A DNA stretch of 64,000 nt from the IMG/VR virus record IMGVR_UViG_3300017917_003379. One strand, 5' to 3'. A program made the position numbers and the translations under genes. Below, one piece after another: positions 1 through 64,000 of this stretch. Source of the DNA: a virus. Under the pieces are notes generated by a model. It saw nothing but the letters and a program-made list of their open reading frames with translations. It was not told where the DNA came from and ran no database searches. Positions within the stretch are counted from its first letter, which is position 1. Each line of letters begins with the position of its first letter.

Positions 1-125
1 ACTATTATTCCAATGGTCAATTAATGTGGAAAGGTCATTTTAAGAATGGTGAACAAGAGGGGTATTGGGAAAAGCGTTATTCCAATGGTCAATTAGAATG
101 TAAATCATTTCATGCTAGAATGTAA
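1..125 (+). CDS. MORN-variant (YwqK-like) repeat protein, 5'-truncated by window
   Basis: Manual translation ...YYSNGQLMWKGHFKNGEQEGYWEKRYSNGQLECKSFHARM*; same 24-aa unit as neighbours. Confidence 0.8.
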   Translation, partial: YYSNGQLMWKGHFKNGEQEGYWEKRYSNGQLECKSFHARM

Positions 126-131
126 ACCTGA

Positions 132-380
132 ATGGATATGAATCAACGTAATGAACAAGGACAAAAACACGGTTATTGGGAAAACTATTATATCAATGGT
201 AAATTATCCTATAAAGGTCATTATAAGAATGGTAAACGGGATGGTTATTGGGAAGGGTATAATTACAATGGTCAATTATGGAGGAAAGGTCATTATAAGG
301 ATGATGAAAAAGATGGTTATTGGGAAGACTATTGGTCTGATGGTCAATTAAATTATAAAGGATTTTATGCAAAAATGTAA
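132..380 (+). CDS. MORN-variant repeat protein (3 units)
   Basis: GYWExYxxNGQLxxKGHYKDG 24-aa repeats. Confidence 0.85.
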   Translation: MDMNQRNEQGQKHGYWENYYINGKLSYKGHYKNGKRDGYWEGYNYNGQLWRKGHYKDDEKDGYWEDYWSDGQLNYKGFYAKM

Positions 381-386
381 ATCTGA

Positions 387-578
387 ATGGATATGAAACC
401 ACATCAAAAAGCAAAAGATATTGTTGATAAATTTTATATTTTTAACCATCTTGGAAATAAACATGCTATTAAATGTGCATCAATTGCTGTTGAAGAAATT
501 ATGAATGCATTAGAAGAAAATGGCTCATGGAATTATGATTATTGGAATGAAGTAAAACAAGAAATTGAAAAACTATAA
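387..578 (+). CDS. Hypothetical phage protein
   Basis: ORF track; same 5' junction (taaa-y-ctgaatggatatgaa) as the MORN gene at 132. Confidence 0.7.
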   Translation: MDMKPHQKAKDIVDKFYIFNHLGNKHAIKCASIAVEEIMNALEENGSWNYDYWNEVKQEIEKL

Positions 579-639
579 AGTAATACCTTTTAAAGAGGCA
601 AAATAATATTGTTATATTTAACGAAATAAAATAAACAAT

Positions 640-1332
640 ATGCCTAAAATTATAGAAAAACCACTTATTGTTAGTGGAGAACAATGCGGTAATTTTTTAG
701 CATATGGTGAAATAGAACCAGAACTTCTTGTAACACCAGAAACACCATACTTTACTCGTGTATTACCAGCTCCATTTTTTTATGAAAAACGATTGTTTTT
801 CTTTTTAATTAAACGATACGAACCCGGAGAAAAATCCACTTTCCCTAATGGTGGGTTTGAAGTAAGAGATGAAGGTGGAGCATTTAGGTCATATGATTTA
901 GATCAAGTAATTATTCATCCTCAAGTAATTAAACATAAAAAAACACTTGAAAAAATGGCTCGTCGAGCCGAAAAAGAACAAGTTAAACGTGAACGACAGC
1001 GTAAAAAAGTTGAACAACAATTTCAAAAATCAGAACAACCTAAAACAACAATAAGTACAGGAAAACGAGGCCGTCCACCACTTGATCCTGTAATTAAAGC
1101 AGCACGTGAAGCAGAAAAAGTATCTAAAGCCATTGTCTCTAAAGGGCACCGTGGGCGACCAAAAGGTACAGGTACACCTAAACCACCTAAACCAACAGTT
1201 GATCCTAATCAACCTAAACGTAGAAGAGGTCGCCCTGCCTTGTCTCCAGAAGCAAGAGAAATGAAAGCCCAAGCTAAAATTGCAGTTTATTCTCGATCAA
1301 AGGGGTTAAGGGGAAGGCCTAAACGTAAGTAA
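640..1332 (+). CDS. AT-hook-containing basic protein
   Basis: Four RGRP cores (KRGRPP, HRGRPK, RRGRPA, LRGRPKRK) in a Lys/Arg-rich C-terminal half. Confidence 0.7.
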   Translation: MPKIIEKPLIVSGEQCGNFLAYGEIEPELLVTPETPYFTRVLPAPFFYEKRLFFFLIKRYEPGEKSTFPNGGFEVRDEGGAFRSYDLDQVIIHPQVIKHKKTLEKMARRAEKEQVKRERQRKKVEQQFQKSEQPKTTISTGKRGRPPLDPVIKAAREAEKVSKAIVSKGHRGRPKGTGTPKPPKPTVDPNQPKRRRGRPALSPEAREMKAQAKIAVYSRSKGLRGRPKRK

Positions 1333-1374
1333 AAGGCAAAACTTTTTACGTAAATTTATTTTAAATAAATAACT

Positions 1375-1545
1375 ATGAAAACAAATACAATTATTAAAGG
1401 AACCTATGCATTCTATATGGGATTCGCATTATCTCTATTTTTTGATGCTGGTTTAACTGACTGGCGCTGGTGGGCAATTGCGATACCAAGTATGCTTGTT
1501 ATGGAGTTATTAACTTCAAAGAATGAAGAAAATGAATCAATATAA
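1375..1545 (+). CDS. Small membrane protein (56 aa, not in ORF track)
   Basis: MKTNTIIKGTYAFYMGFALSLFFDAGLTDWRWWAIAIPSMLVMELL...; directly behind promoter copy at 1335. Confidence 0.6.
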   Translation: MKTNTIIKGTYAFYMGFALSLFFDAGLTDWRWWAIAIPSMLVMELLTSKNEENESI

Positions 1546-1846
1546 TGAAAAAGGAAACAGGGAAGGTTATTGGGAAGGATATTATTCCGATGATCAATTA
1601 AGTTGGAAGGGCCATTATAAGGATGGAGTAAAAGAGGGTTATTGGCAAAACTATTATACCAATGGTCAATTATCATGTAAAGGTCATTATAAGGATGGCG
1701 AATATGAAGGTTATTGGGAAATGTATTATATCAATGGTCAATTAATGTATAAAGGTCATTATAAGAATGGTAAACCAGATGGTTATTGGGAAGGGTATTA
1801 TGAGAATGGTCAATTATGTTATAAATCATTTTATGCCAGAATGTAA
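1523..1846 (+). CDS. MORN-variant repeat protein (4 units; likely start 1532)
   Basis: 24-aa repeats; MNQYNEKG N-cap, FYARM C-cap. Confidence 0.85.
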   Translation: MKKMNQYNEKGNREGYWEGYYSDDQLSWKGHYKDGVKEGYWQNYYTNGQLSCKGHYKDGEYEGYWEMYYINGQLMYKGHYKNGKPDGYWEGYYENGQLCYKSFYARM

Positions 1847-1889
1847 AAAGGCAAAATTCTTATCTTATATTTATATAAAATAAAAAAAT

Positions 1890-2141
1890 ATGACAATCGC
1901 ACAACAACTCAAGATTAAAGAATTTCCTTTCGAGATTAATGATTCGCAAGGAAAATGTATCTATTACGAAAATTCCAGTGGGAATTGGTTTAAGCAGGAA
2001 TACGACGCGCAGGGCAACCAAATCTACTATGAAAATTCAGGGGGCACGATCATCGACAATCGCGCCAAAACCGAGTTCACAATGGACGAGATCGCAGCCA
2101 AGTTTGGCATTCCAGTTTCACAACTTAAAATCAAAAAATAG
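1890..2141 (+). CDS. 21-aa beta-repeat protein, MTIAQQL family (shortest member)
   Basis: IYYENSxGxWxKxEYDAQGNx unit between constant MTIAQQLKIKEFPFEI and MDEIAAKFGIPVSQLKIKK caps. Confidence 0.8.
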   Translation: MTIAQQLKIKEFPFEINDSQGKCIYYENSSGNWFKQEYDAQGNQIYYENSGGTIIDNRAKTEFTMDEIAAKFGIPVSQLKIKK

Positions 2142-2200
2142 GCAAAATTCTTATCTTATATTTATATAAATAAATAGTTAAACATTAAAAACAAAACAAA

Positions 2201-2428
2201 ATGACAAAGACAATTGTACTTGAACCTTCAACTAACACACACGCACTGACTGGTGTAACTGAAGTAGCTAACATTACTAGCTCAATTCTTAAAGTGAAAA
2301 CATCAGGCCCTTCTAAAGTGTTTCATGGTGAACATCACACTATTGGAATTGAAAGTGAAAATATAATCAAATATGTCCAGCAGGAACTAAACCCAGTAAC
2401 AGGTAAGCTTCAGAATGCTTGGGACTAA
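2201..2428 (+). CDS. Small His-containing protein, partner type of DUF6745 proteins
   Basis: THAL...HGEHHTI...QQELNP...AWD pattern; family recognised from memory. Confidence 0.5.
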   Translation: MTKTIVLEPSTNTHALTGVTEVANITSSILKVKTSGPSKVFHGEHHTIGIESENIIKYVQQELNPVTGKLQNAWD

Positions 2429-2445
2429 TTTAGATGAAAAAAAAG

Positions 2446-2477
2446 TGGGTGCTTAAAGGAGCACCCATTATTTTTTT
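2446..2477 (+). terminator. Intrinsic terminator
   Basis: tgggtgct-taaagg-agcaccca followed by T tract. Confidence 0.7.
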
Positions 2478-2497
2478 AATTTATAGTGTTATAATGT

Positions 2498-2740
2498 ATG
2501 AATCAATATAATGAAAAAGGGAATAGGGAAGGTTATTGGGAAGGGTATTGGTACAACGGTCAATTACGGGGGAAAGGTCATTATAAGGATGGTAAACATG
2601 AAGGTTATTGGGAATACTATTATTCCAATGGTCAATTAATACGGAAAGGTCATTATAAGGATGGAGCACCAGATGGTTATTGGGAAGAGTATCATTTAAA
2701 TGGTCAATTATGGTATAAAGAATTTTATGCAAGAATGTAA
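2498..2740 (+). CDS. MORN-variant repeat protein (3 units)
   Basis: 24-aa repeats. Confidence 0.85.
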   Translation: MNQYNEKGNREGYWEGYWYNGQLRGKGHYKDGKHEGYWEYYYSNGQLIRKGHYKDGAPDGYWEEYHLNGQLWYKEFYARM

Positions 2741-2798
2741 AAAGGCAAAATTCTTATCTTATATTTATATAAAATAAAAACAGTAAAATTAAAACAAA

Positions 2799-3548
2799 AT
2801 GAAAATTTACATCACAACATTTAATGAAGTTTATTTTGACACTGAACAAAATTCTATGGTTGGTTGTTCCAATTCTGAATTTCTTCGTTACCTAAAAGGT
2901 ATTCACACAAATCGTGAACGATTTATTAATCGTTATGTAAATGTGTTGCTTGAAAAACTTGAAAGTTTGAAAGAACATAGTATGGAAGATTATGATTGTA
3001 TTAAAAAGTTTATTGACTTTTTGGTTGATAACTACAACGATGCTGTTTCTTTTTCATTTAAAGAATCTTTTGAACTAAATGAAAAACGAGAATTTCAAGC
3101 ACTAGTGTTTTCATCAATCAATATCGGTGAAATGATGCAAGAATTGGGTGCTACTCGTTATAAAACAGATGGTATCGAAGTTAAACACCGTCGATATGAT
3201 GATGATGGAAATGTTACTAATGAAGAAATGTACCACAATGTTTATGAAGTGTGGGAAGTGAATGGTGAAAAATTGGGAATTAATGAAAATCTTTACACAG
3301 TTAAATGCTGGTGTACTTCGACCAATAAAGAACATTGGTTGTGGATTGAAGATCAATACAAAGAAGATCCACTTGAAGCTATTGCATCTACTTTCCGAGT
3401 GCATGAAAATATCATTCCTCATATCAAATGTTTGAAGCGACATGGTGATATTCTTTTAGCTGAAATGAATGAAGATGTCACACCAGAAGGTAATATTGTT
3501 CCATTTACTAAGGAACTATATTTCAAACTATTAGTTGCTCAAAGTTGA
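2799..3548 (+). CDS. DUF6745-like protein
   Basis: C-terminal VKCWCTSTNKEHWLWI...LEAIASTF motif. Confidence 0.5.
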   Translation: MKIYITTFNEVYFDTEQNSMVGCSNSEFLRYLKGIHTNRERFINRYVNVLLEKLESLKEHSMEDYDCIKKFIDFLVDNYNDAVSFSFKESFELNEKREFQALVFSSINIGEMMQELGATRYKTDGIEVKHRRYDDDGNVTNEEMYHNVYEVWEVNGEKLGINENLYTVKCWCTSTNKEHWLWIEDQYKEDPLEAIASTFRVHENIIPHIKCLKRHGDILLAEMNEDVTPEGNIVPFTKELYFKLLVAQS

Positions 3549-3567
3549 TGTTGTGATAATAAATGTA

Positions 3568-3603
3568 AAAAGCCCCTGATCGTTTAGAAAAGGGGCTTTT
3601 TTT
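3568..3603 (+). terminator. Intrinsic terminator
   Basis: aaaagcccct/aggggctttt stem plus T tract. Confidence 0.7.
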
Positions 3604-3647
3604 ATTTGTCAAAACAACTATAATATATTTATTAAAATTAATAAAAA

Positions 3648-3890
3648 ATGAATCAATATAACAAAAAAGGAAATCAAGAAGGTTATTGGGAACAATATTG
3701 GTTTAATGGTCGATTACGATGTAAAGGTCATTATAAGGATGGCAAAGCTGATGGTTACTGGGAAGACTATTATTCCAATGGTCAATTAATATGGAAAGGT
3801 CATTATAACGATGGGGCACCAGATGGATATTGGGAAGTGTATTATGAGAATGGTCAATTAGAATTGAAAGAATTTTACGCAAAAATGTAA
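3648..3890 (+). CDS. MORN-variant repeat protein (3 units)
   Basis: 24-aa repeats. Confidence 0.85.
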   Translation: MNQYNKKGNQEGYWEQYWFNGRLRCKGHYKDGKADGYWEDYYSNGQLIWKGHYNDGAPDGYWEVYYENGQLELKEFYAKM

Positions 3891-3901
3891 ATTAGATTTA
3901 T

Positions 3902-4144
3902 ATGAATCAACGTAATGAGAAAGAAAATAGAGAAGGCTATTGGGAAGAGTATTACAACAATGGTCAATTAGATTATAAAGGGCATTATAAGGATGGTGTG
4001 CTAGATGGTTATTGGGAAAGATATTATTACAATGGTCAATTATGGCGGAAAGGTCATTATAAGGATGGCAAACGGGAAGGTTATTGGGAATTCTTTTATG
4101 ACAATGGTCAATTATACTATAAAGAATTTTTAGCAAGAATGTAA
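3902..4144 (+). CDS. MORN-variant repeat protein (3 units)
   Basis: 24-aa repeats. Confidence 0.85.
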   Translation: MNQRNEKENREGYWEEYYNNGQLDYKGHYKDGVLDGYWERYYYNGQLWRKGHYKDGKREGYWEFFYDNGQLYYKEFLARM

Positions 4145-4150
4145 ACCTGA

Positions 4151-4327
4151 ATGTATATGAATCAACGTAATGAACAGGGACAAAAACATGGCTATTGGGA
4201 AGGGTATTATTCCGATGGCCAATTAAATTGGAAAGATCATTTTAAAGATGACAAAAAAGAGGGTTATTGGGAATCATATTTTTTCGATGGTCAATTACAG
4301 TATAAAGAATTTTATGCAAGGATATAA
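4151..4327 (+). CDS. MORN-variant repeat protein (2 units, 58 aa, not in ORF track)
   Basis: MYMNQRNEQGQKHGYWEGYYSDGQLNWKDHFKDDKKEGYWESYFFDGQLQYKEFYARI*. Confidence 0.8.
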   Translation: MYMNQRNEQGQKHGYWEGYYSDGQLNWKDHFKDDKKEGYWESYFFDGQLQYKEFYARI

Positions 4328-4373
4328 AAAGGCAAAATTCTTATCTTATATTTATACAAATAAAATAAAAAAT

Positions 4374-4751
4374 ATGACAATCGCACAACAACTCAAGATT
4401 AAAGAATTTCCGTTCGAGATTAGGGATTCACATGGAAACTATATCTATTACGAAAATTCCAGGGGGAATTGGTTTAAGCATGAATACGACGCACAGGGCA
4501 ACCAAATCTACTACGAAACTTCCACTGGGTATTGGCACAAGGTTGAATACGATGCCGACGGCAGAAACATCTACTTCGAAAATTCAGCGGGGCATTGGTC
4601 CAAGCGAGAATACGATGCTCAAGGTAAAGAAATCTACTACGAAAACTCACGCGGTGAGGTCATCGACAAACGACCCAAAATCGAAATTACTATGGATGAA
4701 ATTGCAGCCAAGTTTGGCATTCCCGTTGAACAACTTAAAATCAAAAAATAG
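4374..4751 (+). CDS. 21-aa beta-repeat protein, MTIAQQL family
   Basis: True start is MTIAQQL at 4374 behind promoter 4331; the track start at 4248 overlaps the MORN gene. Confidence 0.8.
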   Translation: MTIAQQLKIKEFPFEIRDSHGNYIYYENSRGNWFKHEYDAQGNQIYYETSTGYWHKVEYDADGRNIYFENSAGHWSKREYDAQGKEIYYENSRGEVIDKRPKIEITMDEIAAKFGIPVEQLKIKK

Positions 4752-4811
4752 GCAAAACAAACAAACTATCTTTATACAAATATCGACTGAAATTTTGAAA
4801 ATTTTAAAAGC

Positions 4812-5246
4812 ATGAAAAACATACTAGCAACAGCACTGCTCCTGATCGGACTACAAGCATTTGGACAGCAAATCACCCTCAAAGACGTGTTCGCCATTTA
4901 TGACTTGAGAGGCGACTCTATGGCAATTCTGAAGATAGTGAAAGATAGCGGGTTCGTTTTTGTTGGGCAGCCGTATGAGGAGAACCACGATTGCTTTATT
5001 CACAAAAGTGCGGAAACGATGGTTGCCATGCAATGGGGAAAGAGGGTGGTTTATAACTTCAAGTCGCTTAGCCTATACCAATCATACGAAATCGGCCTAG
5101 CCCAAATGGGATACACCAATACCGGCCAATTATTAATTGAAAAAGATATGGTGTATCAGTACAAAAACGGCAATAGAGAAGCCTACTTAGTTAAGTTCAA
5201 CTTGGGTGATCCTAAACAATCCTATGGGATTAGTTTGGCTGACTAG
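4812..5246 (+). CDS. Secreted/periplasmic protein
   Basis: Signal peptide MKNILATALLLIGLQAFG|QQ; visibly higher GC than flanks. Confidence 0.7.
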   Translation: MKNILATALLLIGLQAFGQQITLKDVFAIYDLRGDSMAILKIVKDSGFVFVGQPYEENHDCFIHKSAETMVAMQWGKRVVYNFKSLSLYQSYEIGLAQMGYTNTGQLLIEKDMVYQYKNGNREAYLVKFNLGDPKQSYGISLAD

Positions 5247-5325
5247 AACTATAAATTGAAAAGTATAAACCAAAAAAAAAAATAGGCAAAATAATTGTAT
5301 TATCTTTATACAAAGAAAATTAAAA

Positions 5326-5541
5326 ATGTTACATAAAGAAATTGAAAAAAACAACCGCAAGGTTCAAGTTTATCGTCAAAAAAGTCCGATACGAAATGGA
5401 TATGAGTATTTTTTACAAGTCCTCACAAAAGGTATGTTTGGCGATTGGGTTGTAAATGCTAATTACAAACAAAAGACTGAAATAAATTCTGAACAAGTTG
5501 CAGTAAGAATGGCTAATGAATTTTTAGAGGATACCATTTAG
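5326..5541 (+). CDS. Hypothetical early protein
   Basis: ORF behind promoter 5285. Confidence 0.7.
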   Translation: MLHKEIEKNNRKVQVYRQKSPIRNGYEYFLQVLTKGMFGDWVVNANYKQKTEINSEQVAVRMANEFLEDTI

Positions 5542-5962
5542 GGTTTCCGCTAACTCACCACCTCACAACCCGCACCCGGCGGAACCGGGTAGTAAAATAC
5601 AATAAATAAAATGAAATAAACACAAAATACTAAGGTCAACGAAGTATATTGGATGGTAAGTATATGCGTTTTTTGCGGGTTTTTTGTGGTTTTTAATGGG
5701 TTTTTTATGTGTGGGTGAGTGAGACGAAGGGTGTAGAACAAAAATAAAGGGTGGAAACAAGAATTTTTTGTATTGGGGGAGGATGAAGGAGGTACATATA
5801 GTATGTGGAACGGGGGGTATATGTTGGATGTGTTTTTGTGTGATAGGGGTAGAAAAGTTACAGTGGCTACATCCTCTCTACTAAGGAAAAAAGTATATAC
5901 TAGGGACTACACAAAATAGGCAAAGTTTTTTTATTATTTTTATACAAATGAAATAAAAAGTT

Positions 5963-6250
5963 ATGAATTCAAGAATGAACGAAGATGATTTTTTGCTGGA
6001 GATGTATTCAAAAGCAACAGGTTATGAAGTACAAGACCTTGATATTAATGAAGTACAAAATGCTTTTTTTGGTACAGCATATAGTGAAGAAGAATTTGTA
6101 GAACAACTAATGGAAGAACAAGGAGTACTAGATAAAATCCCAAACAATATTGTTATTGATTGGAAAAGAACATGGGAAGAGAATTTTAGCCACGACTATT
6201 GGACTGCAGAAGCAGAAGATGGTACCATTTATTTCTTTCTTACAAATTAA
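5963..6250 (+). CDS. ArdA-like antirestriction (DNA mimic) protein, C-terminal-domain type
   Basis: Very acidic; AFFGTAYSEEEFVEQLMEE...IDWKRTWEENFSHDYW...IYFF resembles the ArdA C-terminal pattern. Confidence 0.6.
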   Translation: MNSRMNEDDFLLEMYSKATGYEVQDLDINEVQNAFFGTAYSEEEFVEQLMEEQGVLDKIPNNIVIDWKRTWEENFSHDYWTAEAEDGTIYFFLTN

Positions 6251-6302
6251 AAAATAGGCAAAATTTTTTTATTATTTTTATAGTAAGAAAATAAAAAAAG
6301 AT

Positions 6303-6743
6303 ATGACAATTGCACAACAACTCAAGATCAAGGAATTTCCGTTTGAGATTAGAGATTCGCAAGGAAAATGTATCTATTCAGAAGAAGCCAACGGGCTTTG
6401 GAATAAATGGAATTACGATACTCAAGGTAACATCATTCGTTACGAAACATCAACCGGGCATTGGGAAAAGTGGGAATACAACACTAACAGAATCGAGACT
6501 CGTTACGAAAACTCCGACGGGTTTTGGGAAAAGCGGGAATACGATGCCAACGGATACATCATTCGTTACGAAAACTCTGATAGATATTGGTCAAAGTGTA
6601 AATACGACACACAGGGCAATATAATCTACTACGAAAACTCACACGGTAGGGTCATCGACAAACGGCCCAAAACCGAAATTAGTATGGACGAAATTGCACA
6701 GAAATTTGGCATTCCAGTTTCACAACTAAAGATTAAAAAATAG
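6303..6743 (+). CDS. 21-aa beta-repeat protein, MTIAQQL family (longest member)
   Basis: Four full units plus constant caps. Confidence 0.8.
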   Translation: MTIAQQLKIKEFPFEIRDSQGKCIYSEEANGLWNKWNYDTQGNIIRYETSTGHWEKWEYNTNRIETRYENSDGFWEKREYDANGYIIRYENSDRYWSKCKYDTQGNIIYYENSHGRVIDKRPKTEISMDEIAQKFGIPVSQLKIKK

Positions 6744-6834
6744 GCAAAGCTTTTTTATTATTTTTATAGTAAGAAAATTAAAAAAAATTTGATAGGTCAA
6801 AATTAAAATTGTATATTTAATATATCAAACAAAT

Positions 6835-6920
6835 AGTCGAGTGGCGAAATTGGTAGACGCGACAGACTTAAAATCTGTTGAGCCGAAAGGCTCGTGTGGG
6901 TTCGATTCCCATCTTGACTA
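6835..6920 (+). tRNA. tRNA-Leu(UAA)
   Basis: Acceptor AGTCGAG/CTTGACT, A73, D arm GGCGAAATTGGTAGACGC, anticodon arm ACAGA-CTTAAAA-TCTGT, long variable arm, GGTTCGATTCC; CCA not encoded. Confidence 0.92.
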
Positions 6921-6979
6921 CGAGTGAGACTGTTACTAATTCATAGAACTATAGAGTGATTGCGTAGAATTAGAATTTT

Positions 6980-7100
6980 AGTCAGGTAATGTGTAATGTG
7001 AAAATGGCATCACATCCCAAAGACACCACGGTCCATAACCAATTGGACGCGAGACGTTATAAGGGTTACATTGTTACAGGTTCGAGTCCTGTCCTGACTA
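6980..7100 (+). ncRNA. tRNA-like RNA without canonical anticodon arm (121 nt)
   Basis: Perfect acceptor AGTCAGG/CCTGACT+A and T arm ACAGG-TTCGAGT-CCTGT; interior ATGTGA/TCACAT and GTCCA/TGGAC hairpins. Confidence 0.6.
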
Positions 7101-7112
7101 CATTAAAGTTCT

Positions 7113-7279
7113 TTGACCACTTGCTTGAAGATAGACAGTAAGCAGCAATGCTCCTATAGCCGATACGAGAAATATAGGGCTTACAAACTATGCCAGTAGT
7201 TGTTGTCTATTGTAAAGATACAGTGAGTTGCGCATTAAGAGTTGCGGCTGTATTCCTCTGGTAAAGGACAAGTGGTCAA
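7113..7279 (+). ncRNA. Multi-branched structured RNA, unknown class
   Basis: Closing 11-bp stem TTGACCACTTG/CAAGTGGTCAA enclosing about 7 nested helices; no ORF. Confidence 0.55.
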
Positions 7280-7516
7280 TGTTTTTATCTTGATTACTTC
7301 AAACCATTTCACGTTGAAGAGACGTGGGGTAGTTTTCTTTTTGTCGTGGAGAGAGAAAAATAATAAGTAGCCTACCTCTGATCCCTCCACCTATTCTATA
7401 AGGCGCCCGTCCAAATCGACAATATAAATTTAAAAAGTTTATTTTGCCGAATAAAATTTTATTTATTTTTTAGTCAAAATATGATTTGTATATTTATACA
7501 AATAAAATAAAAAGTT

Positions 7517-7708
7517 ATGAATGTTTATCAAGACACTGCTGATCGACTATTGGGTATTTGTGATGATTGGACAATAAAAAACATAAAAGAACATCTGTTG
7601 TGGTTAATTGATAATCCAGAAGAAATAGCAGATGGATATAATAAATCTGTTTTTAAAGAAAGTAATGTGGATAAAATTATGAAATATGTTAAAGTTTTAA
7701 AAAAATAG
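7517..7708 (+). CDS. Hypothetical early protein
   Basis: ORF behind promoter 7473. Confidence 0.7.
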   Translation: MNVYQDTADRLLGICDDWTIKNIKEHLLWLIDNPEEIADGYNKSVFKESNVDKIMKYVKVLKK

Positions 7709-7746
7709 GCAAAACATATTTCGTATATTTATACAAATAAAAAGTT

Positions 7747-8127
7747 ATGACAATAGCACAACAATTAGGTATTAAAAAATTTCCATTTGAAATTAAGAAT
7801 TCTCGTAATCAACGTATCTATTTGGAAGATGGAAAAGGGTTTTGGTTAAGACGAGAATTTGACGTTCAGGGTAACGAAATTTATTATGAAGACTCAAATG
7901 AATGTTGGGCAAAGATAGAACACGATGCTCGAGGTAATGAAATCCGTTATGAAGACTCAAACAAGTATTGGGCCAAGTGGGAATACGATGCTCAAGACAA
8001 TCGAATTTACTTTGAAGACTCATTGGGTATTATTGAGGATAAACGACCACCCAAAACCGAAATTAGTATGGATGAAATTGCAGCCAAGTTTGGTATTCCA
8101 GTTTCACAATTGAAAATCAAAAAATAG
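7747..8127 (+). CDS. 21-aa beta-repeat protein, MTIAQQL family
   Basis: Three full units plus constant caps. Confidence 0.8.
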   Translation: MTIAQQLGIKKFPFEIKNSRNQRIYLEDGKGFWLRREFDVQGNEIYYEDSNECWAKIEHDARGNEIRYEDSNKYWAKWEYDAQDNRIYFEDSLGIIEDKRPPKTEISMDEIAAKFGIPVSQLKIKK

Positions 8128-8169
8128 TCAAAACTAATTACTTATATTTAATTAATAAAATTAGAACAT

Positions 8170-8367
8170 ATGCCTAACATGTCTTATTGCCGATTCCAAA
8201 ACACGTATCAGGATTTGATGGATTGCTATGAAAATTTGAATGATAGTGATTTGAGTCATAATGAACGTCGTTATCGAGAAAAACTAGTAGAGTTGTGTCA
8301 AGATATTTTGGATGAATATGATCCTCAGGAAGAAGAAGACGAAGAAAATGATGATTTTGAGGAGTAA
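8170..8367 (+). CDS. Small acidic early protein (NMSYCRFxNT type)
   Basis: ORF behind promoter 8127; Asp/Glu-rich tail. Confidence 0.7.
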   Translation: MPNMSYCRFQNTYQDLMDCYENLNDSDLSHNERRYREKLVELCQDILDEYDPQEEEDEENDDFEE

Positions 8368-8427
8368 AAAATAGGCAAAACACGTTTCGTATATTTAATT
8401 ATTAATAAAAACAAAAAACAAAAGGTT

Positions 8428-8700
8428 ATGAACAACGTAGAAACAACCACAACAGAAGTAACAAACGTTAAGCGCGGTCGTCCTGTACTTGAAGGTTCAG
8501 CTCGCCAAGCAAAACTTGCAGCCCGAGCAGCCAAAATGGCTAATGGTGAAACCATTTCTCGAGGCCGTCCTGTGAATCCTAATTCACCTCGTCAGCTCCG
8601 TCTTGCAGCTCGTGCTGCACGAGCAGAAAGTGGTATTGAAGTTAAGGTTGGACGTCCTAAGGGTACAGGAAAGAAAGTAACTGAGGAAGTTACGGCTTGA
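8428..8700 (+). CDS. AT-hook-like basic DNA-binding protein
   Basis: KRGRP, SRGRP, VGRPK in an internally repeated Ala/Arg-rich protein. Confidence 0.65.
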   Translation: MNNVETTTTEVTNVKRGRPVLEGSARQAKLAARAAKMANGETISRGRPVNPNSPRQLRLAARAARAESGIEVKVGRPKGTGKKVTEEVTA

Positions 8701-8772
8701 GCTTAAAAAATCCTGTTTTTCGTTTGGAAGGCAGGATTTTTTTATTATTTTTATTCTATAAGATTAAAAAAT

Positions 8773-8982
8773 ATGAAAACGTTATTTGAACGGCTTAAAC
8801 CTGAATTCAGAGAACAACTTGAATCACAACTTGAAAGATACCCATCATCAATTGGGAAAATAATTGATGAGTTGAAAGAAAATTATTTTTATGTTGATAT
8901 TAAGTATGGAACTGTTTTAGAAACAGGGTTGTTTATTTCAGGAACGTTTGAAGATATGTTTGAAGATGTTAAATATAAATAA
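8773..8982 (+). CDS. Hypothetical early protein
   Basis: ORF behind promoter 8730. Confidence 0.7.
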   Translation: MKTLFERLKPEFREQLESQLERYPSSIGKIIDELKENYFYVDIKYGTVLETGLFISGTFEDMFEDVKYK

Positions 8983-8988
8983 ATAGTT

Positions 8989-9192
8989 ATGGTATCATAT
9001 TGGGAAGCAATCGCAGATTTTGTTACAACAACATTGTTTGGTGAACGTATGCCCGGTGAATCACTTAAACCAGTCAGGTTTAAAACCACTCACCCAACAG
9101 AACCACTCAGTTACAACGAATGGATGCAGATGTTTCGAGTAAGTTCGTTACATGGTGTTAATCAAAGAATATTTTTTGAGTCAAGATCTTAG
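8989..9192 (+). CDS. Hypothetical early protein
   Basis: ORF track; gttATG start context. Confidence 0.65.
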   Translation: MVSYWEAIADFVTTTLFGERMPGESLKPVRFKTTHPTEPLSYNEWMQMFRVSSLHGVNQRIFFESRS

Positions 9193-9206
9193 TATTATAT
9201 TTAAAT

Positions 9207-9303
9207 AGTCAGGTGGCGCAATGGTAGCGGACGGAAATGGGAGTAACCGAAAGGTCAGTACCAATCACTTGCCGGAGTACAGGTTCGAATCCTGTCCTGA
9301 CTA
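9207..9303 (+). ncRNA. tRNA-like RNA with anticodon arm replaced by a GAAA-capped irregular helix (97 nt)
   Basis: Acceptor AGTCAGG/CCTGACT+A, D-like CGC-AATGGTA-GCG, T arm ACAGG-TTCGAAT-CCTGT; own promoter at 9180-9203. Confidence 0.65.
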
Positions 9304-9360
9304 CAAAAACAATAACCGTCCCAGTCGTTGTTTTGATTCATACTTTTAATTTTATATTAC

Positions 9361-9390
9361 GCCCGATGTTTCTACATTGGGCTTTTTTTT
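9361..9390 (+). terminator. Intrinsic terminator
   Basis: gcccgatgt-ttct-acattgggc plus T tract. Confidence 0.75.
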
Positions 9391-9438
9391 ATTTGTCAAA
9401 ATAATTTTATTATATTTAATTAAATAAAATAAAAGGTT

Positions 9439-9516
9439 ATGTTTGAATTACAAGTTCCTGTTCAAATTATGGGTGACGTAGTTGTTGATCCTATTCAAAT
9501 TATTTACCTCAACTAG
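9439..9516 (+). CDS. 25-aa micro-protein (not in ORF track)
   Basis: MFELQVPVQIMGDVVVDPIQIIYLN*; fills a whole promoter-to-promoter cassette with aaaaggttATG start. Confidence 0.6.
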   Translation: MFELQVPVQIMGDVVVDPIQIIYLN

Positions 9517-9559
9517 TCAAAATTTTTTTATTATATTTAATTAATAAAATTAAAAGGCT

Positions 9560-9766
9560 ATGTTATCTTTTAAGATGGAAAAAAAAGTAACAATGTTACT
9601 TAAAGAATTAGAACGAGCCAAAACTGATAGGGATTTTATTCAGGTGGAAAATAAAATTTGTTTTTTACCTAAGAAGGTGATTAAAGAATTTTATATACGG
9701 GCTGAAAAACAGGGGTTGATTATTAATCATGGAGATGAAATAGAATACATTTATTGGTTAGAATAG
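9560..9766 (+). CDS. Hypothetical early protein
   Basis: ORF behind promoter 9516. Confidence 0.65.
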   Translation: MLSFKMEKKVTMLLKELERAKTDRDFIQVENKICFLPKKVIKEFYIRAEKQGLIINHGDEIEYIYWLE

Positions 9767-9822
9767 TTTTTTTTAACTAGTCAAAATTTTTTTATTATTT
9801 TTAGTTAATAAAATTAAAAGTT

Positions 9823-10068
9823 ATGAAACAAGTAGCAACAAAAGAATTTGGTTCTGGTAAGTATAAGCAAATTTTGAGTCTTCATATCGATGAAGAAGAT
9901 AATTCAGGTTACATTGAGCAAGTAACTGAAGGGTATGATAATATATTTGATATTGGTTTGTGGTTTGAAGGAAAACGTGTAGTTGGTTACGATGGTGTGT
10001 TTGTTTTATCTAAAGAAGCAATTCAGCTACTCCAAGAAAATGGTTTTATCACAGATGATGTGGAATAA
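9823..10068 (+). CDS. Small acidic early protein
   Basis: ORF behind promoter 9780. Confidence 0.7.
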   Translation: MKQVATKEFGSGKYKQILSLHIDEEDNSGYIEQVTEGYDNIFDIGLWFEGKRVVGYDGVFVLSKEAIQLLQENGFITDDVE

Positions 10069-10119
10069 CATTTTTAGTCAAAATAATTTTATTATATTTA
10101 ATTAATAAAATTAAAAGTT

Positions 10120-10314
10120 ATGAAAAGTAAAAGTGTTTATCTTATTTTCTTCCACCACAAGGATGTATTCAATAATGCTTGTATTGAATGTACAAGAGAA
10201 GAATTTATTGATGAGTGTATTAAAAATGAGTTAGTCAGTAGTAAAGAAGAACTTGATAAGGTAAAGTGGGTTATTTTTGAAGATGGATATGAGTGGTTCC
10301 CGGTTATATATTAG
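10120..10314 (+). CDS. Small early protein
   Basis: ORF behind promoter 10077. Confidence 0.7.
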   Translation: MKSKSVYLIFFHHKDVFNNACIECTREEFIDECIKNELVSSKEELDKVKWVIFEDGYEWFPVIY

Positions 10315-10372
10315 CAATAGTTTTTTTTAGTTTGTCAAAATTTTTTTATTATTTTTAATTAAATAATAAAAT

Positions 10373-10606
10373 ATGAAATACCAGATTAAAAGTATTTTTG
10401 AACAAATTAGTTCAACAGTTTTTAGTATGACTGATGTTAATGAAGCTAAAGCATTCATTATTAATTTTGTTAATGATAAAAACATTAATGAAACTGATAA
10501 AATTCAGATACTAAATAATATCCAACCTATTAAAAGTATTACTAAGTTACAAACATACCTTTGTAACTCATTATTAAAATATGAAGGTATGAGTGTAAAT
10601 AAATAG
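10373..10606 (+). CDS. Hypothetical early protein
   Basis: ORF behind promoter 10334. Confidence 0.7.
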   Translation: MKYQIKSIFEQISSTVFSMTDVNEAKAFIINFVNDKNINETDKIQILNNIQPIKSITKLQTYLCNSLLKYEGMSVNK

Positions 10607-10656
10607 GCAAAATTTTTTTATTATATTTAATTATTAAATAAATAAAATTAAAAGTT

Positions 10657-10908
10657 ATGACAGTAAAAGAATTAATGGACACATTAAGTACATTTGATCC
10701 TGAAACAGAAGTAGTAGGTATGTGTATTGATCCTACAGATTACATCTATAAACTTCCTATTGAATCAATTGAATTAGGTGATCCATTTGATAGTAATGGT
10801 ATACATGGTGTTACAGGTGATGAAATAGATGATTGGGATGATGTACATGATAAAGATGGTGAATATGTTGGTGAAAAAGTATTGATTATAAATTTAGGTA
10901 ATGTTTAA
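10657..10908 (+). CDS. Small acidic early protein (MTVKEL type)
   Basis: ORF behind promoter 10606; Asp/Glu-rich. Confidence 0.7.
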   Translation: MTVKELMDTLSTFDPETEVVGMCIDPTDYIYKLPIESIELGDPFDSNGIHGVTGDEIDDWDDVHDKDGEYVGEKVLIINLGNV

Positions 10909-10920
10909 TTAAGATAAAGA

Positions 10921-10949
10921 ATACCCTAGAAATAGGGTATTTTTTTTTT
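10921..10949 (+). terminator. Intrinsic terminator (GAAA loop)
   Basis: atacccta-gaaa-tagggtat plus T tract; near-copy at 11267. Confidence 0.8.
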
Positions 10950-11017
10950 ATTAATGAATAATATTTGTCAAAATTTTTTTATTATATTTAATTATTAAAT
11001 AAATAAAATTAAAAATT

Positions 11018-11251
11018 ATGGAAAAGAAATTAGTATTAGAAATTTTAGAAAGGAATGGATATGATAAAGAATATTTTGAGGAAATGGATGATAATGTAAT
11101 TGAAGGAGGTACTGAAGAATGGATGGATGTGTTAAGTGATATAATTGGAAAAAATGCATATGATCAAGATAATTGGACTGAAGAGGATTATATGAAAGTT
11201 AGAAAATTTATTAATGTTATGGAAAATGATTTAGGATTAGAATTATTGTAA
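11018..11251 (+). CDS. Small acidic early protein; untagged paralogue of 47970..48281
   Basis: Shares EEWMDVLSDIIGKNAYDQDNWTEED. Confidence 0.8.
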   Translation: MEKKLVLEILERNGYDKEYFEEMDDNVIEGGTEEWMDVLSDIIGKNAYDQDNWTEEDYMKVRKFINVMENDLGLELL

Positions 11252-11266
11252 ATTTTTAAATAAAAG

Positions 11267-11294
11267 ATACCTCAGAAATGAGGTATTTTTTTTT
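11267..11294 (+). terminator. Intrinsic terminator (GAAA loop)
   Basis: atacctca-gaaa-tgaggtat plus T tract. Confidence 0.8.
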
Positions 11295-11354
11295 ATTAAT
11301 GAATAATATTTGTCAAAATTTTTTTATTATATTTAATTAATAAGATTAAAAAAT

Positions 11355-11618
11355 ATGATTAGTGTTAAAGTTTTAATAAATGAAATTGAAAAATTTATTA
11401 GTGAAAATGAGAATGAATTTGAATTTATTGTTGATTTTAAAAATATAGAAGATAATTGGGAAATTAATTTTGAAAAAAAATGTATTAATATTTTAGAATG
11501 TTGTAATATATTTGTGAGAGAAAATGATGATAATGAGTTAGAGAATTGGTTTAAAAAAGAAAATTTAATACATAAAAAGATTAAAATTAATAATTGTATT
11601 TTATATATAATGATGTAA
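11355..11618 (+). CDS. Small acidic early protein with an almost C-free coding strand
   Basis: ORF behind promoter 11312; a single C in the CDS. Confidence 0.6.
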   Translation: MISVKVLINEIEKFISENENEFEFIVDFKNIEDNWEINFEKKCINILECCNIFVRENDDNELENWFKKENLIHKKIKINNCILYIMM

Positions 11619-11708
11619 ATAAAATATATAAGGGTTATTATTAATGAATAATATTTGTCAAAATTTTTTTATTATATTTATATAAATAAAAAATAAAAAA
11701 TTAAAAGT

Positions 11709-11861
11709 ATGAAAAATAAAATGACTCCAGCTAATATTATTTTGATTGTTATTGTAATGATTGGATTGTTAAATGGACTCACTAGTTGTAAGACATCTGG
11801 TTATGGATGTCGTGGTAAAGAATCTTGGAATGGTATGGTAAAAAGAATTAATAGACAATAA
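11709..11861 (+). CDS. Small lipoprotein (50 aa, not in ORF track)
   Basis: MKNKMTPANIILIVIVMIGLLNGLTS|CKTSGYGCRG...; lipobox LTSC; behind promoter 11657. Confidence 0.7.
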   Translation: MKNKMTPANIILIVIVMIGLLNGLTSCKTSGYGCRGKESWNGMVKRINRQ

Positions 11862-11923
11862 AAAAAAATGAATAATATTTGTCAAAATTTTTTTATTATA
11901 TTTAATTAATAAAATTAAAAAAT

Positions 11924-12280
11924 ATGAATGAATTATTAGAAAAAATCTTGCATCAAGTAACTAACTATGATTTATTTAAAGTTAACTTTAATTTATGGGA
12001 AACAACATTGTTGAATGATAAGTATGATGAAGTAGTAAATAAAGGATTTATAAAAAATAATGAAATAACAAAAGAAGAATTCAATGAACTTCATAATGAA
12101 TTAAATAATAACTTTAATTTTAATTATTTCATCAGAAATTGGACAGTATTAGATGATGAAGAAACACGACATGAAGATGATATAAATAAAGATATAGAAT
12201 ATTTTAAAATTAAATATAACGTTGATGATAATACAGCAAATACTATGAAAATAATTATAGATAAATTTTTAAATATATAA
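11924..12280 (+). CDS. Acidic early protein
   Basis: ORF behind the last promoter copy (11881). Confidence 0.65.
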   Translation: MNELLEKILHQVTNYDLFKVNFNLWETTLLNDKYDEVVNKGFIKNNEITKEEFNELHNELNNNFNFNYFIRNWTVLDDEETRHEDDINKDIEYFKIKYNVDDNTANTMKIIIDKFLNI

Positions 12281-12344
12281 TAATAAAATATGATGTTGGT
12301 AAAAAAAAGTATACAGTTAAGTATATGCTTCTATAATATCGGGG

Positions 12345-12377
12345 CGATAGCGGAATGATAGCGAAACGATAGCGGAA
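12345..12377. repeat. 3 x 11-bp tandem repeat YGATAGCGRAA
   Basis: cgatagcggaa tgatagcgaaa cgatagcggaa. Confidence 0.85.
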
Positions 12378-12394
12378 TACTCCCACGGTAATTG

Positions 12395-12412
12395 CGGTCC
12401 ATCGATGGACCG
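12395..12412. repeat. Perfect 18-bp palindrome
   Basis: CGGTCCATCGATGGACCG. Confidence 0.9.
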
Positions 12413-12625
12413 TTTTTATTATGATAAAATGTGCCATATTCTCAACTCGCAAACACCCTCTCACCATCGACAGTATATACGCATATACCCAATAATATAT
12501 TTGCATTTTCCGTATAACCCCTTTTGATTTTCTTTGTAAAAATCCAAAATCTTCTTTTAACAAACTTTTTTTATATAAGCAAAGTATATACATTGATATT
12601 ATATAAACATAAAACATATATTAAT

Positions 12626-12811
12626 ATGAATAAAAAAATAATAGATATGTTTTTCACTAAAGAAGCATTTGAACAATATGCTCGTCGTTTACGTGAAGAA
12701 CAAGCAAAACAATATGGTATAACTTTAGAAGAATGGGATGAAGCCGTACGTGAAGGTAAAACCATTAACCCTAATACACAATCTAATAATACCCAGCAAC
12801 ATGAAATCTAA
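12626..12811 (+). CDS. Hypothetical protein
   Basis: In-frame ATG (MNKKIIDMFF...) within track ORF 12524..12811. Confidence 0.55.
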   Translation: MNKKIIDMFFTKEAFEQYARRLREEQAKQYGITLEEWDEAVREGKTINPNTQSNNTQQHEI

Positions 12812-13307
12812 TTTTCATTACGTAACACCAGAAGAATCTAAATATTATATAAAATTACCATACGATAAAGCGCATAAAGCTGATGCTTTTACTTTTATCC
12901 CCGAAGAAGATGGATGGGATCGTGTATACTATTTAGCAAATTCTATTATTGATCCTTCAGGTGGAGTACGTCCTGTTGAATATGTTTATATTTTAGTAAA
13001 CAAATCAATACCTGGAATGGTTAAGATAGGAATGACTACTAAAACTCCTGATGAAAGAGCACATGAAATATCTTCTCATACTGGTATTCCAACACCTTGG
13101 GTTCCTGTTTTTTCGTTTAAGTGTTATCGTTCTGATTTGTTAGAAGAAGAAATACATGAGTACTTTGCAGCTCAACGTGTTAGTGATCAACGAGAAATGT
13201 TTACTGTTGATTCATATACTGCTCAAAAAGTAATTGAAACATTAGGACAAAAATATTCTAGTGTACTACATGCTGACAGTTTACTTGAATTTAAAAATAA
13301 AAAATAA
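12801..13307 (+). CDS. T5orf172/MUG113 GIY-YIG-superfamily protein
   Basis: YVYILVNKSIPGMVKIGMTTKTPDERAHEI...LEEEIH...REMF. Confidence 0.8.
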   Translation: MKSNFHYVTPEESKYYIKLPYDKAHKADAFTFIPEEDGWDRVYYLANSIIDPSGGVRPVEYVYILVNKSIPGMVKIGMTTKTPDERAHEISSHTGIPTPWVPVFSFKCYRSDLLEEEIHEYFAAQRVSDQREMFTVDSYTAQKVIETLGQKYSSVLHADSLLEFKNKK

Positions 13308-13487
13308 ACGAAAAAATTTTTTATCTAATATTTTATGTATTTTAGATAGATAGCAATAGTTTTCGTTTTTTTATTACTTTTTATCAATTGTTATATTGGT
13401 TTTATAATATTTAAAAGTATATACGTAGGTAATATGGAGAAGTATAGATGCTGTGAATGGATTGTAGTTTTATAATATTTATACACG

Positions 13488-13727
13488 ATGAAACCATATA
13501 AAATTAAACTTGAAGACAAAGCTGCATTTTTAAATCGTTTGGAAAAATACGATATTAAAGTGGGCAGCTATGAAATAATTGATAATAAGTTAAAAGGTTA
13601 TTTTACTTTTACTCCTACAGACCCATCTATTGCTGATGTTGTAAAGGATATTTTGAAGCAATCTCCTAAGATTGATCAAATCAAAGAAATAATTCGTAAA
13701 ATTGTTCGTGAAGAACTTTTAAAGTAA
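13488..13727 (+). CDS. Hypothetical protein with C-terminal IKEIIRKIVREE tag-like helix
   Basis: ORF track; ATATTTAT motif upstream. Confidence 0.65.
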   Translation: MKPYKIKLEDKAAFLNRLEKYDIKVGSYEIIDNKLKGYFTFTPTDPSIADVVKDILKQSPKIDQIKEIIRKIVREELLK

Positions 13728-13856
13728 GTTTGGAAATATAAAATTTTTTCTATAACTTTAACCTACAGGGGGTTTGGAAATAAGGAAATGAGAGAGAATG
13801 AGGAGAGGAGAATGAGGGGGGAGGGGAAATTATATATTTATATATAAATACATATT

Positions 13857-14057
13857 ATGCGTTATAAAAACAATGTTTTAGATAAACTTAACCAAGCTGA
13901 TGCTTTAGTTAACCACTTAGTGGTGCAATTAAATAGAAATAATTCTCGTGATGAAGTTCTTGAGACTCTTACTTCTTTAAAAGAGCAAATTGAATCTACT
14001 CGTGAAATGGTTTCTATTGAACATGATGAATTTGCTCAACAATTTTCTGGAAGATGA
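13857..14057 (+). CDS. Small coiled-coil protein
   Basis: ORF track. Confidence 0.65.
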   Translation: MRYKNNVLDKLNQADALVNHLVVQLNRNNSRDEVLETLTSLKEQIESTREMVSIEHDEFAQQFSGR

Positions 14058-14332
14058 ATATAGTACTTTGGGTTTTAGGGATTCATTTAATTGAATTAAT
14101 GTTAATTGGTGGGTATCTTCTTATTAGAAAAAATAAGATTCTTGAAGAAACTGTAGCTAGCCAACAACAATATATTGATGCTATTAGTATTATTGTTAAT
14201 GATTCAAGTGAAACAATAAAACAATTAGATGCTAAAGGTGCTTTTGAATCTGATGATGAAGTGGGTACTTTTTTTAGAAATTTAAAAGAAATTCAAAGAG
14301 TATTAGATCAATTTAATCTTAATAAAAAATAG
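14054..14332 (+). CDS. Membrane-anchored protein
   Basis: N-terminal hydrophobic helix; FESDDEVGTFF motif. Confidence 0.65.
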   Translation: MNIVLWVLGIHLIELMLIGGYLLIRKNKILEETVASQQQYIDAISIIVNDSSETIKQLDAKGAFESDDEVGTFFRNLKEIQRVLDQFNLNKK

Positions 14333-14383
14333 TTTGGTTACGGTATTTTTTGTTTTTATATTTGATATTAAACATTAAATATC

Positions 14384-15166
14384 ATGTCATATTACTACGA
14401 AGAAGATTTAGATGTATATCTGGATAGAGAATTGGGGAAAGTTGCTTTAACTAAACATGGACAACCCCGTAAACGTAAACCCAAAGAACCTCGAGTTTAT
14501 TTTACTCAAGACACTGAAGAGGCTATTATTGAATATTTAAATTCATCTAATCAAGATGATCGTAATGCTATTTATAAAGATCGCATAGAATATGCTTTTT
14601 ATAAATTAGCAGAAAATATTATTCATACTTTTAAATTTTATTATACCGACTCAGATACAATTGAAGAATTGAAACATGAGGTGGTTACTTTCTTGCTTGA
14701 AAAACTTCATCTTTACAATCAATCTAAAGGTAAAGCATATTCTTATTTTGGTACTATTGCTAAACGTTATCTTATTATTTATAATAGCAATAATTATAAA
14801 AAACTCCAAGAACATGCTGATGTAGAAGAAATAGATGAGGATAAAAATATATTATATAATAATATCCGTGAAGAAGAAGAAAAATCCAACCCAGATAATT
14901 TTATAGACCAATACATATTATATGTTGATAAGCATCTTTATAGTATATTTCCTAAACAACAGGATGCTAAAACAGCAGATGCTATAATGGAATTATTTCG
15001 CAAACGTGAAACTTTAGAAATATTTAATAAAAAAGCTTTATACATTTATATTCGCGAAATTACTGACACTACTACTCCCCAGATTACTAAAGTTACTAAA
15101 AAATTAGATGCTTTACGTACTAAGTTGTATAATGAATATTATCAACATGGATACATAAAGATTTAG
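14384..15166 (+). CDS. gp55: Late-transcription sigma factor, T4 gp55-like
   Basis: YFTQDTEEAIIEY...FYKLAENII...KGKAYSYFGTIAKRYLI parallels gp55 motifs. Confidence 0.7.
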   Translation: MSYYYEEDLDVYLDRELGKVALTKHGQPRKRKPKEPRVYFTQDTEEAIIEYLNSSNQDDRNAIYKDRIEYAFYKLAENIIHTFKFYYTDSDTIEELKHEVVTFLLEKLHLYNQSKGKAYSYFGTIAKRYLIIYNSNNYKKLQEHADVEEIDEDKNILYNNIREEEEKSNPDNFIDQYILYVDKHLYSIFPKQQDAKTADAIMELFRKRETLEIFNKKALYIYIREITDTTTPQITKVTKKLDALRTKLYNEYYQHGYIKI

Positions 15167-15196
15167 GAATATCATATTTATTATTAAATATAATTT

Positions 15197-15592
15197 ATGA
15201 CTAACTTTAATGATATAAAATTATTTGGTGATACATCATTATCGGATATTTTTAAACAAGCTCATAAACGTACTAAAGATACTGATAAACAAATTAATGA
15301 TCTTATTGATACATTAAAACCACTTGCTTCATCTAATGCAGGTTCTGCAGTGATGCTTATGCCTACTGTTAAAGATTTAATTGATGTTAATGTAAAAAAT
15401 AATGAACAGTTAATCAAAATGGCTGGTATTGCGCAACGTGCTGCTACATCTGCTGCTAATTCGGGGCAAGCAGATTTATTTGATCCAACAGAATTACAAC
15501 AATTAATTGATGAACAACGTATTATTGAAGTTGAAGGTCAAAAATTACTTGAACAAACTCAAAATATTCAAAAACAAATTGATAATAAATGA
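15197..15592 (+). CDS. Hypothetical helical protein
   Basis: ORF track. Confidence 0.7.
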   Translation: MTNFNDIKLFGDTSLSDIFKQAHKRTKDTDKQINDLIDTLKPLASSNAGSAVMLMPTVKDLIDVNVKNNEQLIKMAGIAQRAATSAANSGQADLFDPTELQQLIDEQRIIEVEGQKLLEQTQNIQKQIDNK

Positions 15593-16758
15593 GTTTTAAG
15601 ATAAAAGAAAATTTAAGTGCTATAGTTGCTTCTACTTCAAAGCAATCTATTGCTCTTCCTACTTCTATTTCTCAAATAGGGAAAGTATATGGAGTTATAA
15701 TAGATGAAACTTCTGTTCCTAAAGAATTATTTGATAGAAGTGGAGGATTCAGTGGAATAGGCACTATATTTTATCTTGATTATAATCAATCAAAAAATAC
15801 AATTAATGTTGATTTAAATATATGTAAAACAGCTAAACCCTTCTATTCAGATAATCAAAATTATCCATTAATAGGAGAATTAGTATACATAATAGATGGT
15901 CCTAATCCGGCTAGTCAAATTCAAAGCAATCAAACTCAAAAATATTATTTAGGTACTGTTAATGTTTGGAATAATAATCAACAAAATTCACTTACATCTA
16001 ATCCCTTAGGAAAAACATTTACTGAAAATGCTGATATAAGAAATTTATTAAGTTTTGAAGGAGATAGAATTTATCAAGGAAGAAAAGGTAATGGTATTAG
16101 ATTTGGTAGTACTGTAAAGTCTAAATCTAATAAAAATGAATGGAGTAGTGTAGGCAATGATGGTGATCCTATAACTATACTAGTAAATGGATATGTTACT
16201 ATTAATACAGGTTCATTAGCTCCAAATATTGAAGAGATAAATAAAGAGATGTCTTCTATATATATGACATCTACTCAAATGATTCCTTTATTACCTGATA
16301 GAAATAATACTTTAAATCCCTTAACTCAACCTTTATTACCTAATAAATACATTTTTCCTCAAATTATAGTAAATAGTGATAGAATAACTCTTAATTCTAA
16401 GAAAGATGAAGTAATGATATTTGCTAAAACTAATGTTGAGGTAAATACAAATAATATAATAAATTTAAATGCTGGGGGAAGAGTACATTTGAATACTCCT
16501 ATAATATGGTTAGGAACTAAAAAAAATAATACTCAACCAACAGAACCATTAATATTAGGAAACCAATTAAAAGATTTACTTAATCAATTATTTGAAGTAT
16601 TAGAAGCATTAGGAAATGATTTATCTTCTGTAGTAGTACCACCTCAAGGTTCTCCTTTAGTAGGAGTTAATATTGCTGGGTCTCGCGCTGTTAGTAAACT
16701 TCAAGAAATACATAGAAAAATTGAAAATATTACTTCTAAAAATAACTTTACTGTGTAA
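15589..16758 (+). CDS. Baseplate hub/spike protein (gp5/VgrG-like)
   Basis: YPLIGELV OB-like segment, FEGD..QGRxGNxIRFGS, beta-helix-like NSDRITLNSK stretch; upstream of gp25-like gene. Confidence 0.55.
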   Translation: MSFKIKENLSAIVASTSKQSIALPTSISQIGKVYGVIIDETSVPKELFDRSGGFSGIGTIFYLDYNQSKNTINVDLNICKTAKPFYSDNQNYPLIGELVYIIDGPNPASQIQSNQTQKYYLGTVNVWNNNQQNSLTSNPLGKTFTENADIRNLLSFEGDRIYQGRKGNGIRFGSTVKSKSNKNEWSSVGNDGDPITILVNGYVTINTGSLAPNIEEINKEMSSIYMTSTQMIPLLPDRNNTLNPLTQPLLPNKYIFPQIIVNSDRITLNSKKDEVMIFAKTNVEVNTNNIINLNAGGRVHLNTPIIWLGTKKNNTQPTEPLILGNQLKDLLNQLFEVLEALGNDLSSVVVPPQGSPLVGVNIAGSRAVSKLQEIHRKIENITSKNNFTV

Positions 16759-17963
16759 TGGCTAAGATATCCAACATATCATCTTTAATTTCTCCAAATT
16801 TAGTAAATTCAGCTAAAAATAATTTACCTAATAAACCATCAACATCAGTAACTACTTCTGTTGTTTCTAATAAAAGCCAACTAGAAAAACAATTAAGAGA
16901 TTTAAACCAACAAGCAAATAAAGTTAATAAAGAGTATGATAATTTAATAAAAAAAACTCAAGAAGATCCTAATTTATCTCAAGAAGAAAAAAATCAACAG
17001 ATAAATAATTTACAACAACAACGACAAAACGAACTAAATGTAATACAAAAAAATATTGCTGATGTTAATGGAAAATTATCTAAAACTAATGTAGATCCTT
17101 TAAAATCAGCTAAAGAAGAAGAAACCAAAATTAATAAAAGAATTAGAAATAGTATTTCTAAATCTAAAAAAGGACAAAGACGAGCCAGTTTAAATAGACT
17201 AAAACAAATTCAAAAGTCTATACCTAATCTTGTTGCTGCTCAATTAACTAATGTTTTTATTAGATTAGTTGAACAAAATGGTAAATTACAAGATTTGGTT
17301 GATAGAACTAATGAAGTTATAGATAATGCTACTACACCTGAACAAATAAGTAATGCTATTGTTTTAAGAAATAATGCTTTAACTATTCTTACTAATCAAG
17401 AACAAAGAATATTAACTATAAGACAAACATTAGATAGACTACAAAGAATAATTCAAATATTTACTTTAATAATAAGAATTATTGAAAGGATTTTAAGATT
17501 GCCTTCACCTATTCCTATACCACCCCCAATAAAAATAACACTCCAACCTGTTCTTCAAAGATTATTAAAAATATTAGAAGCATTAAATATAGTATTAAAT
17601 ATAGCTATTCCTATTTTAGATTCTATATTAATAGATATTGAAGATTTAAAATCACAATTACGTGACATTAATAATAGATTAGATGACAATGCAGCTAATA
17701 ATTTACTTAATCTTAACACAGATATATTAGGTAATAATTCATTTGGATCAAATCAATTCCCTCCATATAAAGGGTTTAGATTTGCTTTAAAAGAAGAAAA
17801 TAATCCTAAATTTGTAATAAGAGGTAATAAACGTCATTTTGCTGTAGCTATTAATACTGATAATGTAGAAATATTAAAAAGTGAACCTTCTTTTACATTA
17901 GATCCAAATGATTTGATAGAACAATTAAAGTTAATAATAGATCAACAAAATTTACAAAGTTAA
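16758..17963 (+). CDS. Coiled-coil structural-module protein
   Basis: ORF track; long heptad stretches. Confidence 0.65.
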   Translation: MAKISNISSLISPNLVNSAKNNLPNKPSTSVTTSVVSNKSQLEKQLRDLNQQANKVNKEYDNLIKKTQEDPNLSQEEKNQQINNLQQQRQNELNVIQKNIADVNGKLSKTNVDPLKSAKEEETKINKRIRNSISKSKKGQRRASLNRLKQIQKSIPNLVAAQLTNVFIRLVEQNGKLQDLVDRTNEVIDNATTPEQISNAIVLRNNALTILTNQEQRILTIRQTLDRLQRIIQIFTLIIRIIERILRLPSPIPIPPPIKITLQPVLQRLLKILEALNIVLNIAIPILDSILIDIEDLKSQLRDINNRLDDNAANNLLNLNTDILGNNSFGSNQFPPYKGFRFALKEENNPKFVIRGNKRHFAVAINTDNVEILKSEPSFTLDPNDLIEQLKLIIDQQNLQS

Positions 17964-17975
17964 ATATTTATATAT

Positions 17976-18329
17976 ATGAAAGTAGATACATTTAAAAGAT
18001 TAATTAAAGAAGCAGTATCTGAAGCTGTTCGTGAAGAATTACAAGAAATTCTATCACAATCTTCAATTCCTTCTCCTTTAAAAGAAATGAAAACTATTAA
18101 TTTTACTAGTAATGATATAACAAACACTAATGATATTCGTGCGCAACTGCGAGCACAAATGGGAGAAGCATTTGGGTATTCACAACAAACCGCACCTAGT
18201 AGTTTAAAAGTAATAGATGCTGTTGACCCATCAACTGGTGAAAAAGTTAATCCTTATTTAGCCTTTATAAACGACGCAGCACGTAATATGACTGCTCAAG
18301 ATAGATCAGGGTTAAGACAATTAGATTAA
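17976..18329 (+). CDS. Hypothetical protein with family-B-like leader
   Basis: MKVDTFKRLIKEAVSEAVREE. Confidence 0.65.
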   Translation: MKVDTFKRLIKEAVSEAVREELQEILSQSSIPSPLKEMKTINFTSNDITNTNDIRAQLRAQMGEAFGYSQQTAPSSLKVIDAVDPSTGEKVNPYLAFINDAARNMTAQDRSGLRQLD

Positions 18330-18330
18330 T

Positions 18331-18753
18331 ATGCCTATACCTCAAACCATACGTGTTAATCCTTTAGATTTACAAGGTAATATAGCCATTGGAGTGTCTT
18401 TACCTTTTAATGGTCCTTCAGGGCCGTTTAATAGTACTTATAGTACTAAAGACCAAATTAAATCTAATCTAATTAATCTTTTACTTACTAATAAAGGTGA
18501 AAGAATAATGAATCCTGAATTTGGATGTGATTTAAAAACAGTATTGTTTGAAGGTATAGTAGAAGATATTTCTGAAACAATTGAAAATTTAATTCGTTTT
18601 AATGTGTCTATATTTGTACCTGAAGTGATAATTACAGATATAATAATAGATACTTCTCCTAATTACAATAATGCAAATACTATTTCTATAACTATTAATT
18701 ATAGATTAAGAATATCACAAGATGCAGATCAAATAACAGTACAATTTATATAA
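18331..18753 (+). CDS. gp25: Baseplate wedge protein gp25-like
   Basis: IKSNLINLLLTNKGERIMNPEFGCDLKTVLFE. Confidence 0.9.
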   Translation: MPIPQTIRVNPLDLQGNIAIGVSLPFNGPSGPFNSTYSTKDQIKSNLINLLLTNKGERIMNPEFGCDLKTVLFEGIVEDISETIENLIRFNVSIFVPEVIITDIIIDTSPNYNNANTISITINYRLRISQDADQITVQFI

Positions 18754-18754
18754 A

Positions 18755-20575
18755 ATGGCAGATAATAATATTTCATATTTAAATAAAACATTTCCTGAGT
18801 TTAAAACAAACTTAATAAATTACGCTAAAACCTACTTCCCTACAGCGTATAACGACTTTTCAGAATCTACCCCAGGAGGTTTATTTATTGAAATGGCATC
18901 TTATGTAGGAGATGTTATGTCATTTTATTTAGATACTCAAATACAAGAGAATTTTTTATTATACGCTAAGGAAAGAGAAAATCTATTTGCTTTATCTTAT
19001 GCATTAGGGTACCGTCCAAAAGTATCTTATGCTTCAAGTACAGATATTGATCTATACCAATTAATTCCTACAACAGGATCCGGAGGTACTCTTCAACCTG
19101 ATTTTAATTATGCTTTAATAGTACCTGAAAATACTTCTCTTACTTCAAATTCTAACGGAACTAAATTTATAACAACAACTAAAGTTGATTTTAGAGATAC
19201 AGGAAGTATGGAAATTAGTTTTGTAGATGAAAATTATTTTCTACTTAGAAAAACAACAAAAGCAATATCAGCTGAAATCAGATCTACAACTTTAACTTTT
19301 TCTACTCCTGAAAAATTCTCAATAGCTACTATTACTGATACAAATATTTTACAAATATTAGACGCTACTGATTCTCAAGGTAATACATGGTATGAAGTAC
19401 CTTATTTAGCTCAATCTGTTATATTTGATAAAGTAGCTAATCCTTCATCTGGTAGTGATGGGGTACCTTTCCTAATGCAATTAAAACGTGTACCTCGCCG
19501 TTTTGTATCTCGCTTTCTATCAGATAATAGTTTACAATTTGAATTTGGAGCAGGAGTATCTAATAAATCTGATAACACAATATTGCCAAACCCAGATAAT
19601 ATTCGTTTAGGATTAGTACCAGGTATTTCTAATCTATATAATAATTTTAATGCTGCTTCAGTATTTTATACTCAAGAATATGGTTTAGCACCAAGTACTA
19701 ATATAACTGTTAGATATCTTGTTGGTGGTGGTATAACATCAAATGTTGCTTCAAACACAATTACTACAATAGATAAATCAACTTCTTATTTCCCTAGTGG
19801 AGTTGTTGGAGCATTAGCTGATAATATTAAAGCAAGTTTAGTTTCTAATAATCCTTCTGTTGCTTCTGGTGGTAGAAATGGAGATCAAGTTGAAGAAATA
19901 CGTAATAATGCTTTATATGCTTATCAATCTCAATTACGAGCTGTAACTAGAGAAGACTATATGGTAAGAGCATTGTCTTTACCTTCTGATTTTGGTTCTA
20001 TAGCTAAAGTATATGTTACACAAGATGTAGCTCAAGAAATGATTCCTACTTCTACAGTATCTACCACTGAAGGTCGCAATCCTTTGTCTTTAGATATGTA
20101 TATTTTAGCATACGACAATAATAAAAATCTAACTGCTGCTTCTAATACATTGAAATCTAATTTAGCAACCTACCTTAATCAATTTAGAATGGTTACGGAT
20201 GCTATCAATATTAAAGATGCATTTTACATTAATATTGGAGTTAATTTTGATGTTGTAGTAGCTAATGGATATAACAATAATGATGTTATAACTAATTGTA
20301 TTTTAGCCTTAAAAAATCATTTCAACATAGATCAATGGAACATTAATGAACCTATTATACTTTCAGACATCACTTCTTTATTATTACAAGTAAAAGGAGT
20401 ACAAAATGTTATTAAAGTTGAAATTGTAAATAAACAAGGAGGAAATTATTCACAATATGCTTATGATATACCGGGAGCTACAAGACAAGGTAATATATAT
20501 CCTTCATTAGATCCTAGTATATTTGAAGTAAGATTTCCTGATATTGATATTCAAGGTAGAGTTGTACCTTATTAA
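18755..20575 (+). CDS. gp6: Baseplate wedge protein gp6-like
   Basis: YLNKTFPEFK...YNDFSESTPG...YVGDVMSFYLD; SQLRAVTREDY. Confidence 0.85.
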   Translation: MADNNISYLNKTFPEFKTNLINYAKTYFPTAYNDFSESTPGGLFIEMASYVGDVMSFYLDTQIQENFLLYAKERENLFALSYALGYRPKVSYASSTDIDLYQLIPTTGSGGTLQPDFNYALIVPENTSLTSNSNGTKFITTTKVDFRDTGSMEISFVDENYFLLRKTTKAISAEIRSTTLTFSTPEKFSIATITDTNILQILDATDSQGNTWYEVPYLAQSVIFDKVANPSSGSDGVPFLMQLKRVPRRFVSRFLSDNSLQFEFGAGVSNKSDNTILPNPDNIRLGLVPGISNLYNNFNAASVFYTQEYGLAPSTNITVRYLVGGGITSNVASNTITTIDKSTSYFPSGVVGALADNIKASLVSNNPSVASGGRNGDQVEEIRNNALYAYQSQLRAVTREDYMVRALSLPSDFGSIAKVYVTQDVAQEMIPTSTVSTTEGRNPLSLDMYILAYDNNKNLTAASNTLKSNLATYLNQFRMVTDAINIKDAFYINIGVNFDVVVANGYNNNDVITNCILALKNHFNIDQWNINEPIILSDITSLLLQVKGVQNVIKVEIVNKQGGNYSQYAYDIPGATRQGNIYPSLDPSIFEVRFPDIDIQGRVVPY

Positions 20576-20642
20576 AATAATAATATTTAGTTGGTTTAAA
20601 AAATAATAATTTACCATATTTATATATAGTAATTATATAATT

Positions 20643-21746
20643 ATGGCTATTTATAAAATATTTCCTGAAAAAAGTGCTACACTTTATTCTTACTATCCAA
20701 CATTAAATGCTGGTTTGGATGAGATTCTAGAACTTAGTACTTATGAATCTATTACTAGTACAAATGAAGTATCTCGTCCTATTATTAAATTCCCAACAGA
20801 TGAAATAAATAATATAATTACTAATAAAATAGGTACTGCTAGCTTTGATGTTTATTTGAAATTATATTTAGCTAATGCTTCTGAATTACCTTTAAATTAT
20901 ACTATATATTCTCATCCTTTAGCATCAGATTGGAATGTAGGTACAGGAAGATTAGCTAATTCACCTATTACAGAAAACGGAGTTAGTTGGGAATTCAAAG
21001 ATGAAGTAAGCGGAAGTGTATGGTTTTTAGCTAATTCATTCCCTGCTGGGACTACTGGTTCATATAGTAATAGTATAGGTGGTGGTTTATGGTGGACTGG
21101 ATCTCAATACACAGCAACTCAATCTTTTACTTTAAAATCATCAAAAGATATTGAATTAAAAGTAACAAATGTTGTCAAAGATTGGAATAGTGGATCTATT
21201 TCAAATTATGGTTTTATTATAAAACATGATGAAACTATAGAATTCACCACAGCTTCTAAATTTGAAACTAAATATTTTTCAGGAAACACACATACTATAT
21301 ACCCACCTGCTCTTGAAATTAGATGGAATGATTTTTCATACAATCCTGGTACTCAAACAGCCATTGATTCCGATTTATATGTAGCTAGCTTAGGTAATAA
21401 TAAAAATACATTTCAACAAGACTCAGTACAACGTTTTAGAGTAAAGTTAAGACAAAAATTTCCACCAAGAACTTTTTCTCTTTCTTCATTTACTTATTCT
21501 TTAACTAATTATGTATTTCCTACTTCTTCATACTGGTCTATAAAAGATTTGGATACTGAAGAAATTGTCGTAGATTACGACACTACATATACTAAAATTA
21601 GTTGTGATTCAAACGGTAGTTATTTTGATGTATATATGAATGGATTAGAACCTGAACGTTATTATAAACTATTATTTAAAACAATATTAAATAATGGTGA
21701 AACAATAGTGTTTGATGAAAATTACTACTTTAAAGTTATAAGATAA
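20643..21746 (+). CDS. Virion structural protein (beta-rich)
   Basis: Position in baseplate module; NYGFIIK...P.LEIRW pattern. Confidence 0.6.
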   Translation: MAIYKIFPEKSATLYSYYPTLNAGLDEILELSTYESITSTNEVSRPIIKFPTDEINNIITNKIGTASFDVYLKLYLANASELPLNYTIYSHPLASDWNVGTGRLANSPITENGVSWEFKDEVSGSVWFLANSFPAGTTGSYSNSIGGGLWWTGSQYTATQSFTLKSSKDIELKVTNVVKDWNSGSISNYGFIIKHDETIEFTTASKFETKYFSGNTHTIYPPALEIRWNDFSYNPGTQTAIDSDLYVASLGNNKNTFQQDSVQRFRVKLRQKFPPRTFSLSSFTYSLTNYVFPTSSYWSIKDLDTEEIVVDYDTTYTKISCDSNGSYFDVYMNGLEPERYYKLLFKTILNNGETIVFDENYYFKVIR

Positions 21747-22090
21747 TGTCTCAAATTCCTATACAAAAACAAGTTTTTAATAAGGATCAGTTTAGTCGAG
21801 TTATAGATACTGAATTTAGTCAACTATTAAATCAACAACCAACTGATACAACACCTGCATTTACATTAGATGATTTTTTTATATTATACGATCAGGTATT
21901 CTATCAAATTCCAAAGGAAGGAGACACTGATTCTCATAGATTTATTTTACAAAGAGAAGCAGATTATTTAGGAGTAACAATTAGTCAAGAAGATATTCAA
22001 GCTTTATTAGATGAAATTACTTCTTTAAGACAACAATTATTAGATTCACAAACATTAATTAATGAATTAACCAAAACAGTTGGACAATAA
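21746..22090 (+). CDS. Hypothetical structural-module protein
   Basis: ORF track; translationally coupled. Confidence 0.7.
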   Translation: MSQIPIQKQVFNKDQFSRVIDTEFSQLLNQQPTDTTPAFTLDDFFILYDQVFYQIPKEGDTDSHRFILQREADYLGVTISQEDIQALLDEITSLRQQLLDSQTLINELTKTVGQ

Positions 22091-25000
22091 TGGCTAATAA
22101 TATAAAAATAATAGGTAATATTATAAACACAACTACAGTTTCACGTTATTCTAGTCAAGATGCTGCTTTAATTTCTTCTAGAAATTTACAAGATAATTTT
22201 GGTGGTGAAGGAGACTATATTGAATACTTTGTATATGATATTGGAGGAAATTTATTAAACATTAATTATAGTTATCTTGATTATAAATTACCTCCAAACC
22301 AAGGATTAACTCCTGGAGTAGATACTTTACCAAATACAAACGGAAGCATTCAAACTACAGATGTAGGAGTCCAGTCAACATTAGCAACCCCAACAAGTTC
22401 TTTATATCCTATTATTGAAATAGATCCTGTAGCTGATTTACAAAACTTAGGATATTCATCTGGAGAATTTCAAGTTAGATATAATTTTTTCCAAAATAAG
22501 ATTTCTAATTATTTTAATCAAGATTTATTTGTTAAAGAAATATCTCCAAATAGAACTGAAGTAAGATTAGCTTCTACTACATTAACAAATGAACAAATTA
22601 AAAGTGGATCTTTAGATTTAATAGATAAACTTAATAATTCTGATTATTATGTAGATTATATATTAAACTTTGGAAATAATGAACAATATATAGCAGTAAA
22701 TGTTGCTTTAGATGAAAATCCTAATGGGTTTGAAATATTATTTAAATTATATCAACCTTTACCTTTATCTGTACAAGAAAAACAAACACTATGGGTTACT
22801 GAAGAAATAGTTAACCCGTATGTTTTTGATATTAATTTAGACAAATTAATTACTCCACCTCCTCCTCCAACTTTAAGAGGACCCAATTTTAATATTCCTG
22901 TTGAAAATCAAGGAACCATATCTACTTCATATAGTAATTATTCTAATTTAATATCTAGCATTCAATCTTTACAAAGTTCATCATACAGTAAAATTCAAAA
23001 TTTAATGTCAACACAAAGTATTGACATAAATGTAGATTATACTGATTTTAACAATTTTGTATTTTTTGGATCTGCTTATCAACGTGTAGTTAATTTTTAT
23101 AATAAAGTTAAACAAATTGAAGACTACAATAATTTTATTACAACTTATGCCCCATATGTAGCTACAACAGCAAGTTTACAAACCACAATCAACCAATATT
23201 CAGCAAGTATTGTTAATGTTATTACTCAATTTGATGGGTATGAATATTATTTATATTTTGAATCTAGCTCATATGCTTGGCCTAAAATAAATTCAAATAA
23301 ACCCTTTATATTATTATCTACAGGATCTGTTCAAACTTGGTATAATAATTTAACTGCTTCTGCTAAGACATATGATTTAAATAATTATGATAATTTAGAA
23401 TTTGCTGTTCCTAACTTTATACGAGATGATGAAAATAACCAACCTTTCTTATTGTTTTTGAATATGGTTGGTCAATATTTTGACAATATTTGGATTTATT
23501 TAAAATCTATCACTGATATTAATTTAGCAAATAATAATTTAGATTATGGGATATCTAAAGATTTAGTATATCAACAATTACAATCATTGGGTGTTAAATT
23601 ATATAATTCCCAAGCAGGAGACAGTGTAGCAAATTATTTAATTGGAGCTAATACTGGTAGTAGCATATGGGATAATGATTTTACTATTACTGGTAGTTAT
23701 TTGAATAATATTCCACGTAAAGATTTAGTAGCTGAATTATATAAGCGTATTTACCACAATTTACCTTTATTGTTAAAAACTAAAGGTACTGTTGCTGGTT
23801 TAAATTACTTAATGACTATATTTGGTATTCCTAATCAAACATATTATGTTATTACTAGTGGATCTATTACTCAATCTTATTATACCCCAACTGGTAGTAA
23901 TTTTACATCTAGTATACTAAATGTTAAAGAATTTGGAGGCTCACTTAAATCAGAACTAATTAAAGGATATAATAATAATAAAGTAAGAATTGTATCCAAT
24001 ACTATAACAGGTAGTGTATTGTCTTCTGAATTAAGCTTACAAACATATCCTACTACATCTGCTACTTTTAGAGATGATGATTTACATTATGTAGATATAT
24101 CTTTTAGTCCACAAACTCAAATTGACACTTACATATCCGGAGCTATTGCTTCTAATAATTCAACTTGGAGTTTAGATGATTTTATTGGAGACCCAAGACA
24201 ACAATATAGTGCTTCTTACCCGGATTTAGATAACCAACGTAAATTATATTTCCAAACAGGCACTCCAGGATATCCCGGATTTACAGGATCTCTTTTAGAT
24301 TATAATGGATTTATTAGACTAATTGAGTATTTTGATAATTCATTATTCAAAATGTTAAATGATTTTGTTCCTGAAAGAACAAGTTTATCTACTGGTGTTA
24401 CTATTAATTCACCTGTACTTGAAAGGAATAAAACCGTTTACTCTGTACCTAATGTTACTAACCAACAGATATATGAAGCTAATTATCAAACATCTTCCAT
24501 AACAGCTCAATATGGCCCACTATATGAAGATCTACAAGGAGATAAAAAACCTTTCTTTACAGGTGAATTGAGTGGTAGTGTGGTTGATGTAAATCAATAT
24601 TTTGAAGATAATTATAATCAATATCTTGGAGATTGGAATGTGTGGAATTTACAACATACTATTAGTGAAAGTATTGATTTAAATAAATTTTTACATTCTG
24701 ATTGGAATGTATTATTAAATAATGTTTCTTCTAGTGTTAAATCGCAATTTAGAAATAATATAGAATATACTGGTAATTTTTTGCCAACAACTAGTCTTAC
24801 ATATCCTGCTGAATTGCAAGATTCATATTTAACATTACGTTCATATAATACTTCTCGTTATGAAGGTTCCAAATTAACTAGTTTAACATATAATATTTAC
24901 ACTAGTGGATCTTATACAGGATCAAATGGTATTTCTATACAAAATGGAGATAAATCATATGGTAAAACAGCCGTTATTGATCGCCAGTCATATAAGATAG

Positions 25001-27525
25001 GATGGGTAAAAAATATACCATCTCAAAGTTTAAATTTCTTTGATAAAACACAAATACAATTAAAATATTTAGTTGATAGTAATCTAAACATTACAGATTT
25101 AACATTAAAGAATAATAATTTATTTGAAATACAAAACACATTTAAATCAGGAGATAACGTAGTATTATCATTATCAGATACTACTAAACCTTCATTTCAA
25201 AAACCACTTGATGGTACTAAAACCATTTTTAGAGGAGGATATTCATATGATCCTATATTATACAGGGAACAAAAAGAACCATTATATATTAGATTAAATA
25301 ATACTATATCTACTACTAATTACCTTGGGTATAAAGCTACTGCTACTGATTTTTATTCTTACCAAAATTATGGAGCCGCTATAGGAAATATGGCAGGAGG
25401 ACCATATCCTATATCAAATCCCCCTGCTGATTTAGGAAATCCTCGTTTCAATAATAACCCTCTATCTTCTCTATCAGGATTTGGGTATATTTTTCTTAAA
25501 AATTACGGTGGGCGAACACAAGCTTCTCAAGGATCTTTATTAACAACCCCAATGGTTAATGAAGTATTAGACCCTACTGGGTTTTCAAATTTATATTCTA
25601 CTTTAGCAAATCAACCTCAAACGTCTTTTCCTGATATATCTTGGACGGGCCCTATAGCTCAAGGTTATTATGACCATCAATCTGGGGATAGAAGAGTATA
25701 TGTTTTTGATTTGTCAAACTCAAATAGTTCAACATATATTTCTTTTAACAATTCTAATCTTAACAATGGATTTGTTAATGGATATACATTAGATAATTTC
25801 ACAGACAGAAACCAATACCTATTCAAAGCCCAAACCCCAGGAACATATACTATATCAGGTAATATTCCATTCTTTATGAGATTATCATATGTTAAATGGT
25901 TTCGTTTTAGAAGAGGTATTTTTGCTACTTCAAATGTTCCTGATCCTTTTCATTTATTTGGAGCTAAATTTAAAATAGTTGCTGTAGTTGAAAAAAGTAA
26001 CAATCCTACTTCTCCTAATTCTTGGATATATGTAGCTAGTACTAGAATACAAAACGCTTATGTACCTGGAGGTGGATTTACATATAATGCAAACAATAAT
26101 GAGTTTAAAATAAACAGTGGATTAGGAGGTGGAGCATGGGATTCAGATTCTACAGACGGGGGAGAAAATGCTGGACTTAGTAGTAGTAATAATTATCTTT
26201 ATAGAATAGCGTTTAATCTTAAATTTAAAAATGATAATATTTCTTCTTCTACTCCTGACGAAATAAATGTAACTTTAGCAGCAGGAGAAGTTCTCAGACT
26301 TAGATTATATTTTTATGATGTTGATGCTTTTTTTACTTGGGGAAGAGATGCAAGTTTTGACATAGGAAAACCAAATACACGTACATCTCTAACTATTCCT
26401 CCTTTCCCATCAGTTACTGGCTTTACTTCTGCTGAAATAGATTATTTAAATGATGCTGTTTTTGCTATAGAAGAAAGAAGCATTCCTATTGTAAACTATA
26501 GTAATATTGTTGAATATAATAATGATAATGTATTTACAGGAACTGGAAATAATGAAATATTATTCACTCCAACAATATCTTCATATATTGTTTCTGGTTC
26601 AATTTTTACTCCTTCTTCATTAATAGGGACAAATAATTACTATTCTCCTATAGTAGATAATTTAACTATTCAATCACAAGATTTAATTCGAATAGGATCT
26701 ATTAATGACCCTACTCCTAGTTATTATACTGTTAAAAATGTTGAAGAATATTATGCATTAGAAAATGGATCTTCTTTTACAGGAAATGTAGCTTTTGCTA
26801 GTTCATATGATTTTAATGTATCTACTATTCCTACTCAATATCGCTCATTAGGAAGAAGAAGTGTAATATGGTTTCCTAATAATATTGTGGGTAATAATGG
26901 TTCTTCACAAAATAATGCTTTATCTGATTACTTTAATCTTATATATAATTCAACCGATATTAATGGGGCTAAAAAAATTACAATAGGTAATATGCAGAAC
27001 AGAAATGGAATTTCTCCTTCTACTGTTTTTACTATAAAAGATATAATAACATGTAGAGTAGTTTTTTTTGACTCTTCCCTTTCTAAACTATATCCAATGA
27101 CTTTTGTAATATTATCTGATGATCTTACTGTACCAACAAATCAACGTGCTTTTAACACTGATTATAATGATTGGGTTATAAGTAGCAATACCATTGCTCC
27201 AAGTTTATCTACACCTTATACTAATACTAACCCTACTCCAACTTTTTTCCCACAAATAACATCAGAATTATATATTAAAGCTACATTAGATAAAGATGTA
27301 TCTGGAACAGCTTTACTTCCTTTATCTCAAATAAGTCAAAATTTTGCTATATTACGTCCCAAACCAGATGAAACTTCTATAATAATAGAATATTCAAAAC
27401 AGCTTGGAGATGTATCACAAACAATATTAATACCTCAAGATGCTAATGATGAAATAAAAAATAATATAGGTAAAATATTCCAAAGCTTAAATGTCGATTT
27501 GTCTAACCAAAATATTACTCAATAA
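22090..27525 (+). CDS. Large baseplate/tail protein (1811 aa)
   Basis: FLNMVGQYFDNIWIY and HNLPLLLKTKGT..GL...MTIFGIP wedge-like motifs; divergent beta-rich C-terminal half. Confidence 0.6.
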   Translation: MANNIKIIGNIINTTTVSRYSSQDAALISSRNLQDNFGGEGDYIEYFVYDIGGNLLNINYSYLDYKLPPNQGLTPGVDTLPNTNGSIQTTDVGVQSTLATPTSSLYPIIEIDPVADLQNLGYSSGEFQVRYNFFQNKISNYFNQDLFVKEISPNRTEVRLASTTLTNEQIKSGSLDLIDKLNNSDYYVDYILNFGNNEQYIAVNVALDENPNGFEILFKLYQPLPLSVQEKQTLWVTEEIVNPYVFDINLDKLITPPPPPTLRGPNFNIPVENQGTISTSYSNYSNLISSIQSLQSSSYSKIQNLMSTQSIDINVDYTDFNNFVFFGSAYQRVVNFYNKVKQIEDYNNFITTYAPYVATTASLQTTINQYSASIVNVITQFDGYEYYLYFESSSYAWPKINSNKPFILLSTGSVQTWYNNLTASAKTYDLNNYDNLEFAVPNFIRDDENNQPFLLFLNMVGQYFDNIWIYLKSITDINLANNNLDYGISKDLVYQQLQSLGVKLYNSQAGDSVANYLIGANTGSSIWDNDFTITGSYLNNIPRKDLVAELYKRIYHNLPLLLKTKGTVAGLNYLMTIFGIPNQTYYVITSGSITQSYYTPTGSNFTSSILNVKEFGGSLKSELIKGYNNNKVRIVSNTITGSVLSSELSLQTYPTTSATFRDDDLHYVDISFSPQTQIDTYISGAIASNNSTWSLDDFIGDPRQQYSASYPDLDNQRKLYFQTGTPGYPGFTGSLLDYNGFIRLIEYFDNSLFKMLNDFVPERTSLSTGVTINSPVLERNKTVYSVPNVTNQQIYEANYQTSSITAQYGPLYEDLQGDKKPFFTGELSGSVVDVNQYFEDNYNQYLGDWNVWNLQHTISESIDLNKFLHSDWNVLLNNVSSSVKSQFRNNIEYTGNFLPTTSLTYPAELQDSYLTLRSYNTSRYEGSKLTSLTYNIYTSGSYTGSNGISIQNGDKSYGKTAVIDRQSYKIGWVKNIPSQSLNFFDKTQIQLKYLVDSNLNITDLTLKNNNLFEIQNTFKSGDNVVLSLSDTTKPSFQKPLDGTKTIFRGGYSYDPILYREQKEPLYIRLNNTISTTNYLGYKATATDFYSYQNYGAAIGNMAGGPYPISNPPADLGNPRFNNNPLSSLSGFGYIFLKNYGGRTQASQGSLLTTPMVNEVLDPTGFSNLYSTLANQPQTSFPDISWTGPIAQGYYDHQSGDRRVYVFDLSNSNSSTYISFNNSNLNNGFVNGYTLDNFTDRNQYLFKAQTPGTYTISGNIPFFMRLSYVKWFRFRRGIFATSNVPDPFHLFGAKFKIVAVVEKSNNPTSPNSWIYVASTRIQNAYVPGGGFTYNANNNEFKINSGLGGGAWDSDSTDGGENAGLSSSNNYLYRIAFNLKFKNDNISSSTPDEINVTLAAGEVLRLRLYFYDVDAFFTWGRDASFDIGKPNTRTSLTIPPFPSVTGFTSAEIDYLNDAVFAIEERSIPIVNYSNIVEYNNDNVFTGTGNNEILFTPTISSYIVSGSIFTPSSLIGTNNYYSPIVDNLTIQSQDLIRIGSINDPTPSYYTVKNVEEYYALENGSSFTGNVAFASSYDFNVSTIPTQYRSLGRRSVIWFPNNIVGNNGSSQNNALSDYFNLIYNSTDINGAKKITIGNMQNRNGISPSTVFTIKDIITCRVVFFDSSLSKLYPMTFVILSDDLTVPTNQRAFNTDYNDWVISSNTIAPSLSTPYTNTNPTPTFFPQITSELYIKATLDKDVSGTALLPLSQISQNFAILRPKPDETSIIIEYSKQLGDVSQTILIPQDANDEIKNNIGKIFQSLNVDLSNQNITQ

Positions 27526-29069
27526 TGACACTATTATATTATCAACCAGCATCAGCTTCATTTTCTTCTTCTATACAAGCTGTTTCTACTGATCCTTTAG
27601 CTCCATTTCCTAATATTATAGAATATAACAATATTACTCTAATAACAGGATCTGGAGTGTATAATATATATACAGGAAGTATAATATTAGCCACATATCC
27701 TATTGAGGATACTATTATTTATTATAGTTCCTCATATCTTCCCAATACAGTAGCTGTTGAAATTCCTCCTACTCAGTCTACTTTTCTAACACAATATATA
27801 TTTACTCCTAATATTATAGTTACTTCATCTAATGATGTATTTACAATATCTGGGTCATTATACACTGCTAGTTTTTCACAATCATCAGCAGCAGGAGGAA
27901 TATCTTTAAATTTAAATACAAACTATTTAACAACTATATCAGGTAGTGGATTATTCTATACTTCTTCTTTAATAATAATAAATACAAGTACTGGAATAAC
28001 TTCATCTTATATAACAGCATCTAATACTTACATATCTTCTAGCTTTTCAGGATCCTTATCAACAGATTCATATATTATATTAGCTAAAACAGAAACATTA
28101 TCTGGTTTTATGGCAACATTTAGCAGTTCTGCTGATATACCTGTGTTACCAACAGGTAGTTTAGTATCTTGGAGTGCATATTTAAACGCTACTGCTTCAT
28201 ATATTTCAAGTAGTGGAAATACTTTTTATTTAGCTGGTGGAAACTTATCTACTATTAATTCAATAATAATAACAGGATCTGCTCTTATTAATTTTAATAC
28301 ATATGGGATAACAGAATTAACCAGCTGTAGTTTTTATAATAATAAATTATCTACATTTCCTAATGTTTTAACTGCATCTAACTTACAATATTTCAATGTT
28401 GAATCTAATCTCATATCAGGGAGCATACCTAGTTTACCTAGTAATATACGTGCCTTCATAGCCCAGAATAATAAATTATCTGGTAGTATTCCTAATTTAT
28501 CTAGTTCTTATAGCTTACAACATTTTGATGTGAGTAACAATTACATAACAGGAAACATAAATTTAACAAATTGTTACAACCTACAATATTTTGACGTAAA
28601 TAACAATTTACTTTCAGGTAGTGTTTTAATTACAGGAAGTGAAAATTTAAAATACATTAACATAAGCAATAATAACCAATTAACAGGTAGTTTACCTAAT
28701 TTAAGTAACTTATATAATCTTACCTATATCAATTACAGTTACACATCTATGTCTGGTAATATACCTAGCATTGCAAGTTGTAGTCTTTTAACAGATTTTA
28801 TATGTGAATACAATGGTAGTAATAATGTTAATCCTCAAGAATATAAATTTACTGAAACTTTTCCTTCTACATTATTGAATTTTCAAGCATTCAATGCTAA
28901 CTTCCGAAAAACAGATTCAATAGAAAATATATTATATGGATTAGATGCAGGAGGAGGAATAAGTGGATCTGTAAATTTATCTGGTTCAAATAATGCTGTT
29001 CCTTCTTTTATTGGATATTCTTATACAGCATCTTTAAAAAATAAAGGATGGACAGTTTACACAAATTAA
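27525..29069 (+). CDS. Leucine-rich-repeat protein (plant-specific-type LRR), putative tail appendage
   Basis: LQYFNVESNLISGSIP, NNKLSGSIPNLS, NNQLTGSLPNLS repeats; ends KGWTVYTN. Confidence 0.7.
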   Translation: MTLLYYQPASASFSSSIQAVSTDPLAPFPNIIEYNNITLITGSGVYNIYTGSIILATYPIEDTIIYYSSSYLPNTVAVEIPPTQSTFLTQYIFTPNIIVTSSNDVFTISGSLYTASFSQSSAAGGISLNLNTNYLTTISGSGLFYTSSLIIINTSTGITSSYITASNTYISSSFSGSLSTDSYIILAKTETLSGFMATFSSSADIPVLPTGSLVSWSAYLNATASYISSSGNTFYLAGGNLSTINSIIITGSALINFNTYGITELTSCSFYNNKLSTFPNVLTASNLQYFNVESNLISGSIPSLPSNIRAFIAQNNKLSGSIPNLSSSYSLQHFDVSNNYITGNINLTNCYNLQYFDVNNNLLSGSVLITGSENLKYINISNNNQLTGSLPNLSNLYNLTYINYSYTSMSGNIPSIASCSLLTDFICEYNGSNNVNPQEYKFTETFPSTLLNFQAFNANFRKTDSIENILYGLDAGGGISGSVNLSGSNNAVPSFIGYSYTASLKNKGWTVYTN

Positions 29070-29110
29070 AAAATTAATATATTTATAGTATATATAACAA
29101 ATAATAAACA

Positions 29111-29776
29111 ATGGCAATATTAAACCCTACAGTAGTAACAGTAGATGCAATTTTAACCACAAAAGGTCGTGAGTTATTGGCTCGCAATGATGGTTCATTT
29201 CAGATTACCCAATTCTCACTTGCAGATGATGAAATTGATTATACATTATATAATCCAAATCACCCATCCGGGTCTGCATTTTATGGTGAAGCAATTGAAG
29301 CGATGCCTATGATTCAAGCATTTCCTGAAGATACACAAATTATGCGTTATAAATTAGTAACACTTCCTCGTGGTACATCACGTTTACCTGTTATTAGTTT
29401 AGGTTATAACACAATTACATTAAAACAAGGTGCTTCTTTAACAATCACCCCTCAAACACTTAATTATTTAGGTGCAACTTCAACATTTGAAGCTAATGGA
29501 TATGTTGCAACCATTGCAGATATTCGTTTATTATCTTCATTCCAAGGTACTGGTATTACAACAACCACTGTAGGTCAAGTTGGATTGAATACAACTGTTG
29601 GTACTGTATTATCTAAATCAGAACTTGGTACTTCATTTACTTTAACTGGTACAACTGTTAATACATTATTTGGTAGTTCATTAACTACACTATCTACTAC
29701 AATCACAGTAATTGGTAGAGACAGTGGAGCCAGAATTACAATTCCAGTAAATATTCAAAAAGTATCAACTATATAA
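29111..29776 (+). CDS. Virion structural protein
   Basis: VDAILTTKGRELLAR...ITQFSLADDEIDY; structural-module position. Confidence 0.6.
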   Translation: MAILNPTVVTVDAILTTKGRELLARNDGSFQITQFSLADDEIDYTLYNPNHPSGSAFYGEAIEAMPMIQAFPEDTQIMRYKLVTLPRGTSRLPVISLGYNTITLKQGASLTITPQTLNYLGATSTFEANGYVATIADIRLLSSFQGTGITTTTVGQVGLNTTVGTVLSKSELGTSFTLTGTTVNTLFGSSLTTLSTTITVIGRDSGARITIPVNIQKVSTI

Positions 29777-29794
29777 TTTAAAATAACTTAAAAA

Positions 29795-30781
29795 ATGTCA
29801 TTTGTAAGATATAACCCCGAAGATTCAGTAATAAGTGCAGAAAGTGTAGTTAGACCTATGTGGACTAACGACTTATATACATTATCATCTTTTTTCACAG
29901 CTAGTGGATATACTGAATATTATTTAGATGTTTATAACCAATCTCCTTCTACTACAGGTTCAGAAGTACAATTTTCTATCCAATATGGTAATAGATTAGG
30001 ATCTGGATCTGCCCTTATTAACACTGCCACTCCAGGATATACTCCTTCTCGTGTTATATATGGTCAGTATAGAAATTTAGTTTATGGTACTGAAACTAAT
30101 GATTTTAGCTTTGATGGGGGGGTTACAACAGCAAATGATATCTATATAATTAATATTTCAAGAGCTCGTTATAAAGAATCAATTCAACCTGGCTCTTTAA
30201 ATTTGTCCTTAACAAGTGGTAGTGCAACTATTCAATTAACAGATGATAGTAATACTACTTCATTAACTCGTTTTATAGGAGAAAATAGAGTATTTTATAT
30301 TATTAGTGGAAGTAACGGAAACGCATATACAAGTAGTGCTGCGACAATCTACTATGGTATGATGTTACCTGATTTAGGGTTTATTGTATTAAATGGTACT
30401 GGGTCAGGTGCTAATACTTTAGCTCCTTACATCCAAGCAGCAAGTCAAGCAACTTCTTCTGCTCAAAATAACCATTTAAAACTATTCAATTCTATTTCAG
30501 CTAGTGGTAATTTTCAATTACGTTCTCAAGAAACAGTATCTTCTCGTTTCTTTTTCACTCGTGTTAAAAATAGTGAATTTAATTATACAACTAACCCATC
30601 TATTATAGATGCTAATGGTAATTTACTATATACTACATTGATTAATAATCCTCAAACTTTTATTACTACTGTTGGTATGTACAACGATAATAATGAATTA
30701 TTAGCTGTAGCTAAGTTAAGTAAACCATTAGTAAAAGATTTCACTAAAGAAGCCTTAATTAGGATTAAGTTAGACTATTAA
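29795..30781 (+). CDS. Tail/baseplate structural protein
   Basis: C-terminal TTVGMYNDNNELLAVAKLSKP (tail-collar-fibre-like) motif. Confidence 0.6.
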   Translation: MSFVRYNPEDSVISAESVVRPMWTNDLYTLSSFFTASGYTEYYLDVYNQSPSTTGSEVQFSIQYGNRLGSGSALINTATPGYTPSRVIYGQYRNLVYGTETNDFSFDGGVTTANDIYIINISRARYKESIQPGSLNLSLTSGSATIQLTDDSNTTSLTRFIGENRVFYIISGSNGNAYTSSAATIYYGMMLPDLGFIVLNGTGSGANTLAPYIQAASQATSSAQNNHLKLFNSISASGNFQLRSQETVSSRFFFTRVKNSEFNYTTNPSIIDANGNLLYTTLINNPQTFITTVGMYNDNNELLAVAKLSKPLVKDFTKEALIRIKLDY

Positions 30782-30784
30782 TGC

Positions 30785-31588
30785 ATGTCGTCATTCAAAA
30801 AATTAAACAAAGCTGACATTACTACAGTTCCATATGCTGCTAATAAGCAATGGAACTTGTCATTTTCTTGTTTTCCTACTTCTAGTGAATATATAACTAT
30901 ATATAAAGGTACTAATCTTACCAGTAGTTTCTCTTCAGGAAGTGATCCTATAAGTGAAGGACAATATGAAAGATTAATTTATGCTTCTATAAATCATTTG
31001 TTCTATCAAAAATATACTGATACTCTTAATACAGGATCATTAATGTTTGATATTAACACGTATGAATCTGCTTCTCAACAACGTCCCACTGGAGCTTATT
31101 TTGATTACAATATTAATCCCTTATTAATTAAAAACTTCCCAACAGGAGCTAATGAAAGCATTCGTGTATTATCTATTAATAGAAATATATATGGTAATAA
31201 AATATTACCTTATTCTTTCATATTATCTTCATCTGCATATTATGTAACAGATGATGGATATGGAAATTTATATGATACAGGAAGTATTAACGGATATGTA
31301 CACATAGGAAATATATTTTATGCTCATGGTGTTGCAATAATTACAAATCCAGATTATCAATCAATGTTTCCTTTCTCGTCTGCATCTTGTTTTCCTGCTT
31401 GTCATACTTATGAAGTTGCTCCTAAACCTGAAGGTGATCTAGAAATTCAATGGACACAATGTGATGGAATAGTTACTAGTAGCCTTTATATATGGCCAGA
31501 TAGTGGATCCATATGTGCTCAAACAGGATCCGTAATTAGAATTGGAAGTAATGACGGTTTTATAACAAAAGGAAGCTCCTGCATTTAA
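30785..31588 (+). CDS. Tail/baseplate structural protein with Cys-rich C-terminal module
   Basis: TDDGYGNL...GNIFYAHG; terminal C..TY...QWTQCDG...ICA...SCI. Confidence 0.6.
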   Translation: MSSFKKLNKADITTVPYAANKQWNLSFSCFPTSSEYITIYKGTNLTSSFSSGSDPISEGQYERLIYASINHLFYQKYTDTLNTGSLMFDINTYESASQQRPTGAYFDYNINPLLIKNFPTGANESIRVLSINRNIYGNKILPYSFILSSSAYYVTDDGYGNLYDTGSINGYVHIGNIFYAHGVAIITNPDYQSMFPFSSASCFPACHTYEVAPKPEGDLEIQWTQCDGIVTSSLYIWPDSGSICAQTGSVIRIGSNDGFITKGSSCI

Positions 31589-31600
31589 ATATTTATACCC

Positions 31601-31912
31601 ATGCCAGCAATATCACATACAGGATCGTTTACTTTATCTTTTCAAAATGAACATATAATTCATGAAAATGAAATACGTTGTATTGTAAAAGAAAGTGAAT
31701 TTAATTTATCTTATAATCCAACATTAGTAACAGGTAGTTATGAAGGAGGAATATTAAGAAACTTTGCTACTGGGTCTGATTTTCAACCATATGTTACTTC
31801 TATTGGTATGTATAATGATGAAAATGAATTATTAATGGTTGCAAAATTAAGTAAACCAATTATGGTGTTTCCCGATACAGATATGACTTTTATAGTTAAA
31901 TATGATTTATAA
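31601..31912 (+). CDS. Small structural protein, paralogue of the 29795 C-terminal domain
   Basis: SEFNLSYNPTL...TSIGMYNDENELLMVAKLSKP. Confidence 0.65.
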   Translation: MPAISHTGSFTLSFQNEHIIHENEIRCIVKESEFNLSYNPTLVTGSYEGGILRNFATGSDFQPYVTSIGMYNDENELLMVAKLSKPIMVFPDTDMTFIVKYDL

Positions 31913-31936
31913 TAATTCGCATATATTTAATAAGTT

Positions 31937-32368
31937 ATGAATAAGTGGCAATATAAAGAAGAATTTAACCCTGAAAATTATTTGGGTTTTGTTTACAAAA
32001 TAACTAATCTTACAAATAAAAAGTTTTATATTGGCAAAAAATACTTTTGGTTTAGTAAAAAGAAAAAATTAACTAAAACACAACTTGCTGAACAAACCGG
32101 ACCCGGCCGTAAACCAACACACGAAATTATTCAAACAGAAAGTGATTGGAAAACATATTGGGGGTCATCTAAAGAATTACTTAAAGATATTAAAGAATTA
32201 GGTGAAGAACATTTCGAATGTGTTATACTTAAATTATGTAAAACCAAAAAACAACTAACATATTTTGAAATGCATTATCAATGTATAAATGAATGTTTAA
32301 TGTCTCCTTCATATAATGATAATATTCTTGGAAAATTCTATCGTAAAGATTTTGATTTGGCAGAATAA
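31937..32368 (+). CDS. GIY-YIG endonuclease (T4 EndoII/DenA-like)
   Basis: GFVYKITNLTNKKFYIGKK...YWGSS...E...YNDN. Confidence 0.75.
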   Translation: MNKWQYKEEFNPENYLGFVYKITNLTNKKFYIGKKYFWFSKKKKLTKTQLAEQTGPGRKPTHEIIQTESDWKTYWGSSKELLKDIKELGEEHFECVILKLCKTKKQLTYFEMHYQCINECLMSPSYNDNILGKFYRKDFDLAE

Positions 32369-32386
32369 CTTACTATCTTTGTAGTT

Positions 32387-33325
32387 ATGGAAAATGCTGC
32401 CCTTTTAATACTATTAGAATCTGTATTAGGTCGTGGTGATAAAACTAGTAGAGGTAATTATGCCTTTAAATGCCCTTTTTGTCAACACCACAAAAATAAA
32501 TTAGAAATCAACTGCATAACAAACGAAAAAAAAGAAAATCCTTGGCATTGTTGGGTATGTGAAGCAAAAGGAAAAACAATTAAATCTCTTTTTAAATCGC
32601 TGAAGGTATCCACTAATAAAATGTTAGAATTAAATATGGTTATTGTTCCTGGTAAACAGAAAGAAAAAACCATATCTACAGTATTAAGTTTACCCAAAGA
32701 ATTTATTCCATTATATAAACCAATTGATGATAGAATTACACAAATTGAAGCAAAACATGCTATTAAATTTTTACGTAAACGTGGAATAACAATTGAAGAT
32801 ATTATAAAATATAATATAGGTTTTTGTAATGAAGGACCTTATAAAGAACGTATTATTATACCTTCATATGATGAAAAAGGAATAATAAACTATTTCATAG
32901 CCAGATCCTATAAAGATAATACTACAAAATATAAAAACCCTCCAGCTGATGCTAAATCAATTATTGGATGGGAGTTATATATAAATTGGGATGCTCCTAT
33001 TATTTTAGTAGAAGGTATATTTGATGCTTTAACTATTAAGAGAAATGTTATTCCTCTATTTGGGAAAATAATTCATGAAAAACTAATGCAAAAATTAGTA
33101 CGTTCAACTGTTAATAAAATATATATAGCTTTAGATCCTGATGCTATTAAGAATGCTTTAAAACATGCTGAATTATTAATGTCATATAATAAAGAAGTAT
33201 ATTTAGTAGAATTAGATGGTAAGGATGCTAATGAAATTGGATTTGAAAATTTTTTAAAATCAATAGAAAACACACAACCGCTTACTTTCCAAAGTTTATT
33301 ATCCAAAAAATTACAATTAATATGA
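32387..33325 (+). CDS. DNA primase (Zn finger + TOPRIM)
   Basis: CPFC...HCWVC; LVEGIFDAL; ALDPDA; KDANE. Confidence 0.88.
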   Translation: MENAALLILLESVLGRGDKTSRGNYAFKCPFCQHHKNKLEINCITNEKKENPWHCWVCEAKGKTIKSLFKSLKVSTNKMLELNMVIVPGKQKEKTISTVLSLPKEFIPLYKPIDDRITQIEAKHAIKFLRKRGITIEDIIKYNIGFCNEGPYKERIIIPSYDEKGIINYFIARSYKDNTTKYKNPPADAKSIIGWELYINWDAPIILVEGIFDALTIKRNVIPLFGKIIHEKLMQKLVRSTVNKIYIALDPDAIKNALKHAELLMSYNKEVYLVELDGKDANEIGFENFLKSIENTQPLTFQSLLSKKLQLI

Positions 33326-34107
33326 TAGAAAAAAGTACAAATATAATTAAAGACCCAAAAATTAAACGTATCGTTGAATATACAGAAGATAATAAACAAA
33401 TTAACATTTTAGACTCCAGATTCTACAGACGGAATGGCAAATATTATCCTTCAGTAACTTCAATATTAAATTACTTTCCTAAAAACCAATTTTTTCATAG
33501 TTGGTTAAAAGATGTAGGACATAATTCAGACATCATTGCTTCTAAAGCAGCAGCAGAAGGTACTGCTGTACATAATGCTATTGAATCTTTTTTAAATGGT
33601 GATGAAATAAACTGGTTAGACGATTATGGAAATACTAAATATAATTTAGAAGTTTGGAAAATGATATTAAAATTCGCTGAATTTTGGAATACACACAAAC
33701 CAGAATTAGTAGCTTCTGAATATCATTTATTTTCAGATGAACATGAATTTGCAGGAACTGCCGATTTAGTAGTTAAATGGTTAGACAATTTATGGTTATT
33801 AGATATCAAAACTTCCAATTCATTACACACCAGCTATGATTTACAATTATCGGCTTACGCTACAGCATGGAACGAAACACACAACGAAAAAATTACACGT
33901 ACTGGTATAGTATGGTTAAAAGCATCTACCCGTAGTGAAGGTAAAAATGGTAAAATCCAAGGTAAGGGATGGGAAGTAAAAATGATAGATAATATTGAAA
34001 ATAACTTTAAAATGTTTAAATATATACAAGAAATATATAAACTTGAAAACCCTGAATCTAAACCATATACTGAATTATTACCTACTGTAGTTAAGTTAAA
34101 CCATTAA
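33322..34107 (+). CDS. PD-(D/E)XK exonuclease
   Basis: YPSVTSIL, GTAVH, AGTADL, LLDIKTS, QLSAY. Confidence 0.85.
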   Translation: MIEKSTNIIKDPKIKRIVEYTEDNKQINILDSRFYRRNGKYYPSVTSILNYFPKNQFFHSWLKDVGHNSDIIASKAAAEGTAVHNAIESFLNGDEINWLDDYGNTKYNLEVWKMILKFAEFWNTHKPELVASEYHLFSDEHEFAGTADLVVKWLDNLWLLDIKTSNSLHTSYDLQLSAYATAWNETHNEKITRTGIVWLKASTRSEGKNGKIQGKGWEVKMIDNIENNFKMFKYIQEIYKLENPESKPYTELLPTVVKLNH

Positions 34108-34133
34108 ATATTTATAGATATATACTATAAAAT

Positions 34134-35891
34134 ATGGATATTCTCAATAAACAGTGGTGGAAACAAGTACTTCAACTAAACGAAATAGTAGATAATGATG
34201 TTGAAGATAAAATAATAAAAGGATTTTCATTATATAGATTTCCATCAGGGTTTGGTAGAGCTTACAAAACATCAAATGGTAAAGCATCTCCTTTTCTAGC
34301 TAAACAGATAAATAAATGGATTGAAAAAACATTCCCTGAAAGTAAAGTTAGAGTAGCGTATGAAAAAACGTATGCTACTATTAATATATTCAATCCTAAT
34401 GTTATTCATGAGATGTCTTCTATTCAAGAATCACCTCCTATTAATTTTGGAGATGACTCCCCATATCAAAATTATATTCTACAAAATCGCCATAAAATAG
34501 AACAAGCTGCTTATGCTTTTAATATTCCTATTAGTGATATGGAATATGCATTTAGTGGTGGTAATGAAGTAGTATTAAATGATGAAATGTGGAAAGAAAT
34601 GGAAAATACTAAGTCTTATAATATGAAGACATTAGAAGATGCTATTTCACACGCTTTAAAAATAGGTATTGATCCTAAACCCTATATTGATTATATTAAA
34701 CAGAAAAAAGATATACCCCTTCCTCTTGTATTACAATATTCTCAAGGGAAATATTATTTAGTTGGTGGTGAAATAGTATTATCTATTTATAGATCTTTAG
34801 GCATAATTCCTACTGTACTTTTAGCTACATTAAATTTACAAGATAAAACTTTATCTAAACCTATATTTGAAAATCAAAACAATACCGCAGAATTTAAAAA
34901 TAAACAGATAGATACTATTAAACATTTTTTAAAATATGCTGTTAAAGAATTAGATATAAAACAATTACCTAAAGGTTTAACATTATCGTATGATAATGAA
35001 AAAGCTAAAACTCACCATACATTTGGTACTTTTGATCCTAATTCTGATAAAATATGGTTATACGTTAAAAATAGAAATTTAGCTGATATTCTTCGTACAT
35101 TGGCTCATGAATTAGTTCATCGTAAACAAGCCGAAGAAGGTAGAATAGACATAAATAGTGGAGAAACTGGTAGTGAAATTGAAAATGAAGCCAATGCAAA
35201 AGCAGGAGTATTATTAAGAAATTTTGGTAAAAAACACGAAGAAATTTACGAAGCTAAAAATAGATTTGGAAATTATCTTTTCGGAGATAAAAAATCAGGT
35301 GTTAAAATAGGATGGTATAAAGATGAAATGGAAAAAGATACACCTGCTGAAAAAAAATTATTTGATTTAATAAAAAAATATGCTGATTCTGAACATAGTG
35401 TTTATTCAAAAATAAAATTAGACGATTTAGTCCCTTTATTTAAAATAATCAGAACACAATATCCTGAAATAGGAAAACCCAATCCTGACGAATATATCTA
35501 TAGAGGTACATCTATACCTAAAGAAAAATTAGATGAATTAATAAATAATGCTAAAAACATAGAACCTTATTCTCAAGGTATTATATTATTAAATCAAATG
35601 TATTCTTCAAGACGTCAAGTCCAATCCTGGAGTACAAAATATTACAATGCTGCTAGTTTCGCTGCGGGCACTGCAGAACGTAAAAAAGAAGCCGCTATAA
35701 TTATGAGAGCCAAATCAAGTGATGCTGATTTATATTTTAATCCGGATTTTATGAATAAATTAAGTTCACAAATTGAATATGAAACTTTTAATATTGTAAA
35801 TCCAATTCCTGTAGATATCATGGTGTTAGAAGAATATAAAGATGAATTTGAAGATATGGAAGCAGGGTACTTACATAATAAAGAACAATAA
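34134..35891 (+). CDS. Multidomain protein: ParB-like + zincin (HExxH) + ADP-ribosyltransferase-like
   Basis: PLPLVLQY..YYLVGG; TLAHELVHRKQ...E.EANA; YIYRG...QSWST...IEYE. Confidence 0.55.
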   Translation: MDILNKQWWKQVLQLNEIVDNDVEDKIIKGFSLYRFPSGFGRAYKTSNGKASPFLAKQINKWIEKTFPESKVRVAYEKTYATINIFNPNVIHEMSSIQESPPINFGDDSPYQNYILQNRHKIEQAAYAFNIPISDMEYAFSGGNEVVLNDEMWKEMENTKSYNMKTLEDAISHALKIGIDPKPYIDYIKQKKDIPLPLVLQYSQGKYYLVGGEIVLSIYRSLGIIPTVLLATLNLQDKTLSKPIFENQNNTAEFKNKQIDTIKHFLKYAVKELDIKQLPKGLTLSYDNEKAKTHHTFGTFDPNSDKIWLYVKNRNLADILRTLAHELVHRKQAEEGRIDINSGETGSEIENEANAKAGVLLRNFGKKHEEIYEAKNRFGNYLFGDKKSGVKIGWYKDEMEKDTPAEKKLFDLIKKYADSEHSVYSKIKLDDLVPLFKIIRTQYPEIGKPNPDEYIYRGTSIPKEKLDELINNAKNIEPYSQGIILLNQMYSSRRQVQSWSTKYYNAASFAAGTAERKKEAAIIMRAKSSDADLYFNPDFMNKLSSQIEYETFNIVNPIPVDIMVLEEYKDEFEDMEAGYLHNKEQ

Positions 35892-35909
35892 ATAAAATAA
35901 ATTAGGTTT

Positions 35910-36494
35910 ATGAGTGATAATATGTTAAAGTGCGAATTTCGCGGAAAAGATGTACAACGTATGCGTAATATCATTACTAAAGATTACAACGCAAAAACAA
36001 GTACACAAATAGGGTATACTAAAGAATATATTGAACATAAAGAAGGAGATATATGGGAAGAAAATAATAAAACATGGACTATTAAGAATGGTATTAAAAT
36101 GACCATTACTAAGTTAGATATAGTTAGAAAAGCATTAAATATGCCACTTACTTGTCCTACTTGTCATCAACCCATGAATAAAGGTAGATTAGATAAAGTA
36201 ATGTATTCTATCCATAAACAATGTTCTGATTGTGTTATTAAACATGAAACAGAATTAAAACGTCAAGGTAAATTTGAAGAATATCAACAAAATATCAATA
36301 AACAAAGTATATCATACCATATTAAAGAAATGGAAAATATATTGTTAGAATTGGCTTTAAATCAATCTAATGATTCCTTTGTGACTGAAGATGGTGATGT
36401 TGAATCGTGGAAAGGTAAAGGAATTGATTATAAAAAAATAACAGAAGACATCCAAGAATATATTCAAAAATTAAAAGATGTTTTGAATTCATAA
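35910..36494 (+). CDS. Zn-ribbon-containing conserved phage protein
   Basis: KEGDIWEE..KTWTIKNG; CPTC...CSDC. Confidence 0.65.
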   Translation: MSDNMLKCEFRGKDVQRMRNIITKDYNAKTSTQIGYTKEYIEHKEGDIWEENNKTWTIKNGIKMTITKLDIVRKALNMPLTCPTCHQPMNKGRLDKVMYSIHKQCSDCVIKHETELKRQGKFEEYQQNINKQSISYHIKEMENILLELALNQSNDSFVTEDGDVESWKGKGIDYKKITEDIQEYIQKLKDVLNS

Positions 36495-36545
36495 TATTTA
36501 TGGGCAATACCTATTTAAACCAATAAAAATAGTTTAGAATTGATT

Positions 36546-37166
36546 ATGCCCACAGAATTAACCGTTGCTATAGTATCATCTGTATTTACTGCTATTATAG
36601 GTCCTATTGCAGTACATTATTTTAAAGAAAAATTAAACAAAAAATCTAAAGATATATTAAAAGAAACCTTAGAAGAAAATACATTAATAATTAATAAATT
36701 AGAAGAAATTAAAAATATCCATAAAGCAGACAGAGTTTGGATAATGCAATTTCATAACGGAGGTAATTTTTACCCAACTGGAAAATCAATCCAGAAATTT
36801 AGCATGTGTTACGAATTAGTAGAATATGGAGTTAGTTCTATTCAACAAAATTTTCAAAATATACCTATTAGCTTATTTAGCAAATCTATAAATCATCTTT
36901 TAGAAGAAGACATAATTGCTATCCCTGATTTTAAGGATGAAACTATACCTACTTATGGGTTAAAATATGTTGCTGAAGAATATGGTTGTAAAAGTGCCTA
37001 TTTAGTTGCTATTAAATCTATAGATGGTAAGTATGTAGGAACATTAGGTATAGAATATACTAAACGTAAAACATCTCTTTCTCAAGAAGAAATAAATAAC
37101 CTATGGATTGAATCAACAGCAATAGGTGGGGTATTGATTTCTTCATTCAAAAACAAAACAATATGA
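36546..37166 (+). CDS. Single-TM GAF-domain protein, T4 holin T-like
   Basis: N-terminal TM, then ADRVWIMQFHNGG...VGTLGIEY GAF-type pattern. Confidence 0.5.
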   Translation: MPTELTVAIVSSVFTAIIGPIAVHYFKEKLNKKSKDILKETLEENTLIINKLEEIKNIHKADRVWIMQFHNGGNFYPTGKSIQKFSMCYELVEYGVSSIQQNFQNIPISLFSKSINHLLEEDIIAIPDFKDETIPTYGLKYVAEEYGCKSAYLVAIKSIDGKYVGTLGIEYTKRKTSLSQEEINNLWIESTAIGGVLISSFKNKTI

Positions 37167-37411
37167 TTAAGCTAATAGATATGCTAAAAGAACATGAAGA
37201 AGGAGAAGAATATCCTCCTTACATGTATTCATCAGTAGGATTTGGTTGTCATGTATGTGATTATTATTATACAAAAGATGATAAACATATGTGTCGAAAT
37301 GAACATTATCAAGAATTAATGGGTACTGATGAATTAATTAACCCCAAGACTAAAAAACCAATTAAAGATCCATCAAAATATTGTTCAAACTGGTTTGAAC
37401 CTAAAAAATAA
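37163..37411 (+). CDS. Tagged (family A) small Cys-containing protein
   Basis: MIKLIDMLKE leader; CHVC...C...C. Confidence 0.7.
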   Translation: MIKLIDMLKEHEEGEEYPPYMYSSVGFGCHVCDYYYTKDDKHMCRNEHYQELMGTDELINPKTKKPIKDPSKYCSNWFEPKK

Positions 37412-37415
37412 TAAT

Positions 37416-38051
37416 ATGAATAAATTAGATATCTATGAAGTTGAAGATTGTGGTTGTTTTGGCCCCAAATTAACTTTAAATGAAGGACAAGATAATATTA
37501 TGTTATCTGAAGGATTAAAATACCATATTCAAGAAGGTAGGATGCTTATACATAATATTTATCGCCCATTATCTAAATCCTATTTTGCTTTAGTACGTGA
37601 AGCACGTGATTTATATAATAAAGGATTATTATCTGTAACTGAGGATGATATGGAACTTTTAGAAAGCAATTTAGGTGAATTCGGTATATATAATGGTATT
37701 AAAGTTCCACTTGATTATGTATTTGATATTGATGAAGTTACCAACTATATTAATGAAGCTACTAAAGATAAAAAGAAAACACCCCCATTAGGCAAACCTA
37801 AACGTGGTGGATCTAAAAAATTCTATGTTTATGTTCGTAAACCAGGTGGAGGAATTAAAAAGGTATCATTTGGAATGGCAGGTGGGGGATTGCGTGCTAA
37901 ATTAAATAACCCAAAAGCACGTCAAGCCTTTGCAAAACGTCATAAATGTTCACAAGCAAAAGATAGAACAACTGCTCGTTATTGGAGTTGTAGACTTCCT
38001 CGTTATGCTAAACTATTAGGCTTCAAAACCAGCTTTAGTGGTTATTGGTAA
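37416..38051 (+). CDS. Conserved phage protein with basic C-terminal domain (DUF6321-like)
   Basis: KKFYVYVR...KKVSFG...AFAKRHKC...ARYWSCR; internal LNE/LSE/INE sites. Confidence 0.55.
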   Translation: MNKLDIYEVEDCGCFGPKLTLNEGQDNIMLSEGLKYHIQEGRMLIHNIYRPLSKSYFALVREARDLYNKGLLSVTEDDMELLESNLGEFGIYNGIKVPLDYVFDIDEVTNYINEATKDKKKTPPLGKPKRGGSKKFYVYVRKPGGGIKKVSFGMAGGGLRAKLNNPKARQAFAKRHKCSQAKDRTTARYWSCRLPRYAKLLGFKTSFSGYW

Positions 38052-38065
38052 TAAATCGAAAAATC

Positions 38066-38695
38066 ATGAAATACTACAACTTTTTCAAATTTCTAGAAGA
38101 TAAAGGAGAAAAGAAAATCCCTATCAAAGTAAAATTAATACAAAATCCAAACTACCAAATCACACAAGCTGACGCGACACCCGATTTGAATTTATACGAT
38201 ACTCCAATCACATCTCTTGGAAATTTAACTTCAGTTGGTGGCAGTTTGAATTTATACGATACTCCAATCACATCTCTTGGAAATTTAACTTCAGTTGATG
38301 GGAATTTGAATTTACAATATAGTAATGTCAAATCTCTTGGAAATTTAACTTCAGTTGGTGGAGATTTGAATTTATATGGTACTCAAATCGAATCTCTTGG
38401 AAATTTAACTTCGGTTGGTGGGAATTTGTATTTGATAGGAACTAATGTTGAATCTCTAGGAAATTTAACTTCGGTTGGTGGGAATTTGAATTTGGAAAAT
38501 ACTAATATAGAATCTCTTGGAAATTTAACTTCGGTTGGCGGGGATTTGTATTTAAATAATAGTCCAATAAAATCTTTTGGAAATTTAACTTCGGTCGGTG
38601 GATATTTGAGTTTATACAATACTCCCCTATCAAAAAAATACACTGAAGAGCAAATTCGATCAATGGTTGATGTTAAAGGTGAAATATATTTATAA
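38066..38695 (+). CDS. 20-aa LRR-like repeat protein
   Basis: About 7 units of LxLxxTxIxSLGNLTSVGGx; 60-bp tandem DNA repeat. Confidence 0.8.
   Translation: MKYYNFFKFLEDKGEKKIPIKVKLIQNPNYQITQADATPDLNLYDTPITSLGNLTSVGGSLNLYDTPITSLGNLTSVDGNLNLQYSNVKSLGNLTSVGGDLNLYGTQIESLGNLTSVGGNLYLIGTNVESLGNLTSVGGNLNLENTNIESLGNLTSVGGDLYLNNSPIKSFGNLTSVGGYLSLYNTPLSKKYTEEQIRSMVDVKGEIYL
38183..38622 (+). repeat. 60-bp coding tandem repeat
   Basis: atctcttggaaatttaacttc(a/g)gttggtgg core at 60-nt period. Confidence 0.9.
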
Positions 38696-38699
38696 AATC

Positions 38700-39173
38700 A
38701 TGATTAAACTTTTAGATATATTAAAAGAAATTATTGCATTTTCTAATTGGAAAATGCCTTCTTTATCTCAACTTAAACAAGAATATAAAATAGAGCATGA
38801 GATGAAAGGTAATGATTTTTGGGAAAGTGAAGAAGATTTTTTAAATGCTGTTAAGAATGGTAAAATAGTTACCATTACTCCTTCTGAAGATCAAAACATA
38901 TATTATAGAAGTGGAACAGAATCTTATGAAGAACTTTTAAATTTAATTAAATCATATAGATCTTACCCTAAATATAGAAATGAAACTACATTACAATCTT
39001 TATATGATGGATTTAAAAACAATTCACCTATGGATTTACCCATAGTTATAAAATTCCCAGATAATACTAAACGAGTATTTTCAGGTAACACAAGAATGGA
39101 TGTGGCTTTTCAATTAGGTATTAATCCAAAAGTATTATTAGTTAAAAGCGAATCTTATGACCCATCCATATAA
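38700..39173 (+). CDS. Tagged (family A) ParB/Srx-like protein
   Basis: MIKLLDILKE leader; LPIVIK....RVFSGNTRM. Confidence 0.65.
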   Translation: MIKLLDILKEIIAFSNWKMPSLSQLKQEYKIEHEMKGNDFWESEEDFLNAVKNGKIVTITPSEDQNIYYRSGTESYEELLNLIKSYRSYPKYRNETTLQSLYDGFKNNSPMDLPIVIKFPDNTKRVFSGNTRMDVAFQLGINPKVLLVKSESYDPSI

Positions 39174-39420
39174 AGACATAGAAACTACATCTGAATATAT
39201 TATACGTGAATTTGATGAAAATATAGATCCTATAGAATTATTATGGCATCGTGATGATGAAAATCGCACAATAGAAATCATAGGAAAAACAGATTGGCAA
39301 CTGCAGCTTGAAGATCAGTTGCCAACTTCATTGAATCGTCCTATATTTATACCACGTCATATGTGGCATCGTGCTATAAAGGGTACTGGCAAATTGTACT
39401 TAAAAATATATAAATCATGA
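39157..39420 (+). CDS. Cupin-fold small protein
   Basis: WHRDDENR...IFIPRHMWHRAIKG. Confidence 0.65.
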   Translation: MTHPYKDIETTSEYIIREFDENIDPIELLWHRDDENRTIEIIGKTDWQLQLEDQLPTSLNRPIFIPRHMWHRAIKGTGKLYLKIYKS

Positions 39421-39815
39421 TAAAACTAACAAATATATTATTTGAAATGTTAGACGAGAAAAAAGCAGATCGTTGTAAACGTATTGCTGATCGTCGCTAT
39501 TCAAAACCATCTGCTTATAAATCAGGTGCTATTGTGCGTTGCCGTCAAGGTAAAATATGGAAAAATATTAAAGAAAACGAATTAAATGAATTGGGCCCTA
39601 ATGATATTCATTATCAAAACATACTAAACTATTACGATAAATCTAATGATAATGTTAAAAAGAAAATATTAGAAAAATTTAATATTAAAATTATAAAAAA
39701 TAAAAGCATATCAGAATATGCTGAAGAATATAAAAAGAAATTAGAAAAAGAATTGTCTGAAATAGGACGAGATGTTTTAGAAATAGAACAAGAATTAGGT
39801 ATATCATTAAATTAA
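39417..39815 (+). CDS. Tagged (family A) protein with PSAYKSG motif
   Basis: MIKLTNILFE leader. Confidence 0.65.
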   Translation: MIKLTNILFEMLDEKKADRCKRIADRRYSKPSAYKSGAIVRCRQGKIWKNIKENELNELGPNDIHYQNILNYYDKSNDNVKKKILEKFNIKIIKNKSISEYAEEYKKKLEKELSEIGRDVLEIEQELGISLN

Positions 39816-39829
39816 AAATAAAAATACAA

Positions 39830-40075
39830 ATGAAAAAATCCGAATTAAAAAGAATCATCAAAGAAACCATATCAGACCTTACTCAAAATAATCTAAATGA
39901 ACAAAATGAAGGTGTTAGACAATATCTAAGACAACTTCAAGATTTTGAAGAAACATATGTTGATACTTTAGATGATTTAGAAAATTTAGCTACTGCTGTT
40001 GAATCTTTCCATAGAAGTTTAATTAATAGAATTAAACAAGAAAAAGGAAACGTATACGGAGACTGGGAAGCATAA
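39830..40075 (+). CDS. Tagged (family B) small protein
   Basis: MKKSELKRIIKE leader, then NLNE. Confidence 0.65.
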   Translation: MKKSELKRIIKETISDLTQNNLNEQNEGVRQYLRQLQDFEETYVDTLDDLENLATAVESFHRSLINRIKQEKGNVYGDWEA

Positions 40076-40368
40076 TGATCAAGTTAACAGACATATTACT
40101 TGAAATAATAAACGAAACAAGATACGAATCAAGTACTCTGAATGAAAAAAAAGAAACTCTTCGTACTTGGTTTAAACGTAAAGGTGCTCCTGGAAAAGTA
40201 GGTGGATGGGTAGATTGCAACACCTGCCGTAAGGTAGATGGTAAAACTAAATGTAAACCATGTGGTAGACAAAAAGGTGAAAAACGTTCTAAGTATCCTT
40301 CTTGCCGTCCCACTCCATCTCAATGTAAACAACCCGGTAAAGGTAAAAAATGGGGTAAAACAAAATAG
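40075..40368 (+). CDS. Tagged (family A) basic Cys-rich protein
   Basis: MIKLTDILLE leader; LRTWFK..GWVDC..PCGR..KYPSCRP. Confidence 0.65.
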   Translation: MIKLTDILLEIINETRYESSTLNEKKETLRTWFKRKGAPGKVGGWVDCNTCRKVDGKTKCKPCGRQKGEKRSKYPSCRPTPSQCKQPGKGKKWGKTK

Positions 40369-40410
40369 AAATTAAAATTTTACAATATTTATATATATAA
40401 ATTAAACAAA

Positions 40411-40995
40411 ATGAATAATTCTGCATTACGCTTATTTATAAGAAGTATTATAACTGAAGCTAAAGAAAAAAAGGTTGAAAAAGAACCTAAAAAAACTATA
40501 AAAAAAGAAGAAAAAGCTCCAAAAAGTAGTGGTAAATTAGTAGACCTTAAAAAAGAATTAGCTGCTTTAAAACAATATAAAGATGAGCTTCAAGTAGCTA
40601 AATTTGCAGAAAAAACTGCATCTACTGAGGTTGAATTTGCTGATTTAGCTAAATTTGCTAAAGAATTAGATGCGTTAAAAGCAAAAGGTGTTGCTTTAGA
40701 AAAACAAATTGATGAGAAAATTAAAGAACTTGAAACTCGCATTTCTGATGAAAAAAATAAAATCAAAGAAATGATGGGTCTTACCGCTCCTGAGAAAAAA
40801 GGAGCTAAAAAAATGATGGATGAAAAAAAAGACGAATTAGAAGAAGCTCGTTTTAAAAAAGGTACTGATGTAGGTAAACCTGGTAAAGGATTTGCTAAAA
40901 TAGCTAAATCAGCCGCTAAAAAATATGGTTCAAAAGAAGCTGGTCAAAAAGTAGCAGGTGCTGTATTAAAGAAAGTAGTAGCTAAAAACAAATAA
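40411..40995 (+). CDS. Lys/Glu-rich coiled-coil protein, possible prohead core/DNA-condensing protein
   Basis: MNNSALRLFIRSIITE leader; basic tail after ELEE. Confidence 0.55.
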   Translation: MNNSALRLFIRSIITEAKEKKVEKEPKKTIKKEEKAPKSSGKLVDLKKELAALKQYKDELQVAKFAEKTASTEVEFADLAKFAKELDALKAKGVALEKQIDEKIKELETRISDEKNKIKEMMGLTAPEKKGAKKMMDEKKDELEEARFKKGTDVGKPGKGFAKIAKSAAKKYGSKEAGQKVAGAVLKKVVAKNK

Positions 40996-40996
40996 T

Positions 40997-41374
40997 ATGG
41001 AAAACAATGCTTTAATGGGCCAATTTGTATCTACATTACTTGCTGCTCGTACACAAGCCCATATATTTCATCTTCAAACACCCTCGTTTGCTGCTCATAA
41101 AGCATTAAATGAATTTTATGATGCTATTGTGGATTTAACAGATAGTATTGTTGAATCTTACCAAGGTAAATATGGTATTATTACTGGATACGGCAATGTT
41201 TCTTTACAAGAATACCAAAGTTGTGAAGGTATTATTATGTACTTTAACACTTTATGTATGTTTGTAGAAAAAAGTAGACAAATGTTAGCTCAAGACTCAT
41301 ATATTCAAAATCAAATTGATGAAGTTGTTGCATTGATCAACTCTACAATTTATAAACTACGCTTTTTAAAATGA
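40997..41374 (+). CDS. Ferritin/Dps-like protein (DUF5856-like)
   Basis: AHIFHLQT..FAAHKALNEFYD...ESYQGKYG. Confidence 0.75.
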   Translation: MENNALMGQFVSTLLAARTQAHIFHLQTPSFAAHKALNEFYDAIVDLTDSIVESYQGKYGIITGYGNVSLQEYQSCEGIIMYFNTLCMFVEKSRQMLAQDSYIQNQIDEVVALINSTIYKLRFLK

Positions 41375-41709
41375 TAAAATTACTTGATATTCTAGAAAAC
41401 CTAGATCCAGTAGGTAAAGAAGATGCTGATATTAATAACGATGGTAAAGTAAATAAAACAGATAAATATTTAGCTAATCGTCGTAAAGCAATAGCTGCTA
41501 ATCTTAAAGAAGGAGATCATGAAGTAGCAATGGCCGTTTCTAGCCTAGAATCAATTGCCAAAGCAATTGTTGAATTAAGACAAAAACTTGGAAATGTTGA
41601 ACGTAACATTCCAGGTTGGATTCAAGATCATATAGCAAAAGCAGAAAACTATATTGAGCAAGCTGCTCAAGGTTTTCATGAATTAAAACATATAGATGAA
41701 AATAAATAA
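41371..41709 (+). CDS. Tagged (family A) protein with EF-hand/dockerin-like loop
   Basis: MIKLLDILE leader; DADINNDGKVNKTD. Confidence 0.65.
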   Translation: MIKLLDILENLDPVGKEDADINNDGKVNKTDKYLANRRKAIAANLKEGDHEVAMAVSSLESIAKAIVELRQKLGNVERNIPGWIQDHIAKAENYIEQAAQGFHELKHIDENK

Positions 41710-41787
41710 ATTACTGTAATTAAAAATAGTAATTTTAATTTTAAAAATCCTTATAGATCATAAAAATAAGGAAAACTAAAGAAACCA

Positions 41788-42360
41788 ATGAGTAAAACAT
41801 TATTATTAGAAAAATATATTAAAGTTGCTGTTCGTAAAGCATTAAAAGAGCAAGAAGAACAACAACGTAAAGCAGAAAAAGCAATATATCTTGTATATCG
41901 TTTTCCTGGTTTGAAAAAAATAATGGAAGACTTAATGTCTCCTGCTTTTGGTCGTTATATTAATGATGTTGATATTGTTGCTCCTAAACCAACAACATTT
42001 AAAATTACCTTAATCAACAATCAAGATTTTACTGTTAAATACCTTGGTAAAGGTAAATTTAACATTAAAGTATCAGGCAAACAATACCATTCAGATAATT
42101 TAGGAGAAGCAGAACGTTGTTCTCAAGCTATAGCTGATTTATTAGAATTAAACTATTCAACAGCAGAAGGTAAAGAACAAACTAGCCCTACTCCAGGAGC
42201 AACTGAACCTGGTTCTACTTCTCCAACATCTTCAACAGAATTGGGTGCTGCTGAATTAGGTCCTGAATTAGCAGCAGCTGAAGAAACACCACCTCCTACA
42301 ACAGCAAGTACTCCTGAAGAAACACCCGCACCAGAAGAAGAAACACCAGCTGAAGCTTAA
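41788..42360 (+). CDS. Hypothetical protein with acidic Pro/Thr/Glu tail
   Basis: ORF track; leader YIKVAVRKALKE. Confidence 0.65.
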   Translation: MSKTLLLEKYIKVAVRKALKEQEEQQRKAEKAIYLVYRFPGLKKIMEDLMSPAFGRYINDVDIVAPKPTTFKITLINNQDFTVKYLGKGKFNIKVSGKQYHSDNLGEAERCSQAIADLLELNYSTAEGKEQTSPTPGATEPGSTSPTSSTELGAAELGPELAAAEETPPPTTASTPEETPAPEEETPAEA

Positions 42361-42380
42361 AAATATTAAATATATAAAAT

Positions 42381-42581
42381 ATGTTAATTAACGAATTAAA
42401 AGCAATGCACCTCAGAGTAGGAGATGTTTTTACTATGAATGCTTCTTTAGGTAATTTTAAACAAGGAGAAGAAGTTACTGTTAAAAGTATTAAACCTTCT
42501 GGTGAGGACATAGTTGTTACTTTGTCTAACTCTAAAGGAGTAAAAGATGTTTTTTATTTTGATAAAAACGATGAAGTTTAA
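42381..42581 (+). CDS. Small beta-barrel-like protein
   Basis: ORF track. Confidence 0.55.
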   Translation: MLINELKAMHLRVGDVFTMNASLGNFKQGEEVTVKSIKPSGEDIVVTLSNSKGVKDVFYFDKNDEV

Positions 42582-42637
42582 AATTTGGTCTTTTAAATCT
42601 TCTTTTATATTTTTATGACCAATAAACTTTTACCGTT

Positions 42638-43390
42638 ATGGATAAGAAAATAAAAAGGCTATTTTTTGATATCGAAACAAGTCCTAATATAGGATTATTT
42701 TGGACTGCTGGGTATAAGCAAACAATAAGCCACGAAAATATAATCAAAGAAAGAGCTATAATATGTATTTGTTATAAATGGGCTGGTGAAGATAAAGTAT
42801 ATTCCTTAACGTGGGATGAAAATCAAAATGATAAAAAATTACTAGAACAATTTGTAGAAATAGTTAATGAAGCTAATGAAATTGTAGGCCATAATGGTGA
42901 TCGTTTTGATCTACCTTGGATCAGAACAAGATGTTTATATCACAGAATACCTATATTTCCTAATTATACTACATTAGATACTCTTAAAAATTCTCGTTCT
43001 AGATTTAAATTTAATAGTAATAAATTAGATTATATTGCTAATTTTTTAGGATTAGGAAAAAAAATTCATACTGGATATGATTTATGGAAAAAAATAGTTT
43101 TAGATAAAGACAAGCAGTCTCTAGAACAAATGGTAGAATATTGTAAAAATGATGTTATTTTACTTGAAAAAGTATATAATGAACTTTCACCATATATTCC
43201 TGCCAAAACCCACCACGGTATTATATTAGGAGGAGAAAAACATTCCTGTCCTGAATGTGGATCAATAGATATGAGATTCTCACAAAAACGTTATACTGCT
43301 TTGGGCACTCCTCGAATTCAACTTCAATGTAATTCTTGTCACAAATATCATACTATTTCTCAAAAAACGTATGAGTCTGTTAAAGAATAA
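42638..43390 (+). CDS. RNase H-fold 3'-5' exonuclease (DEDDy) with C-terminal Zn ribbon
   Basis: FFDIETS, GHNGDRFD, YCKNDV; CPEC...CNSC. Confidence 0.85.
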   Translation: MDKKIKRLFFDIETSPNIGLFWTAGYKQTISHENIIKERAIICICYKWAGEDKVYSLTWDENQNDKKLLEQFVEIVNEANEIVGHNGDRFDLPWIRTRCLYHRIPIFPNYTTLDTLKNSRSRFKFNSNKLDYIANFLGLGKKIHTGYDLWKKIVLDKDKQSLEQMVEYCKNDVILLEKVYNELSPYIPAKTHHGIILGGEKHSCPECGSIDMRFSQKRYTALGTPRIQLQCNSCHKYHTISQKTYESVKE

Positions 43391-43426
43391 TATTTATTGG
43401 CACAATATTTTAATTATATTTGCCAA

Positions 43427-43813
43427 ATGGAATTTATTACTGAAGTAAAACGTTTACAAAAACTAGCAGGAATATTAACTGAACAAGAAAAACAACCAGA
43501 AGAAGAAATTTCTTCTGCTGATACTCCTGAAACTCCATCTGGTTCTATTACTAAGGCTGAAGCAAAACAGCTTATAAAAGGAACAAAAGGTAAATTCTTT
43601 ACTGTTACTTTCATTAAAAAAGACGGCACTACTCGTGTTATGAATGCCCGTTTAGGTGTAAAAGCATACCTTAAAGGAGGAGAACTTCCTTATGATCCTG
43701 AAGCAAAAGGATTAATACCTGTATTTGATATTCCTAAACGTGAATACAGAATGGTGAATTTAAATACTATTATTAAGTTAAAGATTGGTAATAACGAATA
43801 CGATGTAAAATGA
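43427..43813 (+). CDS. Tagged (family C) SH3/WYL-like protein
   Basis: MEFITEVKRLQKLAGILTE leader; FFTVTFIKKDGTTRVMNARLG. Confidence 0.6.
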   Translation: MEFITEVKRLQKLAGILTEQEKQPEEEISSADTPETPSGSITKAEAKQLIKGTKGKFFTVTFIKKDGTTRVMNARLGVKAYLKGGELPYDPEAKGLIPVFDIPKREYRMVNLNTIIKLKIGNNEYDVK

Positions 43814-43864
43814 TTAAACTAATCCACATAAATACGATGTAAAATGATTAAACTAACCCACATA
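43797..43864 (+). repeat. 34-bp tandem duplication spanning a tag start
   Basis: aatacgatgtaaaatgattaaactaa(t/c)ccacata x2. Confidence 0.9.
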
Positions 43865-45883
43865 TTAGAAAATATACTATTTGAATATAGTCAAGCTCAA
43901 ATTGACAAAACTATTAAAAGATGGGAAAATGAACCTAACTTTGATAAAAATGTCGCTTTAAATTTAATAAAAACATTTGATAATAAAAAAAGTGGATTAT
44001 CAAGTAAATTAGATTTAGTAGTATTACCTGATAAACTAAAACAAGGGAATAATTATCTTAATATAGATCTATATTCATATGAAGATATGAAACGATTAAT
44101 AAATTCTATCCCTGAAAATCCTGAAACTGTTAAAAAAACAGCTATTAATAGATTTGTAGAGTTATTTGGAATAAATAAACAAACTGCTCAATCATATGTT
44201 GCTCGTTTTTTATATAATAAAGATAAATTAAAATTAGCAGCAAAAGAAGGACTAGAAGATATAGGAGTAACTAAAGAAGAAGTATTAAATTTAATCCCTA
44301 AAAAACTTCAACGAAATGAAGCATTTTTAGATCCACGTAACTGGAATTGGATTTCATTTGAACAAATAACAGATGCTCTATTCCCTAGTCAAAAAACTTC
44401 AGAAGATAATATTAACTTAGCTACTGCAGAAGGTGATAAAGTGTATGATAAAGATGGAATAGAAATATATAAAGGAGATGATATTCAAAAATGTATATCT
44501 TATAATCCTGTTATAGAAAAAACAAAAAAGAAAAAATACGGGTGGTGTGTAACTCAAGTAGGAAATACTAATTATGATTTTTATAGATTTAAAAATCAAG
44601 CCCCTACTTTTTATTTTGTATTTGATAGAAACAAACCTTCTAGCCCCGAACATGCTCTTTTTGATGATGAATGGCATGCTTTTGTAATACAAGTAACTGC
44701 TGATAAGAAAACATATATAGTAACAGGAGCTAATAATAGAAGAGATATTGATACTGGAGATAAAGGATGGGAAGGTATAGCAAACATAGTACCTCCTGAT
44801 ACATGGAATAAAATTAAAAATTTAAAAGATTATTTTGTACCTGTACCCTTATCTGCTGTAGAAAGAGCAAGAAAATATGCTTCTGGGATGGATTTATCTT
44901 TAGATGAATTTAAAGAACTTTCTCAAGATGAAAAGATATTATATATACAAGGAAAAGCTTCTAAAAATCAAATATCTACTGATATTTTAAAAATCTTACC
45001 AAAATATAAAATATCATATCAGGGTAAAACTACAACATTAGCTAATATTGCTATAGATAGTGGACAAGAAATTCCTTATTCTGTATTGAAAGATAACGAA
45101 GCTTTAGCTAAAAGATATGCTATATTTAGATTTAGACATACTAATTATGGTAATTTACCTATTCCCCTTCCTTTTGTAAAATATTTAGACGAACCTGCTA
45201 AAGAAAAATATTTAAAAACATTCGATAATAATCTTACATTTGAATATATAGAGAAATATTTTGGAGAAAAATCAGCTCAAAAATATGTAAATGAACAAAT
45301 CAAAACTCTTAACTATCTCCCCCCAGGTGCTATAAAATATATTACAGATCCTAAAATAAAAGATTTATATTTATCTTATAGTAAATTATTCAAAAATTGG
45401 CAAAATTCGGCTAATACTAATATTGATGAAGAAAGATTAGAAAATTCAAAACAAATGCCTATACAGGAAATCGATCCTGTTCCTATAATGTATGATGATT
45501 GGAAAGAATTTTCTAATAAAGAAAAACAAATTATATATAATTTAGCAAAAACTGCAGATAACAATACGGAAGAATATTTAACAGTTAGTTATGCTGTACC
45601 CTTCTTTTTACAAGATGGTGAACAAAAATACGCTCTACTCCCAGAAGATGATACTTATGAAAATTGGGTAATAACCGATATGAATGGAAATATAATATCC
45701 GAATTTAAATCAATCGAATCTATATCATTAAAAAATAAACCTGTATATGGTGGTTACCCAGATTATAGTAATATAGAAAATGCTAAAAGGATATATAAAT
45801 TGTCTGATTTGCAGATAAATGGTAAACCTGTTTCTTTAAAAGAAATAAAACGTATATTAAAATTAGCAGGAATATTACGTTAA
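43844..45883 (+). CDS. 679-aa doubly tagged protein with central WC-motif domain
   Basis: N-terminal MIKLTHILENILFE; C-terminal LKEIKRILKLAGILR; YGWCVT...FYFVFD. Confidence 0.7.
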   Translation: MIKLTHILENILFEYSQAQIDKTIKRWENEPNFDKNVALNLIKTFDNKKSGLSSKLDLVVLPDKLKQGNNYLNIDLYSYEDMKRLINSIPENPETVKKTAINRFVELFGINKQTAQSYVARFLYNKDKLKLAAKEGLEDIGVTKEEVLNLIPKKLQRNEAFLDPRNWNWISFEQITDALFPSQKTSEDNINLATAEGDKVYDKDGIEIYKGDDIQKCISYNPVIEKTKKKKYGWCVTQVGNTNYDFYRFKNQAPTFYFVFDRNKPSSPEHALFDDEWHAFVIQVTADKKTYIVTGANNRRDIDTGDKGWEGIANIVPPDTWNKIKNLKDYFVPVPLSAVERARKYASGMDLSLDEFKELSQDEKILYIQGKASKNQISTDILKILPKYKISYQGKTTTLANIAIDSGQEIPYSVLKDNEALAKRYAIFRFRHTNYGNLPIPLPFVKYLDEPAKEKYLKTFDNNLTFEYIEKYFGEKSAQKYVNEQIKTLNYLPPGAIKYITDPKIKDLYLSYSKLFKNWQNSANTNIDEERLENSKQMPIQEIDPVPIMYDDWKEFSNKEKQIIYNLAKTADNNTEEYLTVSYAVPFFLQDGEQKYALLPEDDTYENWVITDMNGNIISEFKSIESISLKNKPVYGGYPDYSNIENAKRIYKLSDLQINGKPVSLKEIKRILKLAGILR

Positions 45884-45948
45884 AATATATAAGAATAAAA
45901 AAATACTATTAAATTAATCAATAACAACGAATAAATATAATATAAATA

Positions 45949-46806
45949 ATGATTAAGCTTTTAAATATATTACGTGAAATATTATTACAAGAACTAATTG
46001 ACAAGGAAGGTCATTTTCAGTTTCGTATATCAGAAAGAGGTAATGTGTTAGATATATTAAATTTGAATGATATTCCTCTTAAAGATTATAAATTTACTGA
46101 AGTAAAGGAAAAACTTAAAACTAATATTTCAACTGAATTGAAAGATAGAGCTGAAAGAATATTAGAGAAAGATATACCCTCATCTATTACTTATGGTATA
46201 GGTATTAAAATACTTAAACCTGTATTAGTAGTTGATGGAGAAAAATATCCTCTTAAACTATATGCTATATCAACTAAGGAAAAAAAAGACAAAGATGGAA
46301 ATGTTATTGAAAAAATAAAAAAAGATAACATAGGTACATTATATTTTGCTGTTGTTTCCGATAATGAAGCAAAAACATTAATGTTAGTAAATAAAGAAGA
46401 TGATAATGATTTATATTTTCAAATAAAGAATCATATAAATAGAAAAGGAGGATATAAAGAAGCTAAAATTTTAACCCCACCGAATTATATCTATGAAATA
46501 GATTTAGATGAATTGATGACAGGTATAAGTAAAACAAATCAAAATATAAATTTGATTGATCCTGCTACATTAGAATATACATTAAGAACAGATTATAGAA
46601 AAGATGCCAAATTTGTCCATAAAAAATATGGTACTGGAACAATCATCAATACATCATCAGGAAGTGGTGGAAAAGGAGATAGTAAAGGGAAACTAGATTG
46701 GATAGAAGTAGATTTTGGTAAACCTGTAGTAAAAGGAGGTAAACTAATACCATATCGTAGAATTGAAAACATATTAACATTAGTATCTCCTTTAATTAAA
46801 AAATAA
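45949..46806 (+). CDS. Tagged (family A) hypothetical protein
   Basis: MIKLLNILREILLQE leader; C-terminal HKKYGTGTI...VDF SH3-like segment. Confidence 0.65.
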   Translation: MIKLLNILREILLQELIDKEGHFQFRISERGNVLDILNLNDIPLKDYKFTEVKEKLKTNISTELKDRAERILEKDIPSSITYGIGIKILKPVLVVDGEKYPLKLYAISTKEKKDKDGNVIEKIKKDNIGTLYFAVVSDNEAKTLMLVNKEDDNDLYFQIKNHINRKGGYKEAKILTPPNYIYEIDLDELMTGISKTNQNINLIDPATLEYTLRTDYRKDAKFVHKKYGTGTIINTSSGSGGKGDSKGKLDWIEVDFGKPVVKGGKLIPYRRIENILTLVSPLIKK

Positions 46807-46853
46807 CATAAAAATAAATTATCAAGATAAACTATATATTAAAATATATAAAA

Positions 46854-47363
46854 ATGGAACAACACATTAATGAAATTCGTAGAATGCAACAATTAGCAGG
46901 TATTAATGAAATTAAAGTATCTCAACCGACAAATTCAAAAAATAATAATATTAGTTTATATAATTTTTTAAATAGACATATTGAAGAATTTGCTAAAGAT
47001 CAACTTCAAACAAATGAAAATTTATCAATATTTGTTTTTAATGAATATTATAATTGGGATACTAATCCTGCAAATTTAGAAGATGAAAATTATCCATACG
47101 ATACAGAATTTAAAGATATGCCTCAACCTATTCAACAAGATATGATAAATTATTTAGTAGAAAAAGGATTAGAATATTATGGGGAATGGAAATCAGAAGA
47201 AGATAACGATAAAACTTACGGAATAGAATGGAATTTAGATTACGGTATGGTATATAATTGGACAAATAAAGCCTACCCAGGACCTGCAGAAGATTTGCAT
47301 CATGGTTGGATTGAACAAAAGTTTAAAGGAATAATATTTTATGTTTTATATTTTAATGTATAG
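46854..47363 (+). CDS. Tagged (family C) acidic protein
   Basis: MEQHINEIRRMQQLAGINE leader. Confidence 0.7.
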   Translation: MEQHINEIRRMQQLAGINEIKVSQPTNSKNNNISLYNFLNRHIEEFAKDQLQTNENLSIFVFNEYYNWDTNPANLEDENYPYDTEFKDMPQPIQQDMINYLVEKGLEYYGEWKSEEDNDKTYGIEWNLDYGMVYNWTNKAYPGPAEDLHHGWIEQKFKGIIFYVLYFNV

Positions 47364-47396
47364 TTTTAATGAATAAGATAATATTATTATAAGTAT

Positions 47397-47424
47397 AAGT
47401 GCCTCATAAAGGTACTTTTTTTTT
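47397..47424 (+). terminator. Intrinsic terminator
   Basis: aagtgcct-cataa-aggtactt plus T tract. Confidence 0.6.
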
Positions 47425-47465
47425 GTCAAAATGAAATTTATATTTTTAACTTAAATAAATAAGTT

Positions 47466-47957
47466 ATGAATATATTCTATATCCACCCAGACCCAAAAAT
47501 AGCAGCTCAGCAACTGGCAGATGACCATATTCGTAAAATGCAGATTGAATCTGCACAAATGTGTTGTACTGCTCATTGGTCTGTAGGTAACGAAGCTCCA
47601 TATAAGCGAGCTCATTTTAATCATCCTTCAACAAAATGGACACGAGAATCTATTCAACATTATCGTTGGTTAGTTCAACATGGGTTAGAAATTTGCAATG
47701 AATTTATTAAACGTTATGGTAAACGTCATAAAACACAAGATGTATTAGAATGGTGTCGTGATAATGAACCTAATATTCCTGATAATGGGTTTACTCCTCC
47801 ACCACAATGTATGCCGGATGAATATAAAAAAGAAAATACTATAGAAGCATATCGTAAATTTTATATTAAAGATAAAATAAAAATTAAAGGATTAAAATGG
47901 GAAAAATTAAAAAACATACCAGAATGGGCTTTTATTGATATTTATTACCACAAGTAA
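47466..47957 (+). CDS. Pyrimidine-dimer DNA glycosylase-like protein (DenV superfamily)
   Basis: MNIFYIHPDP..AAQ..D.HIRKMQIESAQM...HPSTKW...PQCMPDEYK. Confidence 0.7.
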   Translation: MNIFYIHPDPKIAAQQLADDHIRKMQIESAQMCCTAHWSVGNEAPYKRAHFNHPSTKWTRESIQHYRWLVQHGLEICNEFIKRYGKRHKTQDVLEWCRDNEPNIPDNGFTPPPQCMPDEYKKENTIEAYRKFYIKDKIKIKGLKWEKLKNIPEWAFIDIYYHK

Positions 47958-47969
47958 AAATAAAACATA

Positions 47970-48281
47970 ATGAAAAAACATATTAACGAAATTTATAGAA
48001 TGCAGCAATTAGCTGGTATTAATGAAATACGAGTAGCAACTCCTGGAAAGAGTCACTATTTGAATTTTTCTCAAAATGATGTAATTAATATTTTAACTAA
48101 TAACGAAATAGATATAGATGATGAAGAAGGAATAGATACAGATTCAGAAGAATGGATGGATGTGTTAAGTGATATAATTGGAAAAAATGCATATGATCAA
48201 GATAATTGGACTGAAGAGGATCATATGAAAGTTGGAAAATTTATAAAGGTTGTGGAAGAAATGGGCATTGAATTTATATAA
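47970..48281 (+). CDS. Tagged (family C) acidic protein; paralogue of early gene 11018
   Basis: MKKHINEIYRMQQLAGINE leader; 98-bp near-identical block. Confidence 0.8.
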   Translation: MKKHINEIYRMQQLAGINEIRVATPGKSHYLNFSQNDVINILTNNEIDIDDEEGIDTDSEEWMDVLSDIIGKNAYDQDNWTEEDHMKVGKFIKVVEEMGIEFI

Positions 48282-48318
48282 AGGTTATGGAAAAAATGAA
48301 TATTAAAATATAATAAAA

Positions 48319-48630
48319 ATGAAACAATATATTAACAAACATAGAATGCAGCAGCTAGCTGGTATTAATGAAATCAAAGTATCTCAACCTGTTAGAATGT
48401 GGGATTGGAATATTGAAGAATTTGGTTATTATGATCCATTAAATAAAACATTTACAGTAGAATCAGGAGATGCATTTGCTGATTATATGGATACAGAATT
48501 TCCTGATTGGCTTAATAATGAATATGTTGCTAAAAAAGGAATAGAAAAATACACTAAAGATATTAAAAACGCGGTAAAAAAAGAATACGGTTCTGATGTA
48601 ACAATTATAGGAGATAATTTTTCATATTAA
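48319..48630 (+). CDS. Tagged (family C) acidic protein
   Basis: MKQYINKHRMQQLAGINE leader. Confidence 0.7.
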   Translation: MKQYINKHRMQQLAGINEIKVSQPVRMWDWNIEEFGYYDPLNKTFTVESGDAFADYMDTEFPDWLNNEYVAKKGIEKYTKDIKNAVKKEYGSDVTIIGDNFSY

Positions 48631-48693
48631 TTAATTATTCAATATATAGACAGATTCATAGCCTGTCGCTTTAACAAAATATAACTGCAGCTG

Positions 48694-48727
48694 TGGCGCA
48701 CCAATAAGGTGCGCCATCTGTTTGTTT
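48694..48727 (+). terminator. GC-rich hairpin / terminator
   Basis: tggcgcacc-aataa-ggtgcgcca then tctgtttgttt. Confidence 0.55.
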
Positions 48728-48767
48728 AGTCAAAATAAAAATATTAAATTTAAATATAAATAATAAT

Positions 48768-49292
48768 ATGGAACAAAAGAAAATTGTAATTATTGGAGCA
48801 GGAGTAGCAGGTATCAACGCTGCTACTAAACTAGTTGATAACGGTTATCCGGGTGAATTAATCACAATTATAGATAAAGGTAATGACCCACATAACCGCT
48901 TACCTGAAGAAGTAATGACAGGTATGTTAGGTGCCGGTGGTTGGAGTGATGGTAAATTAACTTATCACACTGCTATTGGTGGTCAGTTATCTAAATATTG
49001 TGGTGAAGAAAAAGCAATGGAATTAATGGATCAAGTTATTTCTAATTTTAGACGTTTTCATCCTAAACCAGAAGAAATATTCTGTTCTGATCCTCAGGAA
49101 GAACCTGAATTTATTAAACCATATTTTGGTTTGAGAATGTTCCCTGTATGGCATATTGGAAGTAATTATCTTCATCTCATTGCTTGTAAATGGTACGAAT
49201 ATTTATTATCGAAGGGAGTGAATTTCATGTGGAATACTGAAGTCACAGATATAAACTTTGATACTAATGAAATCGAATTTAAAACAAACTAG
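48768..49292 (+). CDS. FAD-dependent oxidoreductase, N-terminal half (split gene)
   Basis: IVIIGAGVAG Rossmann motif; GMLGAGGWSDGKL; HIG. Confidence 0.85.
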   Translation: MEQKKIVIIGAGVAGINAATKLVDNGYPGELITIIDKGNDPHNRLPEEVMTGMLGAGGWSDGKLTYHTAIGGQLSKYCGEEKAMELMDQVISNFRRFHPKPEEIFCSDPQEEPEFIKPYFGLRMFPVWHIGSNYLHLIACKWYEYLLSKGVNFMWNTEVTDINFDTNEIEFKTN

Positions 49293-49923
49293 AATCTATA
49301 TTTACTTCTTAGAAAAGAATAATAATGTCTTTTATGTTGGTAAAACAAAAAATCCTAAACGTAGAGAATATGATTGGAAAAGAGAATTTGGAGAAGACAT
49401 TAATTTTAATTTAGTAGATGAAATAGAAGATAATAAAATAATATGGAAATTTTGGGAAAATTATTGGATTCAACAATTTAAACAGTGGGGTTTTAATTTA
49501 ATTAACCAAAACGAAGGTGGTGGTGGTTTAGATAAACATTCTGATGAAACTATTGAAAAAATTAGATCTAAAAAAATAGGTGTAAAACAAAATAGAACTA
49601 AAATTAGAAAAGATAAAGGATTAAAACATAATAAACAACAAGGTATTAAGATTGGTCGTCCTGAAGGATTTAGATACAGTGAAGAACTTAAATTACATTT
49701 AAGTAATAAAATGAAAGGACGTTCAAAACATACTGAAGAAGGAAAATATAAATTTGTAGATAATAAGGTTTATTCTTTTATTAATATAGATACTAATGAA
49801 GAATTTAATGGTATTAGATATGATTTTCAAAAGAAATATAATTTAAAATATAAAGGAATATATAATTTAATAACAAGTAAAGCAAAAACATATAAAAGAT
49901 GGAAAATAAAAGAATTAAATTAA
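49267..49923 (+). mobile_element. Free-standing GIY-YIG homing endonuclease
   Basis: IYIYFL....FYVGKT...R...E..WI...LINQNEGG; HSDETIEKIR NUMOD3-like motif. Confidence 0.8.
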
Positions 49924-50315
49924 TAGATTTATTAGAAGAAACAATAAATTGGGATAGAGCATCTGAATTTTATGATACTGGCAATTATGTGACTATAAAT
50001 AAAGGTTATGGTATTATAGAGTTTGGTCTAGAAACACTATCAGATGGAGAAGAAGCATTATTCATTAATGATATTTCTATTAAACCGGAATTTCAAGGAA
50101 AAGGATATGGTTCTAAAATTATTCAAAGTGCTATAGAATATGCTAAAGAGCAAGGAATACCAGTAGCATTAAGAGCATCCGTAGGAGGGCATTATAATAC
50201 AAATAGTAATATGTCACAAGAAGATTTGATTAAATTTTATAAAAAATTTGGATTTGAAAATAGACCAGATCTATCAAATTTTGGGCACGATGATATTTTT
50301 ATGGTTAAATTTTAA
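49899..50315 (+). CDS. GNAT acetyltransferase with family-A-like leader
   Basis: ISIKPEFQGKGYGSKII...FYKKFGFE; IKLIDLLEE near the N terminus. Confidence 0.85.
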   Translation: MENKRIKLIDLLEETINWDRASEFYDTGNYVTINKGYGIIEFGLETLSDGEEALFINDISIKPEFQGKGYGSKIIQSAIEYAKEQGIPVALRASVGGHYNTNSNMSQEDLIKFYKKFGFENRPDLSNFGHDDIFMVKF

Positions 50316-50326
50316 AAATAAATAAT

Positions 50327-51106
50327 ATGAAAAAAATAAAATACGACTCTCTTATATTTGCTGTAGGCAAATCAGGTATTGATTTTGCACAACAACTATC
50401 AAATGATTATAAACTACCAACTGAACCTAAATCAGTTCAAATAGGTGTTCGTTTTGAAGCACCACAAAAATACTTCCAGAAATTGATTGATGTATCTTAT
50501 GACTTTAAACTCTATCAAAAATTTGATAATGTATCTCTACGTTCATTCTGTACTAACAATAATGCAGCTTATGTGGCTGTTGAAGAGACTTATGGGGATA
50601 TAAGTTATAACGGTCATGCTAAGAAAGGTGAAGAATTTCGTAATGATATGACTAATTTTGGTATCTTGATGGAAATTAAAGGTATTGAGAATCCATTTGA
50701 GTGGTCACGTAATGTAGTTAAAAAACTACAGGTTGATGATTATGGAGGAATATATTATAGCCCTGATAAAGATCGTATGCCTTCTCTTACATCTGAAGGA
50801 GCACCTATCAAAACATTTAAAGTAGATAATTTAGGATTATTTAAATACGCAATGGGAGAATATGCCCAATATATAATTGATTTTATCGAACAAATGAATA
50901 AAATATTTCATTTTGGTAATGAATATGGTTTTTATGCTCCTGAAGTAAAATATCTTAGCCCTGAGCCTCTAGTAGATTATTCGAATCTTGCATTGGTTAA
51001 TTTTCCTAATATTCACTTTGTAGGTGATGCTTTAAGTGCTCGTGGTATTACAGTAAGTGGAGCGCAAGGGATATATGTAGCTGAAAGTATATTAAAAAAA
51101 GTATAA
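50327..51106 (+). CDS. FAD-dependent oxidoreductase, C-terminal half (split gene)
   Basis: YDSLIFAVGKSG, IGVRFE, RSFCTN, YNGHA, TNFGIL, PEVKY, HFVGD...RGITVSGAQG. Confidence 0.85.
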   Translation: MKKIKYDSLIFAVGKSGIDFAQQLSNDYKLPTEPKSVQIGVRFEAPQKYFQKLIDVSYDFKLYQKFDNVSLRSFCTNNNAAYVAVEETYGDISYNGHAKKGEEFRNDMTNFGILMEIKGIENPFEWSRNVVKKLQVDDYGGIYYSPDKDRMPSLTSEGAPIKTFKVDNLGLFKYAMGEYAQYIIDFIEQMNKIFHFGNEYGFYAPEVKYLSPEPLVDYSNLALVNFPNIHFVGDALSARGITVSGAQGIYVAESILKKV

Positions 51107-51148
51107 ATATTTAATTTTTGGTAATATTTATTAACACAATGATGGTAA

Positions 51149-51640
51149 ATGAAAAAATCAGAACTAAGACAAATAATCAAGGAAGAAATTACCAAAGTAT
51201 TAAATGAATTTGAAGATTTATCTATTAAAAATAATTATCTAGACAAAAATTTTTATGACCCTATAACAAAAGAATACTCAGAAGATGTAGTAGTGGATAG
51301 TAATAAAATATTTAAAGATTTATTAAAAACCAAAGTATATTATAAATCAAAATTACCATTATATCAAAACAATAAACCATTAACTGACTCTCAAATAGAC
51401 TCACTAATTGATACATTTGCTGCTAATGAAAGAGATATCATGATTTCTGACATACCTGATATAGATAAAGTAAAATGGATAAATAAATGGAAAAGGGTAG
51501 ATCTAGATGATTTAACTGATAATTTTATAAGTTTTGTAGAGGGTATATCTGAAAATTGGGAAGAATGGGAATTCCATGATGTTAATCAAACACGATATTC
51601 TGATAATTATCCATCAGAAAATAAATGGAACCAACTTTAA
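51149..51640 (+). CDS. Tagged (family B) acidic protein
   Basis: MKKSELRQIIKEEITKVLNE leader. Confidence 0.7.
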   Translation: MKKSELRQIIKEEITKVLNEFEDLSIKNNYLDKNFYDPITKEYSEDVVVDSNKIFKDLLKTKVYYKSKLPLYQNNKPLTDSQIDSLIDTFAANERDIMISDIPDIDKVKWINKWKRVDLDDLTDNFISFVEGISENWEEWEFHDVNQTRYSDNYPSENKWNQL

Positions 51641-51663
51641 TTAAAAATGAATACTCAAATAAA

Positions 51664-52620
51664 ATGAAAAAATCAGAACTAAGACAAATAATTAGAGAAG
51701 AATTACAAAAACTAGCTGAAACACCTCAATATGAAAAACAACCTGTAGATGAAGGTTGGAAAGAAAATGCTATGGCTTTAGCATTAACTGCTGCTAGTAT
51801 GATAGGAGGGGGTAAAAAAGCAAAAGGACAAGATATCCTACAAAAATCTCCCGTTGCTGCTGCTACTGTTAAACAAACACAAGATACATTATCTGTTAAT
51901 TTTAATGATAATTTTAAAAGCGGTAGATATACTCTTAGTGCTGAATCATCAAAAGATATAGTAGAAAAATTAAGAGCTATAGGCAACTTTATTAGAAATA
52001 ACCCAAATAATAATATTAAAATAAGTATCATTTCAAGTGAATCTAAAGTTCCTAATTATGATAAAGAACCTTCATCTTCTACTTATAATTCTCGCTTAAA
52101 CACAGGTGAATTAGCTAGTAAAAGATCAGCTTCAATGAAATATACCATTCAAACTTTACTCAAAGATTTGGAAAAAAATGGTGTAGATACTAGTAAAGTA
52201 ACTTTTGAACCTGCTCAAAATTTAGTTGGAGGACCAGAATGGAAACAAGGAATGTCACCTTCTGATTCTCAATTTGTCAAACATCAGTTTGTTAAAGTTG
52301 TTATATCTTTATCTGATGAAAACAAAGTTGACTATTCTGCTTTTGCTAAAGAAGGAGAAAGTTATTTTGACGCTAACGACCATTTAACTGCTATAGTATT
52401 TTACAGAACAAGAGAAGCATATGATAGATCTCAATCTGGCCTAGTAGATACAGGCCGTGAAGATGTTTTAGTAAGATTTGTAGATAAAAATGGAAAATTT
52501 ATAGGAGAAGATTATTTATTGGATAATAGCTGGTGGAATACTAATAAAAATATTAGCAGTGAAATGACTTCTGAATTTAAAGAAAAAATTATTAAGAACG
52601 GAAAACGAGTTAAACCATAA
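51664..52620 (+). CDS. Tagged (family B) protein with internal signal-like segment and OmpA-C-like domain
   Basis: MKKSELRQIIREE...VDE|GWKENAMALALTAASMIGG; FKSGRYTL...IRNNP...LASKRSASM...QFVKVVI. Confidence 0.55.
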   Translation: MKKSELRQIIREELQKLAETPQYEKQPVDEGWKENAMALALTAASMIGGGKKAKGQDILQKSPVAAATVKQTQDTLSVNFNDNFKSGRYTLSAESSKDIVEKLRAIGNFIRNNPNNNIKISIISSESKVPNYDKEPSSSTYNSRLNTGELASKRSASMKYTIQTLLKDLEKNGVDTSKVTFEPAQNLVGGPEWKQGMSPSDSQFVKHQFVKVVISLSDENKVDYSAFAKEGESYFDANDHLTAIVFYRTREAYDRSQSGLVDTGREDVLVRFVDKNGKFIGEDYLLDNSWWNTNKNISSEMTSEFKEKIIKNGKRVKP

Positions 52621-52668
52621 TTTTGGGCAAAATTTTTATTATAAATTTATAATAATAAAAAAAAACAT

Positions 52669-52839
52669 ATGACAAAATTATTAATTATTTTATCTGTTCT
52701 TAGTTTAACATCATGTGGAATTATTAAACATAATTCTAATAAATGTAATATTACTAAACATAATCACTATAAAGATCCAGTAGATGCTGCTGTTTATAGT
52801 ACAATGAAGAAACTAAAGCAAGATAAAATTATTAATTAA
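52669..52839 (+). CDS. Small lipoprotein (56 aa, not in ORF track)
   Basis: MTKLLIILSVLSLTS|CGIIK...; lipobox LTSC; early-type promoter just upstream. Confidence 0.65.
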   Translation: MTKLLIILSVLSLTSCGIIKHNSNKCNITKHNHYKDPVDAAVYSTMKKLKQDKIIN

Positions 52840-52892
52840 TTTTTGAAAATTTGGATTAACAAAACTTTTTTAATAATTTTAATTTAAAACAC

Positions 52893-53138
52893 ATGGAAAA
52901 ATCGCCCGAAACAAAACGTATAAAAACATCAGATGGTTCTATAGTTTATTATTGTTTAGGTAAAATGCATAATTGGGATGGCCCAGCATATATTCCTCAA
53001 GGTAATAAACGTCAAGCTGAATATTATTTGTTTGGTTTTAAACTTACAAAAGATCAATGGTTAGATCGTAAAAAAGACACCAATGGTGTACCTTGGTATA
53101 AAACATCTGCTGGAAAAGCTGCGGGAGCTAGAGTTTAA
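52893..53138 (+). CDS. Small protein with a single HxxDGPA unit
   Basis: MHNWDGPAYIP....EYYLFG. Confidence 0.65.
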   Translation: MEKSPETKRIKTSDGSIVYYCLGKMHNWDGPAYIPQGNKRQAEYYLFGFKLTKDQWLDRKKDTNGVPWYKTSAGKAAGARV

Positions 53139-53158
53139 TTATAAAAAAATATAAAATT

Positions 53159-53181
53159 AGGATCGTTAAGATCCTTTTTTT
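53159..53181 (+). terminator. Intrinsic terminator
   Basis: aggatc-gttaa-gatcct plus T tract. Confidence 0.65.
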
Positions 53182-53192
53182 AATTTTATATT

Positions 53193-53441
53193 ATGAGAGG
53201 AAGACCAAAAGAACCATCATTAGAAGAAAAACCACGCAAATTTAGTTATATTTATGAAGATGAAGATACTACTGAAACTTGGATTTATGATATAGATAAA
53301 TTTGATAAAGGTCCAATAGAAGTTAATATTAAGTATAAGGCTGGTGCTGAAAAACGTATAAAAGAACGTATAAAAGAAAATAAACAAATTAAAAAAACAG
53401 CACGCCAAATGAAAAAAATAAATAAACGTAATAAAAAATGA
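53193..53441 (+). CDS. Basic small protein with N-terminal RGRPK
   Basis: ORF track. Confidence 0.6.
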   Translation: MRGRPKEPSLEEKPRKFSYIYEDEDTTETWIYDIDKFDKGPIEVNIKYKAGAEKRIKERIKENKQIKKTARQMKKINKRNKK

Positions 53442-53959
53442 AAATAGGATTATGTGGAACTGTTAGTGTAGGTAAAACTACATTAGTAAATGCTCTTAAA
53501 CAATTAGATCAATTTAAAGATTATGAAACTGCTACTGAACGTAGTAAATATCTTCGCGATCAGGGTATTACATTAAATACTGATTCTACATTAAAAGGTC
53601 AATTAGTATTTGCTGCTGAACGTAGTATTGAATTATTAAAACCTAATATTATTACTGACAGAACAATATATGACGTATGCGCTTTTACACTCTCAGCAAA
53701 TTCAATTGATTGGACTGAAAAACGTTATTTTGTAGAATTACTTATGTCTCTTCGTAATGAATATGACATTATAATCTATGTTTCACCAGAAGGAGTAAAC
53801 ATAGAAGATAATGGTGTACGTACAACTAACGCAGAATATCGTGATAAAATTGATTATATTATTAAAGAAATGTTAAATGAATATCCACCTAAAAAACTAA
53901 TTAAAATATCAGGTAATACAGAAAAACGCATTACTGATATTATTTCTAATATAAATTAA
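53438..53959 (+). CDS. P-loop kinase/ATPase (AAA_28/NadR-like)
   Basis: GTVSVGKTT; ITDRTIYD; IEDNGVR. Confidence 0.8.
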   Translation: MKIGLCGTVSVGKTTLVNALKQLDQFKDYETATERSKYLRDQGITLNTDSTLKGQLVFAAERSIELLKPNIITDRTIYDVCAFTLSANSIDWTEKRYFVELLMSLRNEYDIIIYVSPEGVNIEDNGVRTTNAEYRDKIDYIIKEMLNEYPPKKLIKISGNTEKRITDIISNIN

Positions 53960-53993
53960 TATTTATTATTATAAATAAAAAAAAAATAAAAAA

Positions 53994-54344
53994 ATGAAAC
54001 AACCAATTAATGAAATTAAAAGAATGCAGCAACTAGCGGGCATTAATGAAATTAAAATACCTACACCTGGAGGTAAAGATGGAGTATTATATAGGAAATT
54101 AAAAAATGCAGGTTTATTTGATAAATATTTTGATATTTATGAAATTTACGATTATGGAACAGCTTTACAAGAAATAGAAGCGTATGAAATACAAAATAAT
54201 TTAGCTTATGAAATAGCAAAAGAAAAAGGATTTAAAGGTAGTTTTGGTGATCTTGTCAATAATGAAGAATTAAATTCAGAGTTGAATCGTTTAGCTGATA
54301 GTTTTGTAAAACAATTTGCTAAAGAAAAATTTAATATAACTTAA
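53994..54344 (+). CDS. Tagged (family C) protein
   Basis: MKQPINEIKRMQQLAGINE leader. Confidence 0.7.
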   Translation: MKQPINEIKRMQQLAGINEIKIPTPGGKDGVLYRKLKNAGLFDKYFDIYEIYDYGTALQEIEAYEIQNNLAYEIAKEKGFKGSFGDLVNNEELNSELNRLADSFVKQFAKEKFNIT

Positions 54345-54385
54345 TATCTATAATTTACTATTTTAAAACAAATTATTTTATAACT

Positions 54386-54422
54386 ATGGTGTACTAAGAT
54401 AAAGTACACCATTTGTTTGTTT
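54386..54422 (+). terminator. Intrinsic terminator
   Basis: atggtgtact-aagataa-agtacaccat plus ttgtttgttt. Confidence 0.65.
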
Positions 54423-54451
54423 GGGCATAATCAAATTTATAAATTTAGCTT

Positions 54452-54805
54452 ATGATAAAAATAGGAAAATATAATTTAGGGCGTGATGAATTTATTATTT
54501 CTTTACCTTTCGAAGATAACTATAATGTATTATCTACAAGAACTAAAAGAAATATAAATTCATTTATAAACTTTACTGGATTTGAAGCTAAAACAATATA
54601 TATAGGATATCGAAATTTTATTTCAAGAAAATCATATTATATTGAGGGACATATAGATGGAAATCATATAATATATGCTAGAAAAGAAAGTAATAGTCCA
54701 TGTGCAGGACAAACATATGTATATTCTGAAAATGGATATAAACAATTCAATAAATTGATGACCAGTTCATCAAAAGATCAATTATTATTTGAAATAAAAC
54801 TATAA
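54452..54805 (+). CDS. Hypothetical protein
   Basis: ORF behind early-type promoter. Confidence 0.6.
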   Translation: MIKIGKYNLGRDEFIISLPFEDNYNVLSTRTKRNINSFINFTGFEAKTIYIGYRNFISRKSYYIEGHIDGNHIIYARKESNSPCAGQTYVYSENGYKQFNKLMTSSSKDQLLFEIKL

Positions 54806-54811
54806 TAAGTT

Positions 54812-56020
54812 ATGAATGATGTATTAAATGATGTTAGCAAAATTGCTAAACAATTAATGTTAAAAGAACCATTTTATGGAATGTTTTTATCTACACTTAA
54901 TAAGCGCGTTGGAAATGATACACCAACAGCAGGTGTATCTAAACTTAATATTAATTATCAACTAATAATTAATGAAGAATTTTGGAATAGTTTAGATACT
55001 GATTTCAAAAAAATTGGATTATTAAAACATGAATTACTTCATATTTGTTTTCATCATTTAGTAGATAGAGATAATTATCCTGATCATGAATTACATAATA
55101 TAGCAGCTGATATAGAAATTAATCAATATATTGATCCTGCATATTATCCATCAAATAAATTATTATTACCTTCTTCATTCCCTGAACTTAATTTACCATT
55201 AAAAGCAGGTACTAAAGAATATTATAAACTATTACAACAAGCTAAACAAAATGGTACATCTCCGTCTTTAAATGCTATGTTAAATAGTAATCCAAGTTTT
55301 GGAGGAACACATGGGTCTATAGCTGATAATTTACATCCAACTTGGAAAGAATTTGATTCATTGAGTGAAGCTGATAAGCGTTTAGTTAAAGCTCAAATTG
55401 ATCATCAAATTAAAGAATTAGTTGAAGCACAAAGTAAAAATAAAGGTTTAATCCCAGCTGAGTTAGAAAGTTATATTAATAGTCTATTTGAAGAAAGACC
55501 ACCATCATATGATTGGAAAGGATATTTTAGACGTTTCTTTGGATCATCATCTAAAATATACACCAAAAAAACACGTAGAAAATTAAATAAGCGATTCAAA
55601 GAAAATCCAGCACTTAAAATTAAACCAAAGAAAAAAGTATTATTAGGAATAGATACATCTGGTTCAGTTAGTGATAAAGATTTAATGGAATTTTTTAATG
55701 AAATAAATCATATGTATAAAACTGGCATATCAATCACTATAGCAGAAGGAGATGCAACTATATATAAAGTATATGAATATAATGGAAAAGTATCTGAAAC
55801 GGTTACTGGTAGAGGTGGTACTGATATGAATATATTTATTGATTATTTTAATGAAAATAAACAATATAATAGTTTAATTATATTAACTGATGGTGAAATA
55901 GGAGAAAAAACATCAACAACATTTAAACCAACATTATTAGTTTTATGTTCTACAGGAGCCGATATAGAAACTGTAGTAGAAAATGGATGGGGTAATGTAA
56001 TAAAGATACAAAATAATTAA
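54812..56020 (+). CDS. Metallopeptidase-like + vWA protein (DUF2201 type)
   Basis: LKHELLH...NIAADIEIN; IDTSGSV MIDAS; GRGGTD; LTDG. Confidence 0.85.
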   Translation: MNDVLNDVSKIAKQLMLKEPFYGMFLSTLNKRVGNDTPTAGVSKLNINYQLIINEEFWNSLDTDFKKIGLLKHELLHICFHHLVDRDNYPDHELHNIAADIEINQYIDPAYYPSNKLLLPSSFPELNLPLKAGTKEYYKLLQQAKQNGTSPSLNAMLNSNPSFGGTHGSIADNLHPTWKEFDSLSEADKRLVKAQIDHQIKELVEAQSKNKGLIPAELESYINSLFEERPPSYDWKGYFRRFFGSSSKIYTKKTRRKLNKRFKENPALKIKPKKKVLLGIDTSGSVSDKDLMEFFNEINHMYKTGISITIAEGDATIYKVYEYNGKVSETVTGRGGTDMNIFIDYFNENKQYNSLIILTDGEIGEKTSTTFKPTLLVLCSTGADIETVVENGWGNVIKIQNN

Positions 56021-56072
56021 AATAGGCAAAGTTATCTTGTTAAATTTATCTAAACAAAAATAAATAGGTTAT

Positions 56073-57257
56073 ATGGCAAAAAAACAACCACAGCAAGTTT
56101 CATTAAATGTTAAAGAAACAAAAACATTTCTTAAACATATTATCAACAACAATCGTTTTTTACAACAAAACAACAAACCCCCAGTAGCAGTAGAAGTAGT
56201 AGGCGATTCAGGAATTGGTAAAACATCTACTATTATTCAATTAGCAAATGAATTAGATTTACATTTTGTTAAATTGAATTTAGCGCAGATTGAAGAATTA
56301 GGTGATTTAGTTGGCTTTCCAATCCGTCAATTTGAAGTATGTAAAGATACTGATTGTATTTGGATTGATGAACATGCTGTAGAAGAGTATATAAAATTAG
56401 GTTATACGTTTACTGGATTAAATCGAATGAGTTATTGTCCACCTGAATGGATTAGTGGTAAAACAACAGGCGGAATATTACTACTGGATGATTGGAATCG
56501 TGCTGATGTTAGATTTATTCAAGCTGTAATGGAACTAATTGATCGTCAACAATATATTAGTTGGACATTACCTAAAGATTGGCATATTATTTTAACATCA
56601 AATCCTGATAATGGAGAATATTTAGTTAATAGTATTGATAATGCTCAAAAAACACGTTTTATTAGTGTCAATTTAAAATTTGATATTGATTGTTGGGGAG
56701 AATGGGCTGAAAATAATCAAATTGATAATAGATGTATTAATTTCTTACTAAAACATCCAGAATTAGTTACTACAAATATTAATTCACGAAGTATAACTAC
56801 ATTTTTTAATTCAATATCATCATTAGATTCATTTGAAACATCATTACCATTAATTCAAATGATTGGTGAAGGTAGTGTAGGTTCGGAATTTACGACATTG
56901 TTCACAATGTTTATCAATAATAAATTAGATAAAATTATTTCACCTAAGACAATATTAACTCATGAAAGTGATGAATATATTTTAAATACTTTAAAAGGTA
57001 TTATTGGTAAAGATGAAAAGTATAGAGCTGATTTAGCATCAATTATATCAACTCGTATTATTAATTATAGTATATTTTATGCTAAAGAAAATAAAATTGA
57101 AAAACAATTTATTGATAGATTAGCATTACTAATTAATGAAAATCTATTCACAGTAGATTTAAAATATAATATAGTAAAATCAATTTATAATGGTGATCAA
57201 TCATCATTTAAACAACTCATGTTGAATAAAACATTATTAACATTTTTAACTAAATAA
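56073..57257 (+). CDS. MoxR-like AAA+ ATPase
   Basis: GDSGIGKT; GDLVGFP; LLLDDWNRA; TSNP; AQKTRF. Confidence 0.85.
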   Translation: MAKKQPQQVSLNVKETKTFLKHIINNNRFLQQNNKPPVAVEVVGDSGIGKTSTIIQLANELDLHFVKLNLAQIEELGDLVGFPIRQFEVCKDTDCIWIDEHAVEEYIKLGYTFTGLNRMSYCPPEWISGKTTGGILLLDDWNRADVRFIQAVMELIDRQQYISWTLPKDWHIILTSNPDNGEYLVNSIDNAQKTRFISVNLKFDIDCWGEWAENNQIDNRCINFLLKHPELVTTNINSRSITTFFNSISSLDSFETSLPLIQMIGEGSVGSEFTTLFTMFINNKLDKIISPKTILTHESDEYILNTLKGIIGKDEKYRADLASIISTRIINYSIFYAKENKIEKQFIDRLALLINENLFTVDLKYNIVKSIYNGDQSSFKQLMLNKTLLTFLTK

Positions 57258-57258
57258 T

Positions 57259-58269
57259 ATGCCTACATATCAAAGATTACGATCATTATTAGATTATAAT
57301 GGAAAAATTGCACCTTATATATATGGAAATAATATACATAAACGTATAAGTATTATTACTAAAGAACATGAGGATAAATACAATAAACTTTATAATAACA
57401 ATAAAGACAATAAGATAGAAAATAATACAACATTATGTATGTCGCCGTTAAGTAATTTACCTAATTACAAACTTAAATCATATATAACAGAAAATAAACT
57501 TAATATTAAAACAGTCAGACGTACATCCAAACCTAATATTTTAGTAATAAATGATTCTTTAATTAAAGAATATTATTTTAATTCTCATTACTATAACACA
57601 GGCCTATTTTATATAGTTCCAGTTGAATTTTTAAAAACAATACAAACTAAAAACCATAATGAAAAATTAATAGCTGATTTTTATTATATAAACGATAACA
57701 TTTTAGATGTTTTTAAAACTAAATATCCAAATTATTATAATGAATTAATACAATTTGAAAAAATTACAGGTAAAATAATAGATATTGAATGGGGTAATAA
57801 AAAAGCATATGAATGTTTTGATTTATTTATAAGTCTACTTGACGAAAATTTACCCTATAAAATAGTATTTGATCATAGTATCAATAACGATATCAATAAA
57901 GATTTAGTAATAGATGATGATATGTTTATAAATTTAATAAACATGCTGAAAAGTTCAGATAAAGACAATCATAATTTAGCTCGTGAAATCGTAGCTAATT
58001 GTGAATTAGAATTATCTAAACCATATATTTTATTTCTATTATGGAAATATGAAGAGTTTAAAAAAACAAATAATAATAAAAATTTTAAATTTTGTTTAGA
58101 TGCACTTAAACCATATAAAGAAATATATTATAATAGAATGTTAGATAATTTTCTAGCAAAAATAATAAATAAACACCCCGAATATTCACAAACTATATTT
58201 AATTGTTTACGGTTATATATAAATAACGAAAATAATAAAGATATTATTAAAGGAATAACTATTTCTTGA
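57259..58269 (+). CDS. Hypothetical protein, third gene of the vWA/MoxR locus
   Basis: ORF track; abuts the ATPase gene. Confidence 0.65.
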   Translation: MPTYQRLRSLLDYNGKIAPYIYGNNIHKRISIITKEHEDKYNKLYNNNKDNKIENNTTLCMSPLSNLPNYKLKSYITENKLNIKTVRRTSKPNILVINDSLIKEYYFNSHYYNTGLFYIVPVEFLKTIQTKNHNEKLIADFYYINDNILDVFKTKYPNYYNELIQFEKITGKIIDIEWGNKKAYECFDLFISLLDENLPYKIVFDHSINNDINKDLVIDDDMFINLINMLKSSDKDNHNLAREIVANCELELSKPYILFLLWKYEEFKKTNNNKNFKFCLDALKPYKEIYYNRMLDNFLAKIINKHPEYSQTIFNCLRLYINNENNKDIIKGITIS

Positions 58270-58301
58270 TATTTATTGTCAAATACAATAAAATACTAAA
58301 C

Positions 58302-58775
58302 ATGAAAAAAACTGAATTATTATCTTTAATAAGAGAAGAACTTAAATTAGAGATGGCTGCTATTGCATCTGGATTAAAATTAGCCGATAATTGGAAAGAA
58401 TTATGGGAGACTGTACCTGAATCTATTAAATTATCAACACGATATAAGCGTATAATTGATTTTTTAGAAGAAAACGGAACTGGAACTCTTAAAGATATTG
58501 CTATAGAAAAATTTAATTCAACCGACACAGCAGTATGTAACCAATTAGTAAAAAGATTAAAAGAACTAGGTATAGTAGAAAGTACAGGATATGTTAGAGA
58601 ACCTAAATATAAAGAAAAAACTACTACTCCTGGAGCATTTGGTCGTCCTAAACTAACAGATGAAAATGTTAAAATGTTAGGTTTAAATATAGTTAGAAAG
58701 TTTAGTAAAGGTTTAACTGATTTTACGGATGAAGAAAAAGAGTTAATACAAAATATGTATAATTCTATTAAATAA
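58302..58775 (+). CDS. Tagged (family B) winged-helix protein
   Basis: MKKTELLSLIREELKLE|MA; TLKDIA...NQLVKRLKELGIVE; GRPK. Confidence 0.65.
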   Translation: MKKTELLSLIREELKLEMAAIASGLKLADNWKELWETVPESIKLSTRYKRIIDFLEENGTGTLKDIAIEKFNSTDTAVCNQLVKRLKELGIVESTGYVREPKYKEKTTTPGAFGRPKLTDENVKMLGLNIVRKFSKGLTDFTDEEKELIQNMYNSIK

Positions 58776-59242
58776 TGGCTAAATATAAAAAAATAGTTCT
58801 TTTAAGTTGTGTTGCAACTAAATTACCTCATGCTGCTCCGGCTGAAGAACTATATAATTCTCCTTTATTTAAAAAATCATTAGAATATGCTAAATCATTA
58901 AATCCAGATGATATAGTAATATTATCTGCTAAACATTATGTTTTACCGTTACGGAAAGTTATTAAACCTTATGATAAAACATTATTGAATATGCCTAGTG
59001 AAGAAATACAAGAATGGGCAGTACAGGTATTAAAAATATTAGCAGATAAATATAATTTAGAAAAAGATCATTTTATAATATTAGCAGGAGATAAATACAG
59101 AAAATATATAACTCCTCAAATAACACATTGGAGTGCTCCGCTAAAAGGATTAAGAATTGGGCAACAACTATCCTGGTATTCTAAAAAAATTGCTAAATTA
59201 GTAAAAGAAGGCTTAACCAAATTATTAAATTTATTTAAATGA
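58775..59242 (+). CDS. DUF6884-like protein
   Basis: LLSCVATK...AEELYNSPLFKK...ILSAKH...PYD..L...GLRIGQQ. Confidence 0.65.
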   Translation: MAKYKKIVLLSCVATKLPHAAPAEELYNSPLFKKSLEYAKSLNPDDIVILSAKHYVLPLRKVIKPYDKTLLNMPSEEIQEWAVQVLKILADKYNLEKDHFIILAGDKYRKYITPQITHWSAPLKGLRIGQQLSWYSKKIAKLVKEGLTKLLNLFK

Positions 59243-59481
59243 AAAAAATAGCTAAATTAATGGAAATGTATAAAGAAGATGCATACCATTATGATGATTT
59301 TAATGATAATCAAATATCAAAAACTTTAAATAAATTAAATGAATCTATTTCAATTTTAGAAGAACATACAGTAAAATCATACGCCCAAACTATTAATGAA
59401 TTTAAAAATTCATTACAGAGTAATGAAGAAAAAGAAATTATGGATGATTTTATACAATATTGTAAATATTATAACAAATAA
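59239..59481 (+). CDS. Hypothetical protein
   Basis: ORF track; several L/IxE sites. Confidence 0.6.
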   Translation: MKKIAKLMEMYKEDAYHYDDFNDNQISKTLNKLNESISILEEHTVKSYAQTINEFKNSLQSNEEKEIMDDFIQYCKYYNK

Positions 59482-59486
59482 TAAAA

Positions 59487-60485
59487 ATGAAAGTTAAACA
59501 ACTACGTGAACTAATTCGTGAAGCAATCCATGAAACATTAAAAGAAGCTGAAATTTCTCCACAAGAAAAAGCAGCTAAAGATGCTGAAATAAATTCCATA
59601 AATAAACAAATTCAAGCTTTACAAGCTAAAAAATCTGATCTTTCTTCAGGACGTGCATCTGTAGTATCTGAAACTGGATTAAAAGAAATGGCTCGTACAC
59701 CCATTAAATATAAATTATCTGATAATTATCAAGATAAAGTTTCTCAATTACCTTATGCTGGCTCTGAAAAAAGAATGAAATGGATAAATGGTATTATTGA
59801 TTACATTAGTCAAGAAGGATCAACAGATATTACATCAGTAGCTAAAAATAAATTTAACGTTCCTCAACCTCGTATAGCAGATTATGCTAGAGATATGATT
59901 CGTTTAGGTATTCTTGAACCAGAAACCTCAGGAGTTGTACCACAATTTATGCAATCTAACGATAAAGAAAAAACAACAGATGATTCAGAATCATCTACAT
60001 TAGATATGGGAAATTTATCAAAATATTTCTCACCAGTTTCTAATGATGATAATGGAAATGAAGAAGATTTTAATACTGAAGAAGAACCTACAATAGGTGA
60101 TATAGATAATAAACCTGTATCTACTTCTAGTATGTCTGATGAAGACTATAATGCATGGGATAAGTATTATGACTTAAAAACTAAACTAAATGGTGTTAAA
60201 TCAGATTTGAATAAAATAACTCGTAGTAAAAAAAGAGGTAGTGTTGCTGGTGATATTAAAGATAAACCATCTACTGAAGAACAACGCTTACGTGATTTGA
60301 AAAAATCCTTAGAAGATAGAATCAATACTTTAGTACAAAATTCTGATTATTTAAAGAAAAAAACCGGACAAGAAACAACACCCACTCCTGAAATAGAAGA
60401 TATTGAAGATGATGAAACAATAGATGAATCTTTCGACTCATATCAACTTAGAAAAATGCAATACTACGCTGGTATTAAAAAATAA
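59487..60485 (+). CDS. Doubly tagged winged-helix protein with acidic linker
   Basis: MKVKQLRELIREAIHE; GLKE|MA then wHTH; C-terminal IDE...LRKMQYYAGIKK. Confidence 0.65.
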   Translation: MKVKQLRELIREAIHETLKEAEISPQEKAAKDAEINSINKQIQALQAKKSDLSSGRASVVSETGLKEMARTPIKYKLSDNYQDKVSQLPYAGSEKRMKWINGIIDYISQEGSTDITSVAKNKFNVPQPRIADYARDMIRLGILEPETSGVVPQFMQSNDKEKTTDDSESSTLDMGNLSKYFSPVSNDDNGNEEDFNTEEEPTIGDIDNKPVSTSSMSDEDYNAWDKYYDLKTKLNGVKSDLNKITRSKKRGSVAGDIKDKPSTEEQRLRDLKKSLEDRINTLVQNSDYLKKKTGQETTPTPEIEDIEDDETIDESFDSYQLRKMQYYAGIKK

Positions 60486-60488
60486 TTT

Positions 60489-60839
60489 ATGAAAAATAAA
60501 ACGAATTTTATTCAATTAGGTTTATATATAATTGCTAATTTATTATTAACTTTAGGAATAATTTGGATTACAACCCGTAAACCTGAAATGCCTATCGAAT
60601 ATAAAACAGCAATTGATTCGCTTTCAAGAATTAATAAAATGTTGCTTGATAAACAACAAAAAATTGATAGTACAATTAAAGTATATAAAACTGAAATTGA
60701 TCAAATTGATAATAGAATAAACAATATTAAAGAAAAAACAACTATTGTACGTGAATATTATCATGAAATAAATAATAGAGTTATTCAATATACTCCAACA
60801 CAAGTAGATTCGTTTTTTAAATCACGTTATAATTATTAA
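60489..60839 (+). CDS. TM + coiled-coil protein, putative spanin
   Basis: N-terminal TM, coiled coil, adjacent to amidase. Confidence 0.5.
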   Translation: MKNKTNFIQLGLYIIANLLLTLGIIWITTRKPEMPIEYKTAIDSLSRINKMLLDKQQKIDSTIKVYKTEIDQIDNRINNIKEKTTIVREYYHEINNRVIQYTPTQVDSFFKSRYNY

Positions 60840-60842
60840 TTT

Positions 60843-61493
60843 ATGAATATCTTACAAGTAGAATTCCCTGCAAATCAATATATTAGAGAAGAACACCCAA
60901 AAAAACAAATCTACCTACATCACACTGCAGGTAATAACAGTGGTACAAATGTATTTAGATGGTGGGCATCCAACCCAGAAAGAATTTCCACATGTGTGGT
61001 TATTGCAGGTCCTGGCTCATCAGATGGAGATGGTAGGATTGTACAAGGATTTAGTTCTAAATACTGGGGATTCCATCTAGGTATTAAACGTAATACATTT
61101 GATAGATTTGGACTTCCTTTTATAAATCTAGATAAATTATCAATTGGTATTGAAGTTTGTAACTGGGGGCAGCTATCATTTACAAATGGTAAGTTTTACA
61201 ACCATGTAGGAGGAGAAGTACCTGAAAATCAGGTAACTAAGCTCGATGTTCCATACAAAGGATTTACATATTTCCATAGTTATTCTGATGCACAAATCGC
61301 TAGTATAAAAGAACTTTTGCTTCTTTGGAAAGATAGATATAATATTCCTTTAACGTATAGAGAAGATATATGGAATGTAACTTCTAGAGCTCTTAGAGGA
61401 GAAGCTGGAGTATTTACTCATAATTCAGTCCGTACTGATAAAGTAGATGTTTATCCTCATCCTAAATTAATTCAAATGTTAAAATCCCTATAA
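60843..61493 (+). CDS. N-acetylmuramoyl-L-alanine amidase (endolysin)
   Basis: IYLHHTAG; SIGIEVCNWG; THNSVRTDKVD. Confidence 0.85.
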   Translation: MNILQVEFPANQYIREEHPKKQIYLHHTAGNNSGTNVFRWWASNPERISTCVVIAGPGSSDGDGRIVQGFSSKYWGFHLGIKRNTFDRFGLPFINLDKLSIGIEVCNWGQLSFTNGKFYNHVGGEVPENQVTKLDVPYKGFTYFHSYSDAQIASIKELLLLWKDRYNIPLTYREDIWNVTSRALRGEAGVFTHNSVRTDKVDVYPHPKLIQMLKSL

Positions 61494-61898
61494 ATGAAAA
61501 AAATACTATTTATTCTATTAATATGTCCTCTACTTAGCCTAGCACAGACCAAATCTCAACCAGATACAATTGAAATCCCAACTCATGTTGCACGACAAAT
61601 AGTAAAGGATTTAGTTAGTTGCGATAGTTTAAAAGCAATTCATGCTCTTACAGTACAACAACTTACATTAACTGAACGCAAAGTAGATGTTCAAAATAAT
61701 ATTATAAAGGCTCATGAAGAAAAAGGTATAATGTATGAACAACGGATTCAAGTTGAACAAGATAAATACCAAGTAATGAATAATTGGGTAAAAGATTTAC
61801 AAAAACAAAACAAAAAACTTAAAGTAAAATTACGTTTTATTCAAATTGCAGGTACTGCTGTTATTGGGGGGTTGACATATTTATATATAACCAAGTAA
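61494..61898 (+). CDS. Signal peptide + coiled coil + C-terminal TM, putative spanin component
   Basis: MKKILFILLICPLLSLA|Q; ends FIQIAGTAVIGGLTYLYITK. Confidence 0.5.
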   Translation: MKKILFILLICPLLSLAQTKSQPDTIEIPTHVARQIVKDLVSCDSLKAIHALTVQQLTLTERKVDVQNNIIKAHEEKGIMYEQRIQVEQDKYQVMNNWVKDLQKQNKKLKVKLRFIQIAGTAVIGGLTYLYITK

Positions 61899-61923
61899 AT
61901 TTACATATTAATATTCATATAGT

Positions 61924-61951
61924 AAGTCTAGCCTATTAAGGTTAGACTTTT
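61924..61951 (+). terminator. Intrinsic terminator
   Basis: aagtctagcct-atta-aggttagactt. Confidence 0.6.
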
Positions 61952-61980
61952 CTTATATATTTATATATATAAGTGACCAA

Positions 61981-63555
61981 ATGAATATAAAAGATATAAT
62001 TAAACAAGAATATATTAAATGTGCCATGGATCCGGTACATTTTTTTCGTAAATACTGTTACATTACCCACCCTGTAAAAGGAAGAGTATTATTCCATTTA
62101 TACCCATTCCAAGAAGAAACATTAGGTAATTTTAGACAACATCGTTTCTCCATTATAAATAAATCCCGCCAGTTAGGTATTTCTACATTAGTAGCAGGAT
62201 ATGCTTTATGGACTATGTTGTTTAATAAAGATAAAACAGTATTATGTATAGCTACTAAACAAGAAACTGCTAAAGGTATGGTTGAAAAAGTACAGTTTAT
62301 GTACAATAACTTACCTGCTTGGCTACGTGGAAATCAAAAACCATTATCTGATAATAAATTATCACTTAAATTAGCTAATAATTCTCAAATTGTAGCTACA
62401 TCTGCCGCTTCAGATGCTGGTCGTTCTTATGCAGTATCTTTATTACTAATAGATGAGGCTGCGTTTATTGAAGGTATTGATCGAATTTATACAAGTATTA
62501 AACCAACAATTGCTACTGGTGGAGGAATCATTGCATTGTCTTCTCCTAATGGTATTGGTAATTGGTTTCATAAAATGTATACTGAAGCCCAAATAGGAAA
62601 AAATGATTTTAAAGCTATAGAATTAAAATGGAATCTTCATCCTGATCGAGATGAAAAGTGGGAAGCAACAGAAAGAGCAAATATGTCACCACGTGAATTT
62701 GCTCAAGAATATGATTGTGACTTCCTCGGCTCTGGGAATTCAGTAATTGAACCAGATAATTTATCTTTTTATGAACAAACCTTTATACAAGATCCTGTAG
62801 AACGTCGTTTTATGGGTGGTGATTTTTGGATTTGGCAGTACCCTGATTATACTAAATCTTATATTGTATGTGCTGACGTGGCTCGTGGTGATGGTAGTGA
62901 CTATTCTGCGTTTCATGTCATTGATATTGAAGCATGTGAACAAGTTGCTGAGTATAAATCACAAATAGATACACGAACATACGGCAACATGCTTGTATCA
63001 GTAGCTAGTGAATATAACAATGCTCTACTAGTAGTAGAAAATGCAAATGTTGGTTGGGATGTAGTAAATACTATTATAGAAAAAGGATATCAAAATTTAT
63101 ATTATTCACCTCGTGCATATGGTGAAATGCATATGGATAAATGGTTAGCTAAAATAGATAATGAACAAACTGTCCCTGGATTTACTACATCAGCTAAAAC
63201 AAGACCTCTTGTTATCTCCAAAATGGAAGCGTATATTCGAGATAGAGTATTTACTTTTAGATCTAAACGATTATTAGAAGAATTAAGAGTATTCGTTTGG
63301 CAACATGGTAAAGCTCAAGCACAAAGTGGATATAATGATGATTTAGTTATGTCATTAGGTATTGGATTATTTGCTAGAGATACAGGTGTTAAATTTCACC
63401 AACAAGGTTTAGATTTAGCTCGTGCTTCTTTAGGTGGAATTTCTAATACTATTCATAATATGGGTAAAATGCCAATGTTATCAAATGGTCAATCTAATCC
63501 ATATAAGATAGAAACACAACATGGTATTGAAGATATTACATGGTTGTTAGGTTAA
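61981..63555 (+). CDS. terL: Terminase large subunit (T4 gp17-like)
   Basis: KSRQLGIST Walker A, LLIDEAAFI Walker B, SSPNG, ADVARG..DYS, NDDLVM. Confidence 0.95.
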   Translation: MNIKDIIKQEYIKCAMDPVHFFRKYCYITHPVKGRVLFHLYPFQEETLGNFRQHRFSIINKSRQLGISTLVAGYALWTMLFNKDKTVLCIATKQETAKGMVEKVQFMYNNLPAWLRGNQKPLSDNKLSLKLANNSQIVATSAASDAGRSYAVSLLLIDEAAFIEGIDRIYTSIKPTIATGGGIIALSSPNGIGNWFHKMYTEAQIGKNDFKAIELKWNLHPDRDEKWEATERANMSPREFAQEYDCDFLGSGNSVIEPDNLSFYEQTFIQDPVERRFMGGDFWIWQYPDYTKSYIVCADVARGDGSDYSAFHVIDIEACEQVAEYKSQIDTRTYGNMLVSVASEYNNALLVVENANVGWDVVNTIIEKGYQNLYYSPRAYGEMHMDKWLAKIDNEQTVPGFTTSAKTRPLVISKMEAYIRDRVFTFRSKRLLEELRVFVWQHGKAQAQSGYNDDLVMSLGIGLFARDTGVKFHQQGLDLARASLGGISNTIHNMGKMPMLSNGQSNPYKIETQHGIEDITWLLG

Positions 63556-63585
63556 TAAATATTTATTAATATAATAAAAATACAA

Positions 63586-64000
63586 ATGGCTGAACAAAAT
63601 ACAGGCTTATTTAACAGATTAAAACGATTATTCTCTACAGATGTTATTATTAGAAATGTTGGAGGAAATCAATTAAAAACAATAGATGTTGATAGAATCC
63701 AAGCATACGGTAATGTTAAAACCAATGCTTTAATTGATAGATTCACCAAGTTACATCGCTATGGTGCTAACATGCCATACAACCCAACAATGAATTATCA
63801 AACACTTCGCATTCAGTTATATACTGACTATGAAGCAATGGATACAGAATCAATTATTGCTTCTGCTCTTGATATTGTAGCTGATGAGTCTACTTTAAAA
63901 AACGAAGCTGGAGAAATATTACAAATTAGAAGTGCTGATGAAAATACTCAACGTATTCTATATAATTTATTCTATGATGTGTTAAATATTGAATTTAACC
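63586..64000 (+). CDS. Portal protein (T4 gp20-like), 3'-truncated by window
   Basis: Manual translation MAEQNTGLFNRLKRLFS...LYTDYEAMD...IASALDIVADES...; follows terminase. Confidence 0.8.
   Translation, partial: MAEQNTGLFNRLKRLFSTDVIIRNVGGNQLKTIDVDRIQAYGNVKTNALIDRFTKLHRYGANMPYNPTMNYQTLRIQLYTDYEAMDTESIIASALDIVADESTLKNEAGEILQIRSADENTQRILYNLFYDVLNIEFN

Follow-up and report, generated by a model that had tools for sequence, protein, structure and literature searches.

The T4-like phage genome considered here carries two genes for the same small acidic domain, a stand-alone version downstream of an early-type promoter (copy A) and a version placed behind an N-terminal leader (copy B), and we are highly confident that these old paralogs share a recent gene-conversion tract of about 98 nucleotides. 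Positions refer to the window, i.e., the whole stretch of 64,000 nucleotides that was analyzed (Table 1); in the complete 155-kb genome the domain occurs exactly twice, as copies A and B. We lean towards the overall explanation that the domain is a payload supplied in two formats, injected with the DNA or made early after entry, whose copies have recently undergone conversion. New here are the acidic payload family and the conversion tract.

The two blocks match at 96 of 98 nucleotides, both in frame in + strand ORFs, and the longest uninterrupted identity is 75 nt. When the 41 A/B mismatches were permuted 200,000 times, no equally long stretch arose (p < 5e-6), which bears out the near-identical 98-bp block claimed in an earlier note on this DNA; a repeat search lengthens the match to 138 nt (88%, repeat family D17). 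Outside the block, identity drops to 61/100 nt in a codon alignment restricted to homologous parts. The same note had described the flanks as diverged, which is correct for the nucleotides, but it lacked the point that the flanks remain homologous as protein, so that A and B are full-length paralogs of one domain. The two differences within the block change the residue in each case, Tyr (TAT) versus His (CAT) and Arg (AGA) versus Gly (GGA) in A and B, and the same codon is used at 30 of the 31 identical residues. The pattern is that of gene conversion: near-identity that begins and ends abruptly and includes synonymous sites, homologous but diverged flanks, and orthologs without such identity.

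In principle the block might be held constant without recombination, either because its nucleotides form a selected RNA or DNA element or because the protein is under strong purifying selection, and its first half does encode the best-conserved motif of the family. However, no part of the family varies more than the second half, which is nevertheless the same in A and B. In comparisons across genomes the block shows only 51-70/99 nt identity, with the same codon at ~53-79% of identical residues and at most 62% residue identity in any relative. These values contradict this reading, to which we assign a very small probability, and nucleotide-level constraint was rejected. An assembly artefact, with reads of one locus collapsed into the other, is every bit as improbable. 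The sequence is a metagenome assembly in which the long perfect run could tangle a de Bruijn graph, but such an error would fuse 11 kb to 48 kb and not exchange an internal segment twice; moreover, the copies were assembled as distinct sequences differing at two positions, and each in-frame block is bounded on both sides by diverged homologous sequence of the same domain. Mis-assembly was rejected on these grounds. Because no relative exceeds 70/99 nt to copy A, the block is best read as a recent gene-conversion tract rather than as a product of constraint or mis-assembly, in agreement with the conversion event that the earlier note had proposed. Mechanistically, non-crossover recombination would recently have transferred the ~98 nt between the copies, whereas crossing over between the two blocks, which are direct repeats, would remove 37 kb with tail and baseplate genes. 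As to the donor, the nearest neighbors within the block are a mixture of tagged (leader-bearing) and untagged family members. Three of the four cytosines of copy A fall in the block and one in the 136 nt of flanks, numbers that are too small but hint at transfer from B to A.

Table 1. Features of the two acidic-domain loci (window positions)
Feature	Position	Strand	Basis
Intrinsic-terminator-like hairpin ending the preceding early cassette	10916-10945	+	13-pair stem, then T run
Early-type promoter of copy A	10965-10992	+	-33-like box TTGTCAAAAT, -7-like TATATTTAAT; in repeat families D3, D4, D9
Copy A, stand-alone 77-aa acidic domain protein without leader	11018-11251	+	ORF; family HMM E 5e-33; AF2 pLDDT 94, pTM 0.81; pI 4.05, net charge -14
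Conversion block, copy A (residues 33-65, covering helix 3, a loop and the beginning of helix 4)	11114-11211	+	96/98 nt to 48147-48244; secondary structure from AF2 model
Terminator-like hairpin closing the copy A cassette, then next early promoter	11262-11291	+	Hairpin; D4 repeats spaced 345 nt apart
Terminator-like hairpin ahead of the copy B unit	47397-47417	+	Hairpin prediction
Early-type promoter upstream of denV-like gene, heading unit 47466-48630	47423-47452	+	Regex match at 47423
denV-like pyrimidine-dimer glycosylase gene, directly 5' of copy B	47466-47957	+	Pfam Pyr_excise E 2e-6; phrog_624 E 1e-50
Late-type motif ATATTTAT, 24 nt 5' of copy B ATG	47938-47945	+	Enrichment upstream of + strand gene starts
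Copy B, 103-aa protein (leader, linker, acidic domain)	47970-48281	+	ORF; family HMM; structure prediction
Class C leader of copy B (residues 1-19, ending I-N-E)	47970-48026	+	Leader DNA family D13, common to genes at 46854, 48319, 53994; predicted helix, then disordered linker
Conversion block, copy B	48147-48244	+	96/98 nt to 11114-11211
Following gene of the unit, with class C leader and unrelated body	48319-48630	+	Shared leader; no family match (Pfam, PHROGs)
First terminator-like hairpin 3' of copy B	48693-48717	+	10-pair stem, 7 G-C pairs

That copy A has an early promoter and no tag, as claimed previously, was confirmed: the gene lies downstream of an early-type promoter and between two terminator-like hairpins, and its leaderless ORF cannot be extended upstream. 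The regular expression for this promoter type finds no site on the - strand and 27 on the + strand, of which 18 fall in the 2-12 kb region. The composite of terminator hairpin and early promoter is repeated on both sides of the gene, the 80-nt repeat family D4 recurring at 10945, 11290, 11635 and 11859. In T4-type phages, PeSL cassettes consist of small early ORFs held between repeated units of terminator hairpin and early promoter, which provide homology for modular exchange (PMC2839356, PMC4122927). Copy A has the same bracket and may be regarded as a stand-alone gene in a PeSL-like cassette (terminator, early promoter, ORF, terminator), the differences being that its promoter is of the Bacteroidota style (-33, -7) and not of the sigma-70 type, and that exchange at the repeats is here presumed.

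For copy B, the earlier note had claimed a late motif and a family C tag. Both are present: the protein starts with a class C leader ending in I-x-E, and ATATTTAT precedes its start codon. On the + strand, 48 of the 67 copies of this motif are found at most 45 nt upstream of a + strand gene start (4.3 expected), including upstream of the baseplate operon and of the terminase gene. What does not stand is a cleanly late expression. An early-type promoter (47423) lies 547 nt upstream of copy B, and the first terminator predicted after it is at 48693; since read-through from this promoter into copy B is possible, the early/late contrast between A and B is not clean. Judging from these signals, copy B may be made both early and late, as are the internal proteins of T4.

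The class C leader is common, as DNA and as peptide, to four genes of the window (46854, 47970, 48319 and 53994) whose bodies are unrelated. In copy B, I-N-E occupies residues 17-19, inside a segment (residues 15-30) that is predicted to be disordered, and the leaders of relatives likewise end in I/L-x-E. In T4, the prohead protease gp21 cuts after L/I-x-E, and capsid targeting needs only 10 leader residues (PMC9026906). The genome encodes a gp21-type protease (Peptidase_S77, genome positions 68892-69323, 105.6 bits, above the curated cut-off), and an acidic ORF at the scaffold position, immediately before the gp23-type capsid gene, has an end resembling the class C core motif. Three features of T4-type cargo carrying a capsid targeting sequence (CTS) are found here, namely a shared leader on unrelated proteins, L/I-x-E in a predicted accessible segment, and a gene for the corresponding protease. 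By analogy with T4 CTS proteins, copy B would be loaded into the prohead through its leader, which the gp21-type protease would then remove; we give this packaging and clipping about an even chance. The two copies had been put forward as the best internal support for the tag hypothesis. Leader, protease gene and the link between tag and promoter type are consistent with it, but remain circumstantial.

This link recurs in related contigs. Among tagged loci, 8 of 11 have ATATTTAT within 45 nt upstream, and among untagged loci 6 of 8 have the -33-like box with TATATTTAAT; the untagged ORFs already have their greatest possible length, which leaves no room for a leader by extension. The gene arrangements therefore probably reflect two formats of expression and leader, namely untagged with early-type and tagged with late-type signals. 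Contigs L031 and L036 repeat the order denV, tagged family member, FAD oxidoreductase, their denV-like neighbor being 83% identical, and the slot of copy B is hypervariable, with neighbors 70-83% identical and the payload only 37-38%. Homologs of the early neighbors of copy A are found near untagged members in four other contigs (L006, L008, L033 and L040). In the complete relatives, genomes of 173 kb and 154.8 kb that each have terminal repeats, denV is absent or located elsewhere, which makes the synteny check uninformative there.

The idea that a genome holding both formats represents a conserved strategy was not upheld, because each of the two complete relatives has a single copy. As this copy is tagged in both, double supply may be a transient redundancy. 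In such a scenario, the tagged gene in the denV-FAD slot would be the resident one, made early and late, the copy A cassette would be newly acquired from another phage via PeSL-like repeats, and the tract would be a by-product of T4-type recombination with no adaptive meaning. The single-copy relatives, the early-type promoter and internal late motif of the copy B unit, and the production of T4 IPI-III in quantity both early and late (PMC6071114) all speak for it. So do the PeSL-type repeats around copy A (PMC2839356, PMC4122927) and the observation that, outside the block, the nearest relatives of copy A are untagged and those of copy B tagged. On the other hand, both copies are intact ORFs showing no signs of decay, and their flanks have diverged by 39% at the nucleotide level. 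Because of this divergence the paralogs must have split long before the conversion, possibly in separate phage lineages. Altogether we consider transient redundancy rather unlikely.

The acidic domain itself constitutes an undescribed family, confined to uncultured T4-like phages with Bacteroidota-style promoters. It comprises ~70 aa, with a pI of 4.05-4.4 in every member and a net charge between -8 and -20 (-17 for the domain of copy B), and is confidently modeled in copy A as four helices (AF2 pLDDT 94, pTM 0.81). About 76 representative clusters were recovered (E <= 1e-3), all from uncultured phages; the present phage, too, is known from a metagenome only. Neither copy matched any family in Pfam-A or PHROGs at E <= 0.01. 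Foldseek searches of the domain against PDB and BFVD gave no match at E <= 0.001 and the ESM Atlas no usable one, while VIA-align against 48,161 chains reached a best Z of 4.0 with kleisin and Slx4 helical domains, which is uninformative. Likewise, no match was obtained in 50,697 deposited phage genomes, either by blastn in distant mode with both loci or by tblastn with copy A, and no counterpart of the domain was found in the literature. A broad 32-sequence alignment of the family was too divergent for a locus scan.

Among the 62 full-length members, 38 carry a leader ending in Glu (mostly class C) and 24 stand alone. The tree of these 62 domains is poorly resolved; tag state changes nine times on the best tree, compared with ~19 times in shuffles, and the well-supported branches force only one change. 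In longer tagged proteins the domain often follows unrelated middle parts, which were without a Pfam match above cut-off in the 10 long members searched; such an arrangement is as compatible with a common handle or adaptor as with an effector. One may accordingly ask whether the domain is not an effector but a constant C-terminal handle of head cargo, balancing charge against packed DNA, aiding ejection, or docking the variable middles as an adaptor, with the stand-alone early forms competing, regulating or the like. Its C-terminal place in nearly all 76 clusters fits such a role, as do the constant/variable/constant mosaics P0007, P0009 and P0011, in which the leader is 86-95% and the domain 93-95% identical but the middle merely 24-31%. 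However, an acidic protein does not neutralize the charge of DNA, and a purely intracapsid role leaves unexplained the 24 bare domains, most of which follow early-type promoters. We regard the handle as improbable.

The proposed two-format supply has a direct precedent in T4. T4 Alt, which is packaged in the head and injected, and ModA modify the same residue of the RNA polymerase alpha subunit (PMC2988021, PMC9026906). Alt and ModA/ModB are related ADP-ribosyltransferases, and their one activity comes both from packaged cargo, whose propeptide a protease removes, and from untagged early products. Differently from these enzymes, the present payload lacks an enzyme signature, being an acidic helical domain of ~70 aa, its leader is a ~19-residue class C peptide instead of the Alt propeptide, and the two copies share a recent conversion tract. 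T4 also injects the anti-restriction protein IPI*, and its internal proteins are made early and late (PMC3012670, PMC9026906, PMC6071114). IPI, IPII and IPIII are, as here, small and fast-evolving proteins with a shared N-terminal leader ending at an L/I-x-E site for gp21, and copy B has the same combination of early-type and late-type signals. In contrast to the highly basic internal proteins (PMC6071114), however, our domain is acidic. Its leader is longer than the T4 CTS and apparently of another sequence class, the untagged paralog is a separate gene, and many family members have an additional variable middle domain. T7 Ocr, ArdA and T4 Arn are acidic DNA-mimic anti-restriction proteins; like the domain, they are small, extremely negatively charged and supplied very early. 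This likeness is one of composition and timing only, no Ocr-, ArdA- or Arn-like chain being present among the Foldseek and VIA-align results and no sequence likeness having been found.

Returning to the preferred reading of a two-format payload, the domain would act in the host cell during the first minutes, probably by using its acidic surface to bind a host protein. That it is an early host-directed binder is a tentative proposal. A domain needed in the first minutes could therefore be supplied either by injection, when tagged, or by immediate early expression, when untagged. Different phages would use one route or the other, the present genome having both, and conversion would keep the helix 3-helix 4 surface alike in copies A and B. 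A further-reaching version, which we give a small chance, sees the domain as a specificity module against a single host target, supplied both by injection and by immediate early synthesis. Conversion would then spread newly selected helix 3-helix 4 variants (concerted evolution in an arms race), and, across the family, the conserved leader and C-terminal domain would be two constant arms for recombination in a cassette system by which head cargo takes up unrelated middle domains.

T4-like phages of Bacteroidota are common in water and soil, and what they inject is almost wholly undescribed. The family reported here offers a natural tag-on versus tag-off comparison of one folded domain across dozens of phage lineages. 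Together, the conversion tract and the constant/variable/constant mosaics point to recombination at short conserved DNA as a way in which such genes are rebuilt. If the leader is a head-loading signal, the payload would be needed at time zero and would rank as a good candidate for a new protein of host takeover or counter-defense, and the leader itself would give the engineering of such phages a portable loading tag.

The 155-kb IMG/VR record (28% G+C), whose first 64 kb make up the window, encodes exactly two copies of the acidic domain, the untagged copy A and the leader-bearing copy B, both intact. The match that the earlier note had reported between 11114-11211 and 48147-48244 was recovered with the same count, 96 of 98 nucleotides being identical and in frame in both ORFs; once this block is extended, the repeat finder returns a pair of 138 nt at 88% identity (D17). 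The flanks have diverged as that note described, yet they are homologous: in a codon alignment of the homologous parts, 61/100 positions are identical outside the block, as against 96/98 within it, and the longest perfect run is 75 nt. Since the two copies can be aligned along the entire body of copy A, this alignment makes them paralogs of one domain of about 70 aa, more than unrelated genes with a common block.

Positions of the two copies and of the signals around them
Feature	Position	Strand	Remark
Terminator-like hairpin before copy A	10916-10945		
Copy A	11018-11251	+	ORF, 77 aa
Terminator-like hairpin after copy A	11262-11291		
Terminator heading copy B unit	47397-47417		predicted
Early-type promoter of copy B unit	47423		precedes denV-like gene
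ATATTTAT motif of copy B	47938-47945		24 nt before ATG, without -33 box
Copy B	47970-48281	+	ORF, 103 aa
First predicted terminator downstream of copy B	48693-48717		

By sequence comparison, the block is a recent conversion tract between copies A and B, as had been proposed; when the 41 mismatches were permuted 200,000 times, an equally long stretch never arose. The two mismatches in the block are both residue-changing (Tyr/His and Arg/Gly), and the same codon is used at 30 of the 31 residues identical between the copies. Relatives lie far lower: every other family member matches A or B at no more than 62% of residues in the block, nucleotide identity is at most 70/99 in all related loci, and these share only about 53-79% of codons at common residues. 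Near-identity is thus confined to a single genome, and neither a constrained protein nor a constrained RNA or DNA element can be its cause. A collapsed assembly is very unlikely, because two positions distinguish the copies and each copy sits in its own diverged homologous flanks. Outside the block copy A is closest to untagged and copy B to tagged members; inside it, the nearest neighbours of both are a mix of the two. The copies form direct repeats separated by 37 kb in which baseplate and tail genes lie; a crossover would remove these genes, so that a non-crossover product would be the only viable outcome of their recombination. Three cytosines fall in the 98-nt block of copy A, versus one in the 136 nt of its flanks, a distribution that weakly suggests transfer from B to A and is not significant. 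Note also that the whole coding strand at 11018-11618 is nearly cytosine-free: copy A has 4 C in 234 nt and the gene at 11355-11618 a single C in 264 nt, compared with 6-10% C for the early genes nearby.

The payload family is not previously described. The domain of copies A and B has no Pfam or PHROG family and no match among 50,697 deposited phage genomes, and a search of the ESM Atlas gave no usable match. Searched against 1.84 billion representative proteins, its profile finds 76 clusters at E <= 0.001 (60 at E <= 1e-10), in which the domain is nearly always C-terminal. All 62 full-length domains are strongly acidic (pI 4.05-4.4, net charge -8 to -20). Within the family, conservation peaks in the motif that the first half of the block encodes, around an invariant Trp, and is lowest in the second half. 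AlphaFold2, run from the family alignment, predicts four helices and a tiny beta bridge (pLDDT 94, pTM 0.81); with this model, Foldseek returned nothing at E <= 0.001 from PDB and BFVD, and the top VIA-align hits among 48,161 chains, small kleisin and Slx4 helical domains at Z 4.0, are uninformative.

A leader is present in 38 of the 62 full-length members, mostly of class C and in a few cases of class A or B; the other 24 lack one. Many tagged members contain an extra middle part of 50-200 residues without a Pfam match, and within clades the ends are conserved and the middle is unrelated. In P0007, P0009 and P0011 the leader is 86-95% and the domain 93-95% identical, the middle only 24-31%; with P0017 and P0023 included, leader and C-terminal domain are 73-95% identical around unrelated middles of 3 to 136 residues (24-34%). 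This mosaicism suggests that cassettes are exchanged between two conserved arms. Genes of this family seem to be rebuilt routinely by recombination at short stretches of conserved DNA, the process that also produced the 98-nt block. The mosaics leave room for a second reading, in which the domain is a C-terminal handle common to these proteins and not the effector itself. In L013:5398-6192, a related locus, and in P0006, a class C leader is followed by about 20 residues, a class B leader, the middle part and the acidic domain, and such tandem leaders may reflect fusion of two cargo genes.

The N-terminus of copy B is a class C leader ending I-N-E at residues 17-19, and its DNA is common to three other genes with unrelated bodies (D13). 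In the full-length model of copy B the leader folds as a helix of its own at low confidence, and the linker after it is disordered (residues 15-30, pLDDT < 50), while the acidic domain stays at pLDDT 83-93. In T4, gp21 cleaves after L/I-x-E and ten leader residues are enough for capsid targeting (PMC9026906). The genome encodes a gp21-type prohead protease (Peptidase_S77, 105.6 bits) and a gp23-type capsid protein. The scaffold position, immediately ahead of the capsid gene, is taken by an extremely acidic 359-aa ORF (G000:C1:71424-72503, about 7.4 kb past the window end) whose terminal motif ARMQKLANIK resembles the core of the class C leader, RMQ-x-LAGI. Taken together, the leader end, the protease, the capsid protein and the scaffold motif make head loading and clipping of copy B plausible.

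The promoter ahead of copy A recurs almost verbatim before neighbouring genes, and this layout, with its hairpins, corresponds to that of the PeSL cassettes in T4-type phages (PMC2839356, PMC4122927). A regular expression for promoters of this early kind, in which a -33-like box is combined with a -7-like TATATTTAAT, has 27 matches, all of them on the + strand and 18 of them at 2-12 kb. Of ATATTTAT there are 67 copies on the + strand as against 18 on the - strand; behind 48 of the 67, a + strand gene begins within 45 nt (4.3 expected), and both the baseplate operon and the terminase gene start behind such a copy. Some copies double as the -7 element of early promoters, so it is the absent -33 box that distinguishes the putative late type. 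The earlier note had called copy B late, and its ATATTTAT motif agrees; that reading missed possible read-through. Copy B is the second gene of its unit, after a denV-like gene headed by an early-type promoter, and no terminator is predicted from that promoter through copy B until the one downstream; therefore copy B may be transcribed early as well as late. These dual signals resemble the production of T4 internal proteins, which are made in large amounts both early and late (PMC6071114).

Elsewhere in the window, small paralogous MORN-like-repeat genes, each with its own early-type promoter, form a row at 132-4327, where repeat family D1 has seven copies of 253 nt, and a tRNA-Leu gene (anticodon TAA) lies at 6835-6921 within the early region. 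The ORF 38045-38695 contains at least seven tandem 60-nt units (38152-38684, 62-83% identical), which encode a 20-residue protein repeat. A 402-aa protein at 54812-56020 matches phrog_1314, 'HNH endonuclease' (E 8.5e-56); it adjoins an AAA-type ATPase gene that has an early-type promoter at 56023.

The link between tag and promoter type, which had been drawn from one genome, holds across the family. Two IMG/VR scans gave about 20 distinct loci. In 8 of 11 distinct tagged loci (this genome counted) ATATTTAT lies <= 45 nt upstream; of the other three, one has a variant motif and two directly follow the preceding gene. Six of the eight untagged loci have a -33-like box with TATATTTAAT, often behind a hairpin, and every untagged ORF is maximal, so that no leader could be added by extension. 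Two relatives, of 173 kb and 154.8 kb, are complete and have terminal repeats; each has a single, tagged copy, and both formats together were found on no other contig from the scans. The two formats look like alternatives among lineages, and their co-occurrence in this genome may be recent. In loci L031 and L036 a denV-like gene (83% identical), a tagged member and an FAD oxidoreductase stand in the same order; the payload there has only 37-38% identity with copy B, which by this comparison makes the slot between the flanking genes hypervariable. Homologs of copy A's early neighbours adjoin untagged members in L006, L008, L033 and L040, and synteny agrees with two separate resident slots for copies A and B. 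The similarity of ORF 48768-49292 to oxidoreductase families is confined to their N-terminal FAD/NAD Rossmann part; an ORF without assignment (49258-49923), a GNAT acetyltransferase (49899-50315) and a family-less 259-aa ORF come after it, and the region 48768-51106 may represent an oxidoreductase gene that was split or interrupted.

We propose that copy B would be loaded into the head and clipped, and that the acidic domain would act inside the newly infected cell. Our best guess is that it binds a host protein via its acidic surface, because both supply routes would deliver it at the start of infection and bare-domain early genes are common. By analogy, dual supply has a clear precedent in T4, where Alt is injected from the head and its relatives ModA and ModB are early products, Alt and ModA modifying the same RNA polymerase alpha residue (PMC2988021). 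T4 IPI* is likewise an injected anti-restriction protein with a capsid targeting sequence (PMC3012670); the leader class of this phage differs from the T4 leaders. Of the earlier interpretation, the conversion, the leader and the promoter types stand with the shared block, and a cleanly late copy B does not. New here are the payload family, the conversion statistics, the read-through caveat, the single-copy relatives and a tag-on versus tag-off pattern spanning an entire family. The latter offers a clean and testable natural experiment on head-cargo tagging, and the domain a candidate family of time-zero proteins from uncultured phages.

Follow-up and report, generated by a model that had tools for sequence, protein, structure and literature searches.

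Candidate prohead-loading peptides at the termini of unrelated proteins in a T4-like phage

In the 155-kb genome of a T4-like phage of Flavobacteria, about 20 to 28 unrelated proteins are headed by one of three short peptides, which we designate families A, B and C. Why would proteins with dissimilar bodies share such leaders? We addressed this question in a 64,000-nucleotide stretch of that genome, referred to here as the window (IMG/VR record IMGVR_UViG_3300017917_003379). The genome encodes a gp20 portal (Portal_T4, E 3e-67), a protease of the gp21 family (Peptidase_S77 domain profile, E 3e-30; 32% identity with T4 gp21) and a gp23 capsid protein (Gp23, E 5e-79), and its closest isolate is the cultured Flavobacterium phage immuto (vB_FspM_immuto). 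Positions are those of the window unless given as genome coordinates, which equal the window position minus 2.

Three peptide families heading unrelated proteins

The peptides that the initial annotation had read at these gene starts are all present (Table 1). When the first 18 residues of 218 ORFs were clustered blind, 23 pairs scored at least 37, compared with 1-5 for internal segments, and the three largest N-terminal clusters were A, C and B. HMMs of the tags, built solely from sequences of other metagenomes and then run on this genome, recovered 8-9 family A, 3-4 family B and 7 family C members. Every match below E 0.01 lay at an ORF start, and the sole terminal exception among the matches was the C-terminus of the scaffold (E 0.017). 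The "looser" family B members at 17976, 40411 and 41788 lacked statistical support; these three and the proteins at 43844, 49899 and 59487 fell below significance with the external HMMs and are listed as resemblances only. All-vs-all BLAST upheld the claim that the cargoes behind the shared tags are mutually unrelated, and AF2 models placed the tags, with low confidence, outside the confidently folded body.

The family A tag has the layout M-I-K-L4-x-D-I7-L8-x-E10, with I or M at position 7. A strict regular expression applied to all six frames of the whole 155-kb genome gave eight matches, each at an ORF start (8/8). In the proteins at 41371 and 43844 the Glu is residue 9 (MIKLxxILEN). Further members lie outside the window (genome 79015, 106252 and 117803), and two A-tagged genes are located among replication genes, which counts against a head-related role. 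Tagged orthologues of the 39417 gene exist in IMG/VR, and the gene at 49899 adjoins a GIY-YIG-like ORF within a split gene.

Strict family B (MKKSEL..II.EE) is an amphipathic leader of roughly 20 residues and is most likely a leader of the same kind as A and C. Among IMG/VR sequences, its positions 13-20, outside the search pattern, were still conserved, and about half of the leaders ended in L-x-E. The family is weakly delimited; loose B-like helices also occur in a protein of the baseplate module and in the terminase of relatives. The scaffold likewise has a B-like N-terminus. For the earlier proposal that family B mimics scaffold contacts, the similarity is weak.

Family C comprises seven N-terminal copies (five within the window, together with genome 70254 and 70673) and three C-terminal copies, on the 43844 protein, the 59487 protein and the scaffold. 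The 679-aa protein at 43844 is conserved across the clade, and AF2 models each of its ends as a helix of low confidence lying apart from the confidently predicted fold. In a relative, the orthologue of the 59487 protein has the C-terminal end KRKLQFYAGIIK.

Table 1. Tagged genes, rejected candidates and reference features of the phage genome
Feature	Position	Strand	Details
Untagged paralogue of 47970 cargo, 77 aa	11018..11251	+	58% identity, E 3e-24
Rejected loose B-like N-terminus, baseplate module	17976..18329	+	tag unsupported, E 0.8 or worse
Family A gene, 82 aa	37163..37411	+	tag MIKLIDMLKE at 37163-37192; external profile weak, E 0.45
Family A gene, 157 aa	38700..39173	+	tag MIKLLDILKE; this ATG is probably the true start, rather than an upstream TTG
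Family A gene, 132 aa	39417..39815	+	weak DUF5872 match from residue 13, past the tag
Family B gene, 81 aa	39830..40075	+	MKKSELKRIIKE...; external profile E 9e-7
Family A gene, 97 aa	40075..40368	+	tag MIKLTDILLE
Rejected loose B-like N-terminus	40411..40995	+	no statistical support (external profile)
Family A gene, 112 aa	41371..41709	+	tag MIKLLDILE (Glu at 9); weak Ca-loop/dockerin-like cargo
Rejected loose B-like N-terminus	41788..42360	+	no statistical support (external profile)
Family C gene, 128 aa	43427..43813	+	tag ...VKRLQKLAGILTE; SH3-like WYL_2 cargo from near residue 41
Two-tag protein, 679 aa	43844..45883	+	A-type N-terminus MIKLTHILE; C-type KRILKLAGILR at extreme C-terminus (45848-45880)
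Family A gene, 285 aa	45949..46806	+	orthologues variably tagged
Family C gene, 169 aa	46854..47363	+	INEIRRMQQLAGINE, then IKVSQP
Family C gene, 103 aa	47970..48281	+	cargo residues 38-103 homologous to untagged gene 11018-11251
Family C gene, 103 aa	48319..48630	+	
Variant A tag on GNAT acetyltransferase	49899..50315	+	MENKR-IKLIDLLEE, five extra N-terminal residues
Family B gene, 163 aa	51149..51640	+	20-residue leader, end VLNE; external profile E 6e-12
Family B gene, 318 aa from this ATG	51664..52620	+	leader end LAE; external profile E 1e-10
Family C gene, 116 aa	53994..54344	+	
Family B gene, 157 aa	58302..58775	+	MKKTELLSLIREE; external profile weak
Two-motif protein, 332 aa	59487..60485	+	B-like N-terminus; C-type RKMQYYAGIKK at C-terminus (60450-60482)
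Terminase large subunit	61981..63555	+	start of T4-type head module
Portal	genome 63584		beyond window
Protease	genome 68826-69440		beyond window
C-tagged genes	genome 70254 and 70673		beyond window, in head module
gp22-like scaffold	genome 71424-72503		beyond window
Capsid protein	genome 72541-74181		beyond window

The tags are modular and interchangeable. The cargo of the 47970 gene recurs without a tag at 11018, and a 111-bp block with 95% DNA identity is common to the two genes. Among orthologues of the 45949 protein, some begin with tag A and some with tag C, and others have a fourth leader or hardly any leader at all. In a relative, the same Imm5-like cargo stands behind either an A or a C tag in different paralogues, and the internal C tag in that relative is a clean 21-residue insertion flanked by LNE/L. 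Where homologues of the 679-aa protein are longer, its C-terminal motif lies internally and is followed by ITE and an extra domain. Of the three-code, plug-and-play system envisaged by the initial annotation, the interchangeable modules were borne out, but three is not a fixed number of codes, because relatives bear further leader families absent here.

With regard to the cargoes, Pfam assigned GNAT to the 49899 protein, SH3-like WYL_2 to that of 43427 and, weakly, a dockerin/EF-hand-like loop to that of 41371, in agreement with three of the labels given previously; the ParB-like, wHTH and OmpA-like labels were not reproduced. Because the cargoes have almost no recognisable functions, the term "effector arsenal" is a guess. 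A ATATTTAT motif occurs at most 40 nt upstream of 11 of the approximately 28 tagged genes and also of many structural genes. Its designation as a "late" motif is not established, because early-looking small genes are preceded by ATATTTAT as well.

The T4 targeting signal, the maturation site and the scaffold tail

The T4 signal is described as having 10 residues, with positions 4 and 7 serving in targeting and 8 and 10 in processing (cited sections of PMC9026906). Leaders taken from the T4 record read MKTYQEFIAE, MELITELFDE and MAKINELLRE. Family A likewise spans 10 residues, of which 4, 7 and 8 are hydrophobic and the tenth is Glu; this layout agrees with the functional positions of the T4 signal, as the initial annotation had suggested in calling family A a 10-residue analogue, and family A is most likely the direct counterpart of the T4 capsid-targeting sequence.

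T4 gp21 cleaves after L/I-x-E (same sections of PMC9026906). An [ILV]-x-E ending at residues 7-26 was present in 28/28 tagged proteins compared with 62/190 other proteins, a difference to be read knowing that the motif is short (chance expectation about 1 per 66 residues) and that the tag definitions partly contain it. In the capsid protein, the site homologous to T4 gp23 LTE/A reads L-[VIL]-x-E, with the Glu invariant in 23 homologues. The tags close with the same motif as this putative maturation site.

Between the protease and the capsid gene lies a scaffold-like acidic protein with the C-terminal end ARMQKLANIK. Its assignment as scaffold draws on its position and acidity, on 19 [IL]xE sites and on a common LTESQK.KV stretch, and profile comparison with T4 gp22 gave a weak match (probability 17%). 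The motif R-[MWF]-x-x-L-A-[GN]-[ILM] ends 38/38 scaffold homologues examined, a set drawn from phages with capsid proteins down to 35% identity with that of this phage. The possibility raised earlier, that the scaffold might end in the family C motif, was therefore confirmed, and on this comparison family C reproduces the conserved C-terminal motif of the phage's own gp22-like scaffold.

A proposed loading mechanism and its alternatives

Most likely, the three peptides serve a T4-type head as prohead-loading address tags (propeptides). The scaffold C-terminal helix, judged by analogy with other phages, would dock against the inner face of the capsid shell or the core, and a tagged protein would co-assemble with the scaffolding core, presumably by binding. 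The gp21-family protease would then cleave after the [ILV]-x-E closing each N-terminal tag, freeing within the head a cargo that may be retained in the virion, and some tagged proteins would probably be delivered with the DNA into the next host. A broader version is put forward tentatively, as possible rather than probable. It holds that, in a large clade of aquatic T4-like phages, interchangeable address peptides load a variable head arsenal amounting to at least 10% of genes, with more than 1000 cargo families in public data. One of the peptides would derive from the shell-docking helix of the scaffold and be usable at either protein end; the protease would release cargo at tag junctions, including those of multi-module polyproteins, and Imm5 and enzyme cargoes would be injected as a first wave of counter-defence. 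Our literature search found no virion proteome of this phage or of its cultured relative immuto.

Tagged proteins might instead enter the prohead core as accessory components of the core or scaffold, in the manner of T4 gp67 and gp68, to be degraded or expelled at maturation and not injected as effectors. Several tagged genes do lie inside the head module (genome 66367, 67203, 70254 and 70673), the scaffold combines its B-like N-terminus with the C motif, and many of the cargoes are small acidic proteins that lack known domains. We nevertheless consider this unlikely: enzyme- or binder-like cargoes occur (GNAT here; Imm5-type immunity domains and NT5C in relatives), most tagged genes vary among relatives and are not core genes, and one cargo is also found untagged, among small genes far from the head module. 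Because of that distant untagged copy, the 47970-type cargo is expected to function outside head assembly. It is quite unlikely that the shared termini are leaders for some other common partner, whether as a Clp degron, as a signal marking chaperonin clients or as a handle recognised by a modifying enzyme. Such a role would fit the two ClpP-like proteins that the genome encodes, its GroEL- and GroES-like ORFs (judged by eye) and the fact that degrons are typically short terminal peptides. However, a phage ClpP was found in 1/5 large tag-bearing relatives, compared with a head protease (Peptidase_S77) in 4/4 large A-tag contigs searched, and no modifying enzyme recurs beside tagged genes. Their commonest neighbour families, in a ranking that sets aside two mixed clusters of shuffled modular proteins, are mostly head genes (terminase, portal, protease and scaffold). 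A non-head partner would also leave unexplained both the identity of tag C with the conserved C-terminus of the scaffold and the position-by-position match of tag A to the T4 signal.

A further explanation concerns the DNA and not the peptide, with the shared gene starts being recombination joints that have no peptide function: cassette borders, complete with promoter and gene start, left behind where genes were shuffled in a hyperplastic region. DNA identity among the four closest C tags is 77-84% across 72-117 bp, extending slightly upstream of the ATG, two B tags share 90% over 50 bp, and the region is mosaic with a homing-endonuclease-like insertion. By contrast, the family A copies differ synonymously and their upstream DNA is dissimilar, which indicates that selection on these tags acts on the peptide and not on the DNA. 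Moreover, the peptides are kept across phages with capsid proteins just 35-80% identical, the motif also occurs at C-termini and as the in-frame 21-residue internal insertion, and conservation ends at the Glu. Joints of this kind are accordingly a very improbable source of the shared starts.

Known systems and distribution of the tags

As proposed, the tag system would be a variant of the known T4 mechanism, with features of its own. In T4, gp21 removes the capsid-targeting sequence of internal proteins IPI-III and short propeptides of Alt and gp24 (cited parts of PMC9026906 and PMC3012670). Both phages have a peptide of about 10 residues at the N-terminus of otherwise unrelated proteins, hydrophobic at positions 4, 7 and 8, with Glu as residue 10 and an L/I-x-E motif, and the phage studied here has homologues of gp20, gp21 and gp23; T4 Alt is processed at both ends, a parallel to the two-tag proteins. 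The differences are that five proteins are named in T4 compared with about 20-28 tagged genes here, that at least three tag classes exist here and more in relatives, that one class copies the scaffold C-terminus and is proposed to act also as an uncleaved C-terminal tag, and that polyprotein-like chains contain internal tags. No cargo homologues were found among T4 proteins.

The role proposed for tag C would share the 80alpha SP / CpmB logic, by which a second protein could reach the capsid site by resembling the capsid-binding part of the scaffold; there the competitor is a satellite's rival scaffold that alters capsid size, whereas the copies described here belong to unrelated cargo proteins of the phage itself. 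Encapsulin cargo peptides are likewise short, conserved, terminal, movable between cargoes and able to load an HK97-fold protein shell with diverse cargo (PMC10960027, PMC8229669). Encapsulins, however, are cellular compartments without DNA, scaffold or maturation protease, and their peptides are uncleaved and dissimilar in sequence to the tags; we rejected an encapsulin-type cargo-loading peptide as the explanation, the shell here being a T4-type capsid with portal, protease and terminase, and keep it as an analogy only. In the giant phages phiKZ, 201phi2-1 and SPN3US, a gp21-related protease cuts the propeptides of many head-internal proteins after Glu, and the host receives a large ejected protein cargo, but the motif is S/A-x-E and the capsids differ in lineage and size; shared short leader families on unrelated cargo are not described in the cited parts of these sources (PMC9026906, PMC7411985).

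If the proposed reading is true, the virion-delivered proteins of an entire uncultured phage clade would be identifiable by a simple sequence rule; such proteins are otherwise invisible in metagenomes and are prime anti-defence candidates. The scaffold-tail copy would give a concrete, testable answer to the physical basis of T4-type capsid targeting, for which the T4 head review consulted goes no further than naming the scaffolding core as the place to which the signal directs proteins. Portable tags could also be used to load foreign proteins into capsids, and the cultured relative immuto puts a test within reach.

In public data, a C-tag profile matched 1073 protein clusters at the 50% identity level. 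Among the best 150 of these, the motif started within the first 15 residues in 134, and 126 C-tag cargoes fell into 101 BLAST clusters. In IMG/VR, the A pattern gave 150 matches, 143 of them without an in-frame ATG upstream, and the B pattern 97, of which 87 had none.

Shared leader peptides and their cargoes

The initial annotation had described three short leader peptides, families A, B and C, shared by proteins whose remaining sequences (cargoes) are unrelated, and every start it listed carries the peptide assigned to it. In a six-frame search of the whole genome (155,189 bp, 29.6% G+C, genes nearly all on the same strand), the strict A pattern gave eight matches, all at ORF starts, and the C core pattern gave ten, comprising seven N-termini, two extreme C-termini and one doubtful match. 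Label-free clustering of the N-terminal 18 residues from each of the 218 plus-strand ORFs returned families A, C and B as the three largest clusters, with 23 N-terminal pairs scoring at least 37 against 1-5 for random internal segments. Profiles built solely from sequences of other metagenomes recovered 8-9 A, 3-4 B and 7 C tags in this genome; all matches with E < 0.01 were located at ORF starts, and the next was the C-terminus of the scaffold candidate (E 0.017). The genes starting at window positions 43844, 49899 and 59487 and three looser B members (17976, 40411 and 41788) fell below significance. The boundaries of family B are fuzzy, and B-like helices are also seen on a protein of the baseplate module and on terminases in relatives.

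Sequence comparison places the conservation of the tags at the peptide rather than the DNA level. Synonymous codons differ among the family A copies and the upstream DNA is unrelated. Although the four closest C tags do share 77-84% DNA identity across 72-117 bp, the same tag peptides recur in phages with capsid proteins just 35-80% identical to that of this phage.

The cargoes, once trimmed of their tags, displayed no significant mutual similarity, in agreement with the initial annotation. The domains that Pfam and PHROGs recognised in them were limited to a GNAT domain, an SH3-like WYL_2 domain and a weak Ca-loop, and the ParB-, wHTH- and OmpA-like assignments of the initial annotation were not recovered. 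No cargo matched T4 IPI-III or Alt. In AF2 models, residues 1-12 of the 679-aa protein (gene 43844) had pLDDT < 50 and its C-terminal helix (665-674) about 52-65, with a confident body; residues 1-19 of the 285-aa protein (gene 45949) were mostly below 50, with a confidently folded body. Fold searches with both models against the PDB yielded no match with E <= 0.001, and a protein-atlas search for cargo function gave weak leads alone, to helical-repeat proteins. Separately, ORF 38045-38695 (216 aa) contains tandem 60-bp repeats (window 38183-38625, ~80% identical) encoding repeated 20-residue units.

The head module, the scaffold tail and a proposed loading route

The window covers the first 64 kb of the single 155,189-bp contig, and its coordinates exceed the genome coordinates by 2. 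A T4-type head module is located mostly just beyond the window.

Head-module genes, in genome coordinates
Feature	Position	Observation
Terminase	61979	Opens the T4-type head module
Portal	63584	Portal_T4, E 3e-67
Prohead protease	68826-69440	Peptidase_S77, E 3e-30; 32% identity to T4 gp21
Scaffold candidate	71424-72503	359 aa, very acidic; occupies the gp22 scaffold position
Major capsid protein	72541-74181	Gp23, E 5e-79

The closest isolate is Flavobacterium phage vB_FspM_immuto (immuto), with capsid proteins 58% identical; megablast of window 54000-64000 against phage isolates gave no match. The protease N-terminus retains the QLLIE stretch of T4 gp21. Homology of the scaffold candidate to T4 gp22 is weak, profile comparison giving 17% probability and an LTESQK.KV stretch common to both. 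Its C-terminus had been set beforehand as a test, with a predicted ending in RMQxLAGI, and the actual end is ARMQKLANIK. Among scaffold homologues from tag-bearing contigs, R-[MWF]-x-x-L-A-[GN]-[ILM] was found within the last ~10 residues of 38 of 38, and the immuto scaffold ends likewise, in RWQKLAGIIK. The C-terminal C motif claimed for the 43844 and 59487 proteins, beside an N-terminal tag, is likewise present and is retained by their orthologues.

According to a 2022 review (PMC9026906), the cleavage site of T4 gp21 follows L/I-x-E, and the initial 10 residues of IPIII serve as the capsid targeting sequence, in which residues 4 and 7 are important for targeting and residues 8 and 10 for processing. 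Family A, written M-I-K-L4-x-D-I7-L8-x-E10, matches these four positions, and the leaders in the T4 record read MKTYQEFIAE (IPII/III), MELITELFDE (Alt) and MAKINELLRE (gp24). The same review describes T4 Alt as processed at both ends, which parallels the two-tag proteins 43844 and 59487 with motifs at both. An [ILV]-x-E ending at residues 7-26 was observed in 28 of 28 tagged proteins against 62 of 190 others, a count that concerns a short motif and depends partly on how the tag families are defined. Across 23 aligned capsid proteins, the homologous counterpart of T4 gp23 LTE|A reads L-[VIL]-x-E, and its Glu is invariant. The sequence E-[IV]-K-[IV]-x-x-P was considered as a universal linker at tag junctions and rejected, as it is largely confined to one C subfamily.

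Judged from sequence and by analogy with T4, the tags are most likely prohead-loading propeptides, in a mechanism of which we infer every functional step. Tag A would be a T4-type signal, tag C a copy of the scaffold's putative docking helix, and strict B a longer leader of the same type as A and C. A precedent for the use of a scaffold docking site by another protein, as proposed for tag C, comes from 80alpha SP and SaPI1 CpmB, two proteins that vie for a single capsid-protein site (PMC5644958). Upon assembly of the core, cleavage by the gp21-type protease at the closing [ILV]-x-E would release the cargo within the head, and the cargo may subsequently be injected, as the T4 internal proteins suggest.

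We also observed a C-tagged head-module protein (genome 70254-70670) with a lipoprotein-like stretch (..LLTATILSTVLASC..) deep inside it, downstream of several [IL]xE sites. Further beyond the window, loci at genome 111258-111872, 145143-145685 and 119799-121807 include two Pfam-confirmed ClpP-like proteases and a GroES/GroEL-like ORF pair, the latter likeness judged by eye only.

Tags among relatives and metagenomes

We extended the analysis to 1.84 billion representative sequences, in which the C-tag profile matched 1073 clusters (50% identity level) at E <= 0.001. Among the best 150 of these, the motif begins within the first 15 residues in 134, and 126 cargoes of at least 40 residues fall into 101 BLAST clusters. 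Degenerate DNA searches of IMG/VR, each spanning at least 120 loci, gave at least 150 matches to the A pattern and at least 97 to the B pattern; among the matches listed, 143 and 87, respectively, had no upstream in-frame ATG. Positions 13-20 of B, outside the search pattern, form a conserved amphipathic helix, about half ending in L-x-E, after which similarity ceases. In five large relatives, the strict A and C patterns occurred on the coding strand only, with zero matches for reversed-pattern controls. Peptidase_S77 was present in all four large A-tag contigs searched, and phage ClpP in only one of five large tag-bearing relatives. With two mixed clusters set aside, the families occurring most often next to tagged genes were mostly head genes (terminase, portal, post-portal protein, protease and scaffold). 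A conserved partner enzyme drawn from the two largest neighbour clusters was rejected, both being single-linkage mixes of shuffled modular proteins.

Tagged proteins of immuto start MKKSELVKLIKEE, MKKSQLRQIIKE and ...RRMQKLAGIITE. Further leaders in relatives read (M)ENxFDLKKFLVENKLT..N..LL.E and ..DKILNEWSFRC.DGI.D.N (immuto 103806, 117631, 118632 and 125241; alignment A6); these fourth and fifth families are absent from this genome, and the tag repertoire thus varies between phages. Against isolates, tblastn with the tag consensus peptides gave nothing usable (one match at E 7 for B, none for C), and a conserved marine B-tagged protein had no match.

Tags and cargoes are modular. The cargo of gene 47970 also exists without a tag, as a complete 77-aa gene at 11018-11251 (58% identity, E 3e-24), and a 111-bp block in the low-G+C small-gene region (window 11114-11224) recurs within the 47970 gene (48147-48257) at 95% DNA identity, suggesting that the two copies have recently exchanged sequence. 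Orthologues of 45949 begin with a tag of type A, a tag of type C (EIRRLQILAGILKE), the fourth leader (DKILNEWSFRC...) or almost none. Where homologues of the 679-aa protein are longer, its C-terminal motif lies internally, with ITE and an additional domain after it. On a relative's contig (L017:5962-8680), two paralogous genes lie side by side, each built from two to three Imm5-like immunity-protein modules, the first opening with an A tag and the second with a C tag. A further C tag, at an internal position, is a clean insertion of 21 residues, and the module borders read LNE|LGIN, so that these genes look like protease-cut polyproteins.

The T4 capsid targeting signal itself is already textbook knowledge, and the review (PMC9026906) raises the possibility that it is a general loading route for varied proteins in T4-like phages. 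A full-text literature search with the tag motif strings found no paper. What appears to be new is the existence of multiple interchangeable tag classes, a class that copies the tail of the scaffold and can be used at either terminus, the presence of tags inside polyprotein-like chains, and the scale of tagging, both per genome and across metagenomes.

A split was observed in a 436-aa FAD/NAD-type oxidoreductase-like gene, intact on a relative's contig (L089:5789-7099) and split here (window 48768-51106) into ORFs of 174 and 259 aa by an insertion of ~1 kb that carries a GIY-YIG-like ORF (49258-49923) and a tagged GNAT gene. An Rfam search found no intron in the split gene.

The putative late motif and the small-gene region

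The motif ATATTTAT, linked in the initial annotation to late expression, does precede many structural genes but precedes early-looking genes as well. In several genes (window 38686 and 17964; genome 106240 and 117791) it lies just 4-6 nt before the ATG, too near for a usual promoter and leader, so the transcripts could be leaderless, or the motif could serve some other purpose. Window 1-8200 contains arrays of small paralogous genes, with MORN-like YWEGYY repeats and a family starting MTIAQQLKIKEFPFEI, and these arrays are extensively repeated at the DNA level.
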